Source: Thermoflexus hugenholtzii JAD2 (lineage in GTDB: Bacteria; Chloroflexota; UBA11872; UBA12225). From it: a stretch of DNA of 64,000 nucleotides. Under the pieces are notes generated by a model. It had not been told where the DNA came from and ran no database searches. It was given only the letters and a program-made list of their open reading frames with translations. Below, in pieces: positions 1-64,000 of this stretch (positions are counted from its first letter, which is position 1; every line of letters starts with the position of its first letter). Location of the stretch: positions 14,668 to 78,667 of the forward strand of contig CAMBEO010000002.1 in NCBI GenBank assembly GCA_945865725.1, read 5' to 3'. The translations under genes were made by a program, and so were the position numbers.

Positions 1-94
1 TCTCCGTCCGCAAACCCCCGGGGTCGGGCGGCAGCGAGGCGCCCTTCGCGCGCGCCGCCTCCCGCGGTCACGGGCGCGGCGCTTGTATCGCCAG

Positions 95-862
95 TCATGG
101 GGTTCCTTCCGGCGGCGCGAGACCCATGCGCCCGGCGAGGGCCGCGAGGGCGATCGCCACCTCCCGCTGGATCGTGAGGTCGTCGGTTTCGATCGTCACG
201 GCATCCAGCGCGGCGCGCAACGGTGCAGTGTCCCGGGTGCTGTCGAGGCCGTCGCGGTCGAGGATGGCGGCAAGCACCGCCGCCTCGTCCGCGTCGATCC
301 CCCGCGAACGCAGGTCGGCGACGCGCCGGCGTGCCCGCGTCGGGGCGGACGCGGTGACGTACAGCTTGAGCGTCGCCTCCGGGAGGACGACGGTCCCGAT
401 GTCGCGTCCGACCATGACGACGCGTCCCGTCGCGGCGAGGCGGCGCAGGTGCTCCGTGACGGCGGCGCGCACGCCCGGGAGGGCGGAGGGGCGGGAGACC
501 GCGGCGTCGACCGCGGGTGATCGCAGGTCCCAGGTCACGTCGCGACCGGCGATCGTCACCGTGAACTGGCGTCCGTCGCGACACGTCGGCGGCGCGACGT
601 CCAGGTCCATGGCCGCGGCGCGGGGTGCGAGGGTCGCGTCGTCGTGCAGGTCGAGGCCTGCCGCGAGGGCGTCCCACGTGACGGCACGGTAGGCGATGCC
701 GCTGTCGACGTACGTCGCGTCGATTTCCGCGGCGAGGGCGGCGCCAAGGACCGACTTGCCGGCGCCGGCGGGGCCATCGAGCGCGATGGCGAACCGGGCA
801 GCGGCGAACCGGGGACCGGCAAGCCCGGCACCGGCGGCCAGGTCCCCGGTTACTGGCGCCAT
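95..862 (-). CDS. cmk: cytidylate kinase
   Basis: 255-aa ORF with P-loop IALDGPAGAGKS, DSGIAYRA and VVMVGRDIGTVVLP motifs typical of CMP kinase; overlaps the end of the upstream rluB-like gene by 13 nt. Confidence 0.9.
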   Translation of the reverse strand: MAPVTGDLAAGAGLAGPRFAAARFAIALDGPAGAGKSVLGAALAAEIDATYVDSGIAYRAVTWDALAAGLDLHDDATLAPRAAAMDLDVAPPTCRDGRQFTVTIAGRDVTWDLRSPAVDAAVSRPSALPGVRAAVTEHLRRLAATGRVVMVGRDIGTVVLPEATLKLYVTASAPTRARRRVADLRSRGIDADEAAVLAAILDRDGLDSTRDTAPLRAALDAVTIETDDLTIQREVAIALAALAGRMGLAPPEGTP

Positions 863-1830
863 GGCGGGGAGGCGGCCTGGCGTCGTGCGGGGCGAGCGGG
901 GGCGGTCACGGGCGCACCGGTCAGTGCGCGGCCCGCCCTACCGTTCACGCTCGCCTCGGCCGACCGGCGCGTGGCACCGCGAATCGAGGCCGGCGGAGCG
1001 ACGCGAGGTTGGCGCGCGATCGACGCCACCTCCGGCTCGGTCAGGTTGCGCCACTCCCCGGGGGCGAGGGACCCGAGGGCGACGCCCCCGACGCGCACGC
1101 GGACCAGGCGGATGACCTCGAGACCGACGAGGGCGCACATGCGTCGGACCTGGCGGTGACGCCCCTCGTGCAGGGTCACGCGCAGGTGGCCTCGCTGCCG
1201 ACTGGCGAAGAGGACGTCGACGCGAGAACCCGTGGTGCGGTCGTCCGGCCCGATCACCATCGGCCCGCGCATCGTGGCGACGGCTTCCGGGGTGACGTGC
1301 CCGGTGACGTCGACGTCGTATTCCTTCTGGCATCCGTAGCGCGGGTGCGCGGCCCGCTGCGCCCAGTTGCCGTCGGTGGTGAACAGGATGAGGCCCTCCG
1401 AGTCGGCGTCGAGGCGGCCGACCGGAAACAGACCGGGGACCGGCGGGACGAGTTGCATCACCGTCGGGCGCCCGCCGGGGTCGTCGGCAGTTGCGAGATA
1501 CCCGGTCGGCTTGTTGAGGGCGAGGTAGCGGGCGGCCACGGGCGTCGGGAGGGGGCGCCCGTCCACGGTGACGCGGTGGCGCGCCGTGTCGACGCGGGTG
1601 CCGAGCTCGCGTACGACCGTGCCATCGACGGCAACGCGACCTGCCCGGATCAAGTCCTCGGCGTCACGGCGGGAGGCGACGCCGGCCCGGGCGAGGACGA
1701 GCTGGAGGCGTGGCGGCGCGGACTCTCCCGCGGGATCCGGCGCGTTGCCTGGCCCGCGGGCCGGGCGGTTCGTGGGGGTGCCATCAGGGCCGGGGCGCGG
1801 TTTCCGTTTGGGGATCGGGGTACCGCGCAT
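850..1830 (-). CDS. rluB: RluB/RsuA-family rRNA pseudouridine synthase
   Basis: S4 domain LQLVLARAGVASRRDAEDLIRAGRVAVDG and catalytic GRLDADSEGLILFTTDG. ATG at 1830 is preceded by GAGG; the ORF stays open to 1944 only by reading into the repeat cluster. Confidence 0.85.
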   Translation of the reverse strand: MRGTPIPKRKPRPGPDGTPTNRPARGPGNAPDPAGESAPPRLQLVLARAGVASRRDAEDLIRAGRVAVDGTVVRELGTRVDTARHRVTVDGRPLPTPVAARYLALNKPTGYLATADDPGGRPTVMQLVPPVPGLFPVGRLDADSEGLILFTTDGNWAQRAAHPRYGCQKEYDVDVTGHVTPEAVATMRGPMVIGPDDRTTGSRVDVLFASRQRGHLRVTLHEGRHRQVRRMCALVGLEVIRLVRVRVGGVALGSLAPGEWRNLTEPEVASIARQPRVAPPASIRGATRRSAEASVNGRAGRALTGAPVTAPARPARRQAASPPWRQ

Positions 1831-1916
1831 CGTTCGACCTCGGCCGGGCAGACCGGCGACACGCCGGAGCGGGTTCGCGGACGCATGGCGCCGGCCTGCA
1901 AGGAGTATAGGCGGGA

Positions 1917-2096
1917 GTGGTGCTTCCCTCTCCTTCGCCGCCAAGCACAGTGGGGCGCTTGCGGCAGATGGAAGGGGATGCCGGCAGGACCCCCACCCTC
2001 AGTCCCTCCCCCGCTGCGGCGGGAGAGGGAAGCACCACTGGGGGGACCCCCACCCTCAGTCCCTCCCCCGCTGCGGCGGGAGAGGGAAGCACCACC
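1917..2096. repeat. palindromic-repeat cluster: module B (reverse) + 2 tandem module A
   Basis: 1917-1976 is the reverse complement of CCCCTTCCATCTGCCGCAAGCGCCCC...GGAGAGGGAAGCACCAC. 1989-2038 and 2045-2096 are two copies of GACCCCCACCCTCAGT-CCCTCCCCCGCTGCGGCGGGAGAGGGA-AGCACCAC (cores 2004-2030 and 2061-2087). Confidence 0.95.
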
Positions 2097-2168
2097 ATCG
2101 TCCTCCGCCGTTTACCATTCCGTGGAGTGCGCGAGACCCGGCCAGGTGATGGCCAAGCAGTCCAAGGA

Positions 2169-3272
2169 ATGTCCCGAGTGGCAGTAGAGACCGACACGAC
2201 GCGCCGTCCGCCGGCACCGTCAACATCCTCCCCAGTGCCGTCGGCGTGGGCGTCCGGGGCGCCGCTGGCCGGCACCCGGGTGGTCGTGTCGGCGCCGGGA
2301 AGGTGCGGCATCGTCGGCAACCCGACCGACATGTACGGCGGGAGCGTGATCTCGTGCTCGGTCCCGATGCGCGCGTGGGTGCGGGTCGAACCGGCGCACC
2401 ACCTGGTCCTCGAGGCCGACGACGGCGCGGTCCAGATCGCGACGCCGGCCGACCTCGCGCCGGCGGGGACGCACACCGACATCCTGCGGGCGGCGATCCG
2501 GCATCTCGACCTCGGGTCCCTTCGCGCCCACGTGAGTTGCTGGAGCGAGCTCCCGTTCGGTGCCGGAATGTCGGGATCCACCGCGATGATGGTCGCGGCG
2601 GTGCGCGCCCTGACGACGTTCATCGGGGAGGCGCACGGTGCGCACGACCTGGCGGAGTTGGCGCGCGATGCCGAGCTGCGGTCGCTGGGGGTCACGTGCG
2701 GCTTCCAGGACCACTACATGGCCACGTTCGGTGGCGTGAACGCGATGGACTTCCGCGACAAGGAGTTCGACCGCCCGCCGGACGCGATGGTGTACGCGAC
2801 GATCGAACCGCTGGGAGGGGCGCTGGGGCACTTGGCGCGCCTGCCGTTCGTGCTGGCGAACACCGGCGTGGCGCACCATTCCGGGGCGGTGCACCGGCCG
2901 ATCCGGGTGCGGTGGCTGGAGGGTGACCCGGAGGTTCGCGAGGCGTACGTGCGGATCGGCGAGATCGCGCGCGAGGGGAAGACCGCAATGCTTCGCGGCG
3001 CCTGGGAGCGCCTGGGCGCGCTCATGAACGAGAACCATGACATCCAGCGGCGCCTCGGCGGGTCCGGACCGTCGAACGAGGCGCTAATCAGCGCGGCCTT
3101 GGCGGCTGGTGCCTTCGGGGCGAAGCTGGCAGGCGCGGGGCAGGGCGGGACGATCATCGCCCTGCACCCGGACCCCGAAGCCCTCGGCGAGGCGTTGCTG
3201 GCCGCTGGCGCGCGACGCTTGTTTTCCCCGGTGCCGGTCGAGGGCGTGCGCTTCGAGCGCGCGGAACCCTGA
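2169..3272 (+). CDS. GHMP-family sugar kinase (glucuronokinase-like)
   Basis: Motifs GRCGIVGNPTDMYGG, PFGAGMSGSTA (GHMP motif), GFQDHYMATFGGVNAMDF and GAGQGGT. ATG 2169 is the first start downstream of the repeats; the ORF is open from 1917 only through repeat DNA. Confidence 0.75.
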   Translation: MSRVAVETDTTRRPPAPSTSSPVPSAWASGAPLAGTRVVVSAPGRCGIVGNPTDMYGGSVISCSVPMRAWVRVEPAHHLVLEADDGAVQIATPADLAPAGTHTDILRAAIRHLDLGSLRAHVSCWSELPFGAGMSGSTAMMVAAVRALTTFIGEAHGAHDLAELARDAELRSLGVTCGFQDHYMATFGGVNAMDFRDKEFDRPPDAMVYATIEPLGGALGHLARLPFVLANTGVAHHSGAVHRPIRVRWLEGDPEVREAYVRIGEIAREGKTAMLRGAWERLGALMNENHDIQRRLGGSGPSNEALISAALAAGAFGAKLAGAGQGGTIIALHPDPEALGEALLAAGARRLFSPVPVEGVRFERAEP

Positions 3273-3310
3273 GCAAGTCGGCCCGTACACTCGCGGCGGG
3301 CGGCCCAGAT

Positions 3311-3362
3311 CCATCCCTCCCCTCCCCCGCGCCAACGCCGGCGCTTGCGGCGGACGGGGGGG
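3311..3362. repeat. palindromic repeat, divergent module B (reverse)
   Basis: The reverse complement reads CCCCCCCGTCCGCCGCAAGCGCCGGCGTTGGCGCGGGGGAGGGGAGGG, which aligns to module B. It is preceded at 3273-3290 by GCAAGTCGGCCCGTACAC, related to the 19-nt tail GCAAGTCGGGCGCGTACCG seen at two other loci. Confidence 0.6.
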
Positions 3363-3380
3363 CACAAGGGGGAGCGTACG

Positions 3381-4256
3381 GTGCGCGATGCCTGGCGCCA
3401 CTTTCGGGCGGCGGTTGGGGAGTACTACTACGAGTTGCCGCGCATGGTCGCGGCAAGCCTCGCCTGGTTCGTCCCGTGCGTGCCCGCACTGTGGGTCGCG
3501 TTTCGCGCGTGGGTCTTCCTGAACGGTGACGAGGGGATCGACCCGTCCGTCGCGACGTTGTCCCCATTCGCGTTCGCGACGCAGGCGACCGTGTTCGGCC
3601 TGCTGTCGCTGGTGCTCGCTGGCCCGGCGACGGCCGGACTGCACGTGGCGATCATGCCGCTGGCCCGGGGCGAACTGTTCGAGATGGGGCGCTTCTGGCG
3701 GGGCGCGCGCCAGTTCTTCCGGCGCGCGTGGCTGCTGATGACCCTCGACGTCGTGGTCGGGGCGGTCCTGGCGCTGAACGTCTGGTTCTACTGGCAATCG
3801 GAGGTCACCGGGGTGTGGCTGCTTTCGGTCGCCTTCGGATATGCCTTCCTGGCGTGGGTCGCGATCCAGCCGTACCTCTTCCCGCTGCTGGTGGAACTCG
3901 ACCAAGGGATCTGGCTGGTCGTCCGCAACGCCGCGTTCATCGCCGTCGACAACTTCGGCCTCACCATCGGACTGATGTTGGTCAATGGAATCTTCATCGC
4001 GATCGCGGCGCCGCTTGGCGCGGTCCTCGTGCCCTTCGCGCTGCCGGCGATCCTCGCAAACGTCCATCTGCGGGCGGTCGTGACGTTGATCGACCGCTAC
4101 CGGGAACAGGGGCGGGTCCTGGCGCGTACGGGCGAGCCCGTGCCGGTGCCGACGATTGACCCGCCCGCGCCGAAAGCGGGTTCCGGGCGCGACAAGGCGG
4201 ACGCCCTCGGCCTCGGCGGTCGGCCGCGTCGCCTCCGCGATCGCGACCAGGCCTGA
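3381..4256 (+). CDS. integral membrane protein, DUF624/YesL-like
   Basis: Multi-pass hydrophobic ORF (YYYELPRMVAASLAWFVPCVPALWVAF..., FWRGARQFFRRAWLL...). GTG 3381 is preceded by AAGGGGGAG; it lies upstream of an ABC ATPase. Family assignment is by pattern only. Confidence 0.55.
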   Translation: MRDAWRHFRAAVGEYYYELPRMVAASLAWFVPCVPALWVAFRAWVFLNGDEGIDPSVATLSPFAFATQATVFGLLSLVLAGPATAGLHVAIMPLARGELFEMGRFWRGARQFFRRAWLLMTLDVVVGAVLALNVWFYWQSEVTGVWLLSVAFGYAFLAWVAIQPYLFPLLVELDQGIWLVVRNAAFIAVDNFGLTIGLMLVNGIFIAIAAPLGAVLVPFALPAILANVHLRAVVTLIDRYREQGRVLARTGEPVPVPTIDPPAPKAGSGRDKADALGLGGRPRRLRDRDQA

Positions 4257-4284
4257 CGCCGCCGCGCGGGGGATTGGTGACGCG

Positions 4285-5469
4285 ATGGCCTCGATCGACG
4301 TCGTAAACGCGCGCGTGACGATAGGCGGGCGCGACCTGCTTGCGGGCACGACGCTGCACGTCGCGGATGGCGAGGCGGTGGCGGTCCTTGGTCCGTCGGG
4401 GTGCGGCAAGACGACGCTGCTGCGCGCGATCGCGGGGCTGGTCCCGCTATCCGGGGGCGTGATCGCGTACGACCGGACCGATGCGGCGGACCTACAGCCG
4501 GGCGCACGCGGGGTCGGGATGGTCTTCCAGGACTACGCCCTCTATCCTCATATGCAATCCAAGGGGATCCTCGGCTTCTACTACCAGCTGCGCGGGCGCG
4601 ACGCCGAGGTTGGTGACCGGGTCAAGGGGGTCTGCGAGGTCATGGGCCCCGACTTCGAGGGCCTTCTCGAGAGGAAGCCGAAGGAGCTGTCGGGCGGGCA
4701 GCGGCAGCGGGTGGCGATCGGCCGGTGCATCATCCGGGAACCGCGGGTCTTCCTGTTCGACGAACCGCTTTCGGCCCTCGACGCGCGACTCCGCTCGCAG
4801 ACGCGGGTGGAGATCAAGCGCCTGTTGCGCCGCTTCGGGGTGACGGCCATTTACGTGAGCCACGACCAGGTCGAGGCGATGGCGATCGGCGACCGGATCG
4901 CGATCATGCGCGAGGGGCGGATCGAACAGGCGGGGCCGGCCCTTGAGGTGCACGCGCGCCCGCGGAACACCTTCGTGGCGACATTCCTCGGGACGCCCCC
5001 CATGAGCCTGGTGGCGGGGATCGTGCAGGACGGGGCCGTGCGCCTTGTCGGACCGGGTTCGGAACCGGACGCGGGGACGCCGGCGCCGTTGGCGGACCTC
5101 CTGCCCGAAGGCAAGCCGGAGGTGGCGCGCGTGCCCCTCGCGATCCGGCCCTCGCCGCCGATCGGGACGGCGGTCATCCTCGGGTGGCGGCCGGACGCGG
5201 TGCGGCTGGCCGGGGCTGGCGAGGCGTGCCTCGTGGCGCGGGTCATGGCGATCGAGCCAGTCGTGGCCGACCGACAGGTGGCGCTGACCTGCGCGACGGT
5301 GGTGTCGGGGCGCGACGGGGCGCCGGCAACGGTCTCGATCCGGGCACGTGCGAGGGCCGATGCGGGGGTCGCTACAGGGGACCGGGTGCGCCTCGCGTTC
5401 GACGCCGAGGCGACGCACGCCTTCGATGCGGCGGGGGAACGGCTGGTCGCGGTGCTATACTCGGCCTGA
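4285..5469 (+). CDS. ABC transporter ATP-binding protein (MalK/UgpC/MsmX-like)
   Basis: Walker A GPSGCGKTT, signature LSGGQRQRVAIGR, Walker B VFLFDEPLSALD and a C-terminal regulatory/TOBE-like extension; ATG at 4285 (MASIDVVNARV). Confidence 0.88.
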   Translation: MASIDVVNARVTIGGRDLLAGTTLHVADGEAVAVLGPSGCGKTTLLRAIAGLVPLSGGVIAYDRTDAADLQPGARGVGMVFQDYALYPHMQSKGILGFYYQLRGRDAEVGDRVKGVCEVMGPDFEGLLERKPKELSGGQRQRVAIGRCIIREPRVFLFDEPLSALDARLRSQTRVEIKRLLRRFGVTAIYVSHDQVEAMAIGDRIAIMREGRIEQAGPALEVHARPRNTFVATFLGTPPMSLVAGIVQDGAVRLVGPGSEPDAGTPAPLADLLPEGKPEVARVPLAIRPSPPIGTAVILGWRPDAVRLAGAGEACLVARVMAIEPVVADRQVALTCATVVSGRDGAPATVSIRARARADAGVATGDRVRLAFDAEATHAFDAAGERLVAVLYSA

Positions 5470-5507
5470 TTACACGTCCGCCGGAGCTGAACGCCAACGC
5501 TGGCCGG

Positions 5508-5536
5508 AAGCGGGGTTGCCCCGCTTTTCGTGTTTC
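5508..5536 (+). terminator. rho-independent terminator after the ABC ATPase gene
   Basis: AAGCGGGG-TTG-CCCCGCTT stem followed by TTCGTGTTTC, starting 39 nt after the stop codon. Confidence 0.75.
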
Positions 5537-5611
5537 TGGCGGGTGGCGCAAGCTACTGGCCCGGCGGGGACGGTCCCGCGGGGCATGCATCGCGGACAAC
5601 GGAGGGGTAAC

Positions 5612-6757
5612 GTGCGCAGCGACTTTGCCGCATCCCTCGCCCAGTTGACCGCCGAGAAGGGCCTGGGTCGCGACGACCTCATGGTCATGGTCGAGGCTGC
5701 CGTCGCCTCGGCGTACAAGAAGGACTTCGGGGTCCCCGAAGAGCGGAACATTGCGGTCCGCATGGACCCGCAGGCCGGGGCGGCGCGCGTCTTCGAGGTC
5801 TACCAGGTCGTCGATGTCGTCCGGGACGCCACGGCGGAGATGGCCCTCGAGCAGGCGCAGGCGATCCGGCCGACGGCGCGGATCGGGTCAACGGTCGAGA
5901 AGGACGTCACGCCGCCGAACTTCGGGCGCATCGGCGCCCAGACGGCGAAGCAAGTGATCGTCCAGAGGATCCGTGACGCCGAGCGGGACAAGGTCTACGC
6001 GGAGTTCATCGACCGCGAGGGCGACATCGTCTCGGGCGTGATCCGTCGGACCGACGCGCGCGGGTCCATCCTCGAGATGGGGTCGGGCGGGAAGGCCGAG
6101 GCGCTGCTGCCGGTCGTCGAGCAGGTGCGGAGCGAGCACCACCGGATGGGGCAGCGGATCCGGATCTACCTCCTCGAGGTGAACCGGGCGTTGAAGGGCC
6201 CGATGCTGATCGTCAGCCGTGGGCATCGCAACTTCGTGCGGCGCCTGATGGAACTCGAGGTGCCGGAAATCTACAACGGCATGGTCGAGATCAAGGCCAT
6301 CGCGCGCGAGGAGGGGGTGCGGTCAAAGGTCGCCGTCGCGGCCCGCAACTCCTCGATGGACCCGGTCGGCGCATGCGTCGGGCAGCGGGGCCAGCGCATC
6401 CAGAACGTCGTGAACGAGTTGAACGGCGAACGGATCGACATCATCCGGTGGGACGAGGATCCGACGAAGTTCGTCTCGAGCGCGCTCAGCCCGGCCCGGG
6501 TGAACGAGGTTCGCGTTGACGAGGCGACCCGCACTGCAAAGGTCATCGTGCCCGACAACCAGCTGTCCTTGGCGATCGGCAAGGAGGGGTTGAACGCCCG
6601 CTTGGCCGCCAAGTTGACCGGGTGGAGGATCGACATCCGAGGCGACGGGTCGTCGGTGGTCGAGGAGGGCACGCCGGAGACGTACTTGGCGGTCTCCGAG
6701 ACGGATGACCCGGCCGCGGCGGCGGATGGGGGCGAGGCGGTCGCACCGGGCGCGTAG
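5612..6757 (+). CDS. nusA: transcription termination/antitermination factor NusA
   Basis: N-terminal domain (LAQLTAEKGLGRDDLMVMVEAAVASAYKK), S1 and two KH regions (VGACVGQRGQRIQNVVNELNGERIDII, LSLAIGKEGLNARLAAKLTGWRIDI). GTG 5612 is preceded by GGAGGGG. Confidence 0.95.
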   Translation: MRSDFAASLAQLTAEKGLGRDDLMVMVEAAVASAYKKDFGVPEERNIAVRMDPQAGAARVFEVYQVVDVVRDATAEMALEQAQAIRPTARIGSTVEKDVTPPNFGRIGAQTAKQVIVQRIRDAERDKVYAEFIDREGDIVSGVIRRTDARGSILEMGSGGKAEALLPVVEQVRSEHHRMGQRIRIYLLEVNRALKGPMLIVSRGHRNFVRRLMELEVPEIYNGMVEIKAIAREEGVRSKVAVAARNSSMDPVGACVGQRGQRIQNVVNELNGERIDIIRWDEDPTKFVSSALSPARVNEVRVDEATRTAKVIVPDNQLSLAIGKEGLNARLAAKLTGWRIDIRGDGSSVVEEGTPETYLAVSETDDPAAAADGGEAVAPGA

Positions 6758-6802
6758 CCCGGCCGGTGCCGGCAGGATACGGACCGGGAGTAGGATTTCT
6801 TG

Positions 6803-7243
6803 ATGGCTGGAAGCGACGCGCCCATTGGCGGGGAATCGCCGGCGACGTCGCAGGCCCGTGGTAGGCGACCGTCGGGTCGCGGGCGAGACAAGACGGCGCC
6901 GCGCCCGCGGCGAGTTCCGGAGCGCACCTGCATCGCGTGCCGGCAAGTGGCGGGCAAGCGCGCCCTCGTGAGGGTCGTGCGGACGACCTTGGGTGGGGTA
7001 GAGGTGGATCTGACCGGCCGGAAGAACGGCCGGGGCGCGTACCTGCATGCCGATACGGCGTGCTGGGACCTCGCGTTACGCCGCAACGCCCTGAACGTCG
7101 CGCTCAAGGTCGTCGTCGGAAACGAGGACCTCGCGGCGATCCGGGCATACCGTGACCAGATTGCAGGGGCGGGCGTGGAAGCGACGCCGGCCGACTCGAG
7201 TTCCCAGGGCAACGAGCGCGCCGACACCCCGGCGACCACGTAA
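6803..7243 (+). CDS. ylxR: YlxR/RnpM-family (DUF448) RNA-binding protein
   Basis: [21 protein letters not shown]...[13 protein letters not shown] motif; canonical position between nusA and infB. Confidence 0.85.
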
Positions 7244-7262
7244 AGACAGGAAAGCGTCGACG

Positions 7263-9152
7263 ATGAGCAGGTTCCGAGGTGGTGGCGCGCGTCCGCGGCC
7301 GCGTCCAGGGGGATCCCGTGGCGGGCGCCCCGGTCGTGGCCGGCCAGGCGCCCCGAGCGGCGCCTTTGGCCCGCGTGACGCGGCGGTAGCTTCCGGACCG
7401 AAGGTCGCGGCCTTGCCGCCGACCATCTCGGTCATGGGGCTGGCCACCGCCCTCAACGTGCCCCCGGCGCAAGTCATCAAGGCCCTGCTGCAGAAGGGCG
7501 TCTCGTCGACGATCAACAACCTCCTCGAGTACGACGCAAGCAGCGCGATCGCGGAGGCGTTGGGGTTCACCGTCTCGCCCGAAGGCGAGGCGGGACCGGA
7601 CCTGTTGGCGGCGGCGAAGCCCGTGCTGACCGACCATTTCGGCGCGGAGGGTGAGCTCGTCTCGCGCCCGCCGGTGGTCACGATCATGGGCCACGTCGAC
7701 CACGGCAAGACCTCCCTGCTCGACGCCCTGCGCGAGACGCGCGTGGCCGAGGGCGAGGCCGGGGGCATCACGCAACACATCGGCGCGTACCAGGTCGAGA
7801 AGGACGGGCGCCTGATCACGTTCATCGACACGCCGGGCCACGCCGCGTTTACCGCGATGCGCGCCCGCGGGGCACGCGTCACCGACATCGCCATCATCGT
7901 CGTCGCCGCCGATGACGGGGTGATGCCGCAGACGATCGAGTCGATCCAGCACGCGCGGGCGGCGCAGGTGCCGTTCATCATCGCGATCAACAAGATCGAC
8001 CGGCCGAACGCGCGCCCCGACCGGGTGCGGCAGATGCTTGCGGACAACGGGGTCCTCGTGGCGGGATGGGGTGGCGAAGTCGAGGCGGTCGAGGTCTCGG
8101 CGCTGCAGCGGCTGGGGCTCGAGGACGTCCTTGAGATGATCCTGCTCGTCACCGACGTGACGGAACCGACCGCCGACCCTGAGGCGAGTGCCTCGGGCAC
8201 GGTCATTGAGGCGCGTGTCGACCGTAGCCGCGGCTCGGTCTCGACGATCCTCGTCCAGAACGGCACGTTGCGCGTCGGCGACTGGGTCCTGGTTGGCAAG
8301 ACCGGCGGTCGCGTGCGGGCGATGACCGACTACCGCGGGCAGCGCCTGAAGGTAGCCGGCCCTTCCACGCCGGCTGAGATCACGGGGCTTGACGAGGTCC
8401 CGGTGGCCGGCGAGCGGTTCGTGGTGATGCCGGACGAGGCGTCACTGCGCGCGGCGCTCAAGGAGCGGCGCGACGCGGAGCCCGACCCGAAGGACCGGCG
8501 CCTGTCCCTCGACGAGATCCTCGCGGGCATCTCGCTGGGCGAGGTCAAGGAACTCAACATCATCCTGAAGGCGGACGTCCAGGGAAGTGTCGAGGCCATC
8601 CGGGGCGCCCTCGAGAAGCTGGGCCAAAGCGTCCAGGGGACCACCTTGAGGGTCCTGTACGACGCGGTCGGTGCGCCGACCGACACGGACGTCAACCTCG
8701 CCGTCGCGTCCAAGGCGATCATCGTGGCATTCAATGTCCGCGCACCGTCGAACGTCGTCACGTTCGCGGATGGGCAGGGCGTCGAGATCCGGAACTACCA
8801 GATCATCTACAACCTCCTCGACGAACTGGAGACGGCTCTTCGCGGCCTGATCGAGCCGACGTTCCGCGAAGTGGTCTACGGCCATGGCGAGGTACGCGCG
8901 GTGTTCCGCAGCGGTCGAGGCGAGTCGATCGTCGGTGCCCACGTCCGCGACGGGGTCATCCGTCGCGGGGGGAACGCACGCGTCGTCCGCGGTGGCGAGG
9001 TCGTCTACACGACGCGCATCTCATCCCTGCGTCGCTTCAAGGAAGACGTCCGCGAGGTTGCCGCCGGGTACGAATGCGGTTTGGGCCTCGAGAACTGCCC
9101 CGACCCGCGCGTCGGGGACGTCGTGGAGATCTTCGGGCGCGAGCGCGCCTAG
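7263..9152 (+). CDS. infB: translation initiation factor IF-2
   Basis: G domain [20 protein letters not shown] and NKID, with conserved C-terminal domains and an Arg/Gly/Pro-rich N-terminus; ATG at 7263. Confidence 0.96.
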
Positions 9153-9166
9153 CCCTAAGGCCCCGT

Positions 9167-9219
9167 GCGAGGCGCGTCATCACCGGCCCGAAAGCCGGTA
9201 TCGAGATGACGCGCCTCGC
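9167..9219 (+). other. long two-tier stem-loop between infB and rbfA
   Basis: GCGAGGCGCGTCATC (9167-9181) pairs perfectly with GATGACGCGCCTCGC (9205-9219), enclosing ACCGGC-CCGAAA-GCCGGT. No U-tract follows; rbfA starts 21 nt later. Confidence 0.7.
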
Positions 9220-9239
9220 GCCCGTCACGGAGACTTGCG

Positions 9240-9770
9240 ATGCCTGACCCGCGTCGGCGCGAGCGCCTCGCGTCGCTGATCGAGCAAATCTTGAGCCAGG
9301 TGGTGGCGCGGGAGTTGCGCGATCCCGGCATCGCGGAGATCATCTCGATCACCCGCGTCGAGCTGGCCGCTGACGTGAGCGTGGCGCGCGTCCACGTGTC
9401 GGTGATGGGGGACGAGGACGCTCGCACGGCGACGATGCGCGCCCTTGAGCGGGCAGGCGGCTACGTGCGCCGTCGCCTCGCGAGTGAGCTCTCAATCCGG
9501 CAGGTCCCCGAGCTGATCTGGGCGCTCGACCGGAGCATCGAACGGGGCGACCGCGTGATCGCCCTGTTGAACTCGCTGGTCATCCCCCCGGCGCCCCCGG
9601 AAGACGAGCCCCCAACTGCCGGAGTAGCGACGGACGACGGGGACGAGGACGCCCCCGCCGAGGTCCGGGACGATGGCGACGGCGCCGCCTCGGGCGACAC
9701 CAGTGGACGGCGGCGCATCCGGCTCGTCCTGCCGCGCCTGCTACCCGTTCGGCGTCCGCGCGCCCGATAG
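9240..9770 (+). CDS. rbfA: ribosome-binding factor A
   Basis: RRERLASLIEQILSQVVARELRDPGIAEIISITRVELAADVSVARVHVSV and IRQVPELIWALD; carries an acidic/Pro-rich C-terminal tail. Confidence 0.9.
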   Translation: MPDPRRRERLASLIEQILSQVVARELRDPGIAEIISITRVELAADVSVARVHVSVMGDEDARTATMRALERAGGYVRRRLASELSIRQVPELIWALDRSIERGDRVIALLNSLVIPPAPPEDEPPTAGVATDDGDEDAPAEVRDDGDGAASGDTSGRRRIRLVLPRLLPVRRPRAR

Positions 9771-9774
9771 GTAC

Positions 9775-9843
9775 GCCCCCACCCCGCCGTCCTGACCCGC
9801 TCCCCGCGCCGCGAAGGGGGCCGAGTACTCGGATGACGAAGGG
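9775..9843. repeat. degenerate palindromic repeat (module C-like, reverse)
   Basis: Fills the gap between the convergent rbfA and ribF stops. It contains the CGAGTACTCG palindrome (9822-9831) followed by GATGACGAAGGG, which is the reverse of the CNTCGTNATC part of module C, plus a CCCCCACCCC end. Confidence 0.5.
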
Positions 9844-10830
9844 TTAGACAGGATTAGTCGATAGGACGCCACGGCAGAGTGCCACGTCGTGGTGCATCTG
9901 GGTGACGAGGTCGTCCACCGAGGCGAACCGTTCCTGCCCGCGGATCCTCGCCACGAGGTGCAGGCGCAGGGTCTCGCCGTACAGGTCATCGTCGAAATCG
10001 AGGAGGAATGCCTCGACGAGGCGGAGCGTGCCGGCAAAGGTCGGGCGGTCTCCGACGCTGACGGCGCCGAGGAAGCGTCGCTCGCAGTGGGTGAAGGGCC
10101 ACCTTTCGACCCACGCCGCGTAGACGCCGTCGGCGGGGACGACCCGGGGGACCGATGGCTCGAGGTTGGCGGTGGGGAAGCCGATCGTGCGGCCGACCCG
10201 GTTGCCCGGCACGACGATGCCCGAGTAGGTCGGCCACCGTCCGAGGCCCCGGGCAGCGGCCTCGACGTCGCCGCGTTCGATGGCCTCGCGGATCGCGCTG
10301 CTGCTGACCCGGTCCCCGGCCGTACCGAGCGGTTCGATGGGGACGAGGTCGAACCCGTCCTCGCGACCGATCGCGCCGAGGACGTCCGCGGTTCCCGCAC
10401 GGGCGCGCCCGAGGGCGAAGCCTGGCCCGTGGACGACGGCACGGGGGCGTGCGTGGCGACCGATCGCCGCCAGGAACTCGCGAGGCGACTGGGTGCGGGT
10501 CTGGTCATCGAACGGCCAGACGATGACCCGATGGGCACCCGCCTGGAGCAGCCAGGCGGCGCGTTCCTCGACGGTGGCGACCAGACCGAACGGCGCGTCC
10601 GGTCGCAGGACCTGGCGCGGGTGAGGATCAAAGGTGACGATAACGCAGGGGAGGCCACGGGCGTCGGCCTCGCGGCGTGCGCGGGCGACGAGTGACTGGT
10701 GTCCCCGGTGGACGCCATCGAAGTTGCCGATGGCGAGGACGGCGTCCTCCGGCGACGCCGGGGGCGCGACGGTACGGGCGTCAATGATCCGGCCCGCGCC
10801 GGCGATGTGCGAGTTGGTGGAGGGTTCCAT
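9844..10830 (-). CDS. ribF: bifunctional riboflavin kinase / FAD synthetase
   Basis: GNFDGVHRGHQSL, TFDPHP and a C-terminal riboflavin kinase domain (GRTIGFPTANL, LRLVEAFLLDFDDDLYG). Start taken at ATG 10830; the ORF is open to ATG 10923, which lies at the edge of a repeat. Confidence 0.88.
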   Translation of the reverse strand: MEPSTNSHIAGAGRIIDARTVAPPASPEDAVLAIGNFDGVHRGHQSLVARARREADARGLPCVIVTFDPHPRQVLRPDAPFGLVATVEERAAWLLQAGAHRVIVWPFDDQTRTQSPREFLAAIGRHARPRAVVHGPGFALGRARAGTADVLGAIGREDGFDLVPIEPLGTAGDRVSSSAIREAIERGDVEAAARGLGRWPTYSGIVVPGNRVGRTIGFPTANLEPSVPRVVPADGVYAAWVERWPFTHCERRFLGAVSVGDRPTFAGTLRLVEAFLLDFDDDLYGETLRLHLVARIRGQERFASVDDLVTQMHHDVALCRGVLSTNPV

Positions 10831-10920
10831 CGCGGTCGTTTCGGCGCGGTGCGCGCACGTTGTACCGGCCGCGCGTGTCCGCGCGCACTCGCAGGCGCCG
10901 ATCCGGGCGAACGGGGACGC

Positions 10921-10994
10921 CATCGTTATCCGCGTACGCGCCCCCTGTTTAAAACCCTCACGGGGGGAGAGAGGAGCAAGTCGGGCGCGTACCG
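10921..10994. repeat. palindromic repeat, module C variant with 19-nt tail
   Basis: CATCGTTATCCGCGTACGCG matches module C, followed by a degenerate core (CCCTCACGGGGGGAGAGAGGA) and GCAAGTCGGGCGCGTACCG (10976-10994), identical to 15928-15946. Confidence 0.65.
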
Positions 10995-11004
10995 TCCCAT
11001 TCCC

Positions 11005-11910
11005 CTAGTCGGCGACGGCGAGGACCTTTTCTGGATGCCACCGGTGGGGCCCGACCGGCCGAAGGATCGCGACGAGGCGGCCGTCCGGGGCGATCCCCCG
11101 GGCGTGGATCGTGGCGTGTCCGGAGCCATCCGCCCGCGTGTCAGCGTCGGCGTCGATCGGGCGTCCGGCCGAGACATCCTTGACCTGTCGATCGTCGAGG
11201 CGCACCAAGGGCAGTCGCGGCATGGCGTCGGCCATGTCGATCGCCATCGCCTGCCACGTCCCGTCACGCAAGGCCGCCTCGAGCGCGTCAAGGGGTGTGG
11301 CGTTGTCGATATGGAACGTCCCAGATCGGGTGCGGCGCAGGCCGGCGAGGTGCGCGGCACTCCCGACGGCGGCGCCGAGGTCGCGCGCGATGCTTCGGAC
11401 ATACGTGCCCTTGCCGCACGTGACATCGATCGTGGCGCGAGGTGCGTCCCACGAGATGAGGTCGATCGCCTCGATCGTGACGGTACGTAGCGGCGCCACG
11501 ACGGCGATGCCGCGCCGCGCGAGTGCGTGCAGGCGCTCGCCGCCGACGCTGATCGCGGAGAACGCCGGGGGCCTCTGCTCGATCGTCCCGCGGAACGCGC
11601 CGAATGCCCCGGCGATCGCGGCGCCATCCACATGGGCCGCGTCCGCGGTCCGGGTCGGCGCGCCCTCCGCGTCATCGGTCGACGTCTCGGTGCCGAACGC
11701 AATCACCGCGCGGTAGGCCTTGTCGTCGGCGGTGAGGTACTCGACAAGGCGAGTGGCGTTGCCGAGGGCAACGACGAGGACGCCGGAGGCGAGGGGATCG
11801 AGGGTGCCGGCGTGGCCGACACGCCTCTGCCCCGCCGCGCGGCGCACGCGGGCGACGACGTCGTGGGACGTCGGCCCGACCGGCTTGTCAATCGCGAAGA
11901 TGGCGTCCAT
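11005..11910 (-). CDS. truB: tRNA pseudouridine-55 synthase
   Basis: FAIDKPVGPTSHDVV and catalytic GHAGTLDPLASGVLVVALG motifs. Confidence 0.93.
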   Translation of the reverse strand: MDAIFAIDKPVGPTSHDVVARVRRAAGQRRVGHAGTLDPLASGVLVVALGNATRLVEYLTADDKAYRAVIAFGTETSTDDAEGAPTRTADAAHVDGAAIAGAFGAFRGTIEQRPPAFSAISVGGERLHALARRGIAVVAPLRTVTIEAIDLISWDAPRATIDVTCGKGTYVRSIARDLGAAVGSAAHLAGLRRTRSGTFHIDNATPLDALEAALRDGTWQAMAIDMADAMPRLPLVRLDDRQVKDVSAGRPIDADADTRADGSGHATIHARGIAPDGRLVAILRPVGPHRWHPEKVLAVAD

Positions 11911-11963
11911 GAGGCGGTGTAACTCGGAACGCCGGCGTCCCGCCGGCAGGCGGTGCGGCGGGG

Positions 11964-13271
11964 CTACGGGTTGACGGCAAGGCGCACGTGGCGCTTCTTG
12001 CCGGCACGGACGATCAGGACGCCGTCGTGCAGGTCGCCGCGCCCGACGGTGGTGGTCATGGTGGCGCGGGTCTCGTTGACGGTGGCGCCGCCGCCCTCGA
12101 CCAGGCGGCGCGCGGCCCCCTTGGACTCGGCGAGGCCGGCAAGGACGAGGAGGTCGAGGATGCCGATGCCGGCCTCGAGGCGGTTGCCATCCAGGGGGAC
12201 CGCCGGGATCGACCCGGCGCGTGCGAGGGCCTCGAGGGAGACTTGCCCGCCGTCGGCCCCGCCGAAGAGGGCCTGGGCGGCGTCGCGCGCGGCCTCGGCG
12301 TCGGCCTCGCCGTGCAGGAGGGCGGTCGCCTCGAAGGCAAGGCGCCGCTTCGCCTTGCGCAAGCCCTCCCCGGTCGTCGATACGAGGTCGCGGATCTCGT
12401 CGAGGGCCAGGTACGTGAAGAAGCGCAGGAGCCGTTCGACGTCGGCGTCGTCGCAGTTCACCCAGAACTGGTAGTAGGCGTACGGCGAGGTCTCGGAGCG
12501 GTCAAGCCAGACGCGTTCGCCGCCGGCGGTCTTGCCCATCTTCTCGCCCGACTGGGTGAGTAGGAGGGGCGTGGTGAGGGCGAAGGCCGTGGCGCCCTCG
12601 ACGCGCCGGATCAGGTCGGCCCCCGCGAGAATGTTCGACCACTGGTCGCTGCCACCCAGTTGCACGGTGCACCCGTGGCGGCGGAACGCCTCGAGGAAGT
12701 CATAGGCCTGCAGGAGCATGTAATTGAACTCGAGGAACGACAGGCCGGTTTCGAGGCGAGCGCGGTAGGCCTCGGCACGAAGCATCTCGTTGACCGAGAA
12801 GTGCCGGCCGTAGTCGCGCAGGAAGGCGATGTAGTTCAGGGGCAGCAACCAGTCGGCGTTGTCGACCAGGAAGCCCTGGCCGGCCGAGAGGTCGAGGAAG
12901 TGGGCGAGTTGCCCGCGGATGCGGATGGCGTTCGCCTCGATCTCCTCGCGCGTGAGGATCGGGCGGGCGCTGGTCCGGCCGGTAGGGTCGCCGACCATGG
13001 TCGTGCCGCCGCCGACGAGGGCGATGGGCTTGTGCCCCGCACGTTGAAGGTGGGCCATGGCCATGACAGGCAGGAGGTGGCCGATGTGCAGCGACGGGGC
13101 GGTCGGGTCGAAGCCGACGTAGTAGGTGACGGGGCCGCGGGCGAGCGCCTGGGCAAGGCCGGCCTCGTCGGAACACTGGTAGAGGAACCCGCGCTCCCGC
13201 AAGGTTTCGAAGGCGCCGCCGGACATGGTCGGCGCGGGTCGAGATGATTGGGGAGGCGTCGCGGTCGTCAT
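11964..13271 (-). CDS. tyrS: tyrosyl-tRNA synthetase
   Basis: HIGH motif (PSLHIGHLLP), KMSKS-type KMGKT and a C-terminal S4-like domain. Confidence 0.95.
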   Translation of the reverse strand: MTTATPPQSSRPAPTMSGGAFETLRERGFLYQCSDEAGLAQALARGPVTYYVGFDPTAPSLHIGHLLPVMAMAHLQRAGHKPIALVGGGTTMVGDPTGRTSARPILTREEIEANAIRIRGQLAHFLDLSAGQGFLVDNADWLLPLNYIAFLRDYGRHFSVNEMLRAEAYRARLETGLSFLEFNYMLLQAYDFLEAFRRHGCTVQLGGSDQWSNILAGADLIRRVEGATAFALTTPLLLTQSGEKMGKTAGGERVWLDRSETSPYAYYQFWVNCDDADVERLLRFFTYLALDEIRDLVSTTGEGLRKAKRRLAFEATALLHGEADAEAARDAAQALFGGADGGQVSLEALARAGSIPAVPLDGNRLEAGIGILDLLVLAGLAESKGAARRLVEGGGATVNETRATMTTTVGRGDLHDGVLIVRAGKKRHVRLAVNP

Positions 13272-13560
13272 GGTGGCGCGTCCTCACCGGCGACGGGGGC
13301 CGCCGGTGCACGAGCGGGGGGCAAGCCCGCCGGACAACAAAAAGGGCAGAGGACCAATCCTCTGCCCTGCCCGGTGCGCCCGTGATCGCCTTGCGGCGGT
13401 CGGGTCACACCGGGATCAGATACGGATAGTCGCCGCGAGTGACGTCGACGCCACGGCCCGGCGAGGCGGTGGCGTGGGGCGACAAGCGTGCGACCATCGA
13501 AGGGAAGGGTACGCGGGCGCCGCCGCTGGCGTCAATCGCGCCGGCGGCGGTCGCCGGCGG
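13272..13560 (-). promoter_or_regulatory. tyrS leader with terminator; candidate T-box or other attenuator
   Basis: 289-nt untranslated gap. A strong terminator hairpin plus U-tract lies about 60 nt upstream of the tyrS ATG and about 190 nt after the EF-G stop. An upstream CCCGGTG...TCTG can pair with the CACCGGG...CAGA 5' flank of the terminator, giving an alternative structure. UAC triplets are present. The canonical T-box UGGNACC sequence is not clearly recognisable by eye. Confidence 0.35.
13334..13367 (-). terminator. rho-independent terminator (minus strand)
   Basis: The minus strand reads GGGCAGAGGA-TTGG-TCCTCTGCCC (perfect 10-bp stem, 13344-13367) followed by TTTTTGTTG. Confidence 0.85.
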
Positions 13561-15645
13561 CTAGTGCTTGTCCGACTTCGTCTTTGCGTCCTCGATGACC
13601 TTCTGGGCGACGATCGCGGGCATCTCCTCGTAGTGGCCGAATTCGTAGGTGAAGGTGCCGCGCCCCTGCGTGAGCGACCGCAGACTCGTGGCGTACCGCA
13701 CCACCTCGCCCATCGGCACCTCGGCGTCGATGGTGGTCGTCGAGTCGCCGTTCGGGTTCATGCCCGTGACGCGCCCGCGCTTGGTGGACAGGTCACCCAT
13801 GATGTCGCCGGTATTGCCGTCGGGGACGGTGATGGCCACCGTCATGACCGGCTCCAGGAGGATGGCGCCGGCGCCCTCGACGCCCTTCTGGAACGCGAGC
13901 GACCCGGCGATCTTGAAGGCCATTTCCGAGGAGTCGACCGCATGTTCCTTGCCGTCGAGGAGGGTGACCTTCACGTCGACCATGGGGTAGCCGGCGAGGA
14001 TCCCGTCGGCCATCCGCTCCTGGATGCCCTTGTCGACAGCGGCACGGAAGGACGCGGAGATCGCGCCCCCGACGATGCGATCAACGAACTCGTAGCCCGA
14101 GGCGCGCGGGCGGGGTTCCAGCTCGATGGTGCAGACGCCGAACTGGCCGCTGCCCCCGGTCTGGCGGACGTGGCGGCCGTCGGCGCGTGCCCGGCCGCGG
14201 ATGGTCTCTCGATACGGGATGCGAAGCGGTTCGACCCGGAGGTCGGCGCCAAACTTGCGCCGGATCTTCTCGATCGTGATTTCGAGGTGGCTGTCGCCCA
14301 TCCCCTGGATGACCATCTGCCCGGTCTCCTCGTCACGATGGGCACGGATGGTGAGGTCTTCCTCCTGGATGCGCTGCATGGCCTGGCTCATGCGGTCCTG
14401 GTCCTGCCGGGCCTTCGCCTCGACGGCCGCGGAGTAGGTGGGCGCGGGGAAGGTCGGCGGCGCGAGGCGGAGGCGCCGTTCGCGCGCGCACAGGGTGTCG
14501 CCGGTCGTGGTCGCCGCTAGCTTGGCGATCGCCCCGATGTCACCCGCCCCGACGCTGCCTGCTGGCTCCTGGACCTTGCCCCTCAGGGTCATGATCGACC
14601 CGATGCGCTCGTCGCGATCATGCGCCTCGTTCCAGGTCGTCGAGTCCGAGTTGAGGGTGCCCGAGTAGACCCGGAAGAAGGTCAACTTGCCGATGAACGG
14701 GTCGGCAAGGGTCTTGAAGACGAGGGCCGCCAGGGGCCCTGCCGGGTTCGCAGGCAAGGAGATGGGGTCGGAGGAGGATGACTGCGTGGCGATGGCCGGC
14801 GCGACGTCCGCCGGCGACGGGAGAAGGTCGATGATGGCGTCGACGAGGCTCCCGATCCCCTTGCTCGAGGTGCCGGCGGTGACGAGAACAGGCGTGACCT
14901 TGGCGGCGCGTACGGCGGCGCGAAGGGCGGCGCGGATCTCGCCCTCGGTGAGGGTCTCACCCTCGAGGTACTTGATCGTCAGGTCATCGTCGGTCTCCGC
15001 GACCACCTCGACCAGCAGGTCGGCCAGGCGGGCCACGGTGTCGGCGAGGCCGGCCGGGACGGCGCCGGGAATGGCGGTGCCGTTGGCGCCGTAGGTATAG
15101 GCCTGGCGCGAGACGAGGTCGACGTACCCGGAGAACTGGTCGCGTTGGCCGATGGGGAGCTGGATGGCGACGACGGTGGGGCCGAAGCGCTCCCGGAACT
15201 GGTCGACGGTGCCGGTGAAGTCCGCGTTCTCACGGTCCGCGCGGTTGATGACGGCAATGCGAGGGGTGTCGGCCTTGGCGCAAGCAACCCACGCCTGGTC
15301 GGTGCCGACCTCGAGGCCGCCGACGGCGCAACTGACGAGGACGGCGCCGTCGATGACGCGCTGCGCCGCGGAGAGCTCGCCCACGAAGTCGGCGTAGCCG
15401 GGCACGTCGATGACGTTGACCTTGGTGCCTTGCCAGACGAACGGCAGGAGGGAGAGGTTGACCGACATGCGTCGCCGGTGCTCGTCCGGGTCGTAGTCGG
15501 AGGTCGAGGTGCCCTCATCGACGCGGCCGAGGCGCGAGATCGCGCCCGCGGCGTGCAACATTGCCTCGGCAATCGACGTCTTGCCACTGCCCATGTGACC
15601 GAACAGACCGACGTTTCGGATCGCCTCGGGTGGGAACGTGGTCAT
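13561..15645 (-). CDS. elongation factor G paralogue (EF-G2-like translational GTPase)
   Basis: Full five-domain EF-G architecture (DVPGYADF, NRADRE, IQGMGDSHLEI, LEPVMTVAITVP) with an atypical P-loop GHMGSGKTS. It is not in an rpsL-rpsG-fusA-tuf context. ATG 15645 is preceded by GAGGGG. Confidence 0.85.
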   Translation of the reverse strand: MTTFPPEAIRNVGLFGHMGSGKTSIAEAMLHAAGAISRLGRVDEGTSTSDYDPDEHRRRMSVNLSLLPFVWQGTKVNVIDVPGYADFVGELSAAQRVIDGAVLVSCAVGGLEVGTDQAWVACAKADTPRIAVINRADRENADFTGTVDQFRERFGPTVVAIQLPIGQRDQFSGYVDLVSRQAYTYGANGTAIPGAVPAGLADTVARLADLLVEVVAETDDDLTIKYLEGETLTEGEIRAALRAAVRAAKVTPVLVTAGTSSKGIGSLVDAIIDLLPSPADVAPAIATQSSSSDPISLPANPAGPLAALVFKTLADPFIGKLTFFRVYSGTLNSDSTTWNEAHDRDERIGSIMTLRGKVQEPAGSVGAGDIGAIAKLAATTTGDTLCARERRLRLAPPTFPAPTYSAAVEAKARQDQDRMSQAMQRIQEEDLTIRAHRDEETGQMVIQGMGDSHLEITIEKIRRKFGADLRVEPLRIPYRETIRGRARADGRHVRQTGGSGQFGVCTIELEPRPRASGYEFVDRIVGGAISASFRAAVDKGIQERMADGILAGYPMVDVKVTLLDGKEHAVDSSEMAFKIAGSLAFQKGVEGAGAILLEPVMTVAITVPDGNTGDIMGDLSTKRGRVTGMNPNGDSTTTIDAEVPMGEVVRYATSLRSLTQGRGTFTYEFGHYEEMPAIVAQKVIEDAKTKSDKH

Positions 15646-15823
15646 TGCGGCTAGCCCCTCACGCGGCGTGGCTGTCACGCCCCCCACGGGCGACCGCCCC
15701 CGCTTGGTCCCGGCGACTGGTCGTCGCCGCTGCCATGCTAACCGCAGCCGTTGCCCGGCGGACTGGGCCCGCCGGTGCCTCGCTGGCAGGGTCGTCTACG
15801 CTTGGCGCGCGCGTTTAGGACAA

Positions 15824-15946
15824 CCCCTTCCATCCGCCGCAAGCGCCCCGCGCTGCGGCGGGAGAGGGGAGACGGACCCCTTCCATCTGCCGCAAGCGCC
15901 CCGCGCTGCGGCGGGAGAGGGGAGACGGCAAGTCGGGCGCGTACCG
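15824..15946. repeat. two tandem module B palindromic repeats + 19-nt tail
   Basis: CCCCTTCCATC(C/T)GCCGCAAGCGCCCCGCGCTGCGGCGGGAGAGGGGAGACGG appears twice (15824-15876 and 15877-15927). The second copy is followed by GCAAGTCGGGCGCGTACCG (15928-15946). Confidence 0.95.
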
Positions 15947-15965
15947 GTGGCAAGGGGAGGCGAAC

Positions 15966-17987
15966 GTGCCCGCGATTGACGTCCCCCTCGTTCCTGCCTA
16001 CGGCATCTTCCATCGAGGCATCCACCGCTGCCTGCCGGTCGTCGCGACCGTGGACCCGGGCGCACTTGCCGGGCGCGAGTGGTCGGGTGTGATGGCGGCG
16101 CTGCATGACGCCGGGGCTACGGTCGTACGCGTGGAGGTGCCGTGGGGGCGCCACGCGCCCGATCCGACGACCACCTGTCTGGATGGAAGCGATGGCCGGT
16201 CTCCGGACGTGGAGGCGGCGCTGCGCGCTGCGGTCGTTGAAGGCCTTGACGTCTGGGTCGCCGCCGGGCCGCTCTGTGGGGGCGTGCCGGCGTGGCTTCC
16301 AAACATGATTCCCGAGGCTCATACACGGGAAGCAGGCGGGCGGCCGTCTCCCCGATGGGCATGCGGGCACCCGGCATTCCTGATGGCGGCCTCCGCGTGG
16401 GAGACCTCCGTCGCGACGATGGCCGCATCGGTGACGGGCGGGCATGTCGCCTTCTGGGAGGTTGACGGAGTCCCATCGGGCGGCCGACCGCATGCCGACT
16501 GGTCGCCAGGGACGGTGGCACGCTTCCAAGGATGGCTGCGCGTTCGTCACGGCGACGACGGCGCACTCGCGCGGGACTGGTTACGCCCGGGCTTGCGACT
16601 CGAGGACGCGTCGCCTCCGGACCTGCCAGGCGAGCCTCTCGGGCCGTGGCGACGCCTCGGTGCGCTGGTGGCGCGCCTCCACCAGCACTGGCGCGATGTG
16701 CGCGTGCCCATCGACCCGTGGCCGGGTGCGGGCGTTCGGCGCGGTCCGCGGTCGGCCCTGCCGGTCGCGCTTGCGGGGCGGTCACCGGCGCAACTCGCGG
16801 ACTGGCACGAGTTCATGGCCGACGAGTGGCAGGCGTACCTCTCAGGGGTGCGGGATGCCGTCGCGCCGCTAGTGCCAGGGGCGACCTTCGTGGCCGGGGA
16901 ACCAGCGCACGCGGGTCGTGCTGGCATCGGGCACGCAGGTGGGGCATGGCGGGAGGCGACCGGGCGGGAGTTCGTCCCGGTCGCCACGATCGCACCCCGG
17001 GTCCATGACGCCGCGTGGGCCGCCACCGCGCTTTCCGCCCGGGCCGGCGCCGGTTGGCCAGTAATCGTGGCGGTCCGTCCGGAACCGGGAGGCGGGCTGC
17101 CGGCGACCATCGTCGCGGCCATCGGGGACGGCGCGGTGGCCGTTGCGGTCCCCGCGGGGGCCCTTGAAGACCCCGACCTGTCCCGCCTGGCCGCGTGGAT
17201 CGGACGCACTGCCGATTCGTTAACTGCATCGACTCGCCTAGGCGACGCGGTGGCTTGGCTCGACGAACCCGGGCATGCGGGTGCCGACCCGGATGACCTG
17301 GATCCGCTGGCGACGGGTGTCGCGAACTGGCGCCCCGGCGAGGGCGCGGCCTTCGGTGCCGTGCGCGAAGCCGGGGTCGTGCCCATGGTCGTCGACGCCG
17401 AGGCTCTCGTCCCTGATGCCGCACGGGACCTCGTTTGCCTCGTCGTGCCGACGCGGCGGTGGATCGACCTCGACCGCTACGGGTCGCTGGTCGTGCATGC
17501 GTTGCGGGGCGGCAACCTCGTTGCCATCCCGCACGCGCCCGGGCGCCAACGGGATGGCACGCCGTTCCGGTCGACGTTCCTCTGGCCGGCGGACGTGCGA
17601 ACCGGGAGGCGGGTCCAGGTGCATGACGGCACGTCCGCCCTGGAGCCAAACCCGGCAGCGATCGGGCACGACGGCGCGCGGCCCGATTGGATCGCGCGAA
17701 TCGTGGAGGACGCGGCCCCTCGACTGCGCCCGTCACGCGGGTTGCAGGTTTCCGCGACCATGCGACTGATGCCCGGTGGCGACTGCCTCGCGTTCATCGC
17801 AAATCCCATCGACCGCCCGCAATCGGGGATCCTCGGCGTGGCGGACCCCGCGGCTCTTGGCATCAGCGACACGTTCGTGGTCGAGGTGGCGTTCGCGACG
17901 CGAGGCGCGCGCGCGGGTCGCGAGGGAATGGGGATCGCCGTCGTCGTGCCGGCGAGCGGCGCGCTGATCGTGGGCTTGTCCGGCTGA
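15966..17987 (+). CDS. hypothetical protein, GH42 (beta-galactosidase)-like N-terminal region
   Basis: 673-aa ORF; GTG 15966 is preceded by AAGGGGAGG. The N-terminus (AALHDAGATVVRVEVPWGRH..., GGVPAWLPNMIPEAHTR..., CGHPAFL) resembles GH42 TIM-barrel proteins, but the catalytic residues were not verified. Third-codon G/C is visibly lower than in neighbouring core genes. Confidence 0.5.
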   Translation: MPAIDVPLVPAYGIFHRGIHRCLPVVATVDPGALAGREWSGVMAALHDAGATVVRVEVPWGRHAPDPTTTCLDGSDGRSPDVEAALRAAVVEGLDVWVAAGPLCGGVPAWLPNMIPEAHTREAGGRPSPRWACGHPAFLMAASAWETSVATMAASVTGGHVAFWEVDGVPSGGRPHADWSPGTVARFQGWLRVRHGDDGALARDWLRPGLRLEDASPPDLPGEPLGPWRRLGALVARLHQHWRDVRVPIDPWPGAGVRRGPRSALPVALAGRSPAQLADWHEFMADEWQAYLSGVRDAVAPLVPGATFVAGEPAHAGRAGIGHAGGAWREATGREFVPVATIAPRVHDAAWAATALSARAGAGWPVIVAVRPEPGGGLPATIVAAIGDGAVAVAVPAGALEDPDLSRLAAWIGRTADSLTASTRLGDAVAWLDEPGHAGADPDDLDPLATGVANWRPGEGAAFGAVREAGVVPMVVDAEALVPDAARDLVCLVVPTRRWIDLDRYGSLVVHALRGGNLVAIPHAPGRQRDGTPFRSTFLWPADVRTGRRVQVHDGTSALEPNPAAIGHDGARPDWIARIVEDAAPRLRPSRGLQVSATMRLMPGGDCLAFIANPIDRPQSGILGVADPAALGISDTFVVEVAFATRGARAGREGMGIAVVVPASGALIVGLSG

Positions 17988-18010
17988 TCGCGGGACGGCG
18001 CGGGGACGAC

Positions 18011-18148
18011 TCCTTCCATCTGCCGCAAGCGCCCCGCGCTGCGGCGGGAGAGGGAAGTACCACCGCCACCCCATCCCCCGCCGGCGCGGGAGGAGGGAGA
18101 TGAATGTTCTCACCCCTAGCCCGTCTCCCGGCGGGAGAGGGGAAGTGG
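18011..18148. repeat. palindromic-repeat cluster: module B + two divergent core units
   Basis: 18011-18064 is TCCTTCCATCTGCCGCAAGCGCCCCGCGCTGCGGCGGGAGAGGGAAGTACCAC. 18067-18100 is CCACCCCATCCCCCGCCGGCGCGGGAGGAGGGAGA. 18111-18148 is CACCCCTAGCCCGTCTCCCGGCGGGAGAGGGGAAGTGG. Confidence 0.9.
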
Positions 18149-18189
18149 ACGCTCCCACCTCCACGCGGCACCGGTACGCTTCGCGGGCA

Positions 18190-19359
18190 ATGATGCTTCC
18201 CGGGCGCGCTACCCCGTCGCGCATCGTCGTGAAGATCGGAACCCACGTCCTGACCGGCGGGTCCACGTTCCTCGACGAGGCACGAATGGGGGACATCGCC
18301 CGGCAAGTCGTCGAAGTGCGGCGTCGCGGCATCGAGGTCATCCTCGTCTCGTCCGGCGCGATCACGGCCGGCCGGGCACGGATTGCCCTTGATCGCGCGC
18401 GTCGCGACAAGCCGGCCAAGCAGATGCTCGCGGCGGTCGGGCAACACCGGTTGATGGGGGTGTGGGACCGCCTGTTCGACGCGCACGGCGTGGTGGTCGC
18501 CCAGGCGCTGCTGACGAAGGGTGACCTCCGCGGCCGGTCAGGCTACCTCAACGCGCGGAACACGCTGCTCGGGCTCGTGGAATCGGGCGTCGTGCCGGTC
18601 GTGAACGAGAACGACGTCGTCGCGGTCGATGAGATCCACGTGGACGACGACAACGTCCTGTTCGGGGACAACGACAACTTGTCGGCGATGGTCGCGAACG
18701 TGACCGACGCGACGGTCCTGCTGAACTTGACGAACACCGGAGGCCTCTACACGGCGGACCCGCGGCACGACCCGGCGGCGCGCCTCGTGCCCCTCGTTTC
18801 GCGGATCACGAGGGCGATCGACGCACTGGCCGGAGGCGTCGGCACCGACCAGGGGACCGGAGGCATGCGCACGAAGATCGAGGCGGCGCGCGTCGCGACC
18901 GCGTCGGGTATCGAGATGGTGATCGCGCCGGGGAACGAACCCGACGTGATCATCCGAGTGATGGCTGGTGAGGCGATTGGCACGCGGTTCGTGGCATCGA
19001 CGGCGCACCGCGAGGATCGCCAGCGGTGGATTCTCTCGGCCCTGGTGCGGCGCGCGGCGGTGCATGTCGACGAGGGTGCCGCCCTGGCATTGCGTCGACG
19101 CGGGCGCAGCCTCCTCGCGGCCGGCGTCGTCCGGGTCGAAGGGCGCTTCGGCCGGGGGGACCCCTTGTCAGTCCACGACCCGGCGGGTGACCCGATCGCG
19201 TGTGGCCTGGCCAACTACGCATCGTCAGACCTCGAGCGCATCACGGGCCTGCAGTCGGGGGCAATCGTCGACGCTCTCGGGCATGCGTTCGGGGACGAGG
19301 TGATCCACCGGAACAACCTCGTCCTGGTCGATCGGCCCGACCGCGGGCCACCTGGCTGA
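18190..19359 (+). CDS. proB: glutamate 5-kinase
   Basis: Amino-acid kinase domain (IVVKIGTHVLTG, ILVSSGAI, VNENDVV, DNDNLSA) plus a C-terminal PUA domain. ATG 18190 is used; the ORF is open from 18100 only through repeat DNA. Confidence 0.93.
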   Translation: MMLPGRATPSRIVVKIGTHVLTGGSTFLDEARMGDIARQVVEVRRRGIEVILVSSGAITAGRARIALDRARRDKPAKQMLAAVGQHRLMGVWDRLFDAHGVVVAQALLTKGDLRGRSGYLNARNTLLGLVESGVVPVVNENDVVAVDEIHVDDDNVLFGDNDNLSAMVANVTDATVLLNLTNTGGLYTADPRHDPAARLVPLVSRITRAIDALAGGVGTDQGTGGMRTKIEAARVATASGIEMVIAPGNEPDVIIRVMAGEAIGTRFVASTAHREDRQRWILSALVRRAAVHVDEGAALALRRRGRSLLAAGVVRVEGRFGRGDPLSVHDPAGDPIACGLANYASSDLERITGLQSGAIVDALGHAFGDEVIHRNNLVLVDRPDRGPPG

Positions 19360-19622
19360 TCATCGCGAGCGGCTGCCGCCCGGGCAATCGACCCGCCGTT
19401 CCTAATCGGTAGCGGGACCCGGACTCGCCCCGTCGGCGTGGTACGGATCGCAGCGGTAGGATCGTCTGGAAGTCAATGGCGACGGGACAGGCGCGCATGT
19501 TGGACGGGGACGGACCCGACGGCGCGGCCCCGGCGAGGGGGCCCGTGACACGTCGCCTGCCGACGTCGCGGACGCGCGCCCCTGCACCTTCGGCCGCGCC
19601 CTCGTCATCCGCGTGGGGACGG

Positions 19623-19678
19623 CCCCCTCCATCGGCCGCAACAAGCACCCCCCAGACGCTTCGCGGGAGAGGGGAGCG
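19623..19678. repeat. palindromic repeat, module B2 variant
   Basis: CCCCCTCCATCGGCCGCAACAAGCACCCCCCAGACGCTTCGCGGGAGAGGGGAGC; closest to the intragenic copy at 45483-45540, sharing CCATCGGCCGCAACA-GCACCCCC. Confidence 0.8.
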
Positions 19679-19841
19679 GCGCGATCCCTCGCCCGGGCGG
19701 GACGCGGACGGGACGACGGCACGCTTTCTGGAGGATCGACCAGCGACGGTGGCGGCCGCTCCGCGCCAGTACCGTCGCGTCCGCCCGGTCGCACCTGACC
19801 GGTCGACCCCCGACGGTGCGAACGGCGCCCGAACCCGGGGC

Positions 19842-22001
19842 ATGGGGGTCCGAATCGCGATCGCGGGTCCGCTCGCCATCCTGTTCGTGGTCCTCGCTAC
19901 CGGGGCGTTCATGGATGCCCGCAATGCAGACCTGGCACTTCCGGGCGTCCACGTCGAAGGCAAGCCCGTCGATGGCATGAATGCGACGGCGATCTCGTCG
20001 CTGGTGAGGGCCCTCTCGTCCGACCTGGTGGCGTCGCCGGTGACGTTTACCCACGCGGGCCGTACGTGGCGACCGACCGGCGCCGAGGTCGGCCTGAAAG
20101 TGGATGGCGCGGCGATGGGCGAGGCGGCGCTGACGCTCGGGCGCCAATGGCCATGGCCGTTGCGGTGGCTCTCGGTCGTTGCGACGCCGGCGTGGCGCCC
20201 GGCGGTGCCGTTTCGCGCCAGCGTGGAACACGCGACCCTTTCGTCGTACCTCGAACGACTCGCCACGTCCGTCGATCGTGCGCCGGTGGAACCGTCGGTG
20301 TCGATCCGCACCGGGCAAGTGCAAGTGGTCCCGGGCGTCCCGGGGGAACGTGTCGACGTGGGCGCCACGTCGCGTGCGGTGCGAGTGCCGGGCGCCACCA
20401 GCGACCGGCAGGTCGTGCCTCTGGCGGTCGTGAATTCGCCTCCGCGAATCCCGGCCGAAAGCGCCGCCGAGGCGCAGCGGCATGCGCAGCGAATCCTCGC
20501 CGCGCCGCTTTCCGTGCGCGCGGGTGACAAGTCGTGGGTGCTGTCGCTCGCACAGCTCGAACAGATGCTCGAGTTCCGGCGCGAGGTCGGTAGCGGGGGT
20601 GATCGCCTGGTCGCCAGCCTTTCGGAGACGGCGCTCGCGGCGTTCGTGCGGACGATCGCACAGCAAGTCGATCGAGCGCCCCAGGACGGGCAGATCCGGT
20701 GGGACGGCAAGGCGATCGTCTTCGTGAAGGACGGCTTGGACGGCCAGCAGCTCGACCAGGCCGCGGCCGTTCGCACCCTGGTCGATGGGGCTTCGTCCGA
20801 CTCCCGTGACGTCGTGCTGCCCGTAAAGGTGGCGCCGACAACCGTGTCGAGTGCCCGCCTGGCGGCACGGGGGATCCGGGAACTCATCGGGACGGGCACG
20901 TCGAAGTTCGCAGGGTCGCCGCCCGAGCGAGCGAACAACGTCAAGGTGGCGGCGAGCAAGTTGCACCACCAGGTGATCGCGCCGGGCTCGATCTTCTCGT
21001 TCCTCGAAGCGCTCGGCCCGATCACCGCGGAGACCGGGTACCTCGAGGGACTGACCATCCAGGGGGACGCCACGGTTCCCGGGATCGGCGGGGGCGTGTG
21101 CCAGGTCTCGACGACGCTGTTCCGCGCGGCGTTCTACGCGGGCCTCCCGATCGTGGAGCGCCACCAGCACGTGTACCGGGTCTCGTACTACGAACAGGAC
21201 GGGAGCCCGCCCGGGTTCGACGCCGCGGTGTACGACCCGGGAGTCGACTTCCGGTTCCGGAACGACACCGGGTCACCGCTGCTGATCGACGTGAGCGTGG
21301 ACCAGGCGACATCCACGGTGGCATTCCGGCTCTTCGGCGAGACGACGGGACGCGACGTAAAGCTCGGTGCGGCGCGCGCGAACGAGAAGCCGTCGCCGGC
21401 GATGGGTCAGGACGTTGCAGACCCCAAGCTCGACTTCGGCCTTCGGAAGCAGGTCGAATGGAAGGCGACCGGGGTCGATGCGACGATCCGCCGGACGATC
21501 GCGGTCGCCGGAAAGCCCGGGACGACCGACACGTTCGCCAGCCGGTACGTGCCGTGGCAGGAGAAGTGGTCGATCGGCACGGGGCCTGTGACGCTGAAGA
21601 CGCCCCCGACGGTGAAGGCGGCGATTGCCGAAGGCGCGGTGTCGCCTGGCACGCCGGGCGCTATCGTCGCGTTGCGGGCGCTGCTCTCACCGCCGCTTCC
21701 TGTCGAAGGCGCGGATTCATCTCCTCAAGGCCCGGGTGATCGAACTGACCCTGCCGCCGTGGCCGGCGCCCAGGCACCTGGCTCCCGTGCCCCCGCCCCG
21801 CCCGGCCTCGGCGCGCCGGCACCGGCGGCCGTCGCCGTCCCTGCTGGACAGGTCCCCGCTGCCCCTGCATCGGTTTCTAGGGCGGCGACCGCCCCCGCGG
21901 TGACCGCCCCGGCCGCGACGTCGGCCACGACAGCACCGACGCCGGTGATCGCGCCGCCCACGCCGGCGATCATGCCGACCCCGCCAGCGGCGCGCGCGTA
22001 G
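19842..22001 (+). CDS. VanW-domain protein (YoaR-like) with N-terminal TM helix and Ala/Pro-rich tail
   Basis: VanW core GIGGGVCQVSTTLFRAAFYAGLPIVERHQHVYRVSYY and DAAVYDPGVDFRFRNDTGSPLLI, with TM helix IAIAGPLAILFVVLATGAF just after ATG 19842. The ORF is open from 19476, but that upstream part has lower third-codon G/C and contains a repeat, so the start is uncertain. Confidence 0.8.
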   Translation: MGVRIAIAGPLAILFVVLATGAFMDARNADLALPGVHVEGKPVDGMNATAISSLVRALSSDLVASPVTFTHAGRTWRPTGAEVGLKVDGAAMGEAALTLGRQWPWPLRWLSVVATPAWRPAVPFRASVEHATLSSYLERLATSVDRAPVEPSVSIRTGQVQVVPGVPGERVDVGATSRAVRVPGATSDRQVVPLAVVNSPPRIPAESAAEAQRHAQRILAAPLSVRAGDKSWVLSLAQLEQMLEFRREVGSGGDRLVASLSETALAAFVRTIAQQVDRAPQDGQIRWDGKAIVFVKDGLDGQQLDQAAAVRTLVDGASSDSRDVVLPVKVAPTTVSSARLAARGIRELIGTGTSKFAGSPPERANNVKVAASKLHHQVIAPGSIFSFLEALGPITAETGYLEGLTIQGDATVPGIGGGVCQVSTTLFRAAFYAGLPIVERHQHVYRVSYYEQDGSPPGFDAAVYDPGVDFRFRNDTGSPLLIDVSVDQATSTVAFRLFGETTGRDVKLGAARANEKPSPAMGQDVADPKLDFGLRKQVEWKATGVDATIRRTIAVAGKPGTTDTFASRYVPWQEKWSIGTGPVTLKTPPTVKAAIAEGAVSPGTPGAIVALRALLSPPLPVEGADSSPQGPGDRTDPAAVAGAQAPGSRAPAPPGLGAPAPAAVAVPAGQVPAAPASVSRAATAPAVTAPAATSATTAPTPVIAPPTPAIMPTPPAARA

Positions 22002-22060
22002 CGCCAGCTTCCTACCGGCGCTCCCGGTGCGACCAGCCTGCGGTCGGAGCGACACCAGGG

Positions 22061-22178
22061 CGGCGGAGCGGGCTGGAAGCCCGCGCACCCAGTTCGCCCG
22101 CCCGGTGGTCAGGTCGGCAGAGCGGGCGGGACGCCCGCGGTCCCGGGGCGGAGGAGCCGGCGGGACGCCCGCGCACCC
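22061..22178. repeat. three tandem imperfect hairpin units (GCGGGC-N5-GCCCGC type)
   Basis: Units at 22061-22090, 22113-22144 and 22148-22178. Hairpins are GCGGGC-TGGAA-GCCCGC (22068-22084), GCGGGC-GGGAC-GCCCGC (22122-22138) and GCGGG-ACG-CCCGC (22160-22172), each followed by GCACCC or GGTCCC. They lie between convergent genes. Confidence 0.75.
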
Positions 22179-22202
22179 GGTACGCGCGCAGGATGCAGCG
22201 CG

Positions 22203-22520
22203 TCAGGCGCGCGCCGTTGGCCGGATCGTCGTCAGCGTGATGGTCGCGGGCGCAGTCTCGGGAGCCGGCACGATCGAAGAGCGATCACGGAGCGAGGCCA
22301 CCGTGGCGCGAAGGCGGCTGCGCACCGACACGCCATCGACCGGTGCCGTCAAGAGCGCAGCAACGGCGCCGACTGCCCCGCCGATCGTGATCCCCAGCAC
22401 GAACGAGAAGGCGTCAGTGATGCGCCCCCGCTCGCGGTAGACGCCGAGGCGTTCCCCCGCAAGCCTGACAGCGGAGGCGGCTTCGGCCCATTCGGCAATC
22501 TGGCGGGACGTCGTTGCCAT
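22203..22520 (-). CDS. YtxH-like small membrane-associated protein
   Basis: 105 aa from ATG 22520 (GGAG upstream). GITIGGAVGAVAALLTAPVDGVSVRSRL resembles the YtxH motif. The ORF is open further upstream without support. Confidence 0.55.
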   Translation of the reverse strand: MATTSRQIAEWAEAASAVRLAGERLGVYRERGRITDAFSFVLGITIGGAVGAVAALLTAPVDGVSVRSRLRATVASLRDRSSIVPAPETAPATITLTTIRPTARA

Positions 22521-22573
22521 GGTGGGCTCCTGTATCAAGTGACCGGTGCGAGTCGGATCTGCGCAGCGCGTGA

Positions 22574-22930
22574 TTATGTCCAACGACCGCGACGGAAGAG
22601 GCGCTCCGGCATCGCGGGTGCGAGGGCCTTGAGCGATGCGACGGCACCGAGGACGACCCACGTGCCGACGATCGCCTCGACGGGATGGACGTCACCGATG
22701 ACGGGAAGCGGCCAGTTCACGAGGTACCCCACGAGGTTCCCCGCGGCGAACCCACCGACCGCGAAGGGAGCGTCCGACCACCAGCGGTGCGGAGGTGACC
22801 CGAGGGCCCCGTGAAAGGCGAGGAGGCCGATGACGATTCCGGCCCCGGCAACGATCCACGCGGGTGAGACCGTGTCTGCGAGGAGGGACTGGAGCGCATC
22901 GCTGATCGTCCCAACCCACTCCTCACCCAC
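22574..22930 (-). CDS. small hypothetical membrane protein (about 3 TM helices)
   Basis: 118-aa hydrophobic ORF (IVAGAGIVIGLLAF, FAVGGFAAGNLVGYLV, IVGTWVVLGAVASL), co-oriented with its flanking genes. Confidence 0.5.
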   Translation of the reverse strand: MGEEWVGTISDALQSLLADTVSPAWIVAGAGIVIGLLAFHGALGSPPHRWWSDAPFAVGGFAAGNLVGYLVNWPLPVIGDVHPVEAIVGTWVVLGAVASLKALAPAMPERLFRRGRWT

Positions 22931-22980
22931 GCTCGGCCGCCCCTCTCGTGCCCGGGTCGCCCGCCCAGACCGTCACTAGC

Positions 22981-23640
22981 CTAAACGCCGGGAACCTGTG
23001 CCCAGACGCCGCTCGCGATGGAGCCTGCCACGGTCCCGGCAACCCACGCGGCGAGGGCGAGGCGGACTGGTCCCCGCAACCATGCGCGCCGGGCGGCTGC
23101 GGCGACGGCGACGGCCAACGGCATGAGGCCGACCATCGGGAGCACGACCGCGCCAAGCATGACGGTTGCGGGCGGGAGGTCCCACACCGTGCGCCCACCC
23201 ACGAGAAGGAGGAGGGCGCCCACGTCGATCCCGACTGCGGCGCCTCCACCGGCACCGATTACCAAGGCGATGATCCAGGCCTCGGGAGGGGTCAGGTCGC
23301 CGTCACCGGTACCGGGTCGTCCGATCCCGAGGACATGCGCGGCGGTCGCGACGAAGTGCAATGCGAGGGCACTGCCGCCGATGGCCGCGACAAGGCCAAG
23401 CGCGATGACGGGCATGAAACGGGAGTCGGGCCACGCGACCAAGGCCGCGGAGGCGCCGCCGGCCGCGCAGGCGATGGCGAGGACGAAGCCACCGGCGGCG
23501 GCGGCGAGTTCGAGCCGCTGGTCGATTGCGGCCTCGCGGCGACGCTGCGCGGACGACGGCCGGCGGCCGGCCAAGGCGGCCGGTGCGCCGGGCAGGTCGC
23601 TGTCGCGCCCCCCGTAGGCAGGGCCGCCAAGGTCGTCCAT
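22981..23640 (-). CDS. hypothetical Gly/Ala-rich polytopic membrane protein
   Basis: 219-aa ORF with several hydrophobic segments. Its ATG overlaps the cysteine desulfurase stop (TGATG), suggesting translational coupling. Confidence 0.55.
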   Translation of the reverse strand: MDDLGGPAYGGRDSDLPGAPAALAGRRPSSAQRRREAAIDQRLELAAAAGGFVLAIACAAGGASAALVAWPDSRFMPVIALGLVAAIGGSALALHFVATAAHVLGIGRPGTGDGDLTPPEAWIIALVIGAGGGAAVGIDVGALLLLVGGRTVWDLPPATVMLGAVVLPMVGLMPLAVAVAAAARRAWLRGPVRLALAAWVAGTVAGSIASGVWAQVPGV

Positions 23641-24902
23641 CAGGCTCGCGCGGTTGACGCTTGACCCGGTGCCTCGTTACCGCCTATCCCTCCGGCCCCC
23701 TTCCCGACGCGGGACTGGGGAGCCAAGGCGTCGCGGGGCGTTCCGTCGGCGCCGCGCGGCGAGAGGGCACGCAGTCGGGCAATCGCCGGGGGAAGGACAC
23801 GAACGACGGCCTCGACATCGTCGTGGTCGTTCGCCCGGCCGAACGTCAGGCGCAACGTGCCTCGGACCCAGTCGTCGGGCAGGCCGAGAGCGGCGACGAC
23901 GTGGGAGGGTTCGGTCGATCCGGATGTGCATGCGGAGCCGCTCGAAGCCGCGATGCCCGCCATGTCCAGGCTGAGCAGGATGCTCTCGCCTTCCACGCCA
24001 CGGAAGGCGAAACTGGCGTTGTTCGGGAGCCGCTCCCGAGGGTGTCCGGTCACTTGCGCCCCAGGGATGGCGTTCAGGAGGCGCGCGACGGTCGCGTCGC
24101 GCAGGGTCGCGACGTGCGCGTTCGTCGCGTCGCGGCGCGAGTCGGCAAGGCGCAGCGCGGCCGCCATGCCGACGATGCCGGGAACGTTCTCGGTCCCCGC
24201 GCGCCGGTTGCGCTCCTGGGACCCGCCGGATTGCATCGGTCTCCAAGGGATGGCGTCGCGGATGACGAGCGCGCCGATGCCCTTCGGCCCGTGGAACTTG
24301 TGGGCGGAGATGGAGATCAGGTCGATGCCCAGGCGCCGCATGTCGATCGGCAGGGTGCCGGCCGCTTGCACGGCATCGACGTGGAACGGCACCCCGGCCT
24401 CCCGCGTGACGGCCGCGATGTCGGCGACAGGTTGGATGGTGCCGACCTCGTTGTTGGCGAGCATCACCGAGACGAGGATGGTGTCGGGCCGGATGGCGCG
24501 CCGGACGTCGTCCGGGTCGACCAATCCGCAGGAATCGACCGGGAGGTAGGTGGTCTCGAACCCGAGTGGTTCAAGCCAGGCGCACGCGTGAAGGACGGCA
24601 TGGTGTTCGATCGCGGTCGTGACGAGGTGCCGGCCACGGTGCATCGAAGCAAGGGCCACGCCCTTGATGGCGGCGTTGTCGCTCTCGGTCCCTCCGGACG
24701 TGAAGACGACTTCGCTGGCGCTGGCTCCGAGGATCGCCGCGATGGCATCACGGGACGCATCGACGGCATTTCGCGCGGCGCGCCCCGTCTCGTGGATGCT
24801 CGAGGGGTTGCCCGCGACGTCATACCAAAACGGCGCCATCGCCGCGACGACATCCGGGTGGATGGGGGTGGTTGCGGCGTGGTCGAGGTAGACGGTCCGC
24901 AT
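23640..24902 (-). CDS. cysteine desulfurase (NifS/IscS class)
   Basis: YLDHAATTP, FTSGGTESDN, PLP-lysine region SISAHKFHGPKGIGAL and the active-site loop SSGSACTSG. Confidence 0.92.
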   Translation of the reverse strand: MRTVYLDHAATTPIHPDVVAAMAPFWYDVAGNPSSIHETGRAARNAVDASRDAIAAILGASASEVVFTSGGTESDNAAIKGVALASMHRGRHLVTTAIEHHAVLHACAWLEPLGFETTYLPVDSCGLVDPDDVRRAIRPDTILVSVMLANNEVGTIQPVADIAAVTREAGVPFHVDAVQAAGTLPIDMRRLGIDLISISAHKFHGPKGIGALVIRDAIPWRPMQSGGSQERNRRAGTENVPGIVGMAAALRLADSRRDATNAHVATLRDATVARLLNAIPGAQVTGHPRERLPNNASFAFRGVEGESILLSLDMAGIAASSGSACTSGSTEPSHVVAALGLPDDWVRGTLRLTFGRANDHDDVEAVVRVLPPAIARLRALSPRGADGTPRDALAPQSRVGKGAGGIGGNEAPGQASTARA

Positions 24903-25081
24903 GTCCGTGCCTGTCGGACGTGGTCTGGGAGCCGGTCGAGTGTAGCAGCGGGTGGCGCCTGCCCGGCCCTTGTGAGAGAATGCACAAGCCGTGCCGTGCG
25001 GGGTTTCCCGTCCGGCGCGACCCGGCGAGGATCGCGGGCCGTGTACCAGGCGGGGGGCACGTTCGCGAGGAGGCAGGCGGG

Positions 25082-25462
25082 ATGGCGTTCGACTTCGTGC
25101 CGATCCTGATCCAGGCGCTCGTGGCGATCATAATTGCCGTGGGCGTCATCGTGATCGCGCACCTCATCGGCTCCCGCAACCCGACCCCGGCCAAGCTGGC
25201 CCCATACGAGTGCGGCATGTCGCCGGTTGGGCAGGCATGGCGGCGCTTCCCGATCAAGTTCTTCCTCACCGCGATGCTGTTCGTCCTGTTCGACATCGAG
25301 GTGATCTTCTTCGTGCCGTGGGCGGCCGTCCTGCGCCACCTGCGCGCGGGTGGCTCGGAATACGTGCTGTTCGCGCTCGGCGAGATGGCGGTATTTGTCG
25401 GCTTCCTGGCGCTCGGCTACGTCTACATCTTGAAGAAGCGGGCACTGGAGTGGGAGGCATGA
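25082..25462 (+). CDS. nuoA: NADH-quinone oxidoreductase subunit A
   Basis: [10 protein letters not shown] and [21 protein letters not shown]; ATG 25082 follows GAGGAGG. Confidence 0.93.
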
Positions 25463-26049
25463 GCGTGGTCCCGTTCACCAGGTGGATGCGCCCGTCGCCT
25501 TCGCCCGAGCAGCCGGACGCGGTTCGTCCCCAGCCCCTCCCGGCGGGGGAGTTCAGCGGCGAGTCCGGCGTGTCGCTGACCACCGTCGACCGCGCGGTCG
25601 GATGGGCCCGGGCGCAGTCGATCTGGCCGATGCTCTTCGGCCTCGCGTGCTGCGCGATCGAGATGATGGCGATGAGCGCGTCGAAGTACGACGTGTCGCG
25701 CTTCGGTGCAGAGGTCTTCCGGTCATCACCGCGCCAGTCAGACTTGATGATCGTCGCCGGGCGCCTGTCGAAGAAGATGGCCCCGGTGCTGCGCCGGTTG
25801 TACGACCAGATGCCCGAGCCGAAGTGGGTGCTCTCGATGGGCGCCTGCGCCTCGTGCAGCGGCGTCTACAACAACTACGCCCTCGTGCAGGGCGTGGATC
25901 GCGTGGTGCCGGTCGACGTTTACGTGCCCGGCTGCCCGCCCCGGCCCGAGGCGGTGATCGACGGGCTGATCAAGCTGCAAGCGAAGATCGAGCATGACCG
26001 GCAGTTCGCCAGCCCGGCAGGACGCGCGCCGGCCACGACCAGCGTCTAG
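25459..26049 (+). CDS. nuoB: NADH-quinone oxidoreductase subunit B
   Basis: [24 protein letters not shown] and VPGCPPRPE (N2 cluster ligands). The ATG overlaps the nuoA stop (ATGA). Confidence 0.95.
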
Positions 26050-26074
26050 CGCGACGACCCCGGGACGACAAGAG

Positions 26075-26611
26075 ATGGCGCAAGCACCCGCCCAGATGAC
26101 TGGGGAAGTCGAGCCGCCGGCGCCGCCGCCGCCGACGGATGTCGAGCTGGCGATCGAGCGCTACCCGGGCGCGACCGTGCCCCAGTGGCGGCATGCCGAC
26201 GGCATCCCGACATTCCGCGTGGCACCGGGCCAGGTGCGGGACACCATCGCGTGGCTGCGCCACCGGCCGGATGGCGGGCGGCGCTACGACATGCTCGTCG
26301 ACATCTCCGGGAGCCATTGGCCGGAGCGACCCGAGCCGTTCGAGGTGAGCTACCTCCTCCATGCCCTGGAGGACGACCACCGCATCCGTGTCAAGGTGAC
26401 TACCGGTGGCGAGATGCCGGTGATCCCGTCCGTGGTGCCGGTCTGGGCAGTGGCGAACTGGCCGGAGCGCGAGGTGTACGACATGTTCGGCGTGACGTTC
26501 ACCGACCATCCGGACTTGCGGAGGATCATCACGCCGAACGACTGGGAAGGGCACCCCCTCCGGAAGGACTTCCCGCTTGGCGAGGAGCCGGTGGAGTTCC
26601 AGCGCCCATGA
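26075..26611 (+). CDS. nuoC: NADH-quinone oxidoreductase subunit C
   Basis: WPEREVYDMFGVTFTDHPDLRRI and WEGHPLRKDFPL. Confidence 0.93.
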   Translation: MAQAPAQMTGEVEPPAPPPPTDVELAIERYPGATVPQWRHADGIPTFRVAPGQVRDTIAWLRHRPDGGRRYDMLVDISGSHWPERPEPFEVSYLLHALEDDHRIRVKVTTGGEMPVIPSVVPVWAVANWPEREVYDMFGVTFTDHPDLRRIITPNDWEGHPLRKDFPLGEEPVEFQRP

Positions 26612-26625
26612 CCAGGCGACGTCAG

Positions 26626-26672
26626 CCCGCCTCTCCCGCCGGCGTGGGAGTTTTCAGCAGGGGGTGGGGGCC
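26626..26672. repeat. degenerate palindromic repeat (module A-like, reverse) in the nuoC-nuoD gap
   Basis: CCCGCCTCTCCCGCCGGCGTGGGAG...GGGGTGGGGGCC aligns loosely to the reverse complement of module A (CCCTCTCCCGCCGCAGCGGGGGAGGG...GGGTGGGGG). Confidence 0.4.
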
Positions 26673-26717
26673 TTCCGTCGCCCCCGCTGCGCTTTCCTTG
26701 CACCGGAGTCCCGCGCC

Positions 26718-27926
26718 ATGGTGATGCTCGAGGAGGAACGCACCGAGACGGGGCGCATGGTCCTGAACATGGGGCCACAGCACCCGTCGACGCACGGCGT
26801 CCTGCGCCTGATCTTGGAGCTGGACGGCGAGAACGTCCTCGATTGCGCGCCGGACATCGGGTACCTGCACACCGGCATCGAGAAGATGGCCGAGGCCCGG
26901 AACTACCACCAGGCGCTCGTGCTGACCGACCGCATCGACTACCTCGCGCCGGTGACGAACAACCTGTCGTACATCCTGGCCTGCGAGAAGCTCTTCGGCG
27001 TCGAGGGCGCCGTGCCCGAGCGGGCGCAGGTCACGCGGGTGGTGATGTCGGAGCTGACGCGCATCGCGAGCCACCTCATCTGGCTCGGGACGCACGCGCT
27101 CGACCTCGGCGCGATGACGGTCTTCATGTACTGCTGGCGCGAGCGGGAGCAGATCCTCGAGATCATGGAATCCATCTCCGGAGTGCGCATGATGACGAGT
27201 TTCATGCGGCTTGGTGGCCTCCCGGCCGACCTTCCCGACGAGTTCGACGGCATGGTCGCGCGGTTCCTGGAAGACATGCCTCGCAAGCTCGACGAGTACG
27301 AGGTGCTGCTCACGCGCAACCCGATCTTCGTGGACCGGACGAAGGGCGTGGGGTTCGTGAGCCGCGACGCGGCGCTCGAGTTCGGGTTCTCCGGGTCGTG
27401 CCTGCGCGCGTCAGGCGTGAAGTTCGACGTGCGGGTGAACCTCCCGTATAGCGGTTACGAGACGTACCGGTTCGACGTGCCGTGGAGCCGCGAGGGCGAC
27501 GTCTACGCGCGGTACATGGTTCGCATGCGCGAGATGCGCGAATCGCTGGTCATCATCGCGCAGGGGGCGGCGCGCCTCCGGGCGTCGCGCGGGGCGCCGA
27601 TCCGGCTGGACGACCCGCGGATCACGTTCCCGAAGCGGGAGAAGATCCACTCGAGCATGGAGTCGTTGATCCACCACTTCAAGCTGGTCAGCGAGGGGCC
27701 GATCCCGCCGGCGGGCGAGGCGTACGCCGCCGTCGAGTCCCCGCGGGGCGAGCAAGCCACGTACATCATCAGCGACGGCACGAACATGCCCCACCGGGTG
27801 CGGTTCCGTGCGCCGTCGTTCTACAACCTCCAGGCGTTGCCGCAGATGATTGCGGGCGGGCTGGTCGCCGACGTCGTCGCGTGCATCGGCAGCATCGACA
27901 TCGTGCTCGGGGAGATCGATCGCTGA
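26718..27926 (+). CDS. nuoD: NADH-quinone oxidoreductase subunit D
   Basis: LNMGPQHPSTHGVLRL and GYLHTGIEK, ending with the conserved DIVLGEIDR. Confidence 0.96.
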   Translation: MVMLEEERTETGRMVLNMGPQHPSTHGVLRLILELDGENVLDCAPDIGYLHTGIEKMAEARNYHQALVLTDRIDYLAPVTNNLSYILACEKLFGVEGAVPERAQVTRVVMSELTRIASHLIWLGTHALDLGAMTVFMYCWREREQILEIMESISGVRMMTSFMRLGGLPADLPDEFDGMVARFLEDMPRKLDEYEVLLTRNPIFVDRTKGVGFVSRDAALEFGFSGSCLRASGVKFDVRVNLPYSGYETYRFDVPWSREGDVYARYMVRMREMRESLVIIAQGAARLRASRGAPIRLDDPRITFPKREKIHSSMESLIHHFKLVSEGPIPPAGEAYAAVESPRGEQATYIISDGTNMPHRVRFRAPSFYNLQALPQMIAGGLVADVVACIGSIDIVLGEIDR

Positions 27927-28537
27927 TGGCGCTCAGCCAGGCCGCGCGCACGCGGATCGTCGACGAGTTCATCCCGCGGTACCCGAGCAAGCGGGCGGCG
28001 CTCATGCCGGCGCTCTGGCTTGCGCAGGAGGAGGCCGGATGGCTCGCGAACGAGACGTTCGAGGAGATCGGCGAGCTCCTTGACCTGCACGTGACCGACG
28101 TGGCGGCGGTGGCCAGCTTCTACGTGATGTTCCACCGCCGACCGGTCGGCGAGCTGCTGATTGAGGTGTGCGAGAACCCGTCATGCTACCTCGCCGGATC
28201 CGACGCGACGCACGCGCGAATCTGCGAGCGCCTTGGCCTGCCGGCCGGGCACGGCCACGGGATGCAGTCGACTGCCGACGGCAAGTACAGCGTCCGGCCG
28301 ACGGAGTGCCTCGCCGCGTGCGATTACGCGCCGGTCGTGCAGGTAAACCTCCGGTTCCACGGGCCGGTGCGCGCGGATGATGTCGAGGCGTTCCTGGACG
28401 ACCCGGCACGCTTTTCGATCGAGGGCAAGCCTTCGTTCTCGATGGTGGCGGGCCCGCAGGCACTTGCGGTCGATGGCTGGGAGGCGGGCGCACCAGAAGA
28501 TGCGAGATCACAAGGCGGTAGCCGTGCGTCCGGCTAG
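27926..28537 (+). CDS. nuoE: NADH-quinone oxidoreductase subunit E
   Basis: 2Fe-2S ligands in CENPSCYLAG...CLAACDYAPV. The ATG overlaps the nuoD stop (TGATG). Confidence 0.93.
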   Translation: MALSQAARTRIVDEFIPRYPSKRAALMPALWLAQEEAGWLANETFEEIGELLDLHVTDVAAVASFYVMFHRRPVGELLIEVCENPSCYLAGSDATHARICERLGLPAGHGHGMQSTADGKYSVRPTECLAACDYAPVVQVNLRFHGPVRADDVEAFLDDPARFSIEGKPSFSMVAGPQALAVDGWEAGAPEDARSQGGSRASG

Positions 28538-28573
28538 GCGCGGCGCACCCCATCACGAAAGCGTGCGAGAACG

Positions 28574-29941
28574 ATGACCCAGGCGCCACCGCCGCAGACC
28601 CAGGTGCCACCACCGCAGGAGGCGCCGATCCAGCATGGAGCGGGCCAGCCGCTGCCGTGGGAACCGGTGCTGATGGCGGCCGTCGGACGACCCGGGGGGC
28701 ACCTCCTGGCCGACTACCTCTCGCGCGGCGGGTACGACGGGTTGAGGCGCGCCGTCGCCATGACCCCCGAGGACGTCATCAAGGTCGTCGGTGACAGCAA
28801 GCTGCTCGGCCGGGGCGGGGCCGGGTTCCCGACAGGTGTGAAGTGGGGCGGGACGCGCCGGAACCCGGGTCCACGCCACCTTGTCGTCAACGCGGACGAG
28901 TCGGAGCCTGGCACGTTCGGCAACCGGTATGCGATTGAGGCCGACCCGCACGGGCTGATCGAGGGCATGCTCATCTGCTGCTACGCGGTCGGCATCCGGC
29001 ACGCGTACATCTACATCCGGGGCGAGAACCTTGCGGGCGCCGAGAAGCTCGAGCTTGCGATCCAGGAGGCGTACGGCGCCGGCCTGCTTGGTACGCGGAT
29101 CCTCGGCACGGACGGCCTGGACGTCGACATCTCGGTGACCCGTGGAGCGGGGGCGTACGTGTGCGGCGAGGAAACGGCGCTCATGGAGAGCCTCGAGGGG
29201 CGCCGGGCGCAGCCGCGGATCCGTCCGCCGTTCCCGATCGAGGTCGGCGGCGGACTGTTTGGCCGACCAACCGTCGTGAACAACGTCGAGACCCTGATGT
29301 GCGTGCCGCATATCATGATCCGGGGCGCCGCGTGGTTCTCGTCGATCGGCGCGCCGGCGTGCCCCGGGCCAAAGCTCTACACGATCTCGGGCCACGTGAA
29401 CCGGCCCGGGGTGTACGAGCTGCCGATGGGCACGACCCTCTTCGACCTCATCTACAAGTACGCGGGCGGGATGCAGCGCAACCAGAAGGTCAAGGCGGTC
29501 AGCCCCGGCGCGCTCGCGTGCCAGCTGCTGCCCGGGACCGACCTGAACGTGCAGATGGACACGGCGACGCTGACGCGCCCGCCGCACTGGCACCCGCCGT
29601 TCGGTCCCGTCGGGTTCGGCGCGGGCGGGATCATCGTCTACGGGGAGGAGACGGACATCGTGCAAGTCGTCGCACGGGCGTCCGGGTTCTTCGCGAGGGA
29701 GAGTTGCGGCAAGTGCGTGCCCTGCCGCGAGGGCACCCACTGGATGGGCGACGTGCTGGGCCGGATCGCCCATGGCCACGGGCGGCCGCGCGACCTGCCG
29801 CTCCTCGAGGACGTCACCCGGAACATCGGCGGACGCAAGACGCTGTGCGCCCTCGGGGACTTCTCCGTGAACGCGGTCGCCTCGGCGCTGCGCCTGTTCC
29901 GGCCCGAGTTCGAGGCGTACGTCAATGGTGGGTCGCGGTGA
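28574..29941 (+). CDS. nuoF: NADH-quinone oxidoreductase subunit F
   Basis: GRGGAGFPTGVKW (FMN site), NADESEPGTF and ESCGKCVPCREG (N3 cluster). Confidence 0.96.
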   Translation: MTQAPPPQTQVPPPQEAPIQHGAGQPLPWEPVLMAAVGRPGGHLLADYLSRGGYDGLRRAVAMTPEDVIKVVGDSKLLGRGGAGFPTGVKWGGTRRNPGPRHLVVNADESEPGTFGNRYAIEADPHGLIEGMLICCYAVGIRHAYIYIRGENLAGAEKLELAIQEAYGAGLLGTRILGTDGLDVDISVTRGAGAYVCGEETALMESLEGRRAQPRIRPPFPIEVGGGLFGRPTVVNNVETLMCVPHIMIRGAAWFSSIGAPACPGPKLYTISGHVNRPGVYELPMGTTLFDLIYKYAGGMQRNQKVKAVSPGALACQLLPGTDLNVQMDTATLTRPPHWHPPFGPVGFGAGGIIVYGEETDIVQVVARASGFFARESCGKCVPCREGTHWMGDVLGRIAHGHGRPRDLPLLEDVTRNIGGRKTLCALGDFSVNAVASALRLFRPEFEAYVNGGSR

Positions 29942-29974
29942 GCGGCCAGTCACTCCCCACCCACCCCTGGGCGG

Positions 29975-30037
29975 CCCCCACCACCGTTATCCGCGTATGC
30001 GGTCCCTCCCCTGCTGCGGCGGGAGAGGGAAGCGAAC
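29975..30037. repeat. palindromic repeat, module C, in the nuoF-nuoG gap
   Basis: CCCCCACCACCGTTATCCGCGTATGCGGT-CCCTCCCCTGCTGCGGCGGGAGAGGGA-AGCGAAC (core 30004-30030). Confidence 0.9.
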
Positions 30038-30059
30038 CCCACGAAAGCGTGCGAGAACG

Positions 30060-32783
30060 ATGACCGGGGCACCGCCTCCAGCAACCGTTACCGTGACCGT
30101 CGACGGCAAGGACGTTGCCGTACCGCCGGGAACCTTGGCCGTCGAGGCGGCGCGGATGGCCGGCGTCGACGTGCCGGTGTTCTGCTATCACCCGAAGTTG
30201 TCGCTGGCCGGCGCGTGCCGTATGTGCATGTGTGAGATCGGCATGGCATCGCCGCCCGGGCAGCCCCCGCGCCCGCCGGGACTGATGACCGCGTGCACGA
30301 CCCGCGTCTCCAACGGGATGACGATCAACACCGAGGCGCCCGCCGCGCTGAAGGCGCGCGAGGGGGTGATCGAGTTCCTGCTCATCAACCATCCCCTCGA
30401 CTGCCCGGTGTGCGATGCCGGTGGCGAGTGCCCGCTGCAAGACAACAGCCACGCCTGGGGCCCCAAGGAAGGCCGCTTCACCGAGCAGAAGCGCCTGGCG
30501 CGCAAGGGCGCCGCGCTCTCCCCGCTCGTCGTCCTGGACCAGGAGCGGTGCATCGCCTGCTACCGCTGCACGCGGTTCATGGACGAGGTCCCGGGCGAGG
30601 CCGAGCTGGCGTTCTTCTCCCGGGGATTCGCCTCTGAATTGCGGACCGCCGGCGACGCGCCGATGAAGTCGCGGTTCCAGGGCAACATCATCGACCTGTG
30701 CCCGTGCGGGGCGTTGACCAGCGAGACGTACCGGTTCAAGGCGCGGCCGCAAGACCTTGACCATGCGGACAGCGTCTGCGGGCTGTGCCCCGTCGGGTGC
30801 AACGTGATCCTCGACACCCGGTCGAACCAGGTCACGCGGGTCCGTCCCCGGCAGAACGAGGCGGTCAACGAGATCTGGGTGTGCGACAAGGGGCGCTTCG
30901 CGCACCACTGGTCGTCGAGTCCCAACCGCCTCTCCGGCCCGTGGGTACGCGGGGCGGACGGCCTGCACCCGGCGACGTGGCGGCAGGCCTACCAGGAGGC
31001 GGCGCGTCGCCTCGCGGCCGTCAAGGCGGCGCACGGTGGCGGCGCCATCGGCGTGATCGGCGGCCGGAACCTGACCAACGAGGATGCCCATGCCCTCGCG
31101 CGGTTCGCCGCCGAGGTGCTCGAGACCCCGCACGTCGACTTCCGGGTCGGTGCGCAGGTTGCGGAGGCCAACCCCCTGTCCCCGTTCGGGCTGGACGCGT
31201 TCAACACCGGCCTCGACGCCGCCGAGAAGGCGGGCGCGATCCTCCTGGTCGGCACCGACGTCCACGACGAGGTGCCGGTGCAGTGGCTGCGCATCCGGAA
31301 GGGCGTGAAGGCGGGCGCGCGCCTGGTCGTGGCCGGGCCCCGGGCAACCGAGGCCGACCGCCTCGCGTTCCACCGCCTGCGCCATCGGCCCGGTTCGGAA
31401 CTTGCGCTGCTGGTGGGCATCCTTGCCGCCCTCGTCGAGTCGCCCCCGCTAGATGCCGATGGCGCGCCACGTGACCTGTCCGGCCTCGCCGCGGCAATCG
31501 GCGGGACAGGCGTCGACCAGGCCGCGGTGCACGCCGGCGTGGACGCCGTGACGATCCGCGCGGCGGCGGCGACGCTGGCCGGGGCGCGGGACCCGCTGGT
31601 GTACGTCGGGGCCAGGCTGGCGATCCGGCATGACGCGGGCGCGATCGGCATGGCGGTCGGCAACCTCGGCCGTGCCCTCGGGTACCCGGCGCGCGTGAAC
31701 TTCCTGGTCGAGGGCGCGAACGGGCGCGGCGCCGAGTGGGCCGGCCTCGTCCCGGGGCCCGGTGGCCTGCCGGCGGGACACATCATCGCGAAGGCCGCCG
31801 CGGGCGAGATCAAGGCCCTGTACGTGGTCGGCGAGAACCTCCTGGAGACGCATCCTGACGCCGCCCAGGCGCGCGAGGCGCTGGAACGCGCCGAGGTCGT
31901 CATCGTGCACGAGCTCTTCCCGACGGTGACGGCGCAGGGGGCGGACGTGGTGTTCGCGGCGACGGGCCTGATGGAGAAGGACGGCACGACCACGAGCGTC
32001 GAGGGGCGCCTGCAACGCATCTACGCGGCGGTGCACCCGCACGGATCCGACCGCGTGCCGGACTGGCGGATCCTGAGCGACCTTGCGGCGGCGATGGGCG
32101 CCGGCCTCGGGTACTCGGCCGCGTCCGAGGTCACCAAGGACCTGCTTGCGGACGTGCCGGCATACGCGTCGCTCGAGGGGAAGTTGCCCGGCAGTGCCGG
32201 GGTGCTCGTTCGCGCCGTGGCCGTGCCGGCGGCAGGTGGAGGAGGCTTCCTTACGGCCCCCTTCCATCTGCCGACAGCGCCCCGCGCCGCGGCGGGAGAG
32301 GGAAGCACCACCACCTCCCCCGGGCGGGCAAGGATGCCCGCGGACCAACGGGAGAGGGAAGCACCGCCGGCCGTACCTCCCTCTCCCGCCGCCGCGCTTG
32401 GGGCACTGGCGGCAGGTGGAGGGGCCCTCTTCCTGGTGGCAAGCCCCGAGATCGTCGGCCACGAGACCATCGTCGCCGAGACGCCCGAGCTTCTGTCGAC
32501 GGTGCCGGAGGCGTACGTGGAGGTGAACCGCGACGACGCGGCGCGCCTTGGGATCGTCGCCGGGGGACTGGTCGAGGTTCGGGGTCCCGCGGGTGCAGTC
32601 ACGCGGGTGGCCCGGGTGAACGGCCGTGTCCCGTCAGGCACCTGCTTCGCACCGGAGAACCTCGGCTCGCCCCGGATCAACGCCATCCTCCGTTGGTCGA
32701 CCGAGGTGCCCCTGGTCACGCTCCGGCCGGTGGTCGTCGAAGGCGCGGAGGCCACCGGGGCCGCCGTGGCAGGTGCCCGATGA
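30060..32783 (+). CDS. nuoG: NADH-quinone oxidoreductase subunit G (carries an in-frame repeat-derived insertion)
   Basis: 2Fe-2S CYHPKLSLAGACRMC, HPLDCPVCDAGGECPLQD, CIACYRCTRF and a molybdopterin-like domain. ATG is at 30060. Residues encoded by about 32228-32424 are repeat DNA read in frame. Confidence 0.93.
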   Translation: MTGAPPPATVTVTVDGKDVAVPPGTLAVEAARMAGVDVPVFCYHPKLSLAGACRMCMCEIGMASPPGQPPRPPGLMTACTTRVSNGMTINTEAPAALKAREGVIEFLLINHPLDCPVCDAGGECPLQDNSHAWGPKEGRFTEQKRLARKGAALSPLVVLDQERCIACYRCTRFMDEVPGEAELAFFSRGFASELRTAGDAPMKSRFQGNIIDLCPCGALTSETYRFKARPQDLDHADSVCGLCPVGCNVILDTRSNQVTRVRPRQNEAVNEIWVCDKGRFAHHWSSSPNRLSGPWVRGADGLHPATWRQAYQEAARRLAAVKAAHGGGAIGVIGGRNLTNEDAHALARFAAEVLETPHVDFRVGAQVAEANPLSPFGLDAFNTGLDAAEKAGAILLVGTDVHDEVPVQWLRIRKGVKAGARLVVAGPRATEADRLAFHRLRHRPGSELALLVGILAALVESPPLDADGAPRDLSGLAAAIGGTGVDQAAVHAGVDAVTIRAAAATLAGARDPLVYVGARLAIRHDAGAIGMAVGNLGRALGYPARVNFLVEGANGRGAEWAGLVPGPGGLPAGHIIAKAAAGEIKALYVVGENLLETHPDAAQAREALERAEVVIVHELFPTVTAQGADVVFAATGLMEKDGTTTSVEGRLQRIYAAVHPHGSDRVPDWRILSDLAAAMGAGLGYSAASEVTKDLLADVPAYASLEGKLPGSAGVLVRAVAVPAAGGGGFLTAPFHLPTAPRAAAGEGSTTTSPGRARMPADQREREAPPAVPPSPAAALGALAAGGGALFLVASPEIVGHETIVAETPELLSTVPEAYVEVNRDDAARLGIVAGGLVEVRGPAGAVTRVARVNGRVPSGTCFAPENLGSPRINAILRWSTEVPLVTLRPVVVEGAEATGAAVAGAR
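32228..32424. repeat. intragenic palindromic-repeat composite inside nuoG
   Basis: Module B(+) at 32257-32311, module D(reverse) at 32317-32349 plus a half core at 32350-32364, and module B(reverse) at 32371-32424. It is bracketed by the 15-bp direct repeat GGCGGCAGGTGGAGG (32228-32242 and 32408-32422), 180 bp apart. Confidence 0.9.
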
Positions 32784-32889
32784 CTTCCCCAGCACGAGAA
32801 CGGGCGACGGCCGCCCTGCCCGGTATCCTCCGCGGGACGCCGACGGGGCGTCGGGTCATCACCGCGGGCGGAACCTTCCAGGGGCACCC

Positions 32890-33975
32890 ATGAACGGGAT
32901 TTTCGGCCTCGACGGTCGCACCTGGGACATCATCCTCGCGATCATCACCGCGTCGATCAAGGCGTTCGTGATCGTGAACGGCCTGCTGCTGGCGTTCGCG
33001 TACATGACGCTGAGCGAGCGCAAGGTCCTCGGACGCATGCAGGCGCGCTACGGCCCCAACCGTGCCGGCCCTTGGGGGATCCTCCAGCCGATCGCCGACG
33101 GCATCAAGCTGGCCTTCAAGGAAGACGTCACGCCCCGGCAGGCGAACCGCTGGATCCACCTGCTGGCGCCGTGCCTGGCCCTGGTGCCGGCCCTGATCAT
33201 CTTCGCCGTGATCCCGCTCGGGCCGGAGATGGAGGTCTTCGGCGTCCCGTGGACCTGGCACGTCGCGAGGGTCAACGTGGCGTACCTGTATGCGGCGGCG
33301 ATCGCGTCGGTCGGCGTCTACGGCATCGTCCTCGCGGGCTGGGCATCGAACAGCAAGTACGCGCTGCTCGGTGGCCTGCGCGCCTCGGCGCAGGTCATCA
33401 GCTACGAGCTGGCGCAGGGCCTGGCGGCGATGACCGCGATCGTGATGGCCGGGAGCCTCGACCTGTACGAGATCGTGAACCAGCAAGTCGCGAGCGGCCT
33501 GCCGTACGCGCTCTACCTTCCGTTCGGCCTCGTGGCGTTCGTGGTGTACGTCATCGCGGGCGTGGCGGAGGCGAACCGGGCGCCGTTCGACCTGGCCGAG
33601 GCGGAAGGCGAGCTTGGTGCTGGCTTCCACACCGAGTACTCCGGGTTCAAGTGGTCGATGTTCTTCATGGCCGAGTACGTGAACATGATCAACATCTCGG
33701 CGCTCGCCTCGGTCCTCTTCCTTGGGGGGTGGTGGCCGATCCCGACCGATGCGCCGGGGGTGGTCCAGGCGCTCGGCCCGGTCGTCTTCCTCGTCAAGAT
33801 CGCGCTCTTCATGTTCATGTTCATCTGGCTGCGAGCGACGTTGCCCCGGCTCCGCTTCGACCGGTTGATGTCCCTCGGCTGGAAGGTGCTCCTGCCGGTT
33901 GCGCTGGTCAACTTGATCGGGACGGCGACGGTCGTGGCGTTGTGGCCGCTGGGCACCTGGCCGTTCGCGAACTGA
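32890..33975 (+). CDS. nuoH: NADH-quinone oxidoreductase subunit H
   Basis: [33 protein letters not shown] and [16 protein letters not shown]. Confidence 0.95.
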
Positions 33976-33983
33976 GACGACCG

Positions 33984-34174
33984 ACCCCCACCATCGTTAT
34001 CCGAGTACTCGATCCCTCCCCCGCTGCGGCGGGAGAGGGAAGCACGACCCCCTGCCCCAATACGACCCCCACCCTCAATCCCTCCCCCGCTGCGGCGGGA
34101 GAGGGAAGCACCACCACCTGCCCCAATACGACCCCCACCCTCAGTCCCTCCCCCGCTGCGGCGGGAGAGGGAGG
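33984..34174. repeat. palindromic-repeat cluster: module C + two module A, in the nuoH-nuoI gap
   Basis: Cores at 34014-34040, 34080-34106 and 34146-34172. The last two units are a 66-bp tandem duplication, with CCTGCCCCAATACG at both 34051 and 34117. Confidence 0.95.
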
Positions 34175-34189
34175 CGAAAGGAAAACCTC

Positions 34190-34708
34190 GTGGCGTTCGT
34201 GGAGTTGCAGTCGCCGCCGCCGCCGTCCAACGCGCTTGCAGGCGCCGTGGCGGACGTGACGGCGCTGGCCAAGGGGCTGGGCGTCACCTTGGGGTACCTC
34301 TTCTCGAAGCCGGTGACCATCCAGTACCCGGAGGAACGCCCGCGACTGCCGGCGCGCCACCGGGGGCGCCACGAGCTGGAACGCCACGCGAACGGCCTGG
34401 AGAAGTGCGTCGGGTGCGAGTTGTGCGCCCTCGCCTGCCCGTCGAAGGCGATCTTCGTCGAGGGGGCGGAGAACCCGCCGGACGCGCCGGTGTCGATCGG
34501 CGAGCGGTACGCGAAGACCTACCTAGTGAACATGATCCGATGCATCTTTTGTGGCTACTGCGTCGAGGCCTGCCCGACGGAGGCGCTCCAGCTGAAGCGG
34601 GTGTTCGAGCTGGCGGACTACACGCGCGAGTCGATGATCTACGGCAAGGAGACCTTGCTGGCGCCCGCGCCGAAGCGCGAGGCGGCCGACTCGTGGCTGC
34701 CAGGCTAG
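34190..34708 (+). CDS. nuoI: NADH-quinone oxidoreductase subunit I
   Basis: Two 4Fe-4S motifs, [12 protein letters not shown] and [12 protein letters not shown]; GTG start at 34190. Confidence 0.94.
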
Positions 34709-34727
34709 ACGAGGGACACGTACGGGC

Positions 34728-35279
34728 ATGGAGTTCCTGATCTTTTCCGCCGTCGCGGCCATCGCGATCGCCGCCGGGCTGCTTATGGTCCTGCAGCGGA
34801 ACGCGATGTATAGCGCGCTGTTCCTCGTCGTGGTCTTCTTCTGCCTCGCCGTGATCTACATCCTGCTGGGGGCGTACTTCCTGGCGGTCGTGCAGGTGGC
34901 GGTGTATGCCGGGGCGATCATGGTCCTGATGCTGTTCGTGATCATGCTGCTGAACGTGGCATGGCCCGAGCCGGACGACCGGGTGCTCGGGCTGCTCCGG
35001 CCACTCGGTGCCACGGCGGCCGTGACCTTCGCGATGCTGATGGCCTGGGCGCTCGCGGGCACGCCGGGGCTGCCGTCACCCCTCCCGGGAACGAGCCTGC
35101 CGGTCGGGGCCGCCATGACCCTGGGTCGCGTCGGCGAGGCGCAGGCCGGGCACGTCCAGGAGGTGGCAGTCACGCTGTTCTCGAAGTACCTGCTCCCGTT
35201 CGAGCTGGTGAGCATCCTGCTGCTTGCGGCGATCCTTGGCGCATCGGTACTGGCCCGCAAGCGGCCGGACCACGCCTGA
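34728..35279 (+). CDS. nuoJ: NADH-quinone oxidoreductase subunit J
   Basis: Hydrophobic ND6-like protein ([22 protein letters not shown]); position in the operon. Confidence 0.88.
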
Positions 35280-35310
35280 CGGCACCGGCAAGCGAGGGAC
35301 GGAGGACGAC

Positions 35311-35631
35311 ATGCCAGGGTTTCCGGAGGTGGTTCCGACCGAGGCGTACCTCGGGCTGAGCGCGGTGCTGTTCGGCATTGGCGCGCTGGGCGTGGTCCTG
35401 CGCAAGAGCGCGCTCACCATGTTCATGTCGATCGAGCTGATGCTCAATGCGGTGAACCTGAGCCTCGTCGCCTTCGGCCGACAGTTCGGGCGCCTTGACG
35501 GGCAGGTGATCGTGTTCTTCGTGATGGCGGTCGCCGCGGCGGAAGTTGCCGTCGGGCTGGCGATCATCGTGGACATCTACCGCAGCCGGCGCAGCGTCGA
35601 CATCGACGATGCGAGCTGGCTCCGGGGCTGA
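35311..35631 (+). CDS. nuoK: NADH-quinone oxidoreductase subunit K
   Basis: [19 protein letters not shown] and [14 protein letters not shown]; ATG 35311 follows GGAGGA. Confidence 0.92.
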
Positions 35632-35651
35632 CAGGGCTGCAGTTACGGACC

Positions 35652-37622
35652 ATGACGATGATCGACCTTCTCTGGCTTGTGCCGGTCCTGCCGCTCGCTG
35701 GCGCGGTTGCCCTCCTGGCCGGCGGGCGACGGCTCGGGCGTGGTGCCGTCGTCGCGACCGGCACCGGATCCGTGGCGCTCGCCTTCGTGGTCGCGGCTGG
35801 CGCGGTCACCGACCTGGTGGCCAACGGCCCGGCGATGCGCGGCGTGGAGGTCCACCTCTTCCCGTGGCTGGCCTGGGGCTCGGGAAGTGACGCCGTGACG
35901 GTGGCGGAGGCGGGCCTGCTGCTCGATCCGCTCTCGGCGCTGATGATCCTGGTCGTCACCGGGATCGGGACGCTGATCCACCTGTACTCCAGCGGGTACA
36001 TGGCGGGTGACGAGGGGTTCGCGCGCTATTACGCGTACCTGAACCTGTTCACCTTCTCCATGCTCGTGCTCGTGCTCGCAAACAACCTCGCGCTGCTGTT
36101 CGTCGGCTGGGAGCTCGTGGGCTTCTGCTCGTGGGCGCTGATCGGGTTCTGGTTCGAACGCAAGGCGGCGGCGGCGGCGGGCCAGAAGGCGTTCATCACG
36201 AACCGGGTCGGCGACCTCGGGGTCCTCGCGGCGCTCTTCCTGGTCTGGGCGAACTGGGGGACGTTCAGTTTCCATGCCCTCCCGGGGTCGACGTTGCCGG
36301 GCGTCCTGGACGACCCCGCGCGCGTGCTGGCCACGCCGCTGGTGGCCCTTGCCATTCCGTTGCTCCTGCTGCTCGGGGTGACGGGCAAGTCCGCCCAGAT
36401 CCCGTTGTTCACGTGGCTCCCTGACGCCATGGAGGGGCCCACGCCCGTCTCGGCGCTTATCCACGCGGCGACGATGGTGACGGGGGGCGTCTACCTGGTG
36501 GCGCGCGTGCATCCGCTCTTCGACCAGTCGCCAGAGGCGCAGCTCGTGCTTGGGACCACCGGCGCCGTGACCGCGTTCGTTGCGGCGACCATCGCGACGG
36601 TGCAGGTCGACGTCAAGCGGGTGCTGGCCTACTCGACGGTAAGCCAGCTCGGGTTCATGGTCCTCGGCCTCGGGGCGGGAGCGTACGGGGCGGCGGCCTT
36701 CCACCTGATGACCCACGCCTTTTTCAAGGCCTTGCTCTTCCTTGGCGCCGGCGCGGTCATCCATGGCGTAGCAAGCCAGCAAGACTTGCGGAAGATGGGC
36801 GGGCTGATCCGGTACATGCCGGTGACGGCTTGGACCTTCATCGTCGGGTGGCTCGCGATCATCGGCGTCCCGGGGCTTTCCGGCTTCTTCTCGAAGGACC
36901 TGATCCTCGCCCGGGCGTTCGGGAGAGGTCTCGTCGATCCTGCGTTCCTCGTCCTCTTCGGGGTGGCGCTGGTGACCGTCGGGATCACCGCCTTCTACAT
37001 GTCCCGACTGGTGTTCCTTGCGTTCCTGGGCGAGTACCGGGGCGGGTCGGTGCACCCGCACGAGGCGCCGCCCTCGATGCTGGTCCCGCTGGTGGTCCTG
37101 GCCATTGGCTCGATCGGGGCCGGGTGGGTCGGGATCCCTCCGTTCCTGCTTGGGGAAGCCGGGCATGCGACGGTGATCGAGCAGTTCCTCGCCCCCGCCA
37201 CCCTTGCGACCGGCACTTGGGAGGGCACGCTTGACCATTCCACGGAGTGGATCATCACTGGCCTCTCGGTGGCGATCACGCTCGCAGGCGCCGGGCTGGC
37301 CGGGGTGGCCTACCTGGGCGAGGGACCGATCAGCCCGGTCGTCACCGAGCTGGTCGCCCCCTTCAGGCGCCTGTTTGCCGGGCGCTGGTTCGTCGACGAG
37401 GCACACGGGGCCCTGGTCATCCGCCCGCTGGCCCGGGTGGCGTCGTTCCTCGCGTCGGTCGACGTGGGCGTCGTCGATGGCGCGGTCGCGCTCGTCGTGG
37501 CGGGGGTACGCGGCATCGGTGCGCTCCTCGCCCGGTTGCAGTCCGGGTACGTGCGGGGCTACGCGGTGACCATGCTGGTCGGCGCGGTCGCCGTCGTGGC
37601 ATCGGCGTGGGCGCTGCGATGA
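35652..37622 (+). CDS. nuoL: NADH-quinone oxidoreductase subunit L
   Basis: GWELVGFCSWALIGFW and GKSAQIPLFTWLPDAMEGPTPVSALIHAATMV. Confidence 0.95.
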   Translation: MTMIDLLWLVPVLPLAGAVALLAGGRRLGRGAVVATGTGSVALAFVVAAGAVTDLVANGPAMRGVEVHLFPWLAWGSGSDAVTVAEAGLLLDPLSALMILVVTGIGTLIHLYSSGYMAGDEGFARYYAYLNLFTFSMLVLVLANNLALLFVGWELVGFCSWALIGFWFERKAAAAAGQKAFITNRVGDLGVLAALFLVWANWGTFSFHALPGSTLPGVLDDPARVLATPLVALAIPLLLLLGVTGKSAQIPLFTWLPDAMEGPTPVSALIHAATMVTGGVYLVARVHPLFDQSPEAQLVLGTTGAVTAFVAATIATVQVDVKRVLAYSTVSQLGFMVLGLGAGAYGAAAFHLMTHAFFKALLFLGAGAVIHGVASQQDLRKMGGLIRYMPVTAWTFIVGWLAIIGVPGLSGFFSKDLILARAFGRGLVDPAFLVLFGVALVTVGITAFYMSRLVFLAFLGEYRGGSVHPHEAPPSMLVPLVVLAIGSIGAGWVGIPPFLLGEAGHATVIEQFLAPATLATGTWEGTLDHSTEWIITGLSVAITLAGAGLAGVAYLGEGPISPVVTELVAPFRRLFAGRWFVDEAHGALVIRPLARVASFLASVDVGVVDGAVALVVAGVRGIGALLARLQSGYVRGYAVTMLVGAVAVVASAWALR

Positions 37623-37735
37623 GGTGGGGCATGGTCCGCGTCCTTCCCTCTCCCGCCGCAGCGTGGGGCGCTTGCGGCAGATGGAAGGGGGCCGTCTTGG
37701 GTGGGGCATGGTCCGCGGGCATCCTTGCCCGCTCC
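37623..37735. repeat. nested repeat: module B (reverse) inside module D, in the nuoL-nuoM gap
   Basis: The 18-bp direct repeat GGTGGGGCATGGTCCGCG (37623-37640 and 37700-37717) flanks a reverse module B (37641-37690). Module D continues as GGCATCCTTGCCCGC, with hairpin GCGGGCA-TCCT-TGCCCGC at 37715-37732. Confidence 0.9.
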
Positions 37736-37791
37736 GGGATGCTGGGTGACGTGCGGGCTTTGGTGGGCCGGCAGGATCGGGTGAGGCTCAC

Positions 37792-39324
37792 GTGAACGGA
37801 CTGCCACTGATCTCGATCATGCTCGCCGTGCCACTGCTTGGCGCGGCGTGGACGCTCGCCGGCGGGGCAGGCGCCCGGTGGATCGGCATGCTGGCGGCGG
37901 GCGCGACGTTTGCCCTGTCCGCCGCGCTGTGGGTGGGCCACGTGCCGGGCGGGCCCGCATTCCAGTTCGAGGAACGCGTCGCATGGTTGCCTGACCTCGG
38001 GATCAGCTACCACGTGGGGATCGACGGCGTGAGCCTGCTCCTCGCGCTGCTGACGACGGTGTTCGTGCCGATCGCGCTGGTCGCGTCCGCCACGACGGTC
38101 ACCACCCGGGTCCGGGAGTTCGTCGCGCTCGTGCTCGTGCTCGAGTTCGCGATCCTCGGGGCCCTGGTCTCGCTCGACCTCTTCGGCTTCTACGTGTTCT
38201 TCGAGCTCATGCTCGTGCCGACGTTCCTGCTCGTCGGGATCTGGGGCGGGGCACGACGCGCGGCGGCGGCGATGCAGTTCTTCCTGTACACGATGGTCGG
38301 GAGCGTTGCGATGCTCGTGGGGATCATCGCCCTCGGCCGGTCGCGCGGGACCTTCGACTACGTCGAACTGCAGGCGTCGCTGGCAAGGCCTGGTGGCGCG
38401 CTTTCGGGCACCGACGAGATGTGGCTGTTCGTGGCCTTCGCCCTCGCCTTCGCGATCAAGGTCCCGCTCGTCCCGATGCACTCGTGGCTGCCGGAGGCGT
38501 ACGTGCAGGCCCCGCTTCCGGTCACCGTCCTGATGTCGTCGGTGATGGTGAAGGTCGGCGCCTACGGGTTCCTTCGCTTCTGCCTCGGGCTGTTCCCCGG
38601 TGCCGCGCAGGAGGCAAGCTGGGTGGTTGCGCTCCTCGCCACCATCGGGATCGTCTACGGCGCACTGGTGGCGTCCCGGCAGCGGGACTTGAAGCGGCTG
38701 GTCGCCTGGTCGTCGATCAGCCACCTCGGGTTCGTGATGCTCGGCTTGGTCGCGGCGACGACGGAAGCGATCCAAGGCAGCGTGATCCAGATGGTCAACC
38801 ATGGCGTGTCGACGGGAGCCCTGTTCCTGCTCGTCGGCATGCTTCACGAGCGGGCGCGCACGTGGGCCATCGACCAGTTTGGCGGCGTGGCACGTGCGAT
38901 GCCGGCCTTTGGGGCGGCGCTGGTGCTCGTCGTGTTCTCGTCGGCGGGGCTGCCATTCACGAACGGGTTCACGGGCGAGTTCCTGATCCTCATCGGGACG
39001 TTCCGCTCGCCCGCGACGCACCTGCAGGCCTTCGCCATCGTCGGGGCGACCGGCGTGGTCCTCGGTGCGCTGTACCTGCTGCGGATGTACCGGAAGGTCA
39101 TGCAGGGACCCGTCAACCCGGCGTTCATCTCGCCCGGAGGTGACGGTCCCCAACGCGTCACGATCGCGGACTTGACAGGGCGCGAGGCGTGCCTGCTCGC
39201 ACCGCTGGCCGTGCTGATCTTCTGGATCGGCGTGTATCCGAAGCCGTTCCTCGACCAGACTGCACCAGCGGCCCGGACGGTCGCCGCTGCCGTGGGCGGC
39301 GAGGCGGGCAAGGCACCGCGCTAG
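37792..39324 (+). CDS. nuoM: NADH-quinone oxidoreductase subunit M
   Basis: ND4-like: KVPLVPMHSWLPEAYVQAPLPVTVLMSSVMVKVGAYGFLRF; GTG start at 37792. Confidence 0.94.
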   Translation: MNGLPLISIMLAVPLLGAAWTLAGGAGARWIGMLAAGATFALSAALWVGHVPGGPAFQFEERVAWLPDLGISYHVGIDGVSLLLALLTTVFVPIALVASATTVTTRVREFVALVLVLEFAILGALVSLDLFGFYVFFELMLVPTFLLVGIWGGARRAAAAMQFFLYTMVGSVAMLVGIIALGRSRGTFDYVELQASLARPGGALSGTDEMWLFVAFALAFAIKVPLVPMHSWLPEAYVQAPLPVTVLMSSVMVKVGAYGFLRFCLGLFPGAAQEASWVVALLATIGIVYGALVASRQRDLKRLVAWSSISHLGFVMLGLVAATTEAIQGSVIQMVNHGVSTGALFLLVGMLHERARTWAIDQFGGVARAMPAFGAALVLVVFSSAGLPFTNGFTGEFLILIGTFRSPATHLQAFAIVGATGVVLGALYLLRMYRKVMQGPVNPAFISPGGDGPQRVTIADLTGREACLLAPLAVLIFWIGVYPKPFLDQTAPAARTVAAAVGGEAGKAPR

Positions 39325-39367
39325 CGGGGCGGGTTGGTCGGCGCCGGGTACGCGCCCGCCGTGGAAG

Positions 39368-40876
39368 GTGGATCTCATGACGTTTGCCCTGCCCGCGCTC
39401 GACTGGTGGGCGATCGCACCGATGCTGGTGCTGGTGCTGACCGGCTGCGCGACGCTCGTCGCCGAGCTCGTCCGGGGCGACGACGCCGGGCGCGCGCCCC
39501 TGGCGTGGTTGACGGTCGCCGGCGCGTCCGTGTCCGGGGGCATCGCGCTCGGCCAGTGGGATGACCCCGCGCGCCTCGCGTTCAGCGACATGGTTTCGTC
39601 CGACCGGTTCACGCTGTTCTTCACGGTGTTGTTCTTGGTGGTGACCTGCGTGACGGTGCTTTTCGCCTTCGAGCAGTTACGGCGCGAGGACTTCCACCCG
39701 GGCGAGTTCTATCCACTGCTGGCGTTCTCGACGATCGGGATGGTCCTGATGGCCGCGGCGGCGGACCTCGTGATCACCTTCATCGGCGTGGAGCTGCTGA
39801 GCATCTGCCTGTACATCCTGGTCGGCTTCTCGCGCCGGCGCCGCGAGCCCGAGGAGTCCGCGATCAAGTACCTGTTGCTTGGCTCCTTCGCCTCGGCGTT
39901 CCTGCTCTATGGGATCGCGCTGGTGTACGGAAGCACGGGCACGACAAGCCTCGCGTGCGTCGGGCGGGCGCTGGGCGCACCGGGTGGCCTGGTGGGCGCG
40001 TGCGAAGGGGCCGTCGCGACCGGGAGCGTGGCGACCGGGATGCTCCTCGCCGGCATCGGCCTGCTCGTCGTCGGCCTCGGGTTCAAGGCGGCGCTGGTGC
40101 CGTTCCACTCGTGGGCCCCTGACGTGTACGAGGGGGCGCCGACGGCGATCACGGCGTTCATGAGCGTCGGCGTGAAGGCTGCCGCGTTCGCGGCGCTGCT
40201 GCGCGTGTTCCTCGTGGCGTTCCCGACCCTCGCGCCCGACTGGTCCGTCCTGCTCGCGGTGGTGGCGACGGTGACGATGGTGACCGGGAACACGGTGGCG
40301 CTGTTCCAGCGGAACATCAAGCGCATGCTCGGGTACTCCAGCATCGCGCACGCCGGCTACCTCCTCGTCGCGATCGTCGCGGCGAGCCACGCCGGGGCGG
40401 CGAGCTTGCTGTTCTACGCGGTCGGCTACGCCGCGATGAACCTGGGCGCGTTCGCGATCGTGGTCGTGCTCGGGCGGGCGGGGGAGGAGCGCGTCGCGAT
40501 CAGCGACTATGCGGGCCTGTCGCAACGGCAGCCCCTGCTCGCGGCACTGATGGCGACATTCATGTTCGCCCTGGCCGGGGTCCCGCCAACCGTCGGCTTC
40601 GTTGGCAAGTTCTACGTGTTTTCGGCGGCGGTCGATGCCGGGTACGTCTGGCTCGCGCTCGCTGGGCTAGCCTCCAGCGTGGCAAGTGCGTACTACTACC
40701 TGCGTGTCGTTTATCAGATGTACATGGTCGATCCGAAAGAAGTCGTCGCGAGTCACTCGCCGCATCGTTGGGTTTCCCTCGTCGCGACGGTCGCGGGGTT
40801 CGCTGTGATCGCCCTGGGCGTGTTCCCGGGCGGGATCATCGGGGTCGCGACCGCCTCAACCTCGTTCGTGAGGTAG
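39368..40876 (+). CDS. nuoN: NADH-quinone oxidoreductase subunit N
   Basis: ND2-like: FKAALVPFHSWAPDVYEGAPTAITAFMSVGVKAAAF. Start at GTG 39368 or ATG 39377. Confidence 0.93.
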   Translation: MDLMTFALPALDWWAIAPMLVLVLTGCATLVAELVRGDDAGRAPLAWLTVAGASVSGGIALGQWDDPARLAFSDMVSSDRFTLFFTVLFLVVTCVTVLFAFEQLRREDFHPGEFYPLLAFSTIGMVLMAAAADLVITFIGVELLSICLYILVGFSRRRREPEESAIKYLLLGSFASAFLLYGIALVYGSTGTTSLACVGRALGAPGGLVGACEGAVATGSVATGMLLAGIGLLVVGLGFKAALVPFHSWAPDVYEGAPTAITAFMSVGVKAAAFAALLRVFLVAFPTLAPDWSVLLAVVATVTMVTGNTVALFQRNIKRMLGYSSIAHAGYLLVAIVAASHAGAASLLFYAVGYAAMNLGAFAIVVVLGRAGEERVAISDYAGLSQRQPLLAALMATFMFALAGVPPTVGFVGKFYVFSAAVDAGYVWLALAGLASSVASAYYYLRVVYQMYMVDPKEVVASHSPHRWVSLVATVAGFAVIALGVFPGGIIGVATASTSFVR

Positions 40877-40893
40877 CAGGTGGGGACGGACAG

Positions 40894-41031
40894 CCCCCAC
40901 CATCGTTATCCGCGTACGCGATCCCTCCCCCGCTGCGGCGGGAGAGGGAAGCACTGTCGCCCTCACCACTACCCTTACCCCCACCCTCAGTCCCTCCCCC
41001 GCTGCGGCGGGAGAGGGAGGGAGTACGCCCC
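40894..41031. repeat. palindromic-repeat cluster: module C + module A, in the nuoN-argF gap
   Basis: Module C at 40894-40954 (core 40923-40949). Module A at 40977-41031 (core 40992-41018) is 55/55 identical to 42074-42128. Confidence 0.95.
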
Positions 41032-41058
41032 ATCATCCAGCCTGAGGAGGCTTCGGCC

Positions 41059-42045
41059 GTGACCAATGACATCGACACGTTCGAGAGTGCCCGCGTCCCC
41101 CACGCGCCCGCCGAGGCCTTGCGGGGGCGCGACGTGCTGTCGATCGCGGATTTCAGCGCGGCGGAGCTTCGGACGATCCTGCGCCGGGCGCACGCGCTGA
41201 AACTGGAGCGGCGGTCAGGCGTCCCGCACCGCATCCTCGAAGGCCGGACGCTGGCAATGATCTTCGAGAAGCCGAGTCTGCGGACCAGGTGCACTTTTGA
41301 GACCGGCATGACCCAGTTCGGCGGGCACGCGATCGACCTGGCGCAAGAACACATGCAGATGGGAACGCGCGAGAGCGTGCCCGATGTCGCGCGCAACCTG
41401 GACCGCTGGGTTGACGTGATCATGGCGCGGGTCTACTCGCACCGGACGGTCGTCGAGCTGGCTGCTCACGCGAAGGTGCCGGTGATCAACGGGCTGTCTG
41501 ACTTCAGCCATCCGTGCCAGATCCTCGCGGACCTCCAGACGATCGAGGAGCGCCTGGGTCGCCTGACCAGCTTGAAGATCGCGTACGTGGGCGACGGCAA
41601 CAACGTGACGAACTCGCTGATCTTCGCGGCTGGCGTGCTTGGCCTTGACCTGCACGTGGGGGCACCGGAGGGCTTCCAACCGGACGCCGCGGTCCTCGGC
41701 CGGGCGCGGGCGCTCGCGTCGCGCAGCGATGGCGAGATCGTCGTCCACACCAACCCGGCTGACGCGGTGGACATGGCGGACGTGGTCTATACCGACTCAT
41801 GGGTCAGCATGGGGCAGGAGGGCGAGTCCGGGTCCCGCCTGAAAGTCTTCCCGCCGTACCAGGTGAACGCCGCCCTGATGGCGCGGGCCCGGCCGGAGGC
41901 GATCGTGATGCACTGCCTTCCGGCCCATCGCGGCCTTGAGATCACGGACGAGGTGATGGACGGGCCGCAGTCGGTCGTGTTCGACCAGGCCGAGAATCGG
42001 TTGCATGCGCAGAAGGCGCTCCTTGCACTCGTGCTCGGCGCCTAA
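41059..42045 (+). CDS. argF: ornithine carbamoyltransferase
   Basis: FEKPSLRTRCTFE, HPCQILAD, DGNNV and HCLPAHRGLEITDEV. GTG 41059 sits 8 nt after GAGGAGG; the ORF is open from 40768 only through repeats and the nuoN 3' end. Confidence 0.93.
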   Translation: MTNDIDTFESARVPHAPAEALRGRDVLSIADFSAAELRTILRRAHALKLERRSGVPHRILEGRTLAMIFEKPSLRTRCTFETGMTQFGGHAIDLAQEHMQMGTRESVPDVARNLDRWVDVIMARVYSHRTVVELAAHAKVPVINGLSDFSHPCQILADLQTIEERLGRLTSLKIAYVGDGNNVTNSLIFAAGVLGLDLHVGAPEGFQPDAAVLGRARALASRSDGEIVVHTNPADAVDMADVVYTDSWVSMGQEGESGSRLKVFPPYQVNAALMARARPEAIVMHCLPAHRGLEITDEVMDGPQSVVFDQAENRLHAQKALLALVLGA

Positions 42046-42048
42046 TCA

Positions 42049-42128
42049 GCGGGGGGAGAGGGAAGCACGGGAGACCCCCACCCTCAGTCCCTCCCCCGCT
42101 GCGGCGGGAGAGGGAGGGAGTACGCCCC
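42049..42128. repeat. half core + module A downstream of argF
   Basis: 42049-42067 is a 3' half core, CGGGGGGAGAGGGAAGCAC. 42074-42128 is a full module A (core 42089-42115) identical to 40977-41031. Confidence 0.95.
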
Positions 42129-42204
42129 GTCGGCGATCGGTGCCGGGGTATGCTGGCCTGAGGGTCGCCATGCGTGACGGTGGCGCCGGGACGGGGTCTG
42201 CGAC

Positions 42205-43056
42205 ATGCAGCAGGCGTTATGGCTGGTCGGCAAGGTCACGCCCCTCGGCATCTTGGACGTCGCCCTTGTCACGCTGATCATCTACGGCTTCCTCGCGCTG
42301 ATCCGGGGCACGCAGGCCGACCAGCTCGTGCGGGGCGTGCTCATCCTGCTCCTGGCGACGGGATTGCTCGGCTCGCTCCTTAACTTGACCATCCTCAACT
42401 GGCTCGTCCAGAACAGCCTGCCGGCGGTCCTCGTGACCCTGCCGGTCGTGTTCCAGCCGGAGTTGCGGCGCGTGCTCGAGCAACTTGGACGCACCGGCAA
42501 CATCCTGGCCGGGCCAAGGCTGCGCGTCGCGGCGCATCACGGGGTGATGGTGGCCGAGGAGGTGGCGAAGACCTGCCAGTTGCTGGTGGACCGGGGATTC
42601 GGCGCGTTGGTAGTGATCGAGCGCCTGACCGGCCTGGAGGAGTTCGTGCAGTCGGCGACCCGGCTTGACGCGCTGGTCTCGGCCGACCTGCTCAACCAGA
42701 TCTTCTACAAGGGGTCGCCGCTGCACGATGGGGCGGCCTTGATCCGGGGTGATCGCATCGTGGCCGCTCGATGCCTGTTGCCCCTCAGCGACAACCAGGA
42801 CCTCGCGCCGGAGGTCGGGACGCGGCATCGGGCGGCGGTCGGCATCACCGAGGCGACGGATGCGGTGTGCGTCGTGGTCTCGGAGGAGACCGGGGCGATC
42901 TCGATCTGCGAGAAGGGCCGCATGACCCGGGTGGCGGATGCGGCGCACGTCGCTGGGTTCCTGTTGCCGATCATCGGTGGCGGGACGGCCACCGACCGTG
43001 TCGTTCACGCGCGTGACGAGGGCGCTGGTGGCATCGTCGCGAAGGGTGCGGCGTGA
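42205..43056 (+). CDS. cdaA: diadenylate cyclase CdaA (DacA)
   Basis: Three N-terminal TM helices plus a DisA_N/DAC domain (GALVVIER, SPLHDGAALIRGDRIVAARCLLPLS, GTRHRAAVGITEATDAVCVVVSEETGAIS). Confidence 0.93.
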   Translation: MQQALWLVGKVTPLGILDVALVTLIIYGFLALIRGTQADQLVRGVLILLLATGLLGSLLNLTILNWLVQNSLPAVLVTLPVVFQPELRRVLEQLGRTGNILAGPRLRVAAHHGVMVAEEVAKTCQLLVDRGFGALVVIERLTGLEEFVQSATRLDALVSADLLNQIFYKGSPLHDGAALIRGDRIVAARCLLPLSDNQDLAPEVGTRHRAAVGITEATDAVCVVVSEETGAISICEKGRMTRVADAAHVAGFLLPIIGGGTATDRVVHARDEGAGGIVAKGAA

Positions 43057-43072
43057 TGGGGGCCCTGCGGTG

Positions 43073-44323
43073 ATGTCGGTCGCCCGCGCGGCAAGCGCGG
43101 TCGCCGGCGCGGTCATGACCTGGCGCTTCGTCCTCGCGCTGGTGGTGGCGGTGGCGTTGTGGGTGCGCCTGACGATCGCGCAAAACCCCGAGAGGGAGGA
43201 CGCGTACCCGACCGACATTCCCGTCGAGGTGCGTGGGCTGGCGCCATCGCTGGTCGTCGCGAACGACCTGGGGATGATCCGCGTCCGGATCGCGGCGCCG
43301 GAGGCGTCGTGGCGTCGCCTGCAAGCGTCCAACTTTCGAGCGACTGTTGACCTTGCGCTGCTCCCGGCGGGTTTCCACCAGAGGGACATCGTCGTCGAGT
43401 GTTCCGACCCGGACGTACGCTTGCAGGGAGCGGTGCCCGCGAAGGCCGCCGTCCGGGTCGAGGAGGTACGCACCACTGAAGTCCCGGTGCGTGCCAACTT
43501 GACCGGGTCCGTGCCGTTCGGCTTCCGTGTTGTCGGCGCCCCGGTGGTCCATCCGGCAGTGGTGAGCCTGAGCGGACCTGCAAGCGCCGTCGAGAAGGTG
43601 ACCGACGCGAACGTGACCGTGCGCATGGACGAGGTGCGATCGACGGTGGAACGAACGATCAAGCCCGAGGCGCGCGGGGCGGCCGGTGCGGTCGCAGGGG
43701 TACGGGTAGAACCGCAGTCGGTAAGCGTGACGGTCGAGGTAGAACAGATCGCCGGGTCAAAGGCAGTGCCGCTCATCGCGACGGTTCGGGGACAGCCTGC
43801 CCAGGGCTTCTGGCTTGCGGGCGTCAGCGTGGATCCGCCGACGGTCCAGGTCGTCGGCGATCCCGCGCAGCTGGAAAAGCTGACGTCACTTGCAACGCAG
43901 GACGTGGACCTCACCGCTGCGGGCGGAGACTTTTCCCGTTCGGTCGCCATCGTCCGGCCGGCGGGCGTGTCGATTGTCGGGGAGGTCCCCGCGACCGTGC
44001 GCGTCCGCGTGGCGGCCCTGCCGGGGCAGCAGTTGCGGTCGACGGTCGTCGTTCCCGCAGACCTGATGCCGGGCCATTACGCAACGGTGTTCCCGGAGGT
44101 CGTCTCGGTGCTGGTTTCCGGTCCGCAACCGGTGCTGCTTCGGCTCGGCGCCGGCGACCTCGTTGCGCATGTCGACCTGACGGCGCTCGGACCGGGCACC
44201 CTAGCGCTCCCCGTGAGCGTGGTTGGCCCGGACGGCGTGCGCATCGAACGAGTCGAACCAGAACTGGTATCGGTGGTGATCGGGCTTCAGATAACGTCGC
44301 CCGCCTCGCCCTCGACGAACTGA
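43073..44323 (+). CDS. cdaR: YbbR-domain protein (CdaR-like regulator of CdaA)
   Basis: N-terminal TM helix then repeated YbbR-like beta modules (VPVEVRGL..., VPVRANLTGSVPFGFRV..., VSVTVEVEQ...); lies immediately downstream of cdaA. Confidence 0.8.
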   Translation: MSVARAASAVAGAVMTWRFVLALVVAVALWVRLTIAQNPEREDAYPTDIPVEVRGLAPSLVVANDLGMIRVRIAAPEASWRRLQASNFRATVDLALLPAGFHQRDIVVECSDPDVRLQGAVPAKAAVRVEEVRTTEVPVRANLTGSVPFGFRVVGAPVVHPAVVSLSGPASAVEKVTDANVTVRMDEVRSTVERTIKPEARGAAGAVAGVRVEPQSVSVTVEVEQIAGSKAVPLIATVRGQPAQGFWLAGVSVDPPTVQVVGDPAQLEKLTSLATQDVDLTAAGGDFSRSVAIVRPAGVSIVGEVPATVRVRVAALPGQQLRSTVVVPADLMPGHYATVFPEVVSVLVSGPQPVLLRLGAGDLVAHVDLTALGPGTLALPVSVVGPDGVRIERVEPELVSVVIGLQITSPASPSTN

Positions 44324-44418
44324 CGGTACGGCCTGCACGGCCCGGTCGTTAGATGCCGGGAGGACCGGGTGCGGCTGGCTGGACGTCGGCGCTCCCGGTG
44401 CTGGGGTTTGGAGAATCC

Positions 44419-46122
44419 ATGGGAGACAGCGGAGCGGCGGGTGACGTGGGAGGGATGTCCGCGGACCGCGCGTACCGCTACCGCGTGCGCCGTGGCGTCG
44501 CGGAATGGTTCGACGGAGTGGCGGCGACGCGGCGGGAGTGGCGCGCGCGCAACGCGTACTACCACGGTGAGATCGCGCGGCTCGCGCGGCAGGTCATCCC
44601 GCCCGGCGCGCGCGTCCTGCTGCTCGGGTGCGCGACTGGCGACCTCCTCGCCTCGCTGCGCCCGTCTTTCGGGGTCGGTATCGACGTCAGTGGCGCGATG
44701 GTTCGCGAGGCGAATGCCCGGTGGGGACGTCCGGACGCAATCCCTGGCAGCACCCTCGCGTTCGTACAGGCCGACGCGCAAGAGTTGCCGTTCGCTTCGA
44801 GGTTCGACTTCATCGTCTGTTCCGACCTCCTCGGCTACCTCGAGGACATCCAGGCCATGCTGGTAGGCCTGCACGCGGTCTCGACGCCGCGGACGGCCAT
44901 CCTCGTCACGTCGTGGAACTGGGCGTGGCAACCGGCCCTGTGGCTTGCCGAACGGGTCGGCGCGAAGATGCCCGACCCGGGCCAGAACTGGTTGGGCCGG
45001 AACGACATCGAGAACCTGTTCGCCCTCTCCGACCTTGAACCGCGTGCGCGCGAGGCCGCGGTGCTGTCTCCGGTCAACCTCCCGGTCTTGGGTCCGCTCG
45101 TCAACCGGATCTTGATAAAGGTGCCTGCGCTGCAGCACTTGGCCCTCGTGCACGCATGGGTCGTGCGGCCCAAGGGGTTCCGGCCGGCACCGGAGGCCCT
45201 TTCGACGACGGTCCTCGTGCCGTGCCGGAACGAGGAGGGCAATATCCGCGCGGCGGTAGACCGCCTGCCCAAACTCGGGTCGCACGTGGAACTGATCTTC
45301 GTCGATGGCGCGTCGACGGACGGGACGCGGGCGGCGATCCTCGAGGAGATCGAGCGGTACCGGGGCGTGCGGGACATCAAGCTGCTCGACCAGGTTCCGG
45401 GGCCGGACAGTCGGCCTGACCCGAACTCGCCGTTCGCCGCGACGACCGGGTTCGTGAACGGCGGGTTGGTGGCGCCCGTTGCTCCCTTCCATCGGCCGCA
45501 ACACGCACCCCCAAACCCTGCGGCGGGAGAGGGAGGCACCATCGGCCCGGTGATCATGCTGAAGCTGGGCAAGGGCGACGCGGTACGCAAGGGCTTCGCC
45601 GCGGCGTCCGGGGACGTGCTGTTCATTCTTGATGCCGATTTGACGGTGCCCCCGGAGGACCTGCCGAAGTTCCTCGAACCGATCGCGGCGGGCCGGGCGG
45701 AGTTCGTGAACGGGACGCGCCTCGTTTACCCGCTCGAGGACGAGGCGATGGGTCCGATCAACTTCGTGGGAAACCGGTTCTTCAGCATCGTCTTCACGTG
45801 GCTGCTGGGACAGCCGATCAAGGACACCCTGTGCGGGACGAAGGTGCTGCGCCGATCGGACTACCGGATGCTGGCGGCGAACCGCGGGTACTTCGGGGAC
45901 TTCGACCCGTTCGGGGACTTCGACCTACTGTTCGGCGCGGCGAGGCTGGGCCTTCGAATCCTCGAGGTGCCAGTGCGGTACCGGCGACGGACGTCGGGCT
46001 ACTCCAAGGTGCTGGTCTTCAAGCACGGCATCCTGCTCCTGCAGATGAGCGTGATCGGGTTCCGGCGCCTCAAGCTGGCCCGCTGGCTCGGGCGTTCGGT
46101 GCCACCATCGGTCCCGGGATGA
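44419..46122 (+). CDS. SAM-dependent methyltransferase / family-2 glycosyltransferase fusion (carries an in-frame repeat)
   Basis: N-terminal class I methyltransferase region (ARVLLLGCATGDLLASL, DFIVCSDLLGYLEDI). C-terminal GT2 region (VLVPCRNEEGNI, FVDGASTDGT, GKGDAVRKGF, FILDADLTVPPEDL). ATG 44419 follows GGAGA. Repeat module B2 is read in frame at 45483-45540. Confidence 0.8.
   Translation: MGDSGAAGDVGGMSADRAYRYRVRRGVAEWFDGVAATRREWRARNAYYHGEIARLARQVIPPGARVLLLGCATGDLLASLRPSFGVGIDVSGAMVREANARWGRPDAIPGSTLAFVQADAQELPFASRFDFIVCSDLLGYLEDIQAMLVGLHAVSTPRTAILVTSWNWAWQPALWLAERVGAKMPDPGQNWLGRNDIENLFALSDLEPRAREAAVLSPVNLPVLGPLVNRILIKVPALQHLALVHAWVVRPKGFRPAPEALSTTVLVPCRNEEGNIRAAVDRLPKLGSHVELIFVDGASTDGTRAAILEEIERYRGVRDIKLLDQVPGPDSRPDPNSPFAATTGFVNGGLVAPVAPFHRPQHAPPNPAAGEGGTIGPVIMLKLGKGDAVRKGFAAASGDVLFILDADLTVPPEDLPKFLEPIAAGRAEFVNGTRLVYPLEDEAMGPINFVGNRFFSIVFTWLLGQPIKDTLCGTKVLRRSDYRMLAANRGYFGDFDPFGDFDLLFGAARLGLRILEVPVRYRRRTSGYSKVLVFKHGILLLQMSVIGFRRLKLARWLGRSVPPSVPG
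45483..45540. repeat. intragenic palindromic repeat (module B2) inside the GT2 domain
   Basis: TCCCTTCCATCGGCCGCAACACGCACCCCCAAACCCTGCGGCGGGAGAGGGAGGCACC, translated as APFHRPQHAPPNPAAGEGGT. It lies between the GT2 DxD-proximal strand and the GKGDA motif. Confidence 0.85.
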
Positions 46123-46147
46123 GCGTGACGCCGCTGGAGCGAGGGCC

Positions 46148-46981
46148 TTGACCTGGAGGTACGTCGAGGTCCGCGACCGGGACGGGCCGCTTTGGCGTCG
46201 CCTCCTGGGCGTATGGCGCCAACGCCGGTTGCTGCAACGCATGGCGCAACGAGACTTGCGGCAACGCTATGCGGGGGCGTCGCTGGGCACGTGGTGGGCG
46301 GTCGTGAACCCGCTGGTCTTCGTGGGCGCCTACACGCTGCTCTTCACGGTGATCTTTCGCGCACGGCTGACGCCGGACTCGGCGCCATCGGCCTACGCGC
46401 TGTACGTGGTAAGCGGCCTGTTGCCGTGGGTCGCGTTCACCGAGGTGGCGACGCGCGCGACGCAGACGGTCGCGGAGCACCGCGCCCTGATCAAGTACAC
46501 GATGTTCCCGGCCGAGTTGCTGCCGCTGACGGGCCTCTATGGGGCCATGCTCTCGCAGGTGGCCGGCTTTGTCGTCGTGGCGGGGGTAGGCATCATCGTG
46601 ACGGGAAACGTGCCATCCGGCGCGCTCTGGATCGTGCCGGCACTCGTGAGTCAGGTCGTGTTCCTGGCGGGGGTTGCCTGGCTGCTCGGGGCGGTGGGCG
46701 CGGCGTTCCGCGATGCACGCGAGGTCATCCAGATCCTTCTCACTGCGGGCATGTTCTTCACGCCAATCTTCTTCGACCCAAGCACGCTGCCCGCCCCCCT
46801 GCGCGCGGTTGTCCTGCTCAACCCGGTTGCACCACTCATCGAGGCGTTCCGGGGGGCAATCCTCGGCGCCCCGGTGGACGTGTCACGCCTCGCTGCCTTC
46901 GGCGCGCTTGCCGTGGTGCTTGCGATCGCCGGCTTCGCCGCCTTCGAACGTGTGCGGGGCGAACTTGCCGATGCCCTCTGA
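46148..46981 (+). CDS. ABC-2 type polysaccharide/teichoic-acid export permease (Wzm/TagG-like)
   Basis: RDLRQRYAGASLGTWWAVVNPLVFVGAYTLLFTVIF and six predicted TM segments. The TTG 46148 start is uncertain. Confidence 0.82.
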   Translation: MTWRYVEVRDRDGPLWRRLLGVWRQRRLLQRMAQRDLRQRYAGASLGTWWAVVNPLVFVGAYTLLFTVIFRARLTPDSAPSAYALYVVSGLLPWVAFTEVATRATQTVAEHRALIKYTMFPAELLPLTGLYGAMLSQVAGFVVVAGVGIIVTGNVPSGALWIVPALVSQVVFLAGVAWLLGAVGAAFRDAREVIQILLTAGMFFTPIFFDPSTLPAPLRAVVLLNPVAPLIEAFRGAILGAPVDVSRLAAFGALAVVLAIAGFAAFERVRGELADAL

Positions 46982-48284
46982 CGCGGTGGGCGTACCGGCA
47001 ATCTCCGTCGCCGGCGTCTCGAAGCGGTACCGTGTTTATGCGCGGCCGATTGATCGCCTGGTCGAAGTGGTGTCGCGCCGGTCGCGGCACCGGCCGTACT
47101 GGGCGCTTCGCGACGTCTCGTTCGACGTGGCGCGTGGCGAGATCCTCGGTCTTGTCGGCCGGAACGGCGCGGGCAAGACCACGCTGCTCCGCCTCCTGAC
47201 TGGCGTCACCCGGCCAACCTCGGGCGTGATCGACATCCGGCATCGGATGGCGGCGATCCTGGAACTCGGGAGCGGCTTCCACCCGGAGTTCACTGGTCGC
47301 GAGAACGTCTTCCTTGGCGGTGCGGTCATCGGCATGGATGACGACGAGATCCGGCGCAAGTACGACGCGATCGTCGAGTTCGCCGAGCTCGGGCCGTACA
47401 TGGACATGCCGTTCAAGACGTACTCGCTCGGGATGCAGGCGCGGCTGAGCTTCGCGGTGGCGTCAAGCGTCGATCCCGAGATCTTGATCATCGACGAGGC
47501 GCTTGGCGCCGGGGACGGGGCGTTCATCGCAAAGTGCTTCGAGCGGATCCGCCAGATCTGCGACAGCGGCGCGACCGTGCTCTTCGTGTCGCACAACACG
47601 TACCTCGTGCAACGGCTCTGCCGTCGAGCGATCTGGCTTGACCAGGGGCGGGTCGTCGCCGACGGGGACCCGGCGACGATCGTGCGCGACTACGAGGCAC
47701 TCCTGAGATCGGTGGCGCAGGAAGAGGCGATGGCGCGGAACCGGGGAGCCCTCGAGCGCTTCGAGGATGCGCCGGCGCTACTGGACGCGTCGGCCTCCCG
47801 GAGGCCGCAGGCCGCGCACCGGTGGGGCACGGGCGAGGTGCGCTTCACCTCGGTCGAGGTCCTCGGTCCCGACAGACAGCCAACGACCTCGGTGTTCAGC
47901 GGCGAGCGGGTGCAGGTGCGCCTGCGATTTGACGGGCACTCGGCTGACCGCGACTTGGCGCTTGTGGTGACGGTCCACCGGGAGGACGGGGTCGTCGCGG
48001 CGACCTTCGACGCACGCGAAGCGGGGGTGGCGTTCGGGCCGATCGATGGGCCGGGGGAAGCAATGCTCACCCTTGACCCTGTCCTGCTCGGGCAGGGGAG
48101 GTACCTGGTCTCGCCACACCTCTATCGTGACGCGTTTGGAGTCGTTCGCCCCGACGACGTCCTCGACTTCCATGACCGCATGTACGAACTGACCGTGACG
48201 CGCCCGGGGCGACCGTATGACGTCGCGATGGAGCACCCCGCCACGTGGCACGTCCAATCGGCGGGGACTCACACGCCGGGGTAG
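46971..48284 (+). CDS. polysaccharide ABC exporter ATP-binding protein with C-terminal glycan-binding-type domain (Wzt/TagH-like)
   Basis: Walker A GRNGAGKTTLL, signature YSLGMQARLSFA and Walker B ILIIDEALGAGD. A C-terminal extension of about 190 aa (RWGTGEVRFTSVEVLGPD...VQVRLRF...) resembles Wzt C-terminal domains. The ATG overlaps the permease stop. Confidence 0.85.
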   Translation: MPSDAVGVPAISVAGVSKRYRVYARPIDRLVEVVSRRSRHRPYWALRDVSFDVARGEILGLVGRNGAGKTTLLRLLTGVTRPTSGVIDIRHRMAAILELGSGFHPEFTGRENVFLGGAVIGMDDDEIRRKYDAIVEFAELGPYMDMPFKTYSLGMQARLSFAVASSVDPEILIIDEALGAGDGAFIAKCFERIRQICDSGATVLFVSHNTYLVQRLCRRAIWLDQGRVVADGDPATIVRDYEALLRSVAQEEAMARNRGALERFEDAPALLDASASRRPQAAHRWGTGEVRFTSVEVLGPDRQPTTSVFSGERVQVRLRFDGHSADRDLALVVTVHREDGVVAATFDAREAGVAFGPIDGPGEAMLTLDPVLLGQGRYLVSPHLYRDAFGVVRPDDVLDFHDRMYELTVTRPGRPYDVAMEHPATWHVQSAGTHTPG

Positions 48285-49822
48285 CGCGACCGGACTTCCT
48301 GGTGGAGCCCCTGGTGGTCCCGGGCGCACCGTTCCCACCCGTGCCACTTGATGATCCAGGCGCGCGACGCGTCTCCGATGGCGCGCCGCCGTGCCGGGTC
48401 AAGGGCAAGTTCTGAGAGGCGGGAGGCAATCTCCTCCTCGGTCAGGGCGCTCTGGATTGGCGGCATCTCCGGCAGGCACCACTCGTGCACCTTGGGATTG
48501 AAGTACATGACGACCGGGAGGGCGCAACTGAGGCCCTCCGCGGTGACCGTCCCGAAGGTGCCGACCGACTCGTGGAACTGGTCGAGGACCACGTCGCACG
48601 ACCGGTAGTAGTCGCGCAGGCGAGTTTTGTGCATGGGGGGCTTCCACATGACACTAGAGGCGATCCCGAGGTCGGCGATCAGCTGCTCGCTCGCGCGCAC
48701 GTCACGCCCCCACCGGCACAGGACGAGGGCCGCCCGGGGATGATTGGGGTCGGCGAGGTAGCGTGCGAACGCCCGGATGACACGGTCGCTGCGCTTGCTG
48801 TCGAACGCGTTGCTCCACTCGTGGCGCGTCGGGCAGAGGAAGAGCAACTCGGCACTGGAAGCCTCGCGCAACTCGCGCCGGATCGGCGTCTCGGTGCCTC
48901 CGTCTGGGGGCGAGTACTTCAACTCGTCGATGGGGTGCGGGATGAAGCGGTAGTCACGCAGGCCGAGGCGACGTGCAGAGGTCACGACGTCCGGGTTGGT
49001 GATGATGCACGCATCGGCACTGCGATACGCGAGGTTCAGCATGCGCCCCTGGACGGTGTCCTCGAACGGGATGGTCCGCATTGTCGAGTGCTCGAAGGTG
49101 ACAAGGGGGGTTTCGACGGGGAGGAATGGTCCCTTGATCGCTTCGACGCCGTACAACTGGACGAGGTCATGGTCTCGCGCGATCCCGCGATACGAGGCCC
49201 AGAACGGGCACTTGGCGAGGAGTTGCATGGACGCGACGCGACCAGCGGAGGTCATTCGCGACGCCCGGTTGATCTCGTCACGCTCGTCCACGAGGCGGCG
49301 GAGGCGGCTGGTCATGAGGATCCGGTGCTCGGCCCGGAAGCCGGTCGCCCACTCCACGGCGAGCCGCGCCGCCCCGAGGACTCGCAACTCGGCCGCCTCG
49401 CGCAAGGAGAGCTGGTTGACGCGCGCTAGGGCGTTGTACCGCGTGCCAACGGCGCCAAGTACCGCGCGGGCTTGGGTGACGAATCTGCTCGATGGCGCGG
49501 AGGGGTCCGAGTACAGGGCGGCCATCACGCGCGTCGCCGCCCCGGCAGGCGCATCAGGCGGCAACACGTATGGGTCGACCTGGCCGCTTAGGTAGTGCAC
49601 CCATTCGGGGCGCACGAAGCCGTTGGTAAACGGGATGGTGCGCCAGTCCGGCGGGTCGAACGGGTCGAGCGTTCCCTCGAAGTCGGCGTCCTCCCACTCC
49701 GGATGGCCCATGATGAACTCGTGCCGGAAATGGAAGGTGTGCGCGTCCTCGCCCAGGCGGCGCAGGAACTTCGCCACAAGGTAGGCGTTGTTCGCGATGT
49801 TCCCCGAATGCGCCGTCTTCAC
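48269..49822 (-). CDS. putative GT-B fold glycosyltransferase
   Basis: GTG 49822 is preceded by GGGAGG and overlaps the asnB-like stop (GTGA). The C-terminal half (LFLCPTRHEW..., LVLCRWGRDV..., TFGTVTAEGLSCALPVVMY) resembles GT1/GT4 enzymes; the N-terminal half is not recognised. Confidence 0.5.
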   Translation of the reverse strand: MKTAHSGNIANNAYLVAKFLRRLGEDAHTFHFRHEFIMGHPEWEDADFEGTLDPFDPPDWRTIPFTNGFVRPEWVHYLSGQVDPYVLPPDAPAGAATRVMAALYSDPSAPSSRFVTQARAVLGAVGTRYNALARVNQLSLREAAELRVLGAARLAVEWATGFRAEHRILMTSRLRRLVDERDEINRASRMTSAGRVASMQLLAKCPFWASYRGIARDHDLVQLYGVEAIKGPFLPVETPLVTFEHSTMRTIPFEDTVQGRMLNLAYRSADACIITNPDVVTSARRLGLRDYRFIPHPIDELKYSPPDGGTETPIRRELREASSAELLFLCPTRHEWSNAFDSKRSDRVIRAFARYLADPNHPRAALVLCRWGRDVRASEQLIADLGIASSVMWKPPMHKTRLRDYYRSCDVVLDQFHESVGTFGTVTAEGLSCALPVVMYFNPKVHEWCLPEMPPIQSALTEEEIASRLSELALDPARRRAIGDASRAWIIKWHGWERCARDHQGLHQEVRSRYPGV

Positions 49823-51693
49823 AGGTGACCTCCCACGCGGCGCGCGCTCGGCGCGGCGCCAGACGCCGGCCGTTCGCCATCGAGGAAGGTTCGCTGCCAC
49901 TGCTCGAGGCACGCAAGCGACCAGAGCAACTTCTTGTGGTTCCGCCGCCCGGCCGCGTGGTCGCCGAGGATGGTGCCCACCGCCGCGGGGTCGAAGAGGC
50001 CTCGCGAACGGGCGCGCGGGCCATCGACCATTTCGCGGAGGTACGGCGCCAGTTCCGACCGGAACCACGTGTCCTCGGGTGGGGCAAACCCCTGCTTGCG
50101 CGCCGCGAGGATCTCGTCGGGGATGAGGCCACGCATCGCCTTACGAAGGATGCGCTTGCCCACGCCGTCCCGCAACTTGTACCGCGACGGCATCGCGCTG
50201 GTGAAGTTGACGAGGTCATCGTCGAGGAACGGCACCCGGCTCTCGAGCGAGTGCGCCATCGAGACGCGGTCCTCCACCACGAACAGGCCTTGCAGGTAGG
50301 TGCGAGCCTCGAAGGTCATCGCAAGATGGAGCGGGTCCGTACGCGCGAGGTCGCCCAGGTCATCGACCACTTCGCGCACCCGGTCGGCGGCGCGGAAACC
50401 CCGGGCGGCGCGTGCGAGGTCGCCCACGAACAGGCCTGCCTTCTCGGTGTCAGGCACGAGGATGGACCAGTAGTCGCTGTAGCGCGAGGCGAAGTCGTCC
50501 AAGGATGTCGTGCCCGCCGCGTGGGCGTACCGCCACGGGTAGCCGGCGAAGATCTCGTCGCCACCGGCACCGGCGAGGACGACCTTGACGAACCGGCTCG
50601 CGAGGCGCGCGACGGCGTAGTTGTGGTAGCTGGAGGCGACGCGCAGGTCCTCGAGGTGCCATACGAGTTCCGGCAGGAGGCGTGGCAAGTCATCGGCTTG
50701 AACGACGACGGTGTAATGCTCGGTGCCCATCGTGCGCGCCATGAACTCCGCCGCGGCGCGTTCGTCGGTCAGCGCCTCCGCAACCCCGAGGCCGGCGACC
50801 GGGAATCCGCCCGTGAAAGTGTGCAGGTGCGGGATTTGGCGCGCCGCGACGGCAGTGATCGAACCGCTATCCATGCCGCCCGACAGGTAGCTTCCGACAG
50901 GGACGTCGCCCATGAGCTGGCGGCGGACCGCCTCCTCGAAGCGCTCTCGGACCCCCGTCACGTACCACGCCTCGCCCCGGTCCCCGTCGGCTTCGAAGCG
51001 CGGTCGCCACCACCGTGTCATGCGTGGCGCACCTTCGCCGTCGATCGTCATCAGTGACCCGGCCGGAAGCGTTCGAACGCCGGCGAACAGCGTGCGGTCG
51101 CCGAACAGGTTCTGGAAGGTGAGGTACTCGGTGGCCGCGTCGAGGTCGAGTTCCGCGCGGAAGCCGGGCAACTCGAGGAAAGACTTCACCTCTGACCCGA
51201 ACGCGAGGGTGCCGCCGACATGGGCGTAGTAGAGGGGCTTGATGCCCCACCGGTCACGCGCCAGGACGAGGCGCCCGGCACCGCGCCGGTCCCAGATCGC
51301 AAAGGCGAACATGCCGTTGAAGCGGTGCACGCAAGCGTCGCCGAACTCCTCGTAGGCGTGCACGATCACCTCGGTATCGGTGCTTGAGGCAAACCGGTGA
51401 CCGCGCGCGACAAGCTCGGACCGCAGGGCGTGGAAGTTGTAAAGCTCGCCGTTGTAGACGATGCCGATCTGGCCATCGGCGCTGAACTGCGGTTGGCGCC
51501 CGGCCGCGGAGAGATCGACGATGGCAAGGCGCCGGTTCGCGAGGGCGACGGGACCATCGAGGATGAACCCGTCGGCATCCGGTCCACGGTGGGCAATAGC
51601 GCCGGCCATGCGCCCGATGATGGCGCGCGTCGCGAGGGCTGGTGCCCGGCCGCGCGGGACCGAGGGGTCGTACGTGCCGGCGATACCGCACAT
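49819..51693 (-). CDS. asnB: asparagine synthetase B-type glutamine amidotransferase
   Basis: N-terminal MCGIAG nucleophile, NGELYNF and PP-loop SGGMDSGSI. The ORF is open upstream to 52017 only through repeat DNA. Confidence 0.9.
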   Translation of the reverse strand: MCGIAGTYDPSVPRGRAPALATRAIIGRMAGAIAHRGPDADGFILDGPVALANRRLAIVDLSAAGRQPQFSADGQIGIVYNGELYNFHALRSELVARGHRFASSTDTEVIVHAYEEFGDACVHRFNGMFAFAIWDRRGAGRLVLARDRWGIKPLYYAHVGGTLAFGSEVKSFLELPGFRAELDLDAATEYLTFQNLFGDRTLFAGVRTLPAGSLMTIDGEGAPRMTRWWRPRFEADGDRGEAWYVTGVRERFEEAVRRQLMGDVPVGSYLSGGMDSGSITAVAARQIPHLHTFTGGFPVAGLGVAEALTDERAAAEFMARTMGTEHYTVVVQADDLPRLLPELVWHLEDLRVASSYHNYAVARLASRFVKVVLAGAGGDEIFAGYPWRYAHAAGTTSLDDFASRYSDYWSILVPDTEKAGLFVGDLARAARGFRAADRVREVVDDLGDLARTDPLHLAMTFEARTYLQGLFVVEDRVSMAHSLESRVPFLDDDLVNFTSAMPSRYKLRDGVGKRILRKAMRGLIPDEILAARKQGFAPPEDTWFRSELAPYLREMVDGPRARSRGLFDPAAVGTILGDHAAGRRNHKKLLWSLACLEQWQRTFLDGERPASGAAPSARRVGGHL

Positions 51694-51811
51694 CGTGGCG
51701 AGGGGATCCTTGGCGCGGCGGGCGCGCGAGGTGGTGGCACCGTGCGCGGCACCAAGCATGACAACGGCGCGACGGGCAGTCGCGCCGCACGGTGGTCGTC
51801 GATGCGCCTGG

Positions 51812-51969
51812 CCCGCTTCCATCCGCCGCAAGCGCTCCACGTTGGGGCGGGAGAGGGGAGACGGGAGAAGGATGCCCCCACCCTCAGTCCCTCCCCCGCT
51901 GCGGCGGGAGAGGGAAGCACCACCCCCTCCCCTATCCACTCCCGCGCTGGGGCGGGAGTGGGAAGCACC
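51812..51969. repeat. palindromic-repeat cluster: module B + module A + compensated core variant
   Basis: Module B at 51812-51863. Module A at 51875-51922 (core 51889-51915). A variant hairpin, CCACTCCCGC (51936-51945) paired with GCGGGAGTGG (51952-61), forms a perfect 10-bp stem. Confidence 0.92.
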
Positions 51970-52070
51970 GCCCCGACCCCCACCCCCGGCGCCCCCCGCC
52001 TGGCGCTGGAGAGGCAAGCCCGAGGCCGTTGCTACACTGCCGCGCGGCCGGCAGGCGTCCCGGCGACCTG

Positions 52071-53015
52071 ATGGCAGGGAGTCGGCTGGGCGTGCAACTC
52101 GAAGGCAATCGTTTCCTGGTCACTGGCGGCGGCGGGTTCATCGGTCGGTACGTCGTGCGCCGCCTGCGCCGCGCTGGCGCCACGGTGCGCGTCATGGAGT
52201 TGCCAGGCCGGGGCGATCCTTTCGCCGGTGACCCGGGCGTCGAGGTTGTCGCCGGGAGCCTCGTCGTACCCGACGACTGCCGGCGGGCCTGCGAGGGCAT
52301 CGACGGCACGTTCCACATGGGCGTACTCGCCCTGAACCCGTCCGGGGCGAACCCGCGACGTTGCCTCGAGGTCAACGTCGACGGCACCTTCAACATCCTT
52401 GAGGCATCGAGCAACGCTGGCGTCCGGCGCTTCGTCCTCTCGTCGGCGTCGTCCGTCTACGGGGACACCCTCGAGGTCATGGACGAGGCCCACCCGCTGA
52501 ACTCGCGCCACATCTACGGCGCTTCGAAGATTGCGGGCGAGGCGTTCGTGCGCGCCTTCGGCGGCATGTTTGGACTGCCATGGGTCGCGTTGCGGTACAT
52601 GAACGTCTACGGGCCGCACGCCGGCTTTGGCCTCGTCGACTCGGTCGTCAAGCGCATCGCCTCCGGGCAGGCCCCGCAGATCAACGGAGACGGGTCGCAG
52701 TCGTTCGACTTCGTGTACGTCGATGACGTGGCCTCGGCGACGGTGCGTGCGATGGAGACTGACGCGTCGGACGAGGCGTTCAACGTCGGCAGTGGCGAGG
52801 AGAAGACGGTCAAGGACGTGACACTCGCCCTGCTCGAGTTGACCGGTTCGGGGATGGTGCCGGAGTTCCGGGACGTGCCAGTGCCGATGGTGCGGCGCGT
52901 CGGGTCGAGCGAGAAGGCGGGGCGGCTCCTCGACTGGCGTGCGTCCGTGCCCCTTGTCGAGGGCCTGCGCCGGGTCGTTGACGAGCAGTTCCACGCGCGC
53001 CCGCCGGTCGCGTAG
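52071..53015 (+). CDS. NAD-dependent epimerase/dehydratase (SDR family)
   Basis: Rossmann VTGGGGFIGRY and catalytic YGASK; ATG at 52071. Confidence 0.88.
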   Translation: MAGSRLGVQLEGNRFLVTGGGGFIGRYVVRRLRRAGATVRVMELPGRGDPFAGDPGVEVVAGSLVVPDDCRRACEGIDGTFHMGVLALNPSGANPRRCLEVNVDGTFNILEASSNAGVRRFVLSSASSVYGDTLEVMDEAHPLNSRHIYGASKIAGEAFVRAFGGMFGLPWVALRYMNVYGPHAGFGLVDSVVKRIASGQAPQINGDGSQSFDFVYVDDVASATVRAMETDASDEAFNVGSGEEKTVKDVTLALLELTGSGMVPEFRDVPVPMVRRVGSSEKAGRLLDWRASVPLVEGLRRVVDEQFHARPPVA

Positions 53016-53064
53016 TCCCGCGCCTGGGCGTCGCGGATTGGATGTACTGGAGGGCGGCCGGGCG

Positions 53065-53961
53065 ATGCGGATTCTTGTGACCGGTGCGACCGGATTCGTC
53101 GCGTCTCACCTCGTCCCTGTCCTCGTGGCGCGGGGCGACACGGTGGTCGCCCTCGGGCACGACCCCGCACGCATGTTCGAGTTCGCCGGCCTCCCGGGCG
53201 TAGGGACGGTCGTCGCCGACCTCCGCGCGCGCGATGTCGCAGGGGCGCTTCCCGCCGTGATCGATGCGGTCGTGCACCTCGCGCAGGCGAACGTGCCGTT
53301 CCCGGACGGTGCCGCGGACCTCTGGGAGGTGAACGCCGGGTCGACGGCCCGCCTGCTCGAGTGGGCGCGACGTGCCGGTGCGAAGGCCTTCGTGCTTGCG
53401 TCCACCGGATCGGTCTACGGCGCCGGTCACCGGCCGTGGCGCGAGGACGACCCGGCGGACGATCCGGGGGCGTACCCGGCCACAAAGGTCGCCGCCGAGC
53501 GAATCGTCGCAGCGTATGCGCCGTACCTCGCGACGGTCACGCTCCGCCTGTTCGCACCGTACGGGCCGGGCCAGCGAGGACGGATGGTGCCGGGCATCGT
53601 CGGGCGCGTCCGCAACGGGACGCCGGTCTCGTTGCGCGAAGGCGGGAGACCGCGGATCAACCCGATCTACGTGGGGGACTTGGCGGAGGTCCTTGCCGAA
53701 GCGACGCGACTCGCGGGTGACCATCTCGTGAACGTCGGCGGCGACGAGGTCCTTTCCATCGCGGACATCGCGAGTGCGGCCGGCGAGGCCTTGGGCATCG
53801 CGCCGACCTTCGCGGAGGTGGCCGGGTCGCCAGGCGGAGATACCGTCGGCGACGTCACGCGGATGGCGTCGACCTTTGGTCCTGGGCGGGCGCGTACCCG
53901 TTTTCGCGAGGGCGTGGCACGGGTCGTCGCGGCGATGACCGGCCCGGCGTCGTCGGCGTAG
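53065..53961 (+). CDS. NAD-dependent epimerase/dehydratase (SDR family), second copy
   Basis: Rossmann VTGATGFVASH and a YPATK catalytic pair; ATG at 53065. Confidence 0.85.
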   Translation: MRILVTGATGFVASHLVPVLVARGDTVVALGHDPARMFEFAGLPGVGTVVADLRARDVAGALPAVIDAVVHLAQANVPFPDGAADLWEVNAGSTARLLEWARRAGAKAFVLASTGSVYGAGHRPWREDDPADDPGAYPATKVAAERIVAAYAPYLATVTLRLFAPYGPGQRGRMVPGIVGRVRNGTPVSLREGGRPRINPIYVGDLAEVLAEATRLAGDHLVNVGGDEVLSIADIASAAGEALGIAPTFAEVAGSPGGDTVGDVTRMASTFGPGRARTRFREGVARVVAAMTGPASSA

Positions 53962-53967
53962 CGCACG

Positions 53968-55209
53968 ATGCCCCAACCCGCACCCGCCATGGCGCCCGAC
54001 CGCCCCCTGGCAATCCTTCACCTCATCACGTCGCTCGCCCGTGGAGGCGCGCAGGCCCACCTCCTCGACCTTGTCAAGGGGCAGCGGGCGCGCGGGCACC
54101 ATGTCGAGGTCGCGTACCTGAAGGACCATGACATGGTGCCCGACTTCCTGCAGGTTGGCCGGGGGCATGCCGAGGGACAGGCGGGCCTGCCCATCCCTGT
54201 CGGCAGTGCCGATGACGATGGCTTCGGTCGTGGCATCGACGGGATCGTGGGGGTCGCCGGACGGCTGATGGCCGCGATCTCGGCGACGCGACCCGATGTG
54301 TTGCACACGCATTTACTGAAGGCAGACGCGATCGGGGCCGTCGTCGGCTGGCTTGCCCGCTTCGGGCGCCGCGGCTCGCCACCCTGCGCGATCATCTCGA
54401 GCAAGCACAACGACGAGGCTGCGCTGCGCCGGCCGTGGATCGCGCGCGCGCATGGGGTGCTCTCGCGCGCTGACGACGCGATCATCTGCTGTTCGGACCA
54501 CGTGGCGCGGTACGTGACGACCGTCGGGCGCGCACCCGCCGACCGGGTTCGTCGCGTGTACTACGGGATCGACCTCGGGCGACCAGTCGATCTTGGCGCG
54601 GACCGGCGCGCGGAGGTACGGCGTGATCTCGGCGTGCCCGACCGGGCCGAACTGGTCATGGGGGTCGGGCGCCTTGACCCACAAAAGGGGTGGCCTGACC
54701 TGATCGAGGCGATGGCGTCCGTCGTCGCGGCGCGCCCGAACGCCCACCTCGTGATCGTCGGAGGCGCGCAACAGGGCGACGGGTCGTTTGTCGGTCGGTT
54801 GAGGGCACGGGCGTTGGCGCCGGACCTCGCCGGTCACGTGACCTTTGCCGGCGTCCGGCGGGACGTGCCGGTCCTGATGGCGGCGTGCGACCTGTTTGCC
54901 CTCGCGTCGCGGTGGGAGGGATTCGGCCTCGTCTTCGCCGAGGCGATGGCGGCGGCGCGCCCGGTCGTGGCGACGCGCGTGTCGGCGGTGCCGGAGGTGG
55001 TCGCGGACGGCGAGACGGGGCTTCTGGTCGAACCGGGCGACATCGACGGCTTGGCCGGGGCGATCACTCGCGTGCTCTCGGACCGCGCCCTTGGGGGACG
55101 CCTCGGCATGGCCGGGTACCGTCGGGTGCGCGAGTTGTTCGCGGCGCCGCGCATGGTCGACGAGACGATCGCGGTCTACCGCGAGGTGATCGCGCGGCGC
55201 GGGGCATAG
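53968..55209 (+). CDS. family-4 (GT-B) glycosyltransferase
   Basis: GGAQAHLLDL at the N-terminus; EX7E region SRWEGFGLVFAEAMAAARPVVATRVSAVPEVVADGETGLLV. Confidence 0.87.
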   Translation: MPQPAPAMAPDRPLAILHLITSLARGGAQAHLLDLVKGQRARGHHVEVAYLKDHDMVPDFLQVGRGHAEGQAGLPIPVGSADDDGFGRGIDGIVGVAGRLMAAISATRPDVLHTHLLKADAIGAVVGWLARFGRRGSPPCAIISSKHNDEAALRRPWIARAHGVLSRADDAIICCSDHVARYVTTVGRAPADRVRRVYYGIDLGRPVDLGADRRAEVRRDLGVPDRAELVMGVGRLDPQKGWPDLIEAMASVVAARPNAHLVIVGGAQQGDGSFVGRLRARALAPDLAGHVTFAGVRRDVPVLMAACDLFALASRWEGFGLVFAEAMAAARPVVATRVSAVPEVVADGETGLLVEPGDIDGLAGAITRVLSDRALGGRLGMAGYRRVRELFAAPRMVDETIAVYREVIARRGA

Positions 55210-55337
55210 CGGGACTGGGAGCGCACGGCTTCCCGCCGGCCATGAACTCCGCGTCGCGAGGCATTGCGCCATGTGAACCGGTTTCGCCGTACCCTGATCG
55301 CGCGCCGCGGGTCGCTACCCGACCGACAGGGCACGCC

Positions 55338-56768
55338 ATGACGAGCGACCATCGCACCGCCCCTCCGACCGTGGAGGCAACGCCGTTCCCATACACCGTC
55401 GCCGCCCGGGGGCTCCTCGAGAATGAGAGCCGTATCGCCGAGCCGTTGCCCGCGGCGGCGCAGGCGCTCCTCGATGGCGAGTACGACAACATGCTCGCCT
55501 GCGTGCGGTGCGGCCTCTGCCTGACGTCGTGCCCGACCTTCGTCGTGACGGGGCACGAAAGCGAGGGGCCCCGGGGGCGGATCGCGTTGGTGCGCGCGCT
55601 GGTCGAGGGGCGCATCCCGCTGACGGACGGCCTCATCGATCGCGAGGAGAACTGCCTGGCGTGCGATGCCTGCACTGCGGTTTGCCCTGCCGGGGTCAAG
55701 ATGGAGCCGATTCAAGTGGCGGTCCGGGCGGCGATCGAGATCGCGCGCGACGCCGGGACCGCGCCTTCGCGTGGGCTTGTGGCGAGCGCCATCCGGGCCG
55801 TCGTCCTGGGGTGGCTGTTCCCGTCGATGCCACGGTTCCGCGCGGTCGTCTGGCTGGTCTGGCTGTACCGTGCCTCGGGTCTCCGGTCGATGGCGCGCGC
55901 CCTCGGCATGGTTCGGCTGCTCGGCATGCGCGACGCTGACGACCTCCTGCCGGCGTTCACGCCTGACTTCCTCGTGCCCGAGGGGCAGGTGTACCCGGCA
56001 GCCCCGGACACGCGGGATCGCGCGGAGGTGGCTCTATTCGCGGGATGCGTGATGTCGACCGCCTTCGGGTCGACGTCCCATGCAACGGTCCGCGTGCTTC
56101 AACGCGCCGGCTGTGACGTGGCGTGCCCCGCCGGGCAGGGGTGCTGCGGCGCGCTGAACGCGCACGCGGGCGACCGGGAAGGCGCAAGGGCACTGGCGCG
56201 CCAGACGATCGCCGCCTTTGAACCTGGGGGAGATGCGCCAGTCGTCACCAATGCCGCCGGGTGCGGCGCGATGCTGAAGGAGTACGGGCACCTGCTGGCT
56301 GATGATCCGGCGTGGGCGGCGCGAGCGGCGCGCCTCTCGTCGCGCGTGCGGGACGTGTCCGAGTACCTCGCCACGCGCGACCTGCCCGCGATGGGCGCGA
56401 TCGCGGAGGACACGGTGGTCGTGGCGTACCAGGACGCGTGCCACCTCGGGCATGCGCAACGGATCACGGCCGCGCCGCGTGACCTGATCCGGCGCATCCC
56501 CGGCGTCACGTTGCGCGATCTCCCCGACAAGGCCCTCTGTTGCGGCAGTGCGGGGGTTTACAACGTCACCCACCCGGAGATGGCCCGCACCCTCGGTGAC
56601 CGCAAGGCGGAGGCGGTCGCGGCGACGGGCGCGACCATCATTGTCACCGCCAATCCCGGATGTCAGCTGCAGTTGCAGGCGAGCCTTGCGCGCGCCGGGT
56701 CCCGAGTGAAGGTGATGCACCTCGTCGACCTCCTCGACGCCGCGACGGCGCCGGGAGGCCGGCCGTGA
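55338..56768 (+). CDS. GlcF-like Fe-S oxidoreductase (two 4Fe-4S motifs + CCG domains)
   Basis: CVRCGLCLTSCPTF and CLACDACTAVCPAGV, then two cysteine-rich CCG-type segments (GCCGALNAH, LCCGSAGVYN). Confidence 0.78.
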   Translation: MTSDHRTAPPTVEATPFPYTVAARGLLENESRIAEPLPAAAQALLDGEYDNMLACVRCGLCLTSCPTFVVTGHESEGPRGRIALVRALVEGRIPLTDGLIDREENCLACDACTAVCPAGVKMEPIQVAVRAAIEIARDAGTAPSRGLVASAIRAVVLGWLFPSMPRFRAVVWLVWLYRASGLRSMARALGMVRLLGMRDADDLLPAFTPDFLVPEGQVYPAAPDTRDRAEVALFAGCVMSTAFGSTSHATVRVLQRAGCDVACPAGQGCCGALNAHAGDREGARALARQTIAAFEPGGDAPVVTNAAGCGAMLKEYGHLLADDPAWAARAARLSSRVRDVSEYLATRDLPAMGAIAEDTVVVAYQDACHLGHAQRITAAPRDLIRRIPGVTLRDLPDKALCCGSAGVYNVTHPEMARTLGDRKAEAVAATGATIIVTANPGCQLQLQASLARAGSRVKVMHLVDLLDAATAPGGRP

Positions 56769-58279
56769 CCGGTGGCCTACGCCTCGAAGCCCCGGCCGGC
56801 GTCGCACCGCGCCGGACGCGCGCGGAGCGCCTCGCGCTTGCGGCGGACCTCCGACGCGTCGTCGCGGATGGTGACGTCCTTTCCGATGACGTCGAGCTCG
56901 AGGTCTACGGGTACGACGCGTCATTCATGGCCCAACTCGCGCCTTCCGTGCCCGATGTTGCGATCGTCGCGCGATCGGAGGCCGACGTTGTGGCCGTGAT
57001 GCGCTACGCCGCGGCGAACGGCGTGCCAGTCACGCCCCGAGGAGCGGCGAGCGGGTGTGCCGGCGGTTGCGTCGCCATGCATGGCGGGATCGTCCTCGCG
57101 ATGAACGCGATGAACCGCGTCCTTGACGTCGATGCCCCGAACGGGCAGGTAACCGTCGAGCCGGGCGTCGTGCATGCCCGTCTCATCGAGGTCCTTGCGC
57201 CTCACGGCCTCTTGTTTCCTCCCGATCCGGGGTCGAGCCGCATGGCGACGGTCGGGGGCATGGCCTCGACGAACGCCCATGGGGTGCGCGCGGTGAAGTA
57301 CGGCCCGACCGGCGCGTGGGTCCTCGGGCTGCACGTCGTCCTGCCGGACGGGACCTTGATCGAGACCGGATCGGTCGGGAGCCGGGCCAAGCAGTCGTCG
57401 GCCGGACTGGAGTTGACGAAGCTGTTCGTTGGCGCGGAAGGGACGCTTGGCGTCGTCACGCGCCTGCGCCTGAAGCTGCTGCCACGTCCCAAGGCGCGGG
57501 CACTCGTGATCGCGATGTTCGACGTCCTCGAACGTGCGGGCGAGGCGGTGCAGGCTGTCTTCCGCGCCGGCATCTCGCCCTCTGCCATCGAGATCCTGGA
57601 CGCCCGGTCACTCCGGGCGGCGAACCTGTACCGCCCGGGGCTGGGCTTGCGCGAGGCGGAGGCAATGCTGCTCTTCGAGGTCGACGGCAACCCCGCCGGC
57701 GTGCGATGGGACGCCGAGACCGTCGTGGAGGCCGTGAGGGAGCTCGCGACCCACGTGGAATGGTCTGACCAGGAGGCGCAGATCGCGCGCTTATGGGAGG
57801 CGCGGTCGGTCATCGGCGCGGCCGTCGGCGTGCTGCGCCCGGGAAGTGCCCGCGCCTACGCCGGCGAGGACATCTGCGTTCCCGTCGACCGCATCCCCGA
57901 GGCGTTGCGCGCGATCCAGGACCTGAGCGCCCGCCATGGCATCCCGGTCGCCACGTATGGGCACATCGGCGGGGGAAGCCTTCACCCGGCGCTCCTGGTC
58001 GATGGTCGCCAACGGGACGACGTGCGCCGGGCGATCGAACTGGCCGACGCGATCCACCTGCTTGCACTGGACCTTGGGGGCACCGTCACCGGTGAGCACG
58101 GGGTCGGCGCGGCGCGCGCGATGTACATGCCCCGCGAACACGGGCCTGCGTTGGACACGATGCGGGCCATCAAGCGCGCCCTGGACCCGACCGGGATCAT
58201 GAACCCTGCGACGATCTTCCCTGAGGACGTGCCACCGACGCCGGCCCTCGACGTGACCCTCGTGCCGGGCGGACGGTGA
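56765..58279 (+). CDS. FAD-linked oxidase (GlcD / D-lactate dehydrogenase family)
   Basis: FAD-binding PCMH domain (VTPRGAASGCAGG, MNRVLDVDAPNGQVTVEPGV) and a C-terminal GTVTGEHGVG motif. The GTG overlaps the upstream stop (GTGA). Confidence 0.85.
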   Translation: MTGGLRLEAPAGVAPRRTRAERLALAADLRRVVADGDVLSDDVELEVYGYDASFMAQLAPSVPDVAIVARSEADVVAVMRYAAANGVPVTPRGAASGCAGGCVAMHGGIVLAMNAMNRVLDVDAPNGQVTVEPGVVHARLIEVLAPHGLLFPPDPGSSRMATVGGMASTNAHGVRAVKYGPTGAWVLGLHVVLPDGTLIETGSVGSRAKQSSAGLELTKLFVGAEGTLGVVTRLRLKLLPRPKARALVIAMFDVLERAGEAVQAVFRAGISPSAIEILDARSLRAANLYRPGLGLREAEAMLLFEVDGNPAGVRWDAETVVEAVRELATHVEWSDQEAQIARLWEARSVIGAAVGVLRPGSARAYAGEDICVPVDRIPEALRAIQDLSARHGIPVATYGHIGGGSLHPALLVDGRQRDDVRRAIELADAIHLLALDLGGTVTGEHGVGAARAMYMPREHGPALDTMRAIKRALDPTGIMNPATIFPEDVPPTPALDVTLVPGGR

Positions 58280-58313
58280 CACCCGACGCACGCTTCCTAG
58301 GTCCGCGTCCGTC

Positions 58314-58384
58314 ACCCCCCTCTCCCGCTGGGCGGGGGAAGGGCAGGAGGTGGGGGTTGGTCCGCGGGCATCCCTGCCCGCCCT
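58314..58384. repeat. degenerate core + module D
   Basis: CCCCCCTCTCCCGCTGGGCGGGGGAAGGG is a reverse-type core, followed by GGAGGTGGGGGTTGGTCCGCGGGCATCCCTGCCCGCCC (module D, hairpin GCGGGCA-TCCC-TGCCCGC). Confidence 0.7.
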
Positions 58385-58499
58385 GCTCCGTGGGAATCCC
58401 GACTGCCAGTCGTGCCTACCGGGAGCGCCGGCGTCACGCCGGCATCGCTCCCCTCCCGGGGCGCCCGGGTCTCCAGTGGTAGCCCTGCCGCGCGTGTTG

Positions 58500-59645
58500 A
58501 TGGTCATGGAAGCGACCATCGGCGGGACGAAGCGCCACCTGCATGAGCTGGCGTCCGGCCTGCACGCGCGCGGGTGGCCGGTGGAAGTCGCATGCCCGCG
58601 CGTGCGCGCCGAGGCGCACGGTGACACCTCATTCTGGGATGACCTGTCGGCCGCCGGCGTGCCCCTGCGGGAACTGCCGATGGAGCGGAAGGTCGCGTCG
58701 CGGGCGAATATCGCGGCCGTCACGACCCTCGCGGCGATGCTCCGGCAGGCGTCGCCCCGGATCGACGTCGTGCACGCACACTCGTCGATCGGAGGGGCAG
58801 TCGCTCGCCTCGCGGCCCTTGCCAGCCTTCCGACCGGCCGGTGTCCGGCAGTCGTATACACGCCCCACGGGTTCGCCTTCCTCGATGGCACGCCTGCGCG
58901 CCGGCGTGCGTTCCTCGCCATCGAACGCTCCCTCGGCCTCGTAACCGATCGCCTGATCGGGGTCTCGCCCACCGAGGCCGAGGTCGCGTGGCGCCACCGG
59001 GTCGTCCCACGTGATCGCGCGGTTGCTATCCCGAACGGCATCGCCGCGTGCGCGATCCCTTCTCCGGACGAGGGTCGTGCGACGCGCGCGCGCGAGGGGT
59101 GGGGCGAGGCGCCAGTCGTCATCACGGTGGCACGAATGACGGCGCAGAAGGACCCGTCGACGTGGCTGCGGGTGGTGGCTCGGGTGGCGGCCGCGCGATC
59201 CGACGCACGCTTCGTCTGGGTGTGGGGAGGCGAGGCCGCGGACGCCGTGAAGGCCGAGGCGTCACGCCTCGGGATCGCCGACCGGGTCGATTTCGTGGGC
59301 TACCGTGCCGATGCCCGCCAACTCGTTGCGGGCGCAACGCTTTTCCTGTTGGCATCGAGGTTCGAGGGGTTGCCGTACAGCCTGATCGAGGCGCTGGCGG
59401 CAGGCGTGCCCGTCGTCGCGACCGACGTGACCGGGACGCGCGACGTGGTGCGCGATGGCACCACAGGTCTGCTGGCACCGGCAGGCGACGTCGAAGGGCT
59501 TGCCGGGCACGTCCTGGCGCTGCTTGCCGACCCTGCCCGTGCCCGGTCGCTGGGCGCCGCCGGGCGCGACGACGTCGTAGCCCGCTTTTCGATCGACGCG
59601 ATGGTCGAGGCAACCGCGGGGGTGTACCGGTCGGTCGCGCGTTGA
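58500..59645 (+). CDS. family-4 (GT-B) glycosyltransferase
   Basis: MEATIGGTKRHLHELASGL at the N-terminus; EX7E region SRFEGLPYSLIEALAAGVPVVATDVTGTRDVVRDGTTGLL. Start is ATG 58500 or an upstream GTG. Confidence 0.85.
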   Translation: MVMEATIGGTKRHLHELASGLHARGWPVEVACPRVRAEAHGDTSFWDDLSAAGVPLRELPMERKVASRANIAAVTTLAAMLRQASPRIDVVHAHSSIGGAVARLAALASLPTGRCPAVVYTPHGFAFLDGTPARRRAFLAIERSLGLVTDRLIGVSPTEAEVAWRHRVVPRDRAVAIPNGIAACAIPSPDEGRATRAREGWGEAPVVITVARMTAQKDPSTWLRVVARVAAARSDARFVWVWGGEAADAVKAEASRLGIADRVDFVGYRADARQLVAGATLFLLASRFEGLPYSLIEALAAGVPVVATDVTGTRDVVRDGTTGLLAPAGDVEGLAGHVLALLADPARARSLGAAGRDDVVARFSIDAMVEATAGVYRSVAR

Positions 59646-59759
59646 GGGAAGTAGGATCAGGGAGCCGGGCGACTGCCCTCGCGGCACCTCTCGTGGCGTG
59701 TCCGCACGTGGACGTGCCGGCGGGCGCCGCGGCGCCACCAGGCTCCCTCCGGTAGGGAC

Positions 59760-61166
59760 GTGCAGAAACTGATGGCGGCCAACCTCGCGCGCTGGTGGGG
59801 CACTTGCCTGCTCTCAGGCGACATCGTCCTGACCTGCCTGGCGCTATTCATCGCCGACTGGGCGCGTCGCGAGGTGCCGATCGGGGACCCGGTCGAGATC
59901 GATCGGTTCATCCGGCTGCCCATCTACCTCGCCGCCTCGTTGCTCTGGCCCGTCGCCTTGCGCGCATTTGGCGCCTACGACACCCGGCGGACCCGGTCGC
60001 TTGCCGACGAGGTGGGTGCCGTCGTGCCGGGGGTCGCGGTCGCGGCGCTGGCGTTGGTCGGGTTCTTCTACGTCTTCGAATACAAGTTCATCTCGCGATT
60101 GCTGCTGGTGTACTTCGTCGTCCTCGACCTCGTGCTGCTGGTGAACCTGCGTCTCGGCGCACGCCTGGCGATGACATGGCTGGCGACTGGCGGGCGGGCG
60201 GGCAGCCGTGTCCTCATCGTCGGTGCCGGGATTGCGGGTCGCGAGGTCGCGTCACTGCTGGTCGCGCGCCCGTGGGCAGGCTTGGCAGTCATTGGTTTCG
60301 CGGCTGACACGGCAGACATGGCAGACGCCGCCGGCGAGGACGGGTTGATCGACGGTATCCCGCGCCTTGGGGCCTCGGCCGACGCGGCGTCGATCGTGGA
60401 GGGATTTCAGATAGACGAGGTGATCATCGCCTTGCCTCCGGACCGCCACCAGGACACGGTGCAGGTTGCCCTCGCGCTGCTGCCTCTGCCGGTGCGCGTA
60501 CGGATCGTGCCGGAACGGTTCAGCATGATCGCGGCCCGCGCCCGGGTGGAGAACTTGTGGGGCGTGCCGCTCATCGGCATCCGGGACCCGGCGATCGCGG
60601 GGACGGACCGCCTGATCAAGCGCACGTTCGACCTCGTGATCGGCGGCGTGGGGCTGGCGGTCCTCGGACCGGCGATCGCGCTCGTCGCACTGGCGATCAA
60701 GCTGGACGACCCGGGACCCGCCGTGGTCGGGTTGCCGCGCGTGGGCGAGAACGGGCGCCATTTCCGGATGTGGAAGTTCCGGACGATGCGCGTCGGGTCC
60801 GAGGCTCAGCAGGTGATGAAGGCGCGTGATGACCCGCGCGTCACCCGCCTCGGCCGGGTCCTGCGCCGATGGTCACTCGACGAGGTGCCCAACCTGTTCA
60901 ATGTCGTGGTTGGCGAGATGAGCCTCGTGGGGCCACGACCGGAGCAGCCGTGGATCGTCGAACTGTACGAGCCGTGGCAACGGAAGCGCCTGGCGGCCCC
61001 GCCGGGGATGACGGGATGGTGGCAGGTCAACGGCCGCAGCGACCGGCCGTTGCACGAGAACGTCGAGTACGACCTGTACTACATCCAGAACTACTCGCCG
61101 TGGCTGGACGTGGCGATCCTGCTGCGGACGATCCCGGTCGTGTTGCGAGGGCGAGGCGCCTTCTAG
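59760..61166 (+). CDS. polyprenyl-phosphate glycosyl-1-phosphate transferase (bacterial sugar transferase, WbaP/EpsL type)
   Basis: Four N-terminal TM helices, a CoA-binding-like region, and a C-terminal catalytic domain (KRTFDLVIG, GRHFRMWKFRTM, DPRVTRLGRVLRRWSLDEVPNLFNVVVGEMSLVGPRP). Confidence 0.9.
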   Translation: MQKLMAANLARWWGTCLLSGDIVLTCLALFIADWARREVPIGDPVEIDRFIRLPIYLAASLLWPVALRAFGAYDTRRTRSLADEVGAVVPGVAVAALALVGFFYVFEYKFISRLLLVYFVVLDLVLLVNLRLGARLAMTWLATGGRAGSRVLIVGAGIAGREVASLLVARPWAGLAVIGFAADTADMADAAGEDGLIDGIPRLGASADAASIVEGFQIDEVIIALPPDRHQDTVQVALALLPLPVRVRIVPERFSMIAARARVENLWGVPLIGIRDPAIAGTDRLIKRTFDLVIGGVGLAVLGPAIALVALAIKLDDPGPAVVGLPRVGENGRHFRMWKFRTMRVGSEAQQVMKARDDPRVTRLGRVLRRWSLDEVPNLFNVVVGEMSLVGPRPEQPWIVELYEPWQRKRLAAPPGMTGWWQVNGRSDRPLHENVEYDLYYIQNYSPWLDVAILLRTIPVVLRGRGAF

Positions 61167-61228
61167 GGGCGCCCCGCCCGGCTCAAGCGCAACGCCTGGG
61201 CATCGTTTTCGCGTCGCCCAAGGTGCCC

Positions 61229-62593
61229 CTACCGGGCGCCTGACTTGCGAACGCGAGCAGTCCGACGGCGCGGCGGTTCCTCGGGCGGACCCCAACGGAT
61301 TCGCTCCTTCGAAAGGTACACAGTATCGCCGTTTCGGACGCCCGCCGAGATCAGGGCGTCGGTCACCCCGAGATTGCGGAGGCGTTCGCGCAAGTACGGT
61401 TGGCTGGCGACGAGATCGATATCGATCATCGCCACGAGGCGGTCGATGACGTCCCCGTTGACGAGGAACCCTTCTGGCGACGCCTCGATGCGGAAGCTGC
61501 GATCCGGTTCGCGCGAGGCCGGCTCGTAGCGCGCGAATGATCCGGCGCCGGCAGGAACCTGGAGGGCGGCGCGTCGGGCGGTCTCGTCGTCAATTCGCAG
61601 TTCGGCGAGGCGGGCGGCGACCATGCGTACCACGGGGTCGAGGCCCTCGCGACCAGCGGCCGAGATCGGGAAGCACGGCAGGCCCCGGCGCTCCATCTCG
61701 GACCGGAAGGCTGGCCAGGCGGCCTGCGCCTCCGGCACGTCCATCTTGTTGGCCAGGATGACCTGTGGCCGGGTCGCCAGGCGTTCGGCGTACGACTCGA
61801 GTTCCGCATTGATGCGGTCGAAGTCGCCCACCGCGTCGCCACGCCCATCGGTGCCAGCGAGGTCGACCACGTGCAGGAGCAGTCGCGTCCGTTCGACGTG
61901 GCGCAGGAACTGCAGGCCGAGGCCTGCCCCGTGGCTTGCCCCCTCGATCAGGCCGGGGATGTCGGCAAGCACGAATCCGTCCTCGTCGATGGGCACGACG
62001 CCAAGCATCGGCTCGAGGGTCGTAAACGGGTATGACGCGACCTTGGGTTGCGCGGCGGTGACGGCCGCGAGGAACGAGGACTTGCCGGCATTCGGGTAAC
62101 CGACCAGTCCGACGTCGGCGATCAGGCGCAACTCGAGGGCGAGCTCTTGGACCTGCCCGGGTTCGCCGCGTTGCGCAAACTCGGGTGCCTGCCGTACGGC
62201 GGTCTTGAAATGCGTGTTGCCGAGGCCGCCCTTGCCCCCGCGCGCGACCATGAACCGTTGCCTGGCCTCGACGATGTCGGCGAGATCTTCGCCGGACTCG
62301 AAGTCGCGTACGACCGTCCCGAGCGGCACCTTGATCACCAGGTCATCGCCAGCCTTGCCGTGGCTGTTCCGGCGCCCGCCTCCGGTGCCGGCGGTCGCGG
62401 CGAACTGGCGCTTGTGGCGGAACGACAGGAGCGTGTTCTGGCTTGGGTCACCTTCAAGGTAGATGGACCCGCCGCGACCGCCGTCGCCCCCATCCGGGCC
62501 ACCCATGGCCGCGTACTTCTCGCGGCGCATGTGCATTGATCCGTCGCCGCCGTTGCCGGCGCGCGCGGTGATTCGGGCGTGATCCTGGAACAT
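61229..62593 (-). CDS. obg: GTPase Obg/CgtA
   Basis: Gly-rich Obg fold (GNGGDGSMHMRREKY, GGPDGGDGGRGGSIYL), G motifs GYPNAGKSS, DIPGLIEGAS and NKMD, plus a C-terminal OCT domain. ATG at 62593 (MFQDHA). Confidence 0.94.
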   Translation of the reverse strand: MFQDHARITARAGNGGDGSMHMRREKYAAMGGPDGGDGGRGGSIYLEGDPSQNTLLSFRHKRQFAATAGTGGGRRNSHGKAGDDLVIKVPLGTVVRDFESGEDLADIVEARQRFMVARGGKGGLGNTHFKTAVRQAPEFAQRGEPGQVQELALELRLIADVGLVGYPNAGKSSFLAAVTAAQPKVASYPFTTLEPMLGVVPIDEDGFVLADIPGLIEGASHGAGLGLQFLRHVERTRLLLHVVDLAGTDGRGDAVGDFDRINAELESYAERLATRPQVILANKMDVPEAQAAWPAFRSEMERRGLPCFPISAAGREGLDPVVRMVAARLAELRIDDETARRAALQVPAGAGSFARYEPASREPDRSFRIEASPEGFLVNGDVIDRLVAMIDIDLVASQPYLRERLRNLGVTDALISAGVRNGDTVYLSKERIRWGPPEEPPRRRTARVRKSGAR

Positions 62594-62795
62594 GGCGATC
62601 CTGAGGGGTCCTGGCCACCCGTTCGTGGACGGGGCACTACAAGGTAAGGGTAACCGGCACGCGTGCCGACATTGCGGGTCAAATGTCCGAGGCAGGATTG
62701 CTTGTGGCTTGGAGGCGGCGCTATCCTGAAGTGGACCGGCGCGGCGTCGTGTCGGGAGCGCCTCGTGCGCCCGCCTGCCGACGTCGTGGCGTGCC

Positions 62796-64000
62796 ATGCC
62801 GATGTCCGAAGACAACGTCGTCCGGGGCCCCTCACTGACGCTCGAACCCGATGCAGGGTCGCGTCGCTCGTTGTCGTGCCTTGAGGACCTCCTCGGGACG
62901 ATGCGATCGTACTTGGGGCCGTCGAAAGACCTGGGGATCGTCGAACGCGCGTACCACTTCGCGGAGCAGCGCCACGAGGGGCAACTCCGCGGGTCGGGCG
63001 AGCCGTACATCCAGCATCCCTTGGAGACCGCGCTCGTCCTCGCCGAGTTGCACCTCGACCGGGCGACGATCGCGGCCGGCCTGTTGCACGATGTCATCGA
63101 GGACACCGGGATCACGTTCGAGGCGCTGCGCGCGGAGTTCGGGAACGAGGTCGCGCAGCTGGTCAATGGCGTGACCAAGCTCTCCCGGGTCCACTGGAAC
63201 AGCTTGGAGGAACAGCAGGCGGAAAACTTGCGGAAGATGTTCCTCGCGATGGCGGAGGACATCCGGGTCGTGCTCATCAAGTTGTGCGACCGGCTGCACA
63301 ACGTGAGCACGCTGGACGGCAAGCCCCCGGAGGCGCGGAAGCGGATCGCGCGCGAGACCCTCGAGATCTACGCTCCCTTGGCGCACCGGCTCGGGATCTG
63401 GCAACTGAAATGGCGGCTGGAGGATGCCTCCTTCTTCCACCTGGAACCGGAGCGCTACCAGGAGCTGAAGCGCCTGCTGAACGACACGCGGCGCGGACGC
63501 GAAAACCTGGTGGCGACCTCCGTCACTGCGATCCTGGACCAGCTGGGGGCTGCTGGCATCCAGGCCGAGGCGACCGGACGCCCGAAGCACATCTTCAGCA
63601 TCTTCCGGAAGATGGAGAAGACTGGTCGAAGCTTTGACCAGTTATTCGACTTGCTGGCGCTACGCGTCGTCGTTGACACGCTCCCCGAGTGCTACGCGGT
63701 GCTCGGCATCGTGCACAGCCTATGGACCCCGATCCCTGGGCAGTTCGACGATTACATCGCGATGCCCAAGGGGAACATGTACCAGAGTCTCCACACGGCA
63801 GTGGTGGGATCTTCCGGCAGGTTCCTCGAGGTGCAGATCCGGACGCACGAGATGCATCGCGTGGCGGAACACGGGATCGCCGCGCATTGGCGCTACAAGG
63901 ATGACGACGAGCAGACGGATCCGAAGTTTGAGGGCAAGCTGGCGTGGTTGCGCCAGTTGATGGCGTGGCAACAGGAGCTCTCGTCGGCACAGGAGTTCGT
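62796..64000 (+). CDS. relA: bifunctional (p)ppGpp synthetase/hydrolase RelA/SpoT homologue (5' partial, continues beyond the window)
   Basis: This frame is absent from the ORF track because there is no stop inside the window. My translation from ATG 62796 gives an HD hydrolase region (GEPYIQHPLETALVLAEL, LLHDVIEDT) and a synthetase region (RPKHIFSIFRKM, DLLALRVVV, EVQIRTHEMHRVAEHGIAAHWRYK). Confidence 0.9.
   Translation, partial: MPMSEDNVVRGPSLTLEPDAGSRRSLSCLEDLLGTMRSYLGPSKDLGIVERAYHFAEQRHEGQLRGSGEPYIQHPLETALVLAELHLDRATIAAGLLHDVIEDTGITFEALRAEFGNEVAQLVNGVTKLSRVHWNSLEEQQAENLRKMFLAMAEDIRVVLIKLCDRLHNVSTLDGKPPEARKRIARETLEIYAPLAHRLGIWQLKWRLEDASFFHLEPERYQELKRLLNDTRRGRENLVATSVTAILDQLGAAGIQAEATGRPKHIFSIFRKMEKTGRSFDQLFDLLALRVVVDTLPECYAVLGIVHSLWTPIPGQFDDYIAMPKGNMYQSLHTAVVGSSGRFLEVQIRTHEMHRVAEHGIAAHWRYKDDDEQTDPKFEGKLAWLRQLMAWQQELSSAQEF

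Follow-up and report, generated by a model that had tools for sequence, protein, structure and literature searches.

The window, by which we mean the whole stretch of 64,000 nucleotides analysed here, belongs to an uncultured Chloroflexota bacterium of 70% GC. Pfam scans of its approximately 50 called genes recovered housekeeping functions only, in agreement with the sequence-only reading, which had seen no transposase in it. Dispersed among these genes is a family of small palindromic repeats, and inspection of every one of 17 loci at the sequence level, together with core, arm and repeat searches, bore out the earlier count of about 30 related units (Table 1). The 26-nt core CCCTCCCCCGCTGCGGCGGGAGAGGG gave 10 matches with at most 3 mismatches in the window, all on the + strand, against an expectation of 0.00, and the right arm common to the modules, GCGGGAGAGGG, gave 35 matches against 5.1 expected, the shuffle maximum being 11. 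A repeat search of the window recovered a 58-nt unit 11 times, a 61-nt unit 11 times, the left part of module C four times, module D three times and a B' pair.

Table 1. Repeat loci in window coordinates; R1 is a covariance model built from the Chloroflexota copies.
Feature	Position	Strand	Evidence or context
B-type: long imperfect hairpin with the common G-rich arm and AAGCACCAC flank	1917..1976	-	divergent spacer, rluB-like/galK-like genes
A-type, CCCCCACCC / TCAGT / CCCTCCCCCGC-TGCG-GCGGGAGAGGG / AAGCACCAC	1989..2038	+	R1 67.4 bits
A-type, second tandem copy	2046..2095	+	R1 67.4 bits
Degenerate B-like, between galK-like gene and next gene	3311..3362	-	sequence comparison
Degenerate member, 5 nt past rbfA stop	9775..9843	+	sequence inspection
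Module C left part, inner hairpin and 19-nt tail	10913..10994	+	repeat search, fold
Two tandem B-types (53-nt period, 98%) and 19-nt tail, divergent spacer	15824..15946	+	fold -73.7 kcal/mol, z -3.6
B-type, then two weak three-block-like units	18011..18147	+	-29.8 kcal/mol, z -4.04; R1 25.2, 22.5 bits
B' unit, 80% identical to copy at 45484	19623..19676	+	repeat search
Degenerate three-block unit (CCTCTCCCGC...GGGGGTGGGGGC), nuoC-nuoD spacer	26626..26690	-	below R1 threshold
C-type (C-block, 21-nt inserted palindrome, core hairpin), nuoF-nuoG spacer	29975..30038	+	R1 50.0 bits
Composite B(+), D(-), partial right arm, B(-), in frame in nuoG	32228..32420	+	between Molybdopterin and Molydop_binding domains
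Array C-A-A filling nuoH-nuoI spacer	33984..34177	+	R1 56.1, 67.6, 65.0 bits; TRF period 66, 95%
D-flank, B(-), D hairpin GCGGGCATCCTTGCCCGC, nuoL-nuoM spacer	37623..37732	-	repeat search, fold
Array C-A, nuoN-argF spacer	40894..41023	+	R1 57.7, 62.7 bits
Truncated right arm and A-type, after argF	42049..42131	+	R1 62.7 bits
B' in frame in methyltransferase-GT2 gene, hypervariable GT2-domain loop	45483..45539	+	read as APFHRPQHAPPNPAAGEGGT
Array B, A, A', degenerate unit; divergent spacer	51813..52020	+	R1 67.9, 49.7 bits
A' variant (-) overlapping D-module hairpin (+)	58312..58381	-	R1 40.7 bits

The searches support a dispersed, BIME-like mosaic family of small palindromic non-coding repeats, as had been proposed, and correct its description in several respects. 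The full core, previously attributed to all copies, is confined to the A and C types (10–12 units); B types carry the right arm only, and the loci at 9775, 26626, 3311 and 10921 are degenerate or have side modules alone in common. Two further hairpins, modules B and D, contain the same G-rich arm GCGGGAGAGGG or 3' flank, and a conserved word of 14–24 nt, GCGGCGGGAGAGGGAAGCACCACC, is common to all module types. The degenerate member after rbfA consists of a CCCCCACCCC block and the palindrome CCGAGTACTCGG, the latter also found in module C, and lacks the full core. The 19-nt tail, reported as identical at 10976 and 15928, proved to be so on sequence comparison, and at 10913..10994 it pairs with the CGCGTACGCGCCC segment. 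The A' unit in the array at 51813..52020 has the perfect variant stem CCACTCCCGC/GCGGGAGTGG. With respect to placement, the block at 37623..37732 begins directly past the nuoL stop codon, the C-type unit in the nuoF-nuoG spacer sits just upstream of the conserved nuoG ribosome-binding region, and the B' unit at 19623..19676 lies upstream of, or within the N-terminus of, a VanW-like gene whose start codon is uncertain. The assertion that units occupy most gaps longer than about 60 bp holds barely, with a member in 15 of the 27 spacers of at least 60 nt delimited by our own gene calls. Purely intergenic placement does not hold, since 32228-32420 and 45483-45540 lie in frame within nuoG and the methyltransferase-GT2 gene.

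The main unit, formed by the core with module A or C, consists of a C-rich block, a linker of 4–5 nt (replaced in type C by the 21-nt inserted palindrome), a mirror block that serves as the 5' arm of a hairpin of 11–12 bp, and the closing G-rich arm GCGGGAGAGGG. Module A, which had been taken for an arbitrary flank, is thus a mirror copy of the hairpin 5' arm: the mirror in the 5' flank is perfect (9/9) in 69 of 97 units and at least 8/9 in 81 of 97, and the 3'-side control yielded perfect mirrors in 0 of 97. The stem retains an asymmetric C.A mismatch (T.G on the other strand) in 111 of 142 distinct copies. On the mRNA-sense strand the unit forms a stable hairpin, with RNA folds of -23.1 kcal/mol (z -2.98) for the A unit at 1989..2038 and -29.8 kcal/mol (z -4.04) for a B unit. 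The same A unit has a G4 motif on the - strand, and all 7 canonical A units carry GGGGGAGGGA(C/T)TGAGGGTGGGGG, thereby accounting for 7 of the 21 G4 motifs in the window. The G-rich strand of the main unit reads CCCTCTCCCGC-CGCA-GCGGGGGAGGG-ACTGA-GGGTGGGGG, and from this composition it could fold as a hairpin, an intrastrand purine triplex or a G-quadruplex; the stem pairs are almost invariant, so that covariation supports none of these structures.

An Rfam search, called for by the sequence-only reading, gave no match to the repeat family. The statement that it is not recognisable as any named family nevertheless has to be revised: the core together with module A has the architecture of the Escherichia coli BoxC repeat, which is equivalent to PIT, to the TMECO intrastrand-triplex motif and to HPG1/HPG2, the 'G-quadruplex-hairpin-duplex switch' (PMC4666352; PMC5100583). 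Published BoxC/TMECO and HPG sequences share the three-block design, for example CCCTCTCCCTGTGGGAGAGGGCCGGGGTGAGGGC (PMC4666352 Table 1; PMC5100583): a pyrimidine block pairs with a complementary purine block in a hairpin that frequently retains a single conserved mismatch, and beyond a short loop follows a mirror purine block. BoxC copies are likewise G/C-rich, 35–47 nt long and highly identical, and they are intergenic, mostly near gene 3' ends, with no linked transposase; their inverted pairs have counterparts in Chloroflexota relatives and Azospirillum. R1 detected the BoxC copy of the E. coli hrpB-mrcB spacer over its full length (model positions 1-47) with 26.4 bits (E 2e-4), and the second copy in this spacer with 18.5 bits.

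The resemblance does not extend to the strict pattern of Holder et al. 2015, CCCTCNCCC N3-6 GGGNGAGGG N3 GGGNGAGGG (PMC4666352), which the window units do not match. The 9-nt C-rich block CCCTCNCCC is present, the complement of the 3' arm being CCCTCTCCC in all A and C units, and the first purine block GGGNGAGGG, with one mismatch allowed, corresponds to GGGGGAGGG, with one T.G in the same 111 copies. The first loop measures 9 nt (GCCGCAGCG) between 9-nt blocks rather than 3–6 nt, although in structural terms two additional G-C pairs reduce it to a loop of 4 nt. In third position stands GGGTGGGGG and not literally GGGNGAGGG, and the second loop, of 3 nt in TMECO, measures 5 nt in the window and, by our own block definition, 4–5 nt in MAGs. 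TMECO is reported as always intergenic and without strand bias; in the window there are in-frame genic copies, direct tandem arrangement on a single strand predominates (11 of 12 strong units are on the + strand), and inverted doublets are rare. Further differences are the longer hairpin with a G-C clamp and the tetraloop TGCG, the blocks CCCTCCCCC/CCCACCCCC in place of CCCTCTCCC/CCCTCACCC, the admixture of other hairpin modules (B and D), and the phylum, BoxC being proteobacterial and the window units belonging to Chloroflexota. As modules B and D lack the mirror block, only about 40% of the units are BoxC-like. The window holds about one three-block unit per 5 kb compared with 23 per 4.6 Mb in E. 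coli K-12, and the densest Enterobacter reported has 143 BoxC-type units per genome (PMC4666352; PMC5100583). Formation of an intrastrand triplex (or G4) by the G-rich strand in vitro counts among the marks of the BoxC/PIT/TMECO family; for TMECO, Holder et al. found no triplex in vivo (PMC4666352).

Related units with the mirror C-block were also found in other phyla, namely as a high-copy inverted doublet in Azospirillum and as single units in Sinorhizobium, Rhizobium, Pantoea, Neisseria and a Neisseriaceae prophage; we found no published name for any of these copies. The Azospirillum hairpin, CCCTCCCCCGC-TGG-GCGGGAGAGGG, is nearly the same as that of the window, although its usual form is the inverted doublet, to which R1 aligned over the full length of the model with 45.7 and 37.6 bits. 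Bergeriella and its prophage have the exact 26-mer.

The repeats are not an assembly artefact: they recur without any indel in four further independent assemblies of this strain from metagenomes, whose contigs match the window with 99.6-99.99% identity and zero gaps across the arrays. Nor does the family fall to the objection, raised in the sequence-only reading, that the motif might be absent from the rest of the genome, as it is abundant outside the window. At none of the orthologous nuo spacers do the nearest relatives sampled (73-79% NuoG identity) carry units. An R1 search of loci L078 and L077 gave no match, and their orthologous spacers are short or unrelated, the nuoH-nuoI spacer being 214 nt in the window versus 23 nt in L078. 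Judged from these sequence comparisons, the repeats are a lineage-specific expansion, and the absence of copies from the nearest relatives implies that the insertions are recent. Amplification proceeded in part through perfect local tandem duplication and the copying of composite blocks. Tandem duplications identified by TRF have 100%, 98% and 95% identity, the first being a perfect 57-nt tandem (1987-2095, period 57) that begins with the A unit at 1989..2038. Over 88 nt, the block at 40894..41023 matches the beginning of the nuoH-nuoI array at 84% identity, and 58 nt at 42049..42131 are 98% identical to 40977-41034, so that argF is bracketed by direct copies.

We give a slightly better than even chance to the interpretation that structured DNA repeats of the BoxC/PIT/TMECO kind, small and non-autonomous, have undergone a lineage-specific expansion. 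The units would be selfish or near-neutral DNA, and copying would depend on an unlinked host-encoded enzyme or on template switching at the structure during replication or repair; no gene within the element can perform it. The window units are free of stop codons in every frame and lack a T-run (0 of 10 show three or more T among the 8 nt that follow the stem), which explains their toleration inside the nuo operon and as in-frame protein linkers. In other Chloroflexota, a T-tailed version after stop codons may double as a 3'-end hairpin or terminator.

The distribution in these other Chloroflexota bears on the view that the units are functional cis-elements selected in place, either intrinsic terminators or 3'-end hairpins that stabilise mRNA. 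There, 57 of 77 units lie downstream of the 3' end of a co-oriented gene, the C-block begins 0–5 nt past the stop codon, the distance from the unit to the stop is shorter than that to the next start in 17 of 17 tandem contexts, and just 1 of 64 units with both neighbours called occupies a divergent spacer. At the MAG loci, three or more T stand among the 8 nt following the hairpin in about half of the units, and one variant was called terminator-like. We nevertheless consider this explanation unlikely. The window copies lack the T-run, and terminator calling over 25-44 kb of the window called no unit; they lie between nuoF/G, H/I and L/M of one operon, in three divergent spacers and within two genes, and the orthologous spacers of relatives work without them. 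Unique T-tailed terminators occur elsewhere in the window, which indicates that the repeats are not the ordinary terminators of this genome. E. coli PIT/BoxC is reported to have shown neither promoter nor terminator activity (PMC4666352), and function alone does not explain near-identical copies of 47–60 nt.

A comparably improbable alternative is a REP/REPIN system, in which a RAYT (an IS200/IS605-like Y1 transposase), encoded in single copy elsewhere in the genome, would recognise the hairpins in single-stranded form and copy them in trans. The earlier comparison with REP/BIME elements stands in so far as these too are short, imperfect, extragenic palindromes of high copy number located after genes, form mosaic arrays of a few module types and, in some genomes, inverted doublets, which are frequent at the MAG loci and in Azospirillum. 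The conserved C.A mismatch makes the strands distinguishable, and 11 of the 12 strong units lie on the G-rich strand of the window, where GC skew is uniformly positive; at the MAG loci, however, orientation does not track GC skew (50/85, p 0.13). Features specific to REP/RAYT or MITE elements were not found. REPs have no mirror third block, and the GTAG or CGTC tetranucleotide at the palindrome end by which they are defined (PMC3733652) flanks the hairpin foot in no module. The window units are mainly direct tandems, and genes bracketed by units are ordinary. Neither the window nor about 0.6 Mb of related loci yielded a transposase or RAYT; phmmer with E. coli RayT returned nothing at E<=10 among 4854 six-frame ORFs (window and 78 loci), a weak test given the single query and coverage of less than 2% of any one genome.

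The preferred reading of near-neutral DNA leaves the cross-phylum 26-mer and the stop-codon anchoring unexplained; the two together suggest a specific mechanism of recognition or insertion. It is conceivable, if doubtful, that the unit is an active cross-phylum element, whose C-block would be placed 0–5 nt past stop codons by such a mechanism and which there, at the 3' ends of genes, would serve as a structural switch (hairpin, triplex or G4); in the present lineage a T-less derivative would have been freed from this constraint, flooded the operon spacers and been exapted as protein linkers.

An origin as MITEs, deletion derivatives of insertion sequences with terminal inverted repeats that are moved by a DDE transposase and generate target-site duplications, is very unlikely: the B unit does resemble two 17-nt inverted ends around a 14-nt centre, and an IS982-like transposase lies near units in locus L070, but the units measure only 45–60 nt, direct tandem arrays and partial units are common, inspection of 7 canonical A units revealed no target-site duplication, and no insertion sequence with matching ends was found in the window or the loci. 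It is scarcely credible that the conserved word GCGGCGGGAGAGGGAAGCACCACC is a DNA uptake sequence or other short protein-binding word that owes its enrichment to biased uptake or nucleoid organisation and not to the copying of units, for even though inverted pairs near gene ends recall the DUS pairs of Neisseria, similarity reaches 47–88 nt with linkers and flanks included, there are perfect tandem duplications, block copies of 58–88 nt suggest that whole units are copied, and the word is nearly missing from coding sequence apart from the inserted copies.

The genic copies are a minority of units. The nuoG composite is missing from the NuoG orthologues of 79% and 73% identity, and AlphaFold renders residues 652-750 as low-confidence coil, in a model that is weak overall. 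NuoG of a second lineage likewise has an in-frame copy in the linker, and further in-frame genic copies occur at L034 and L060; together the copies contribute to the NuoG linker, the GT2 loop, a C-terminal extension and a membrane protein. These insertions, unnoticed in the sequence-only reading, are the sole respect in which its comparison with Rickettsia palindromic elements holds, as those too occupy both spacers and genes, adding an in-frame peptide segment. They are AT-rich, 100–150 bp long and restricted to Rickettsia, and share no sequence or architectural similarity with the window units. Being free of stop codons, units in high-GC Chloroflexota MAGs may inflate ORFs or pass as protein sequence, which calls for caution in annotation.

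Repeats of the BoxC/PIT/TMECO type have been known since the 1990s, and to our knowledge they still lack an assigned function and copying mechanism. Unusual here are the density of the units and their in-frame presence in two window genes and, in other Chloroflexota, the position 0–5 nt past stop codons with a T-run that is missing from the window copies. The BoxC design extends to a distant phylum, at some 40-fold the density in E. coli provided that the window is representative, and recent insertions, stop-codon anchoring in other Chloroflexota and NuoG read-through in two lineages perhaps make the BoxC question testable. Should the units prove to be an active element, the dense population in this Chloroflexota lineage would provide a way into a question now 30 years old, namely what BoxC-type repeats do and how they are copied.

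The repeat family described in the sequence-only reading was borne out, with corrections: the 26-nt core (CCCTCCCCCGCTGCGGCGGGAGAGGG) is present in 10 copies with at most 3 mismatches, all on the plus strand, versus none in 100 shuffles. The right arm GCGGGAGAGGG gave 35 matches in the window, against 5.1 expected. The window has a GC content of 70%, with a positive GC skew all along. A repeat search returned families of 58, 61 and 88 nt as well as the smaller modules C-left, D and B', and the units were sorted into types after all 17 loci had been read (see table). A 19-nt tail has the same sequence at 10976 and 15928, and tandem duplication is near-perfect in three arrays, whose periods are 57, 53 and 66 nt (identity 100%, 98% and 95%, respectively). 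Contigs of four further assemblies align to the window at 99.6–99.99% identity with zero gaps, so these arrays are real and not assembly artefacts. Three tandem units of ~47 nt, each with a D-module-like hairpin GCGGGC-NNNN-GCCCGC, were additionally seen at 22055-22189, 3' of the stop of a VanW-like gene; they were absent from the original list.

Types of repeat unit and unique intrinsic terminators in the window
Feature	Position	Strand	Make-up or context	Copies
A type			CCCCCACCC-TCAGT-core-AAGCACCAC	7 canonical and 2 variants
C type	relative at 10913		as A type, with a 21-nt palindrome replacing TCAGT	3 and the relative
B and B' types			~50-nt imperfect hairpin; G-rich arm and flank alone in common	~10
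D type			hairpin GCGGGCATCCTTGCCCGC	3-4
Degenerate or partial copies	3311, 9775, 26626, 42049			
Unique intrinsic terminator	5515-5550	+	GC hairpin and T-run, 3' of ABC ATPase gene	
Unique intrinsic terminator	13335-13372	-	GC hairpin and T-run, 3' of fusA	

A Pfam search of the ~50 called genes recovered housekeeping functions only and no transposase, as had been stated earlier for the window. The genes identified include cmk, the nusA-infB-rbfA operon, ribF, truB, tyrS, fusA, proB, nuoA-N, argF, cdaA, a glycosyltransferase/ABC cluster, obg and relA; the NuoG protein is identical to an ENA metagenome protein, and its relatives are proteins of Chloroflexota MAGs. A 93-kb contig at NCBI likewise encodes the proteins of the window. 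By our own GC3-based gene calls, a family member occupies 15 of the 27 spacers that measure 60 nt or more. The remaining spacers hold ordinary features, including unique hairpins with T-runs, whose presence shows that the organism does use canonical terminators, which differ from the repeats.

The units recur, are structured and non-coding, and carry mirror blocks. Predicted hairpin stabilities are -23.1 kcal/mol for the A type (z -2.98) and -29.8 kcal/mol for the B type (z -4.04); as the stem pairs are nearly invariant, covariation counts neither support nor oppose the structure. In the MAGs a unit runs in the order stop codon, 0-5 nt, GCCCCC(A/T)CCCC, AAC/CAGC/CGGC, CCCCTCCCCCGC-TGCG-GCGGGAGAGGGG, and then GCTTTYC or GAGCC. 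The 5' flank mirrors the 5' arm at 9/9 in 69 of 97 units and at 8/9 or better in 81, whereas a perfect mirror on the opposite, 3', side is seen in none of the 97. What the flank copies is the 5' arm, with its conserved C opposite A (111/142 copies), rather than the 3' arm's complement. The G-rich strand of the window unit reads CCCTCTCCCGC-CGCA-GCGGGGGAGGG-ACTGA-GGGTGGGGG and carries a G4 motif at all seven canonical A units. Its block order is, going by the sequence, the one that a purine-motif intrastrand triplex would need, and the candidate sequences for hairpin, triplex or G4 folding are GCGGGGGAGGGACTGAGGGTGGGGG and the full 45-mer.

The three-block architecture is that of E. coli BoxC, a repeat described again under the name of PIT elements, later as TMECO (PMC4666352) and as HPG1/HPG2, termed a 'G-quadruplex-hairpin-duplex switch' (PMC5100583). 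The covariance model R1, which was trained on Chloroflexota copies only, matched both copies of the BoxC pair in the hrpB-mrcB spacer, one over its full length (26.4 bits) and the other at 18.5 bits. For the published TMECO pattern, CCCTCNCCC N3-6 GGGNGAGGG N3 GGGNGAGGG, 3610 copies are reported from 262 genomes of Proteobacteria (PMC4666352). The window family differs from the strict pattern in its loop lengths and third block, and is thus a relative rather than a literal member. Our comparison with E. coli relies on the covariance model in place of BLAST, which found no match of the generic unit in E. coli genomes, probably on account of low-complexity masking. Rfam gave nothing at gathering thresholds and one chance miRNA match at E<=1, and literature searches with the core string returned unrelated papers only. 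The class of object proposed earlier holds, but the idea that the family is unlike any named one does not. The E. coli elements are reported to be always intergenic and without strand bias, to have lacked promoter and terminator activity in an earlier study, and in the case of TMECO to lie at loci of raised local genomic variability (PMC4666352; PMC5100583). Unusual behaviours of the window-type unit are its in-frame copies, its anchoring to stop codons in relatives and the identity of its 26-mer across phyla.

The exact 26-mer was found at more than 75 loci in at least 15 species-level genomes, nearly all of them Chloroflexota MAGs labelled Ktedonobacterales, Thermomicrobiales or Sphaerobacterales. 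One exact locus lies outside, in Bergeriella of the Neisseriaceae (L056 6457-6503), with a mirror C-block. This copy sits immediately upstream of a gene start within a prophage that also occurs three times in IMG/VR (L087-L089). The Azospirillum lipoferum plasmid AZO_p5 (L084 1498-1610) carries two almost identical three-block units arranged as an inverted doublet, which R1 scored at 45.7 and 37.6 bits and whose core copy has a loop one base shorter than that of the 26-mer. Across 100 plasmid or chromid records, mostly of Azospirillum, the doublet has 766 places (up to ~40 per Azospirillum chromid), and no name for it was found in the literature; Sinorhizobium, Rhizobium, Pantoea and Neisseria have single units. 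Scans of JGI metagenomes gave no match to the window-specific 3' flank and a single chance match to the B left arm, within coding sequence on a contig of 54% GC, so that B-type units have been seen in the window's lineage only. On one Chloroflexota MAG contig an IS982-like DDE transposase ORF (L070 1159-2049, minus strand) lies between two units, with no sign of ends matching the units.

Context statistics were derived from 91 units in other Chloroflexota. The 3' end of a co-oriented gene lies upstream in 57 of 77 units with a called upstream neighbour, and the commonest distance from stop codon to C-block is 1 nt; divergent-gene spacers hold just one of the 64 units for which genes were called on both sides. 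The unit lies nearer the stop (0-125 nt, ten at 5 nt or less) than the next start (36-1028 nt) in each of the 17 tandem-gene contexts. At least three T within 8 nt after the stem are seen in about half of the MAG units and in none in the window, where no unit was called as terminator-like in a scan of 25-44 kb. That the units are primarily functional, as terminators or RNA stabilisers, we regard as unlikely. A replication-strand hypothesis was rejected, since orientation relative to GC skew was not significant across 85 MAG units. Among the loci L001-L075, counted by eye, TAG and often GTAG appeared enriched among stops directly 5' of units, which is unusual for genomes of 65-68% GC.

The units are tolerated in operon spacers and in frame, and the placement in intergenic gaps proposed earlier does not extend to all loci. 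Locus 32228-32420 falls within nuoG, where it separates the Molybdopterin domain from the Molydop_binding domain, with one frame spanning both. NuoG orthologues at 79% and 73% identity are without the inserted segment, and the DNA alignment to L078, the nuo locus of a nearest sampled relative, is interrupted exactly there (232 nt in the window versus 97 nt). An AlphaFold model, itself weak (mean pLDDT 60.6), renders residues 652-750 as low-confidence coil, lending soft support to a disordered linker, and the 65-aa insert had no match at E<=10 among 5.8 billion proteins. A NuoG 62% identical by BLASTP (L086) has a BoxC-like unit of 27.5 bits in the same linker. The B' unit at 45483-45539 is part of a methyltransferase-GT2 protein, whose GT2 domain has a hypervariable loop at this point; in relatives 82-84% identical this loop is similar in length and unrelated in sequence. 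Elsewhere, the generic unit is read through as a C-terminal extension (L034) and as an inverted doublet within a membrane protein (L060). Units have no stop codons in any frame, and most genic copies elsewhere are read in the frame yielding (S/T)P...GEG or GER, the minus-strand unit of the L060 doublet being the exception. If the VanW-like gene starts at 19476 (841 aa) instead of 19842, it would take in the B' unit at 19623-19676 and so bring the genic copies to three, this one being read in another frame (PPPSAATSTPQTLRGRGE).

The units were gained lineage-specifically. The relatives available for comparing filled and empty sites are either at least 99.6% identical without indels or, in protein sequence, no more than 79% identical. 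The nuo operons of L078 and L077, the nearest sampled relatives, have short or unrelated spacers (nuoH-nuoI 23 nt versus 214 nt in the window) and no match to R1, which places the gain in the window's lineage. In the 79% relative, the spacer between nuoF and nuoG (L078 6974-7078) contains CCCCACCACCGTT and CAAGTCGGCGCGTAGG within an inverted element, similar to the window's module C-left and 19-nt tail; family relatives thus occur there in other forms, and the side modules predate the A-type expansion. The nuoG-nuoH gap contains a called ORF of 43-56 aa without Pfam match in L077 (12562-12732) and L078 (9666-9797), and is a repeat-free 106-nt spacer in the window (32784-32889). Direct 58-nt copies at 40977-41034 and 42074-42131, 98% identical and with the unique 3' flank GGGAGTACGCCCC, bracket argF; as argF lies 3' of nuoN in relatives too, they were added around a resident gene.

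Amplification was partly by tandem duplication and block copying. Mobilisation by a REP-associated Y1 transposase (REP/RAYT) is improbable: an E. coli RayT query found no match in ~0.6 Mb searched, the GTAG/CGTC tag is absent and the genes bracketed by units are ordinary; literature on Chloroflexi and REP/RAYT gave nothing specific. Still less plausible is a MITE, as target duplications are not visible, and an uptake or binding word is scarcely credible. We lean towards a BoxC-like, non-autonomous, structured repeat that is selfish or near-neutral. Its T-tailed form would probably double as a 3'-end hairpin in relatives, and the T-less form would be the one that spread through the genome of the window.

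Follow-up and report, generated by a model that had tools for sequence, protein, structure and literature searches.

A mosaic palindrome resembling REPIN and BIME elements, probably read through in frame in the NuoG linker of a Chloroflexota bacterium

Introduction

Rickettsia palindromic elements (RPE) are palindromic repeats of approximately 100 to 150 bp that are found in frame in unrelated housekeeping genes, where they are translated and occupy sites compatible with the fold of the protein (PMC10969869; PMC3733652). The REP, REPIN, and BIME elements, among them the REPs with GTAG or CGTC tags described by Di Nocera et al. (2013), form dense sets of intergenic hairpin units (PMC3733652; PMC3116915). 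REPs are also documented inside open reading frames, their clusters encoding 43 to 82 residues that lie mostly in linkers and loops (PMC3733652; PMC10969869). Among bacterial MITEs, in-frame copies are known for ERIC, QMITE1 of Coxiella, and the MITEs of Anabaena (PMC10969869; PMC5896051).

Here we describe a repeat-derived segment within nuoG in a 64-kb stretch of Chloroflexota DNA, the whole of which was analysed and is called the window below. We think it likely that the segment is a lineage-specific, REPIN/BIME-like mosaic palindrome that is read through in nuoG, probably as a neutral or selfish passenger that gives the protein a disordered loop.

Results and Discussion

The nuoG gene and its linker

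The gene and the codons in question are located as follows.

30060-32783, plus strand: nuoG coding sequence, 907 amino acids, with Pfam and PDB matches
32244-32423, plus strand: 60 extra codons, residues 729-788 of the 907-amino-acid NuoG

An initial annotation of this DNA had named the gene nuoG, and the name is secured by the Pfam architecture of the product (Fer2_4, NADH-G_4Fe-4S_3, Fer4_Nqo3, Molybdopterin, and Molydop_binding) and by its best PDB match, NuoG of M. smegmatis (8e9g_G, E 2.6e-95). An identical 907-amino-acid protein (P0121) is present in NCBI and ENA, whereas neither the 907- nor the 952-amino-acid form had an exact match in a contig index. An upstream extension of the reading frame to 29925 (952 amino acids) is possible, but only across an intergenic repeat unit.

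The linker in which the insert lies varies in length and leads directly into the first strand of the C-terminal Molydop_binding domain. The repeat segment is absent from all 57 aligned NuoG homologues, among them relatives at 80% and 73% identity, and the alignment bears out the lineage specificity that had been proposed for these roughly 60 residues. The two closest relatives (L002 and L003) lack the segment, and their nuo loci contain no copy of the repeat family over 18 to 22 kb. The linker measures 30 to 56 residues in the homologues; taking 60 residues out of the window NuoG leaves 17, fewer than in any of the 57, so more must have happened here than one clean insertion into an undamaged linker. 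A homologue HMM does not separate the full protein (1192 bits) from the 180-bp-deleted form (1180 bits), the linker of the profile being long as well; linker length was the more telling measure. A search for close relatives with the C-terminal 267 residues returned four matches only, at 55 to 58% identity.

The extra 60 residues are of low complexity, with Ala, Pro, and Gly abundant (these three with Ser and Thr account for 68%). AlphaFold pLDDT exceeds 90 on both flanks but drops below 50 for residues 724-759 and is approximately 70 for 761-790; the model suggests a floppy 60-residue loop that is probably disordered, with both flanking domains still predicted to fold normally. No stop codon occurs in any of the three forward frames of the repeat segment, so that an open nuoG frame needs only a length divisible by three. 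The frame is indeed open throughout, and the peptide is the one quoted in the initial annotation.

A self-splicing intron or an intein was considered and rejected: a scan of the whole 64-kb window at Rfam gathering thresholds gave no match, group I and group II intron RNA families included, Pfam finds only NuoG domains, and the peptide is of low complexity. A CRISPR-like array was likewise rejected.

The segment is carried by one organism only, in two near-identical assemblies, one a 24.6-kb MEGAHIT contig and the other the 93-kb contig on which P0121 is encoded. The sequence comes from a metagenome-assembled genome, copies of the family are numerous and nearly identical, and a short related contig (L015) ends exactly in a repeat module, all of which would suit an assembly artefact in which repeat-derived reads were misjoined into nuoG. 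Such a misjoin is nevertheless very improbable: the second assembly (L001) carries the same segment and differs by 1 mismatch in 13.7 kb, at 39334, outside nuoG; on either side nuoG runs on contiguously in one frame; and the B units in nuoG carry private variants absent from other family copies.

Repeat modules within nuoG

Repeat-family DNA spans positions ~32253-32429 of nuoG, approximately 175 bp (about 172 to 178 bp), in the order B forward, D hairpin, half core, B reverse.

32253-32312, plus strand: B unit, forward (nhmmer 32255-32309, E 6.6e-15)
32322-32349, plus strand: D hairpin module, GGGCGGGCAAGGATGCCCGCGGACCAAC, matching on the opposite strand, with a predicted 7-bp stem
32349-32365, plus strand: half core, CGGGAGAGGGAAGCACC, matching the core of the A, B, and C units exactly
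32373-32429, minus strand: B unit, reverse (nhmmer 32424-32373, E 2.4e-7, envelope to 32429)

The nhmmer alignments and the module matches elsewhere in the window support the proposal of the initial annotation that this part of nuoG is built from modules of the intergenic type. The forward B unit has a tACGG head, a hairpin-forming body, and a CACCACC tail, would encode 20 residues, and is 92% identical to copies at 18012, 37643, and 15872. The D hairpin matches 37709-37732 and 58356-58383 (reverse complement) over 24 to 28 nt at 96 to 100%, and the half core has the 3' arm of a unit but lacks the 5' one. The reverse B unit has diverged further than the forward one and supplies the right arm of the palindrome. 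In the window, 14 copies of the core sequence GGGAGAGGGAAGCACC were counted where 0.05 would be expected.

The two B units pair end to end across 32255-32426 in both DNA and RNA folds, making the palindrome one long hairpin (RNA, -140.9 kcal/mol, z -6.3; DNA, -66.6 kcal/mol, z -6.2). One might expect so stable a hairpin to carry a cost within coding sequence, which is a point against its being tolerated there.

Base composition also sets the segment apart. GC3 is 0.705 in its 60 to 61 codons and 0.906 in the remainder of nuoG; sliding windows, which bear out the fall in third-position G/C remarked on earlier, place the segment as the lowest-GC3 60-codon window of the gene (windows that do not overlap the segment have a mean of 0.918, a standard deviation of 0.044, and a minimum of 0.783). 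GC2 is raised, at 0.77 versus 0.53. The segment is thus of noncoding base composition inside a strongly GC3-biased gene.

Could it be an ancestral linker whose likeness to the repeats is coincidental, or from which the repeats were derived? The linker is hypervariable in every homologue, and unrelated sequence at this site would be normal. Against this stand nhmmer matches (E of the order of 1e-15 and 1e-7) to a family with ~20 units, the palindromic structure, the lost codon-position GC pattern, and the fact that none of the 57 homologues shares the segment. Together these come close to refuting an ancestral origin, to which we attach almost no weight.

The repeat family in the window

Approximately 20 family units lie in the 64 kb, 17 of them intergenic and 3 coding, and the same modules recombine differently from place to place. 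Individual units also form hairpins (z -2.6 for B, -3.1 for A). Those in and near the nuo operon, apart from nuoG itself, are the following.

29975-30033, plus strand: C-type unit, nuoF-nuoG spacer
33985-34188, plus strand: array of three units (C, A, A) with a 66-nt period, nuoH-nuoI spacer
37623-37732, minus strand: D module and B unit, nuoL-nuoM spacer
40894-41034, plus strand: C and A units, nuoN-argF spacer
42049-42131, plus strand: half core and A unit, 3' of the ornithine carbamoyltransferase gene

The nuoH-nuoI spacer of L002 is only 22 nt long. When the nuo-operon spacers were aligned to those of L002 and L014, the relatives were found to be without the repeats, at a divergence too high for insertion boundaries or duplications to be placed. 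Of 10 B units, 4 have the motif GACG (CGTC) next to the 5' end; those in nuoG have TACG and GAGG instead. Searched for exactly, a 24-mer of the B consensus had no match in the JGI metagenome contigs, nor among the 185,579 species representatives of GTDB, a set that does not contain the source genome. No transposase domain was detected among the 20 window ORFs scanned, nor in the nuo-operon genes called on L001.

The presence of family units in five spacers in or beside the operon (nuoF-G, H-I, L-M, N-argF, and downstream of argF), together with the exceptional stability of the predicted nuoG hairpin, raises the question of whether the hairpin was recruited for a role at the RNA or DNA level, whether to stabilise or process the mRNA, to pause translation ahead of the last domain, or as a structure in the DNA, with the peptide as a by-product; roles of this type have been proposed for REP/BIME elements in operons. 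Work cited in PMC3733652 is described there as reporting effects of REP/BIME elements on attenuation and mRNA stability. We nonetheless judge such a role improbable: relatives at 73 to 80% identity do without these elements in the same operon, the Rfam scan gave no match, there is no conservation usable for covariation, and the parallel cases described below would fit chance survival in permissive loops.

Junctions and route of arrival

Two pairs of direct repeats accompany the palindrome.

32228-32242, plus strand: 5' 15-mer, GGCGGCAGGTGGAGG (peptide AAGGG), exact repeat, outside the palindrome
32408-32422, plus strand: 3' 15-mer, GGCGGCAGGTGGAGG, exact repeat, inside the reverse B unit
32247-32251, plus strand: TTCCT, left copy of a second, alternative pair of flanking direct repeats (5 bp), 3 nt ahead of the palindrome
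32430-32434, plus strand: TTCCT, right copy, 183 bp from the left copy, directly abutting the palindrome

The initial annotation had described the 15-mers as lying exactly 180 bp (60 codons) apart and bracketing the composite. The spacing is correct, and these are the only exact matches to the 15-mer in the 64-kb window (0.01 expected from shuffles); the bracketing is not, since the 3' copy lies within the reverse B unit. There it falls under the nhmmer alignment and, in register, shares 12 of its 15 bases with the B consensus; in the predicted hairpin it is paired to the left arm of the palindrome. At the 5' 15-mer nhmmer gave no match, and its likeness to B ends with the 15-mer itself; a relic of a third B unit was considered here.

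The 15-bp repeat had also been read as a target-site duplication. This would follow from MITE-type transposition, in which a 165-bp non-autonomous element entered at a 15-bp staggered cut and both copies of GGCGGCAGGTGGAGG are duplicated host sequence. The exactness, uniqueness, and 60-codon spacing of the pair suit such an event, as do three departures from the B consensus common to both copies, which point to sister copies, and an 18-nt direct repeat, CGCGGACCATGCCCCACC, that likewise flanks the B unit of the nuoL-nuoM spacer. The 5' 15-mer and the next 10 nt also appear, in frame, to resemble the host P-x-x-A-G-E-G-L codons of L002. However, the 3' copy is part of an arm of the element; removal of one 15-mer with the intervening DNA, 180 bp in all, leaves the 17-residue linker noted above; the TTCCT repeat offers another junction; and no transposase was detected among the 20 window ORFs scanned. 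A duplication of 15 bp is, moreover, long for a transposase. The reading of the 15-bp repeat as a target-site duplication is thus not secure, and we hold MITE-type transposition to be rather unlikely.

On its own the TTCCT repeat is not statistically significant, and from the sequence it is an equally possible junction to the 15-mer. The two models differ in the empty site that they predict: GTGCCGGCGGCAGGTGGAGGGGCCCTCTTCC and GCCGTGCCGGCGGCAGGTGGAGGGGCCCTCTTCCTGGTG under the 15-bp duplication, and GGTGGAGGAGGCTTCCTGGTGGCAAGCCCC under TTCCT, the counterpart to GTGCCGGCGGCAGGTGGAGGGGCCCTCTTCC being GGAGGAGGCTTCCTGGTGGCAAGC.

For the mosaic palindrome that we favour, two routes of arrival can be envisaged. 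It may have integrated beside host sequence that resembled its own end, or it may have arisen by recombination or conversion with another repeat copy; in either case part of the native linker would have been lost.

Parallel in-frame cases

A second in-frame unit of the family was found in the window.

45479-45540, plus strand: B-variant unit, in frame in a methyltransferase-GT2 (glycosyltransferase) gene (44353-46122), nhmmer E 6.7e-13

Its peptide would be APFHRPQHAPPNPAAGEGGT, in the same codon phase as the forward B unit of nuoG, and its GC3 is 0.57, compared with 0.87 in the remaining gene. The site is a hypervariable loop. Sequence of similar length but no relation fills it in homologues at 86 to 87% identity, and in a relative at 94% identity it contains a D-like hairpin. 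An unrelated, independent hairpin repeat is present in the same NuoG linker of another member of the Chloroflexota (P0010/L013). As judged from these sequences, the in-frame event in nuoG is not unique.

A broader and decidedly speculative idea, which we think has little chance of being right, is that this family of hairpin modules does not merely enter genes at random. Through homology-guided copying beside sequences that resemble its ends, it may repeatedly overwrite the hypervariable linkers and loops of proteins, perhaps translation-start regions as well, and leave junction duplications of 15 to 18 nt. Continued, lineage-specific remodelling of surface loops in housekeeping proteins, as in NuoG and GT2, would be the outcome. 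If the junction duplications do reflect a real mechanism, the family could help to explain how REP-like elements spread without a linked transposase.

A tolerated passenger

In the reading that we prefer, two inverted, GC-rich B hairpin repeats of ~55 bp stand around a small D hairpin and a half core, and the whole would be read through because the length that it adds is divisible by three (180 bp, or 183 bp with the alternative junction) and its GC-rich units are free of stops. The palindrome is most likely a tolerated selfish or neutral passenger, kept because the linker is permissive, and it is probably not an adaptation.

The biological surprise is modest, since in-frame palindromic insertions in protein loops are well documented. 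The locus extends the phenomenon of RPEs and intragenic REPs to an uncultured, GC-rich lineage of Chloroflexota and to a core respiratory subunit, and indicates that the inter-domain linker of NuoG can take at least 60 extra residues or have native ones replaced. It also calls for caution in annotation: in such genomes, what looks like an N-terminal extension or a low-complexity stretch of protein can in fact be repeat DNA.

Comparison with known systems

The comparison with RPEs made in the initial annotation is a fair analogy: the nuoG element is palindromic, in frame, and at a structurally permissive site, the NuoG linker, with a second copy in the GT2 loop. Rickettsia is AT-rich, whereas the host here is a Chloroflexota bacterium of 70% GC and the sequence is unrelated. 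Many RPEs are intragenic, whereas only 3 of the ~20 units here are coding; and an RPE is a single conserved unit, whereas this element is a mosaic of smaller modules with no conserved RPE peptide. Given such a host, membership in the RPE sequence families seems implausible, and the likeness would be one of mode of action only.

With MITEs the palindrome has in common its small size (~175 bp, below ~300 bp), imperfect inverted arms of ~50 bp, the lack of coding capacity, and in-frame intragenic copies. It differs in having no unambiguous target-site duplication and in a modular build whose modules also occur singly and in tandem arrays. We know of no parent insertion sequence with matching ends.

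In organization the palindrome resembles the REP-related elements. As in REPs, a short hairpin-forming unit is present in many copies that are mostly extragenic (17 of ~20), but the units here are ~50 to 55 nt with imperfect ~20-bp stems, compared with 20 to 40 nt for typical REPs, and the terminal tetranucleotide varies among the B units. REPIN-RAYT systems have a cognate RAYT (Y1 transposase) gene flanked by the repeats; no RAYT was found among the 20 ORFs scanned in the window. As in a REPIN, an inverted B doublet and its spacer form one long hairpin, and as in BIMEs, units of alternating orientation are separated by other short conserved motifs, with tandem clusters as well. In-frame insertions of REP, RPE, and MITE sequences in protein loops being already on record, the nuoG palindrome resembles those and does not represent a new kind of element.

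A Repeat Composite Read in Frame within nuoG

The window has a GC content of 70% and carries the housekeeping genes of a Chloroflexota-like bacterium: cmk, nusA, infB, rbfA, ribF, tyrS, fusA, proB, a VanW-like gene, the nuo operon, and genes for ornithine carbamoyltransferase, a DAC-domain protein, and cell-envelope glycosyltransferases. No transposase domain was found among the ORFs scanned in the window. The ORF at 29925-32783 is nuoG, encoding the Pfam domains Fer2_4, NADH-G_4Fe-4S_3, Fer4_Nqo3, Molybdopterin, and Molydop_binding; the best solved relative of its product is the Mycobacterium smegmatis NuoG (8e9g_G, E = 2.6e-95). The ATG at 30060 is its true start, and the resulting 907-aa product is identical to P0121 (NCBI, ENA). 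The 45 codons upstream (29925-30059) are read-through of a C-type repeat unit (29975-30033) in the nuoF-nuoG spacer, and the gene call from another assembly (P0001, 875 aa) begins at a later Met; start-site annotation near these repeats is unreliable.

A 40-nt direct repeat (28554-28593 and 30040-30079; 88% identity, with 26 nt exact, CACGAAAGCGTGCGAGAACGATGACC) covers the ATG and the opening codons of nuoF (28574) and of nuoG (30060), so that the two genes have a common translation-start region, each starting with Met-Thr before the reading frames diverge. The copy upstream of nuoG lies directly 3' of the C-type unit.

The 60 extra codons of nuoG are well supported as a lineage-specific composite of repeat modules that is read through in frame. 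As the initial annotation proposed, the segment is assembled from modules of the hairpin repeat family, recovered here by sequence matches and by nhmmer with B-unit profiles built from copies in the window itself:

30060-32783 (+), nuoG
32255-32309 (forward), B unit, E = 6.6e-15
32322-32349, D hairpin, matching 37709-37732 and 58356-58383 in reverse complement at 96 to 100% identity
32349-32365, half core (3' arm of a unit without its 5' arm)
32424-32373 (reverse), B unit, E = 2.4e-7

The D hairpin and half core sit between the two B units. The core GGGAGAGGGAAGCACC occurs 14 times in the window (0.05 expected). The single-stranded DNA of 32252-32429 is predicted to form a single long hairpin running from GGCCCC (32255) to GGGGCC (32426), at -66.6 kcal/mol (z = -6.2), and the RNA of 32220-32435 folds at -140.9 kcal/mol (z = -6.3). 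This makes the element an imperfect palindrome of approximately 172 to 178 bp, with two inverted B units around the D hairpin.

The suspected drop in third-position GC is borne out: GC3 is 0.705 in the extra codons versus 0.906 in the remainder of nuoG, making them the lowest 60-codon window of the gene, some 5 standard deviations under the others. GC2 rises from 0.53 to 0.77, and with the fall in GC3 this indicates that the codon-position pattern is lost in the segment. The reading frame is open throughout, as had been claimed, and indeed all three forward frames lack stops, so the sole requirement for read-through is a length divisible by three. An intron or intein reading of the segment was rejected; Rfam gave no matches in the window, and Pfam gave only NuoG domains.

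Linker Position and Lineage Specificity

The insertion was expected to be specific to this lineage, and none of the 57 aligned NuoG homologues contains it. The closest relatives, P0002 (80% identity, locus L002) and P0004 (73%, locus L003), have an unrelated linker of 31-32 residues at this position. Across the 18 to 22 kb surrounding the nuo operon their loci have no copies of the repeat family, and where the operon in the window has repeat-bearing spacers, both relatives have short ones. A second assembly, L001 (ENA ERZ27280224), contains the insert within a 13.7-kb match to the window that has a single mismatch, at 39334.

The segment lies in the linker that joins the Molybdopterin domain to the first strand of the C-terminal Molydop_binding domain; this linker measures 77 residues between two conserved anchors, compared with 30 to 56 (median 36) in homologues. 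Pro, Ala, Gly, Ser, and Thr account for 68% of the peptide encoded by the insert (residues 729-788). In an AlphaFold model computed from a 58-sequence alignment (mean pLDDT 81), the score drops below 50 across residues 724-759, is approximately 70 for 761-790, and exceeds 90 in both flanking domains. The repeat aside, the native linker (32200-32230) is about 13 residues shorter than those of the closest relatives (compare L002 9240-9330), possibly through deletion between two V-x-V-R motifs (VLVR...VDVR in P0002).

Organization of the Repeat Family

Profile searches identified ten B units and ten A/C units in the window. On their own, B, A, and D modules fold into small hairpins, and outside nuoG the modules occur singly, in other combinations, and in tandem arrays (periods of 57 to 69 nt). 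The arrays of two or three units, whose periods span approximately 48 to 69 nt, are:

1989-2103
15822-15927
33985-34188
40894-41034
51810-51969

Near-identity of adjacent units suggests local duplication as one route of array growth. Just downstream of the VanW-like gene, at 22055-22189, a 47-nt unit is present three times with a D-like hairpin (GAGCGGGCnGGAnGCCCGCG).

A search of 185,579 GTDB species representatives and of the JGI metagenome contigs with the exact 24-mer of the B consensus gave no match. The A-type core with its hairpin was found in single copies in nine contigs, for the most part from Chloroflexota MAGs. In a Chloroflexota MAG (DATGVV010000403.1, L008 400-500) another widespread hairpin type, TTCCCTCTCCCTCTGGGAGAGGGCTAGGGTGAGGGAA, adjoins the A-type core; related hairpins based on GGGAGAGGG are present singly across several phyla (nine matches among GTDB representatives).

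Junctions and Direct Repeats

The initial annotation also noted an exact 15-mer pair, which it took for a target-site or junction duplication. The pair itself is real: the window has just two copies of GGCGGCAGGTGGAGG, at 32228-32242 and 32408-32422, with a spacing of 180 bp (0.01 expected). Its reading as a target-site duplication is not established and is complicated by four observations. First, the 3' copy belongs to the reverse B unit, in register with the B alignment and with 12 of 15 consensus matches (compare 37645-37685), and pairs with the left arm of the palindrome in the predicted fold. Second, the 5' copy sits outside the palindrome yet is identical to the 3' copy, even at three positions that depart from the B consensus, so the two are sister copies. 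Third, once the 180 bp are removed, only 17 linker residues remain, fewer than in any of the 57 homologues, so the native linker has been partly lost or replaced. Fourth, a 5-bp repeat, TTCCT (32247-32251 and 32430-32434, at a distance of 183 bp), lies immediately against the palindrome and is an alternative junction, equally in frame.

The 5' copy with the next 10 nt (PAAGGGGFLT in frame) appears to resemble host sequence, PGQAGEGLVLVT of L002, at approximately 70% nucleotide identity. Candidate mechanisms are a staggered cut, integration beside a sequence like the element's own end followed by conversion, and recombination between repeat copies.

An 18-nt direct repeat (37623-37640 and 37700-37717; CGCGGACCATGCCCCACC on the minus strand) likewise flanks the B unit of the nuoL-nuoM spacer; it is a D-module tail (part of a D/A module) and parallels the nuoG 15-mer. 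Duplications of such length at junctions may therefore be typical of the hairpin repeat family.

Parallel Cases in Other Proteins

A second in-frame copy was found in a methyltransferase-GT2 fusion gene:

44353-46122 (+), methyltransferase-GT2 fusion gene
45479-45540, B-variant unit within it, E = 6.7e-13

The unit is read in the same codon phase as the forward B unit of nuoG, giving APFHRPQHAPPNPAAGEGGT, and its GC3 is 0.57 versus 0.87 in the remaining gene. The loop that holds it is missing from solved GT2 structures and hypervariable in homologues. Those at 86 to 87% identity have unrelated loop sequence of almost equal length, so the unit appears to be a replacement rather than an addition. 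The closest relative found (94% amino acid identity in the GT2 orthologue; Logan SRR13131472 contig, L015 1-45) has a D-like hairpin, CCGGGGCAAGGATGCCCCGG, in the same loop instead of the B unit, and the contig terminates within this hairpin. Both features suggest that modules turn over at a single site and that the repeat is multi-copy in that organism too.

The NuoG of a different Chloroflexota organism (P0010, 62% identity) has the longest linker among the homologues (56 aa), with CCCTCACCCCAACCCTCTCCCAGGGGGAGAGGGAG, translated ALTPTLSQGERE. Its gene (L013 3020-3110) has a hairpin repeat, CCCTCACCCCAACCCTCTCCC-AGGG-GGAGAGGGAG, followed approximately 40 nt downstream by GGGTGAGGG, the region being translated as ALTPTLSQGERESRPL. 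Here a related type of hairpin is involved, in an independent event.

Comparison with Known Systems

The phenomenon is already known in kind, in-frame insertions of MITEs, RPEs, and REPs having been documented. The main interest here lies in the host lineage, the target gene, and the unexplained junction repeats of 15 to 18 nt, and also in the repeated occupation of the NuoG linker and the GT2 loop by hairpin modules. In-frame fusions made by intragenic MITEs have been described as not unusual, with RPEs at the extreme (PMC10969869). Di Nocera et al. describe GTAG- and CGTC-tagged REPs wholly within ORFs, in clusters encoding 43 to 82 residues, propose that intragenic REPs may be tolerated through location in flexible linkers or loops, and report that RPEs carry the CGTC tag (PMC3733652). 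In the window the tetranucleotide tag is inconsistent (GACG in four of ten B units). The single, tandem, and mixed layout of the modules is that of known REPs, BIMEs, and REPINs, and the nuoG element has the structure of a REPIN- or BIME-like doublet. With its terminal inverted repeats and small size it also resembles a MITE, and it behaves like the in-frame MITE and RPE insertions and the intragenic REPs.

What the first reader, a model, noticed from the sequence alone, without database searches (positions are those of the whole stretch)
37623..37735. Nested repeat: module B appears inserted into module D with an 18-bp flanking direct duplication
GGTGGGGCATGGTCCGCG occurs at 37623-37640 and 37700-37717. 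Between the two copies lies a complete reverse module B (37641-37690) plus 9 nt. After the second copy, module D simply continues (GGCATCCTTGCCCGC), as it does in the uninterrupted D copy at 58348-58384. The simplest reading is that one element integrated into another with duplication of the target, which would be direct evidence of past mobility or templated insertion. Local replication slippage is the alternative.
Basis: seen in the sequence. Interest (0 to 1): 0.6.

Follow-up and report, generated by a model that had tools for sequence, protein, structure and literature searches.

The report
Hairpin repeat nested inside REP element
In the gap between two respiratory-complex genes of an uncultured lake Chloroflexota bacterium, a young hairpin repeat sits inside an older transposase-linked repeat and is bracketed by a locally made 18-base duplication; this is a real footprint of one repeat being copied into another, but not the regular signature of a cut-and-paste transposon.

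Summary
GGTGGGGCATGGTCCGCG stands at 37623-37640 and 37700-37717, a complete B hairpin unit lies between the copies, and module D continues after the second copy.

**What the modules are**
- The site is the nuoL-nuoM spacer. It is empty in the two same-genus genomes.
- D is a REP-type element. In a same-genus genome, a REP-associated tyrosine transposase gene is flanked by inverted D copies.
- B is a BoxC-like hairpin found only in this genome: 63 copies against 0 in 20 relatives.

**Is the duplication local?** Yes. This head variant occurs nowhere else among 245 D cores. Removing 77 nt restores a D element 96% identical to other copies.

**Is it a transposon-type target duplication?** No.
- Only 3 of about 75 B loci show a flanking duplication, of 18, 18-23 and 41 nt.
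- Duplications around other modules range from 15 to 30 nt.
- Their left ends sit on G-runs shared with the end of the insert.
- B also replaces, or fuses to, D without any duplication.

**Best reading:** copy-choice (template switching) at stalled hairpins, with re-entry upstream of the stall. No sister strain or empty-site allele was available, so the mechanism is inferred.

Moderately interesting: a new variant of known REP/BIME/BoxC mosaics.

The parts
35652..37622 (+). nuoL (NADH dehydrogenase subunit L), stop TGA at 37620-37622, directly abutting the first 18-mer
   Evidence: ORF list. The C-terminal 240 aa find NuoL-type loci in Chloroflexota MAGs at 72-73% identity. DNA homology to same-genus genomes runs up to the stop codon.
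37623..37640 (+). 18-mer copy 1 (GGTGGGGCATGGTCCGCG): a truncated head of D, broken after TGGTCCGCG at the foot of the REP stem
   Evidence: Exact match. Private variant. The left junction is confirmed in Logan contigs of 4 runs.
37641..37699 (+). One B unit: a BoxC-like extended hairpin (arms 37642-37656 and 37674-37688) plus its trailer CCGTCTTGG (37691-37699)
   Evidence: The family has 63-73 copies in this genome and none in 20 relatives.
37700..37717 (+). 18-mer copy 2: the head of the intact D-long element
37709..37732 (+). REP core of D (TGGTCCGCGGGCATCCTTGCCCGC): conserved head TGGTCC, stem GCGGGCA 37715-37721, loop TCCT 37722-37725, stem TGCCCGC 37726-37732
   Evidence: Fold. 118 near-exact copies in G000 and 6-26 in six relatives. 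The same core, inverted, flanks a RAYT gene in same-genus G002.
37733..37770 (+). 3' part of D-long (TCCGGGATGCTGGGTGACGTGCGGGCTTTGGTGGGC), colinear with other D-long copies
37792..39324 (+). nuoM, GTG start. In same-genus genomes it follows nuoL within about 0-9 nt, so the whole 169-nt repeat-filled spacer is lineage-specific.
58300..58384 (+). Parallel arrangement: GGTCCGCG + BoxC-like hairpin (TCCGTCACCCCCCTCTCCCGCTGGGCGGGGGAAGGGCAGGA) + GGTGGGGGTTGGTCCGCG + rest of the REP core. Only an 8-nt repeat, with no private variant.

Best explanation
**The event.** The nuoL-nuoM spacer first acquired a fragment of a REP-bearing element (D-long). Its 24-nt core is the REP of a RAYT-type tyrosine transposase system present in this genus. 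Later, one unit of B, a young genome-specific BoxC-like hairpin family, was copied into D-long at the foot of the REP hairpin, right after TGGTCCGCG.

**Likely mechanism: copy-choice (template switching) during DNA synthesis.**
1. The growing strand stalls at the REP stem.
2. It switches by a few bases of microhomology (GCG/CGTCC) to a B template and copies B with its trailer.
3. It re-anneals to the original template through the G-run (GGTGGGG) that ends most modules and also begins D-long.
4. It therefore re-copies the first 18 nt of D-long.

Re-entry upstream gives a duplication. Re-entry downstream gives a replacement or a chimera. Both outcomes are seen elsewhere in the genome.

**Shown:** the anatomy, the privacy of the duplicate, the relative ages of B and D, the D-RAYT link in a congener, and the spectrum of outcomes.

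**Inferred:** the order of events at this locus and the template-switch mechanism.
For: **The duplicate is private**
- The exact 18-mer occurs only twice in the genome, and the CA head variant is unique among 245 D cores.
- Removing 77 nt gives a D-long element 69/72 identical to C16:9559.

**B is younger than D**
- B has 63 copies here and 0 in 20 relatives. The D core is shared with the genus and with a second genus.
- Same-genus genomes have nuoL and nuoM abutting.

**D is a REP**
- In G002, an ORF scores 90.7 bits on NF047646, REP-associated tyrosine transposase (cut-off 80).
- D in forward orientation lies just upstream of that ORF and D in reverse orientation lies downstream.

**There is no regular target duplication**
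- Only 2 of 73 strict B copies have private flanking repeats. The C5 array is a third case.
- The lengths are 18, 18-23 and 41 nt.
- Genome-wide, 13 clean X-module-X events have repeats of 16-55 nt.

**The left ends of the duplications lie on G-runs identical to the end of the insert** (GGTGGGG, GGGGTC, GGGGG).

**Non-duplicating outcomes of the same kind exist**
- B replaces the REP hairpin inside the D-long frame at C13:4060.
- D/B and D/A chimeras break D after 9, 12, 15-16 or 17 nt, all within the stem-loop.

**Other points**
- Neighbouring modules are co-oriented 178 to 20, as expected for strand-wise copying.
- A and D copies have flanking repeats of 14 nt or more 5-10 times more often than shuffled pairs, so local re-copying is common here.
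Against: - No empty-site or B-free allele was found, so the ancestral state at this locus is inferred.
- Microhomologies of 2-7 nt in a 70% G+C, G-run-rich repeat landscape are weak evidence on their own.
- One event, C43:4711/4773, is a single REP core bracketed by a perfect 30-nt duplication of unique DNA. It looks like a classical staggered-cut insertion and needs no shared G-run.
- A break at exactly TGGTCCGCG| recurs in several loci. This could point to an enzyme-made nick rather than to polymerase stalling.
- The genome is an 85%-complete MAG, and its own bin holds no RAYT gene.
Confidence: 0.5

Rival explanations
1. **True transposition-type integration.** B, or the machinery that moves it, was inserted at a staggered double-strand cut 18 nt wide. 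Gap filling then produced a genuine target-site duplication.
For: - X-B-X-rest-of-D is what a staggered-cut insertion gives in a single step.
- Two further B loci and several D loci show private flanking repeats.
- The cleanest is C43:4711/4773, a 30-nt duplication of unique DNA around one REP core, confirmed in contigs of three runs.
- The break after TGGTCCGCG recurs.
- REP hairpins are known insertion targets for some IS elements. This rests on established knowledge (IS1397-type elements) and was not tested here.
Against: - 67 of 73 B copies lack any flanking repeat of 11 nt or more, although the copies are young and little diverged.
- Duplication lengths vary from 15 to 41 nt.
- The duplications start at the host element's own head.
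- No IS with B-like ends was found, and no Y1 transposase is in the bin.
- IS200/IS605-type enzymes make no sizeable target duplications (PMC2817692).
- Replacement and chimera outcomes are not expected from a staggered cut.
Confidence: 0.2
2. **Two steps, no target duplication.** D-long was first duplicated in tandem, as it is at C44, C17 and C37. B then replaced most of the first copy, from position 19 up to the head of the second copy. The replacement happened by the same copy-choice or recombination, but with re-entry downstream.
For: - Tandem D-long arrays exist, with periods of 98-119 nt and identical heads.
- B replaces part of D-long at C13.
- This route gives exactly the observed sequence and explains why the repeat starts at the head of D-long.
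Against: - It needs two events and a replacement that ends precisely at the next head.
- No remnant of the first copy's 3' part is left.
- The C61 and C43 events have hosts that are not known to be tandem.
Confidence: 0.2
3. **Chance juxtaposition or artefact.** Either two independently arrived D heads happen to flank a B unit, or the metagenome assembler produced the structure.
For: - The genome holds hundreds of interchangeable modules, so many juxtapositions occur.
- The stretch 37673-37708 is not spanned by a long Logan contig.
Against: - The head variant GGTGGGGCA is otherwise absent from the genome, about 1 in 26 to 1 in 245 under independence.
- An 18-nt repeat is shorter than assembler k-mers.
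- The left junction is identical in four runs of three studies, and the right junction has single-copy depth.
Confidence: 0.05

Closest known systems
REP / BIME elements and REPIN-RAYT systems (E. coli, Pseudomonas; Nunvar 2010, PMC2817692; Bertels and Rainey 2011, PMC3116915)
   Same: - D is a short G+C-rich imperfect palindrome with a conserved 5' head.
- It has more than 100 mostly extragenic copies and is mixed with other motifs in mosaics.
- In a congener the same core, in inverted orientation, brackets a RAYT gene.
[quoted passage not shown]
   Different: - Copies here are head-to-tail, not inverted doublets (D-D 44 same against 4 opposite).
- No RAYT gene is in this genome's bin.
- The head is TGGTCC rather than GTAG.
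- The nested partner is not a REP but a BoxC-like hairpin.
- The REP/RAYT papers consulted here (PMC2817692, PMC3116915) do not mention long private flanking duplications around REPs.
BoxC / PIT / TM_ECO intrastrand-triplex repeats of E. coli (Holder 2015, PMC4666352)
   Same: - Module A (CCCTCTCCC-N8-GGGGGAGGG-ACT-GAGGGTGGGGG) follows the TM_ECO pattern CCCTCNCCC N3-6 GGGNGAGGG N3 GGGNGAGGG almost exactly.
- B shares its first arm.
- Like TM_ECO, the elements are intergenic and highly conserved, have no linked transposase, and are associated with local variability.
   Different: - B has a different, longer second half (GYGGGGCGCTTGCGGCMRATGGAAGGGGG).
- Copy numbers are far higher.
- Units are strongly co-oriented and fused with REPs.
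MITEs with target-site duplications (for example Correia/NEMIS, RUP, IS-derived MITEs)
   Same: A short hairpin-forming non-coding unit bracketed by a direct repeat of host sequence.
   Different: - MITE duplications are short and of fixed length, and are found at most copies. Here 18-41 nt duplications occur at 3 of about 75 loci.
- No terminal inverted repeats match an IS in this genome.
Microhomology-mediated template switching at DNA secondary structures (FoSTeS/MMBIR-type events; quasipalindrome template switching in E. coli; review PMC12708500)
   Same: - Breakpoints lie inside hairpins.
- Junctions have a few bases of homology.
- Templated insertions come with either duplication or deletion of nearby sequence.
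   Different: - These are usually described for larger rearrangements or for inverted templates.
- Use as the routine generator of a bacterial repeat mosaic has not been demonstrated.

Membership tests
REP / RAYT system (module D) | Short (20-40 nt) imperfect palindrome, high copy number, mostly extragenic | tested here: met
   The core TGGTCCGCGGGCATCCYTGCCCGC has a 7-bp stem and a 4-nt loop. There are 118 copies at up to 1 mismatch and 185 copies of GGTCCGCGGGC.
REP / RAYT system (module D) | A cognate RAYT gene (Y1 HUH transposase) flanked by copies of the REP | tested here: inconclusive
   Met in same-genus G002: 90.7 bits on NF047646 (cut-off 80), with D forward upstream and D reverse downstream. 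Not met in G000 itself: no PF01797 hit and tblastn E above 1. The MAG is 85% complete.
REP / RAYT system (module D) | REPs organised as inverted doublets (REPINs, BIME-1-like units) | tested here: not met
   Adjacent D-D pairs within 120 nt: 44 in the same orientation, 4 opposite. All module pairs: 178 against 20.
REP / RAYT system (module D) | Conserved short guide sequence 5' of the hairpin foot (GTAG in enterobacteria) | tested here: inconclusive
   A conserved TGGTCC precedes the stem in this and related genomes. Whether it guides cleavage cannot be tested with these tools.
Transposon-derived MITE (module B) | Target-site duplication of fixed length at most copies | tested here: not met
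   Only 2 of 73 strict copies have a private flanking repeat. Repeats of 12 nt or more: 6.8% of copies against 3.3% in the control. Lengths are 18, 18-23 and 41 nt.
Transposon-derived MITE (module B) | Terminal inverted repeats shared with a full-length IS in the same or a related genome | tested here: not met
   B is one long hairpin. A search for B arms 0.3-4 kb apart gave only 6 loose hits with other tails. Relatives have no B at all.
BoxC / TM_ECO triplex-motif repeats (modules A and B) | Motif CCCTCNCCC N3-6 GGGNGAGGG N3 GGGNGAGGG (PMC4666352) | tested here: inconclusive
   By eye, A fits except for an 8-nt first loop. B has only the first arm. No motif search or structure test was done here.
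IS200/IS605-type single-strand 'peel and paste' insertion | Insertion 3' of a fixed tetra- or pentanucleotide without target duplication | tested here: not met
   At this locus an 18-nt duplication is present. The recurring break after TGGTCCGCG could be such a site, but cleavage cannot be tested here.

The most novel reading that the evidence does not exclude
REP and BoxC-like hairpin units in this lineage may spread by a strand-specific copy-paste process coupled to the replication fork.
- It would possibly be started by a nick at the foot of the REP hairpin, after TGGTCCGCG.
- Its footprint would be either a long duplication of variable length (15-41 nt) or a replacement of host sequence.

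The nuoL-nuoM locus, C61, C5 and the 30-nt duplication around a lone REP at C43 would then be the first sequence-level footprints of how such repeats multiply. That question remains open for REP, BIME and BoxC elements.
Probability: 0.2. Interest if true: 0.65.

Novelty: new variant of a known kind. Interest (0 to 1): 0.38.

Why it matters
**The open question.** How REP, BIME and BoxC-type repeats multiply is still unsettled. RAYT-type enzymes leave no target duplications, and BoxC has no known enzyme.

**What this genome offers.** It is a dense, recent burst, in which B is absent from congeners. It preserves junctions of several kinds:
- insertion with a long duplication;
- replacement;
- chimeras broken inside the REP stem-loop.

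Together these point to copying errors at hairpins, rather than classical transposition, as the source of the mosaic.

**Local consequence.** A 169-nt structured spacer now separates nuoL from nuoM, which abut in relatives. This may affect mRNA processing or translational coupling in the complex I operon.

Tried and rejected
1. **Empty-site comparison.**
   - The same-genus genomes G001 and G002 are only about 69% identical in DNA and lack all repeats between nuoL and nuoM.
   - Scans of genome contigs and metagenome contigs with the NuoL C-terminus found nothing closer than 72-73% amino-acid identity.
2. **Population alleles.** Logan contigs of four to five lake runs show only the assembled allele and no joint 37640->37718. 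Contigs drop rare variants, so absence is not shown.
3. **An unresolved joint.** A joint 37667->37709 at genome-like depth in two runs at 90% likeness disappeared at 97%. I treat it as a contig from another B-D locus.
4. **Rfam.** The only hit was a chance miRNA match at E = 0.026, far below its gathering score.
5. **An IS with B-like ends.** None was found.
6. **A RAYT gene in the window's own genome.** None was found. A third Y1 gene in G001:C206 has no D flanks and looks unrelated.
7. **A genome-wide 12-mer frequency map.** It was useless at 70% G+C because the threshold was too low.
8. **Empty site for the C43 30-nt duplication.** The non-coding flank is not alignable in relatives.
9. **Plain tandem slippage for X-B-X.** Rejected, because one tandem duplication cannot place unlike sequences after the two copies.

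Full report
**1. The observation**

The 18-mer GGTGGGGCATGGTCCGCG is exact at 37623-37640 and 37700-37717. The first copy begins immediately after the TGA stop of nuoL (35652-37622). nuoM starts with GTG at 37792.

Between the copies lies one B unit, 37641-37699.
- It is a long imperfect hairpin with arms 37642-37656 and 37674-37688.
A strict count finds it in 17 of 73 B copies.

After the second copy the sequence runs on as a 72-nt 'D-long' element. 37700-37770 is 69/72 identical to the copy at C16:9559 and colinear with those at C59, C37, C44 and C5. Removing 77 nt (B plus one 18-mer) therefore restores a canonical element.

**2. The organism and the repeat landscape**

The window is C2:14668-78667 of a 2.30-Mb, 106-contig MAG with 70% G+C, estimated 85% complete.
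- Its NuoL C-terminus is closest, at 72-73% identity, to freshwater Chloroflexota MAGs, some labelled Thermoflexus.
- The same sequence is present in lake-water metagenomes of three studies.

The genome is full of short G+C-rich modules joined head to tail.
- **A:** CTTCCCTCTCCCGCCGCAGCGGGGGAGGGACTGAGGGTGGGGG. Its core 12-mers occur about 200-340 times.
- **B:** 63-73 copies.
- **R:** CGCGTACGCGGATAACGATGG.
- **D:** core TGGTCCGCGGGCATCCYTGCCCGC, 118 near-exact copies.

Neighbouring modules within 120 nt are co-oriented 178 times against 20 (D-D 44 against 4).

**3. What D is**

The D core is a 7-bp stem with a 4-nt loop, preceded by a conserved TGGTCC. It is shared with both same-genus genomes (6 and 24 copies) and with four genomes of a second genus (11-26 copies). 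It is absent from other genera of the family and from the neighbouring family.

Both same-genus genomes encode Y1 transposases.
- The G002:C366 ORF scores 90.7 bits on NCBIfam NF047646, REP-associated tyrosine transposase (cut-off 80).
- GGTCCGCGGGCATCCCTGCCCGC lies just upstream of its start. The reverse complement (GCGGGCACGGATGCCCGCGGACCA) lies downstream of its stop. This is the classical RAYT/REP arrangement (PMC2817692, PMC3116915).
- A second RAYT type, in G001:C253 and G002:C413, is flanked by a sister hairpin GCGGGCGTCTCGCCCGC.

The window's own genome has no RAYT in its bin.

D-long is itself an inner part of a roughly 300-nt element with terminal inverted repeats CATCTGTCCCAAC, for example C16:9471-9764. 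Only the inner 72-90 nt are present at the nuoL-nuoM site.

**4. What B is, and its age**

B shares its first arm with A. A follows the BoxC/TM_ECO pattern CCCTCNCCC N3-6 GGGNGAGGG N3 GGGNGAGGG of PMC4666352 almost exactly.

B's 31-nt core occurs 63 times in this genome at up to 3 mismatches, 37 of them exact. It does not occur at all in 20 relatives, including the two congeners.

B is therefore a recent, lineage-specific burst and D is older. This agrees with B having entered D. The whole 169-nt spacer is also lineage-specific, since nuoL and nuoM abut in G001 and G002.

**5. Is the 18-mer pair a local duplication?**

Yes.
- The exact 18-mer occurs only twice in the genome.
- Of 245 D cores, 26 have a GGTGGGGNN head, and only this locus has NN = CA.
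- Two random heads of that class are identical with probability 0.09, and two random D copies with probability 0.012.

Assembly error is unlikely.
- 18 nt is below assembler k-mer sizes.
- The left junction is identical in Logan contigs of four runs.
- The right junction has single-copy depth in two runs.

**6. Is it a regular target-site duplication?**

No.

*B copies.* Among 73 strictly defined B copies, 67 share no flank-to-flank string of 11 nt or more. Of the six that do, four merely reflect the next module's leader.
- The two remaining, private cases are this locus and C61:4734/4812.
- At C61, B sits inside an R module. It is bracketed by CAGTGGACGCGTACGCGG (18 nt, or 23 with a G-run), and R continues after the second copy.
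- The fraction with a repeat of 12 nt or more (6.8%) is barely above shuffled left/right pairs (3.3%).
A perfect 41-nt repeat is the head and hairpin of a rare D variant. It brackets a linker, three B units and an R tail, and D-long continues after the second copy.

*Other modules.* Private X-module-X events have repeats of 15-30 nt.
- The cleanest is a lone REP core at C43:4711/4773. It lies between two perfect 30-nt copies of otherwise unique DNA and is confirmed in contigs of three runs.
- A and D copies have flanking repeats of 14 nt or more in 14-15% of cases, against 2-3% for shuffled pairs. Most of these are tandem arrays of module plus locus-specific linker, as described for REPIN clusters (PMC3116915).

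**7. Clues to the mechanism**

- **(a) Variable length.** Duplication lengths range from 15 to 41 nt.
- **(b) G-run boundaries.** In the three B cases the left end of the duplication is a G-run identical to the end of the insert: ...CCGTCTTG|GGTGGGG, ...GATGGT|GGGGTC, ...GATGGA|GGGGG. In two of them this is also the very head of D-long. A staggered cut has no reason to start there. Re-annealing by homology does.
- **(c) Break point.** The right end lies at the foot of, or inside, a hairpin or palindrome (TGGTCCGCG|GGCA; CGCGTACGCGG|).
- **(d) Outcomes without duplication.**
  - At C13:4060, B replaces the REP hairpin within an otherwise intact D-long frame.
  - At C67, B is fused to D after 17 nt.
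  - Recurrent D/A chimeras break D after 12 or 15-16 nt.
- **(e) Recurrent break.** Breaks after exactly TGGTCCGCG recur at this locus, at window 58300, at C1:47084 and at C7:2483. A bare TGGTCCGCG also stands downstream of the G002 RAYT gene.
- **(f) Strand bias.** Modules are strongly co-oriented.

Points a-d and f fit copy-choice at stalled hairpins, with upstream re-entry giving a duplication and downstream re-entry giving a replacement. Point e and the C43 case keep an enzyme-made nick or a staggered cut alive as a rival.

A two-step route gives the same sequence and cannot be excluded without an outgroup: a tandem D-long duplication, as seen at C44, C17 and C37, followed by replacement of the first copy by B.

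**8. Comparison with what is known**

- D behaves like a REP of a RAYT system. However, its copies are head-to-tail rather than inverted doublets, and no RAYT is in this bin.
- A and B resemble BoxC/TM_ECO.
- IS200/IS605-type enzymes make no sizeable target duplications (PMC2817692).
- The REP/RAYT papers consulted here (PMC2817692, PMC3116915) do not mention long, variable private duplications around single REP or BoxC-like units, or hairpin 'cassette' replacement inside a constant frame.

I therefore rate the finding a new variant of a known kind.

**9. Verdict**

- The mechanism is inferred with confidence about 0.5. The decisive data would be sister strains or minority alleles in raw or long reads.

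Noticed in passing
G000 C43:4711-4802 (locus L141:812-903): A single REP core (tggccTGGTCCGCGGGCATCCTTGCCCGCccc, 32 nt) lies between two perfect 30-nt copies of otherwise unique DNA (GCCGTCACCCGTCGCCCTGAACCGCACTGG), with unlike outer flanks. It is the cleanest 'insertion with long duplication' in the genome. Both junctions are confirmed in Logan contigs of three runs.
   Followed up: partly
G000 C61:4734-4834 (locus L142): A second B unit nested in another module (R, CGCGTACGCGGATAACGATGG). It has a private flanking repeat of 18 nt (23 with a G-run), and R continues after the second copy.
   Followed up: partly
G000 C5:37120-37560, minus strand (locus L143): A perfect 41-nt repeat, the head and hairpin of a rare D variant (TGGTCTCGCGGGTGAAAGACCTTGCCCGC), brackets three 66-nt B units. 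D-long continues only after the second copy.
   Followed up: partly
G000 C13:4020-4180: Inside an otherwise intact D-long frame, the REP hairpin is replaced by a B unit without any duplication. D-long frames carry at least four alternative hairpin 'cassettes': D, GGCAACCGCGTCCCC, the TGAAAGACC variant, and B.
   Followed up: partly
G000 C16:9471-9764; C19:5415-5709; C7:2522-2839: A roughly 300-nt element with terminal inverted repeats CATCTGTCCCAAC (13 ends found). It contains D-long in its interior and is MITE-like. Module D of the finding is a fragment of it.
   Followed up: partly
whole genome G000: Neighbouring repeat modules within 120 nt are co-oriented 178 to 20 (D-D 44 to 4). This is unlike the alternating REPs of BIMEs and REPINs.
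   Followed up: yes
G002:C366 (L138:200-1100) and G001:C253 / G002:C413 (L134, L140): Same-genus genomes carry two RAYT types. Each is flanked by its own REP hairpin (GCGGGCATCCCTGCCCGC or GCGGGCGTCTCGCCCGC). The window's genome has the REPs in far higher number but no RAYT in its bin.
   Followed up: partly
window 58300-58384: GGTCCGCG + a BoxC-like hairpin + GGTGGGGGTTGGTCCGCG + the rest of the REP: the same layout as the finding but with only an 8-nt repeat. GGTCCGCGTCC in a repeat context occurs only at these two loci.
   Followed up: partly
window 32228-32422: GGCGGCAGGTGGAGG stands at 32228-32242 and 32408-32422 around a repeat composite inside nuoG. The second copy is part of a B-like 3' arm, so its status as a target duplication is doubtful.
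   Followed up: partly
window 37667/37709 in runs X1, X2: At 90% likeness, one contig per run at genome-like depth joins 37667 to 37709 (skips 41, 'between: not known'). It is not seen at 97%. It is probably another B-D locus but is unresolved.
   Followed up: partly
G000 C67 minus strand ~3929; C7, C8, C52, C67; C29, C58, C96: Recurrent chimeras in which D is broken after 17 nt (fused to B), after 12 nt (fused to A with leader GGTGGTG), or after 15-16 nt (fused to A with leader AGTCCTT). Some look like composite sub-families that spread as units.
   Followed up: no
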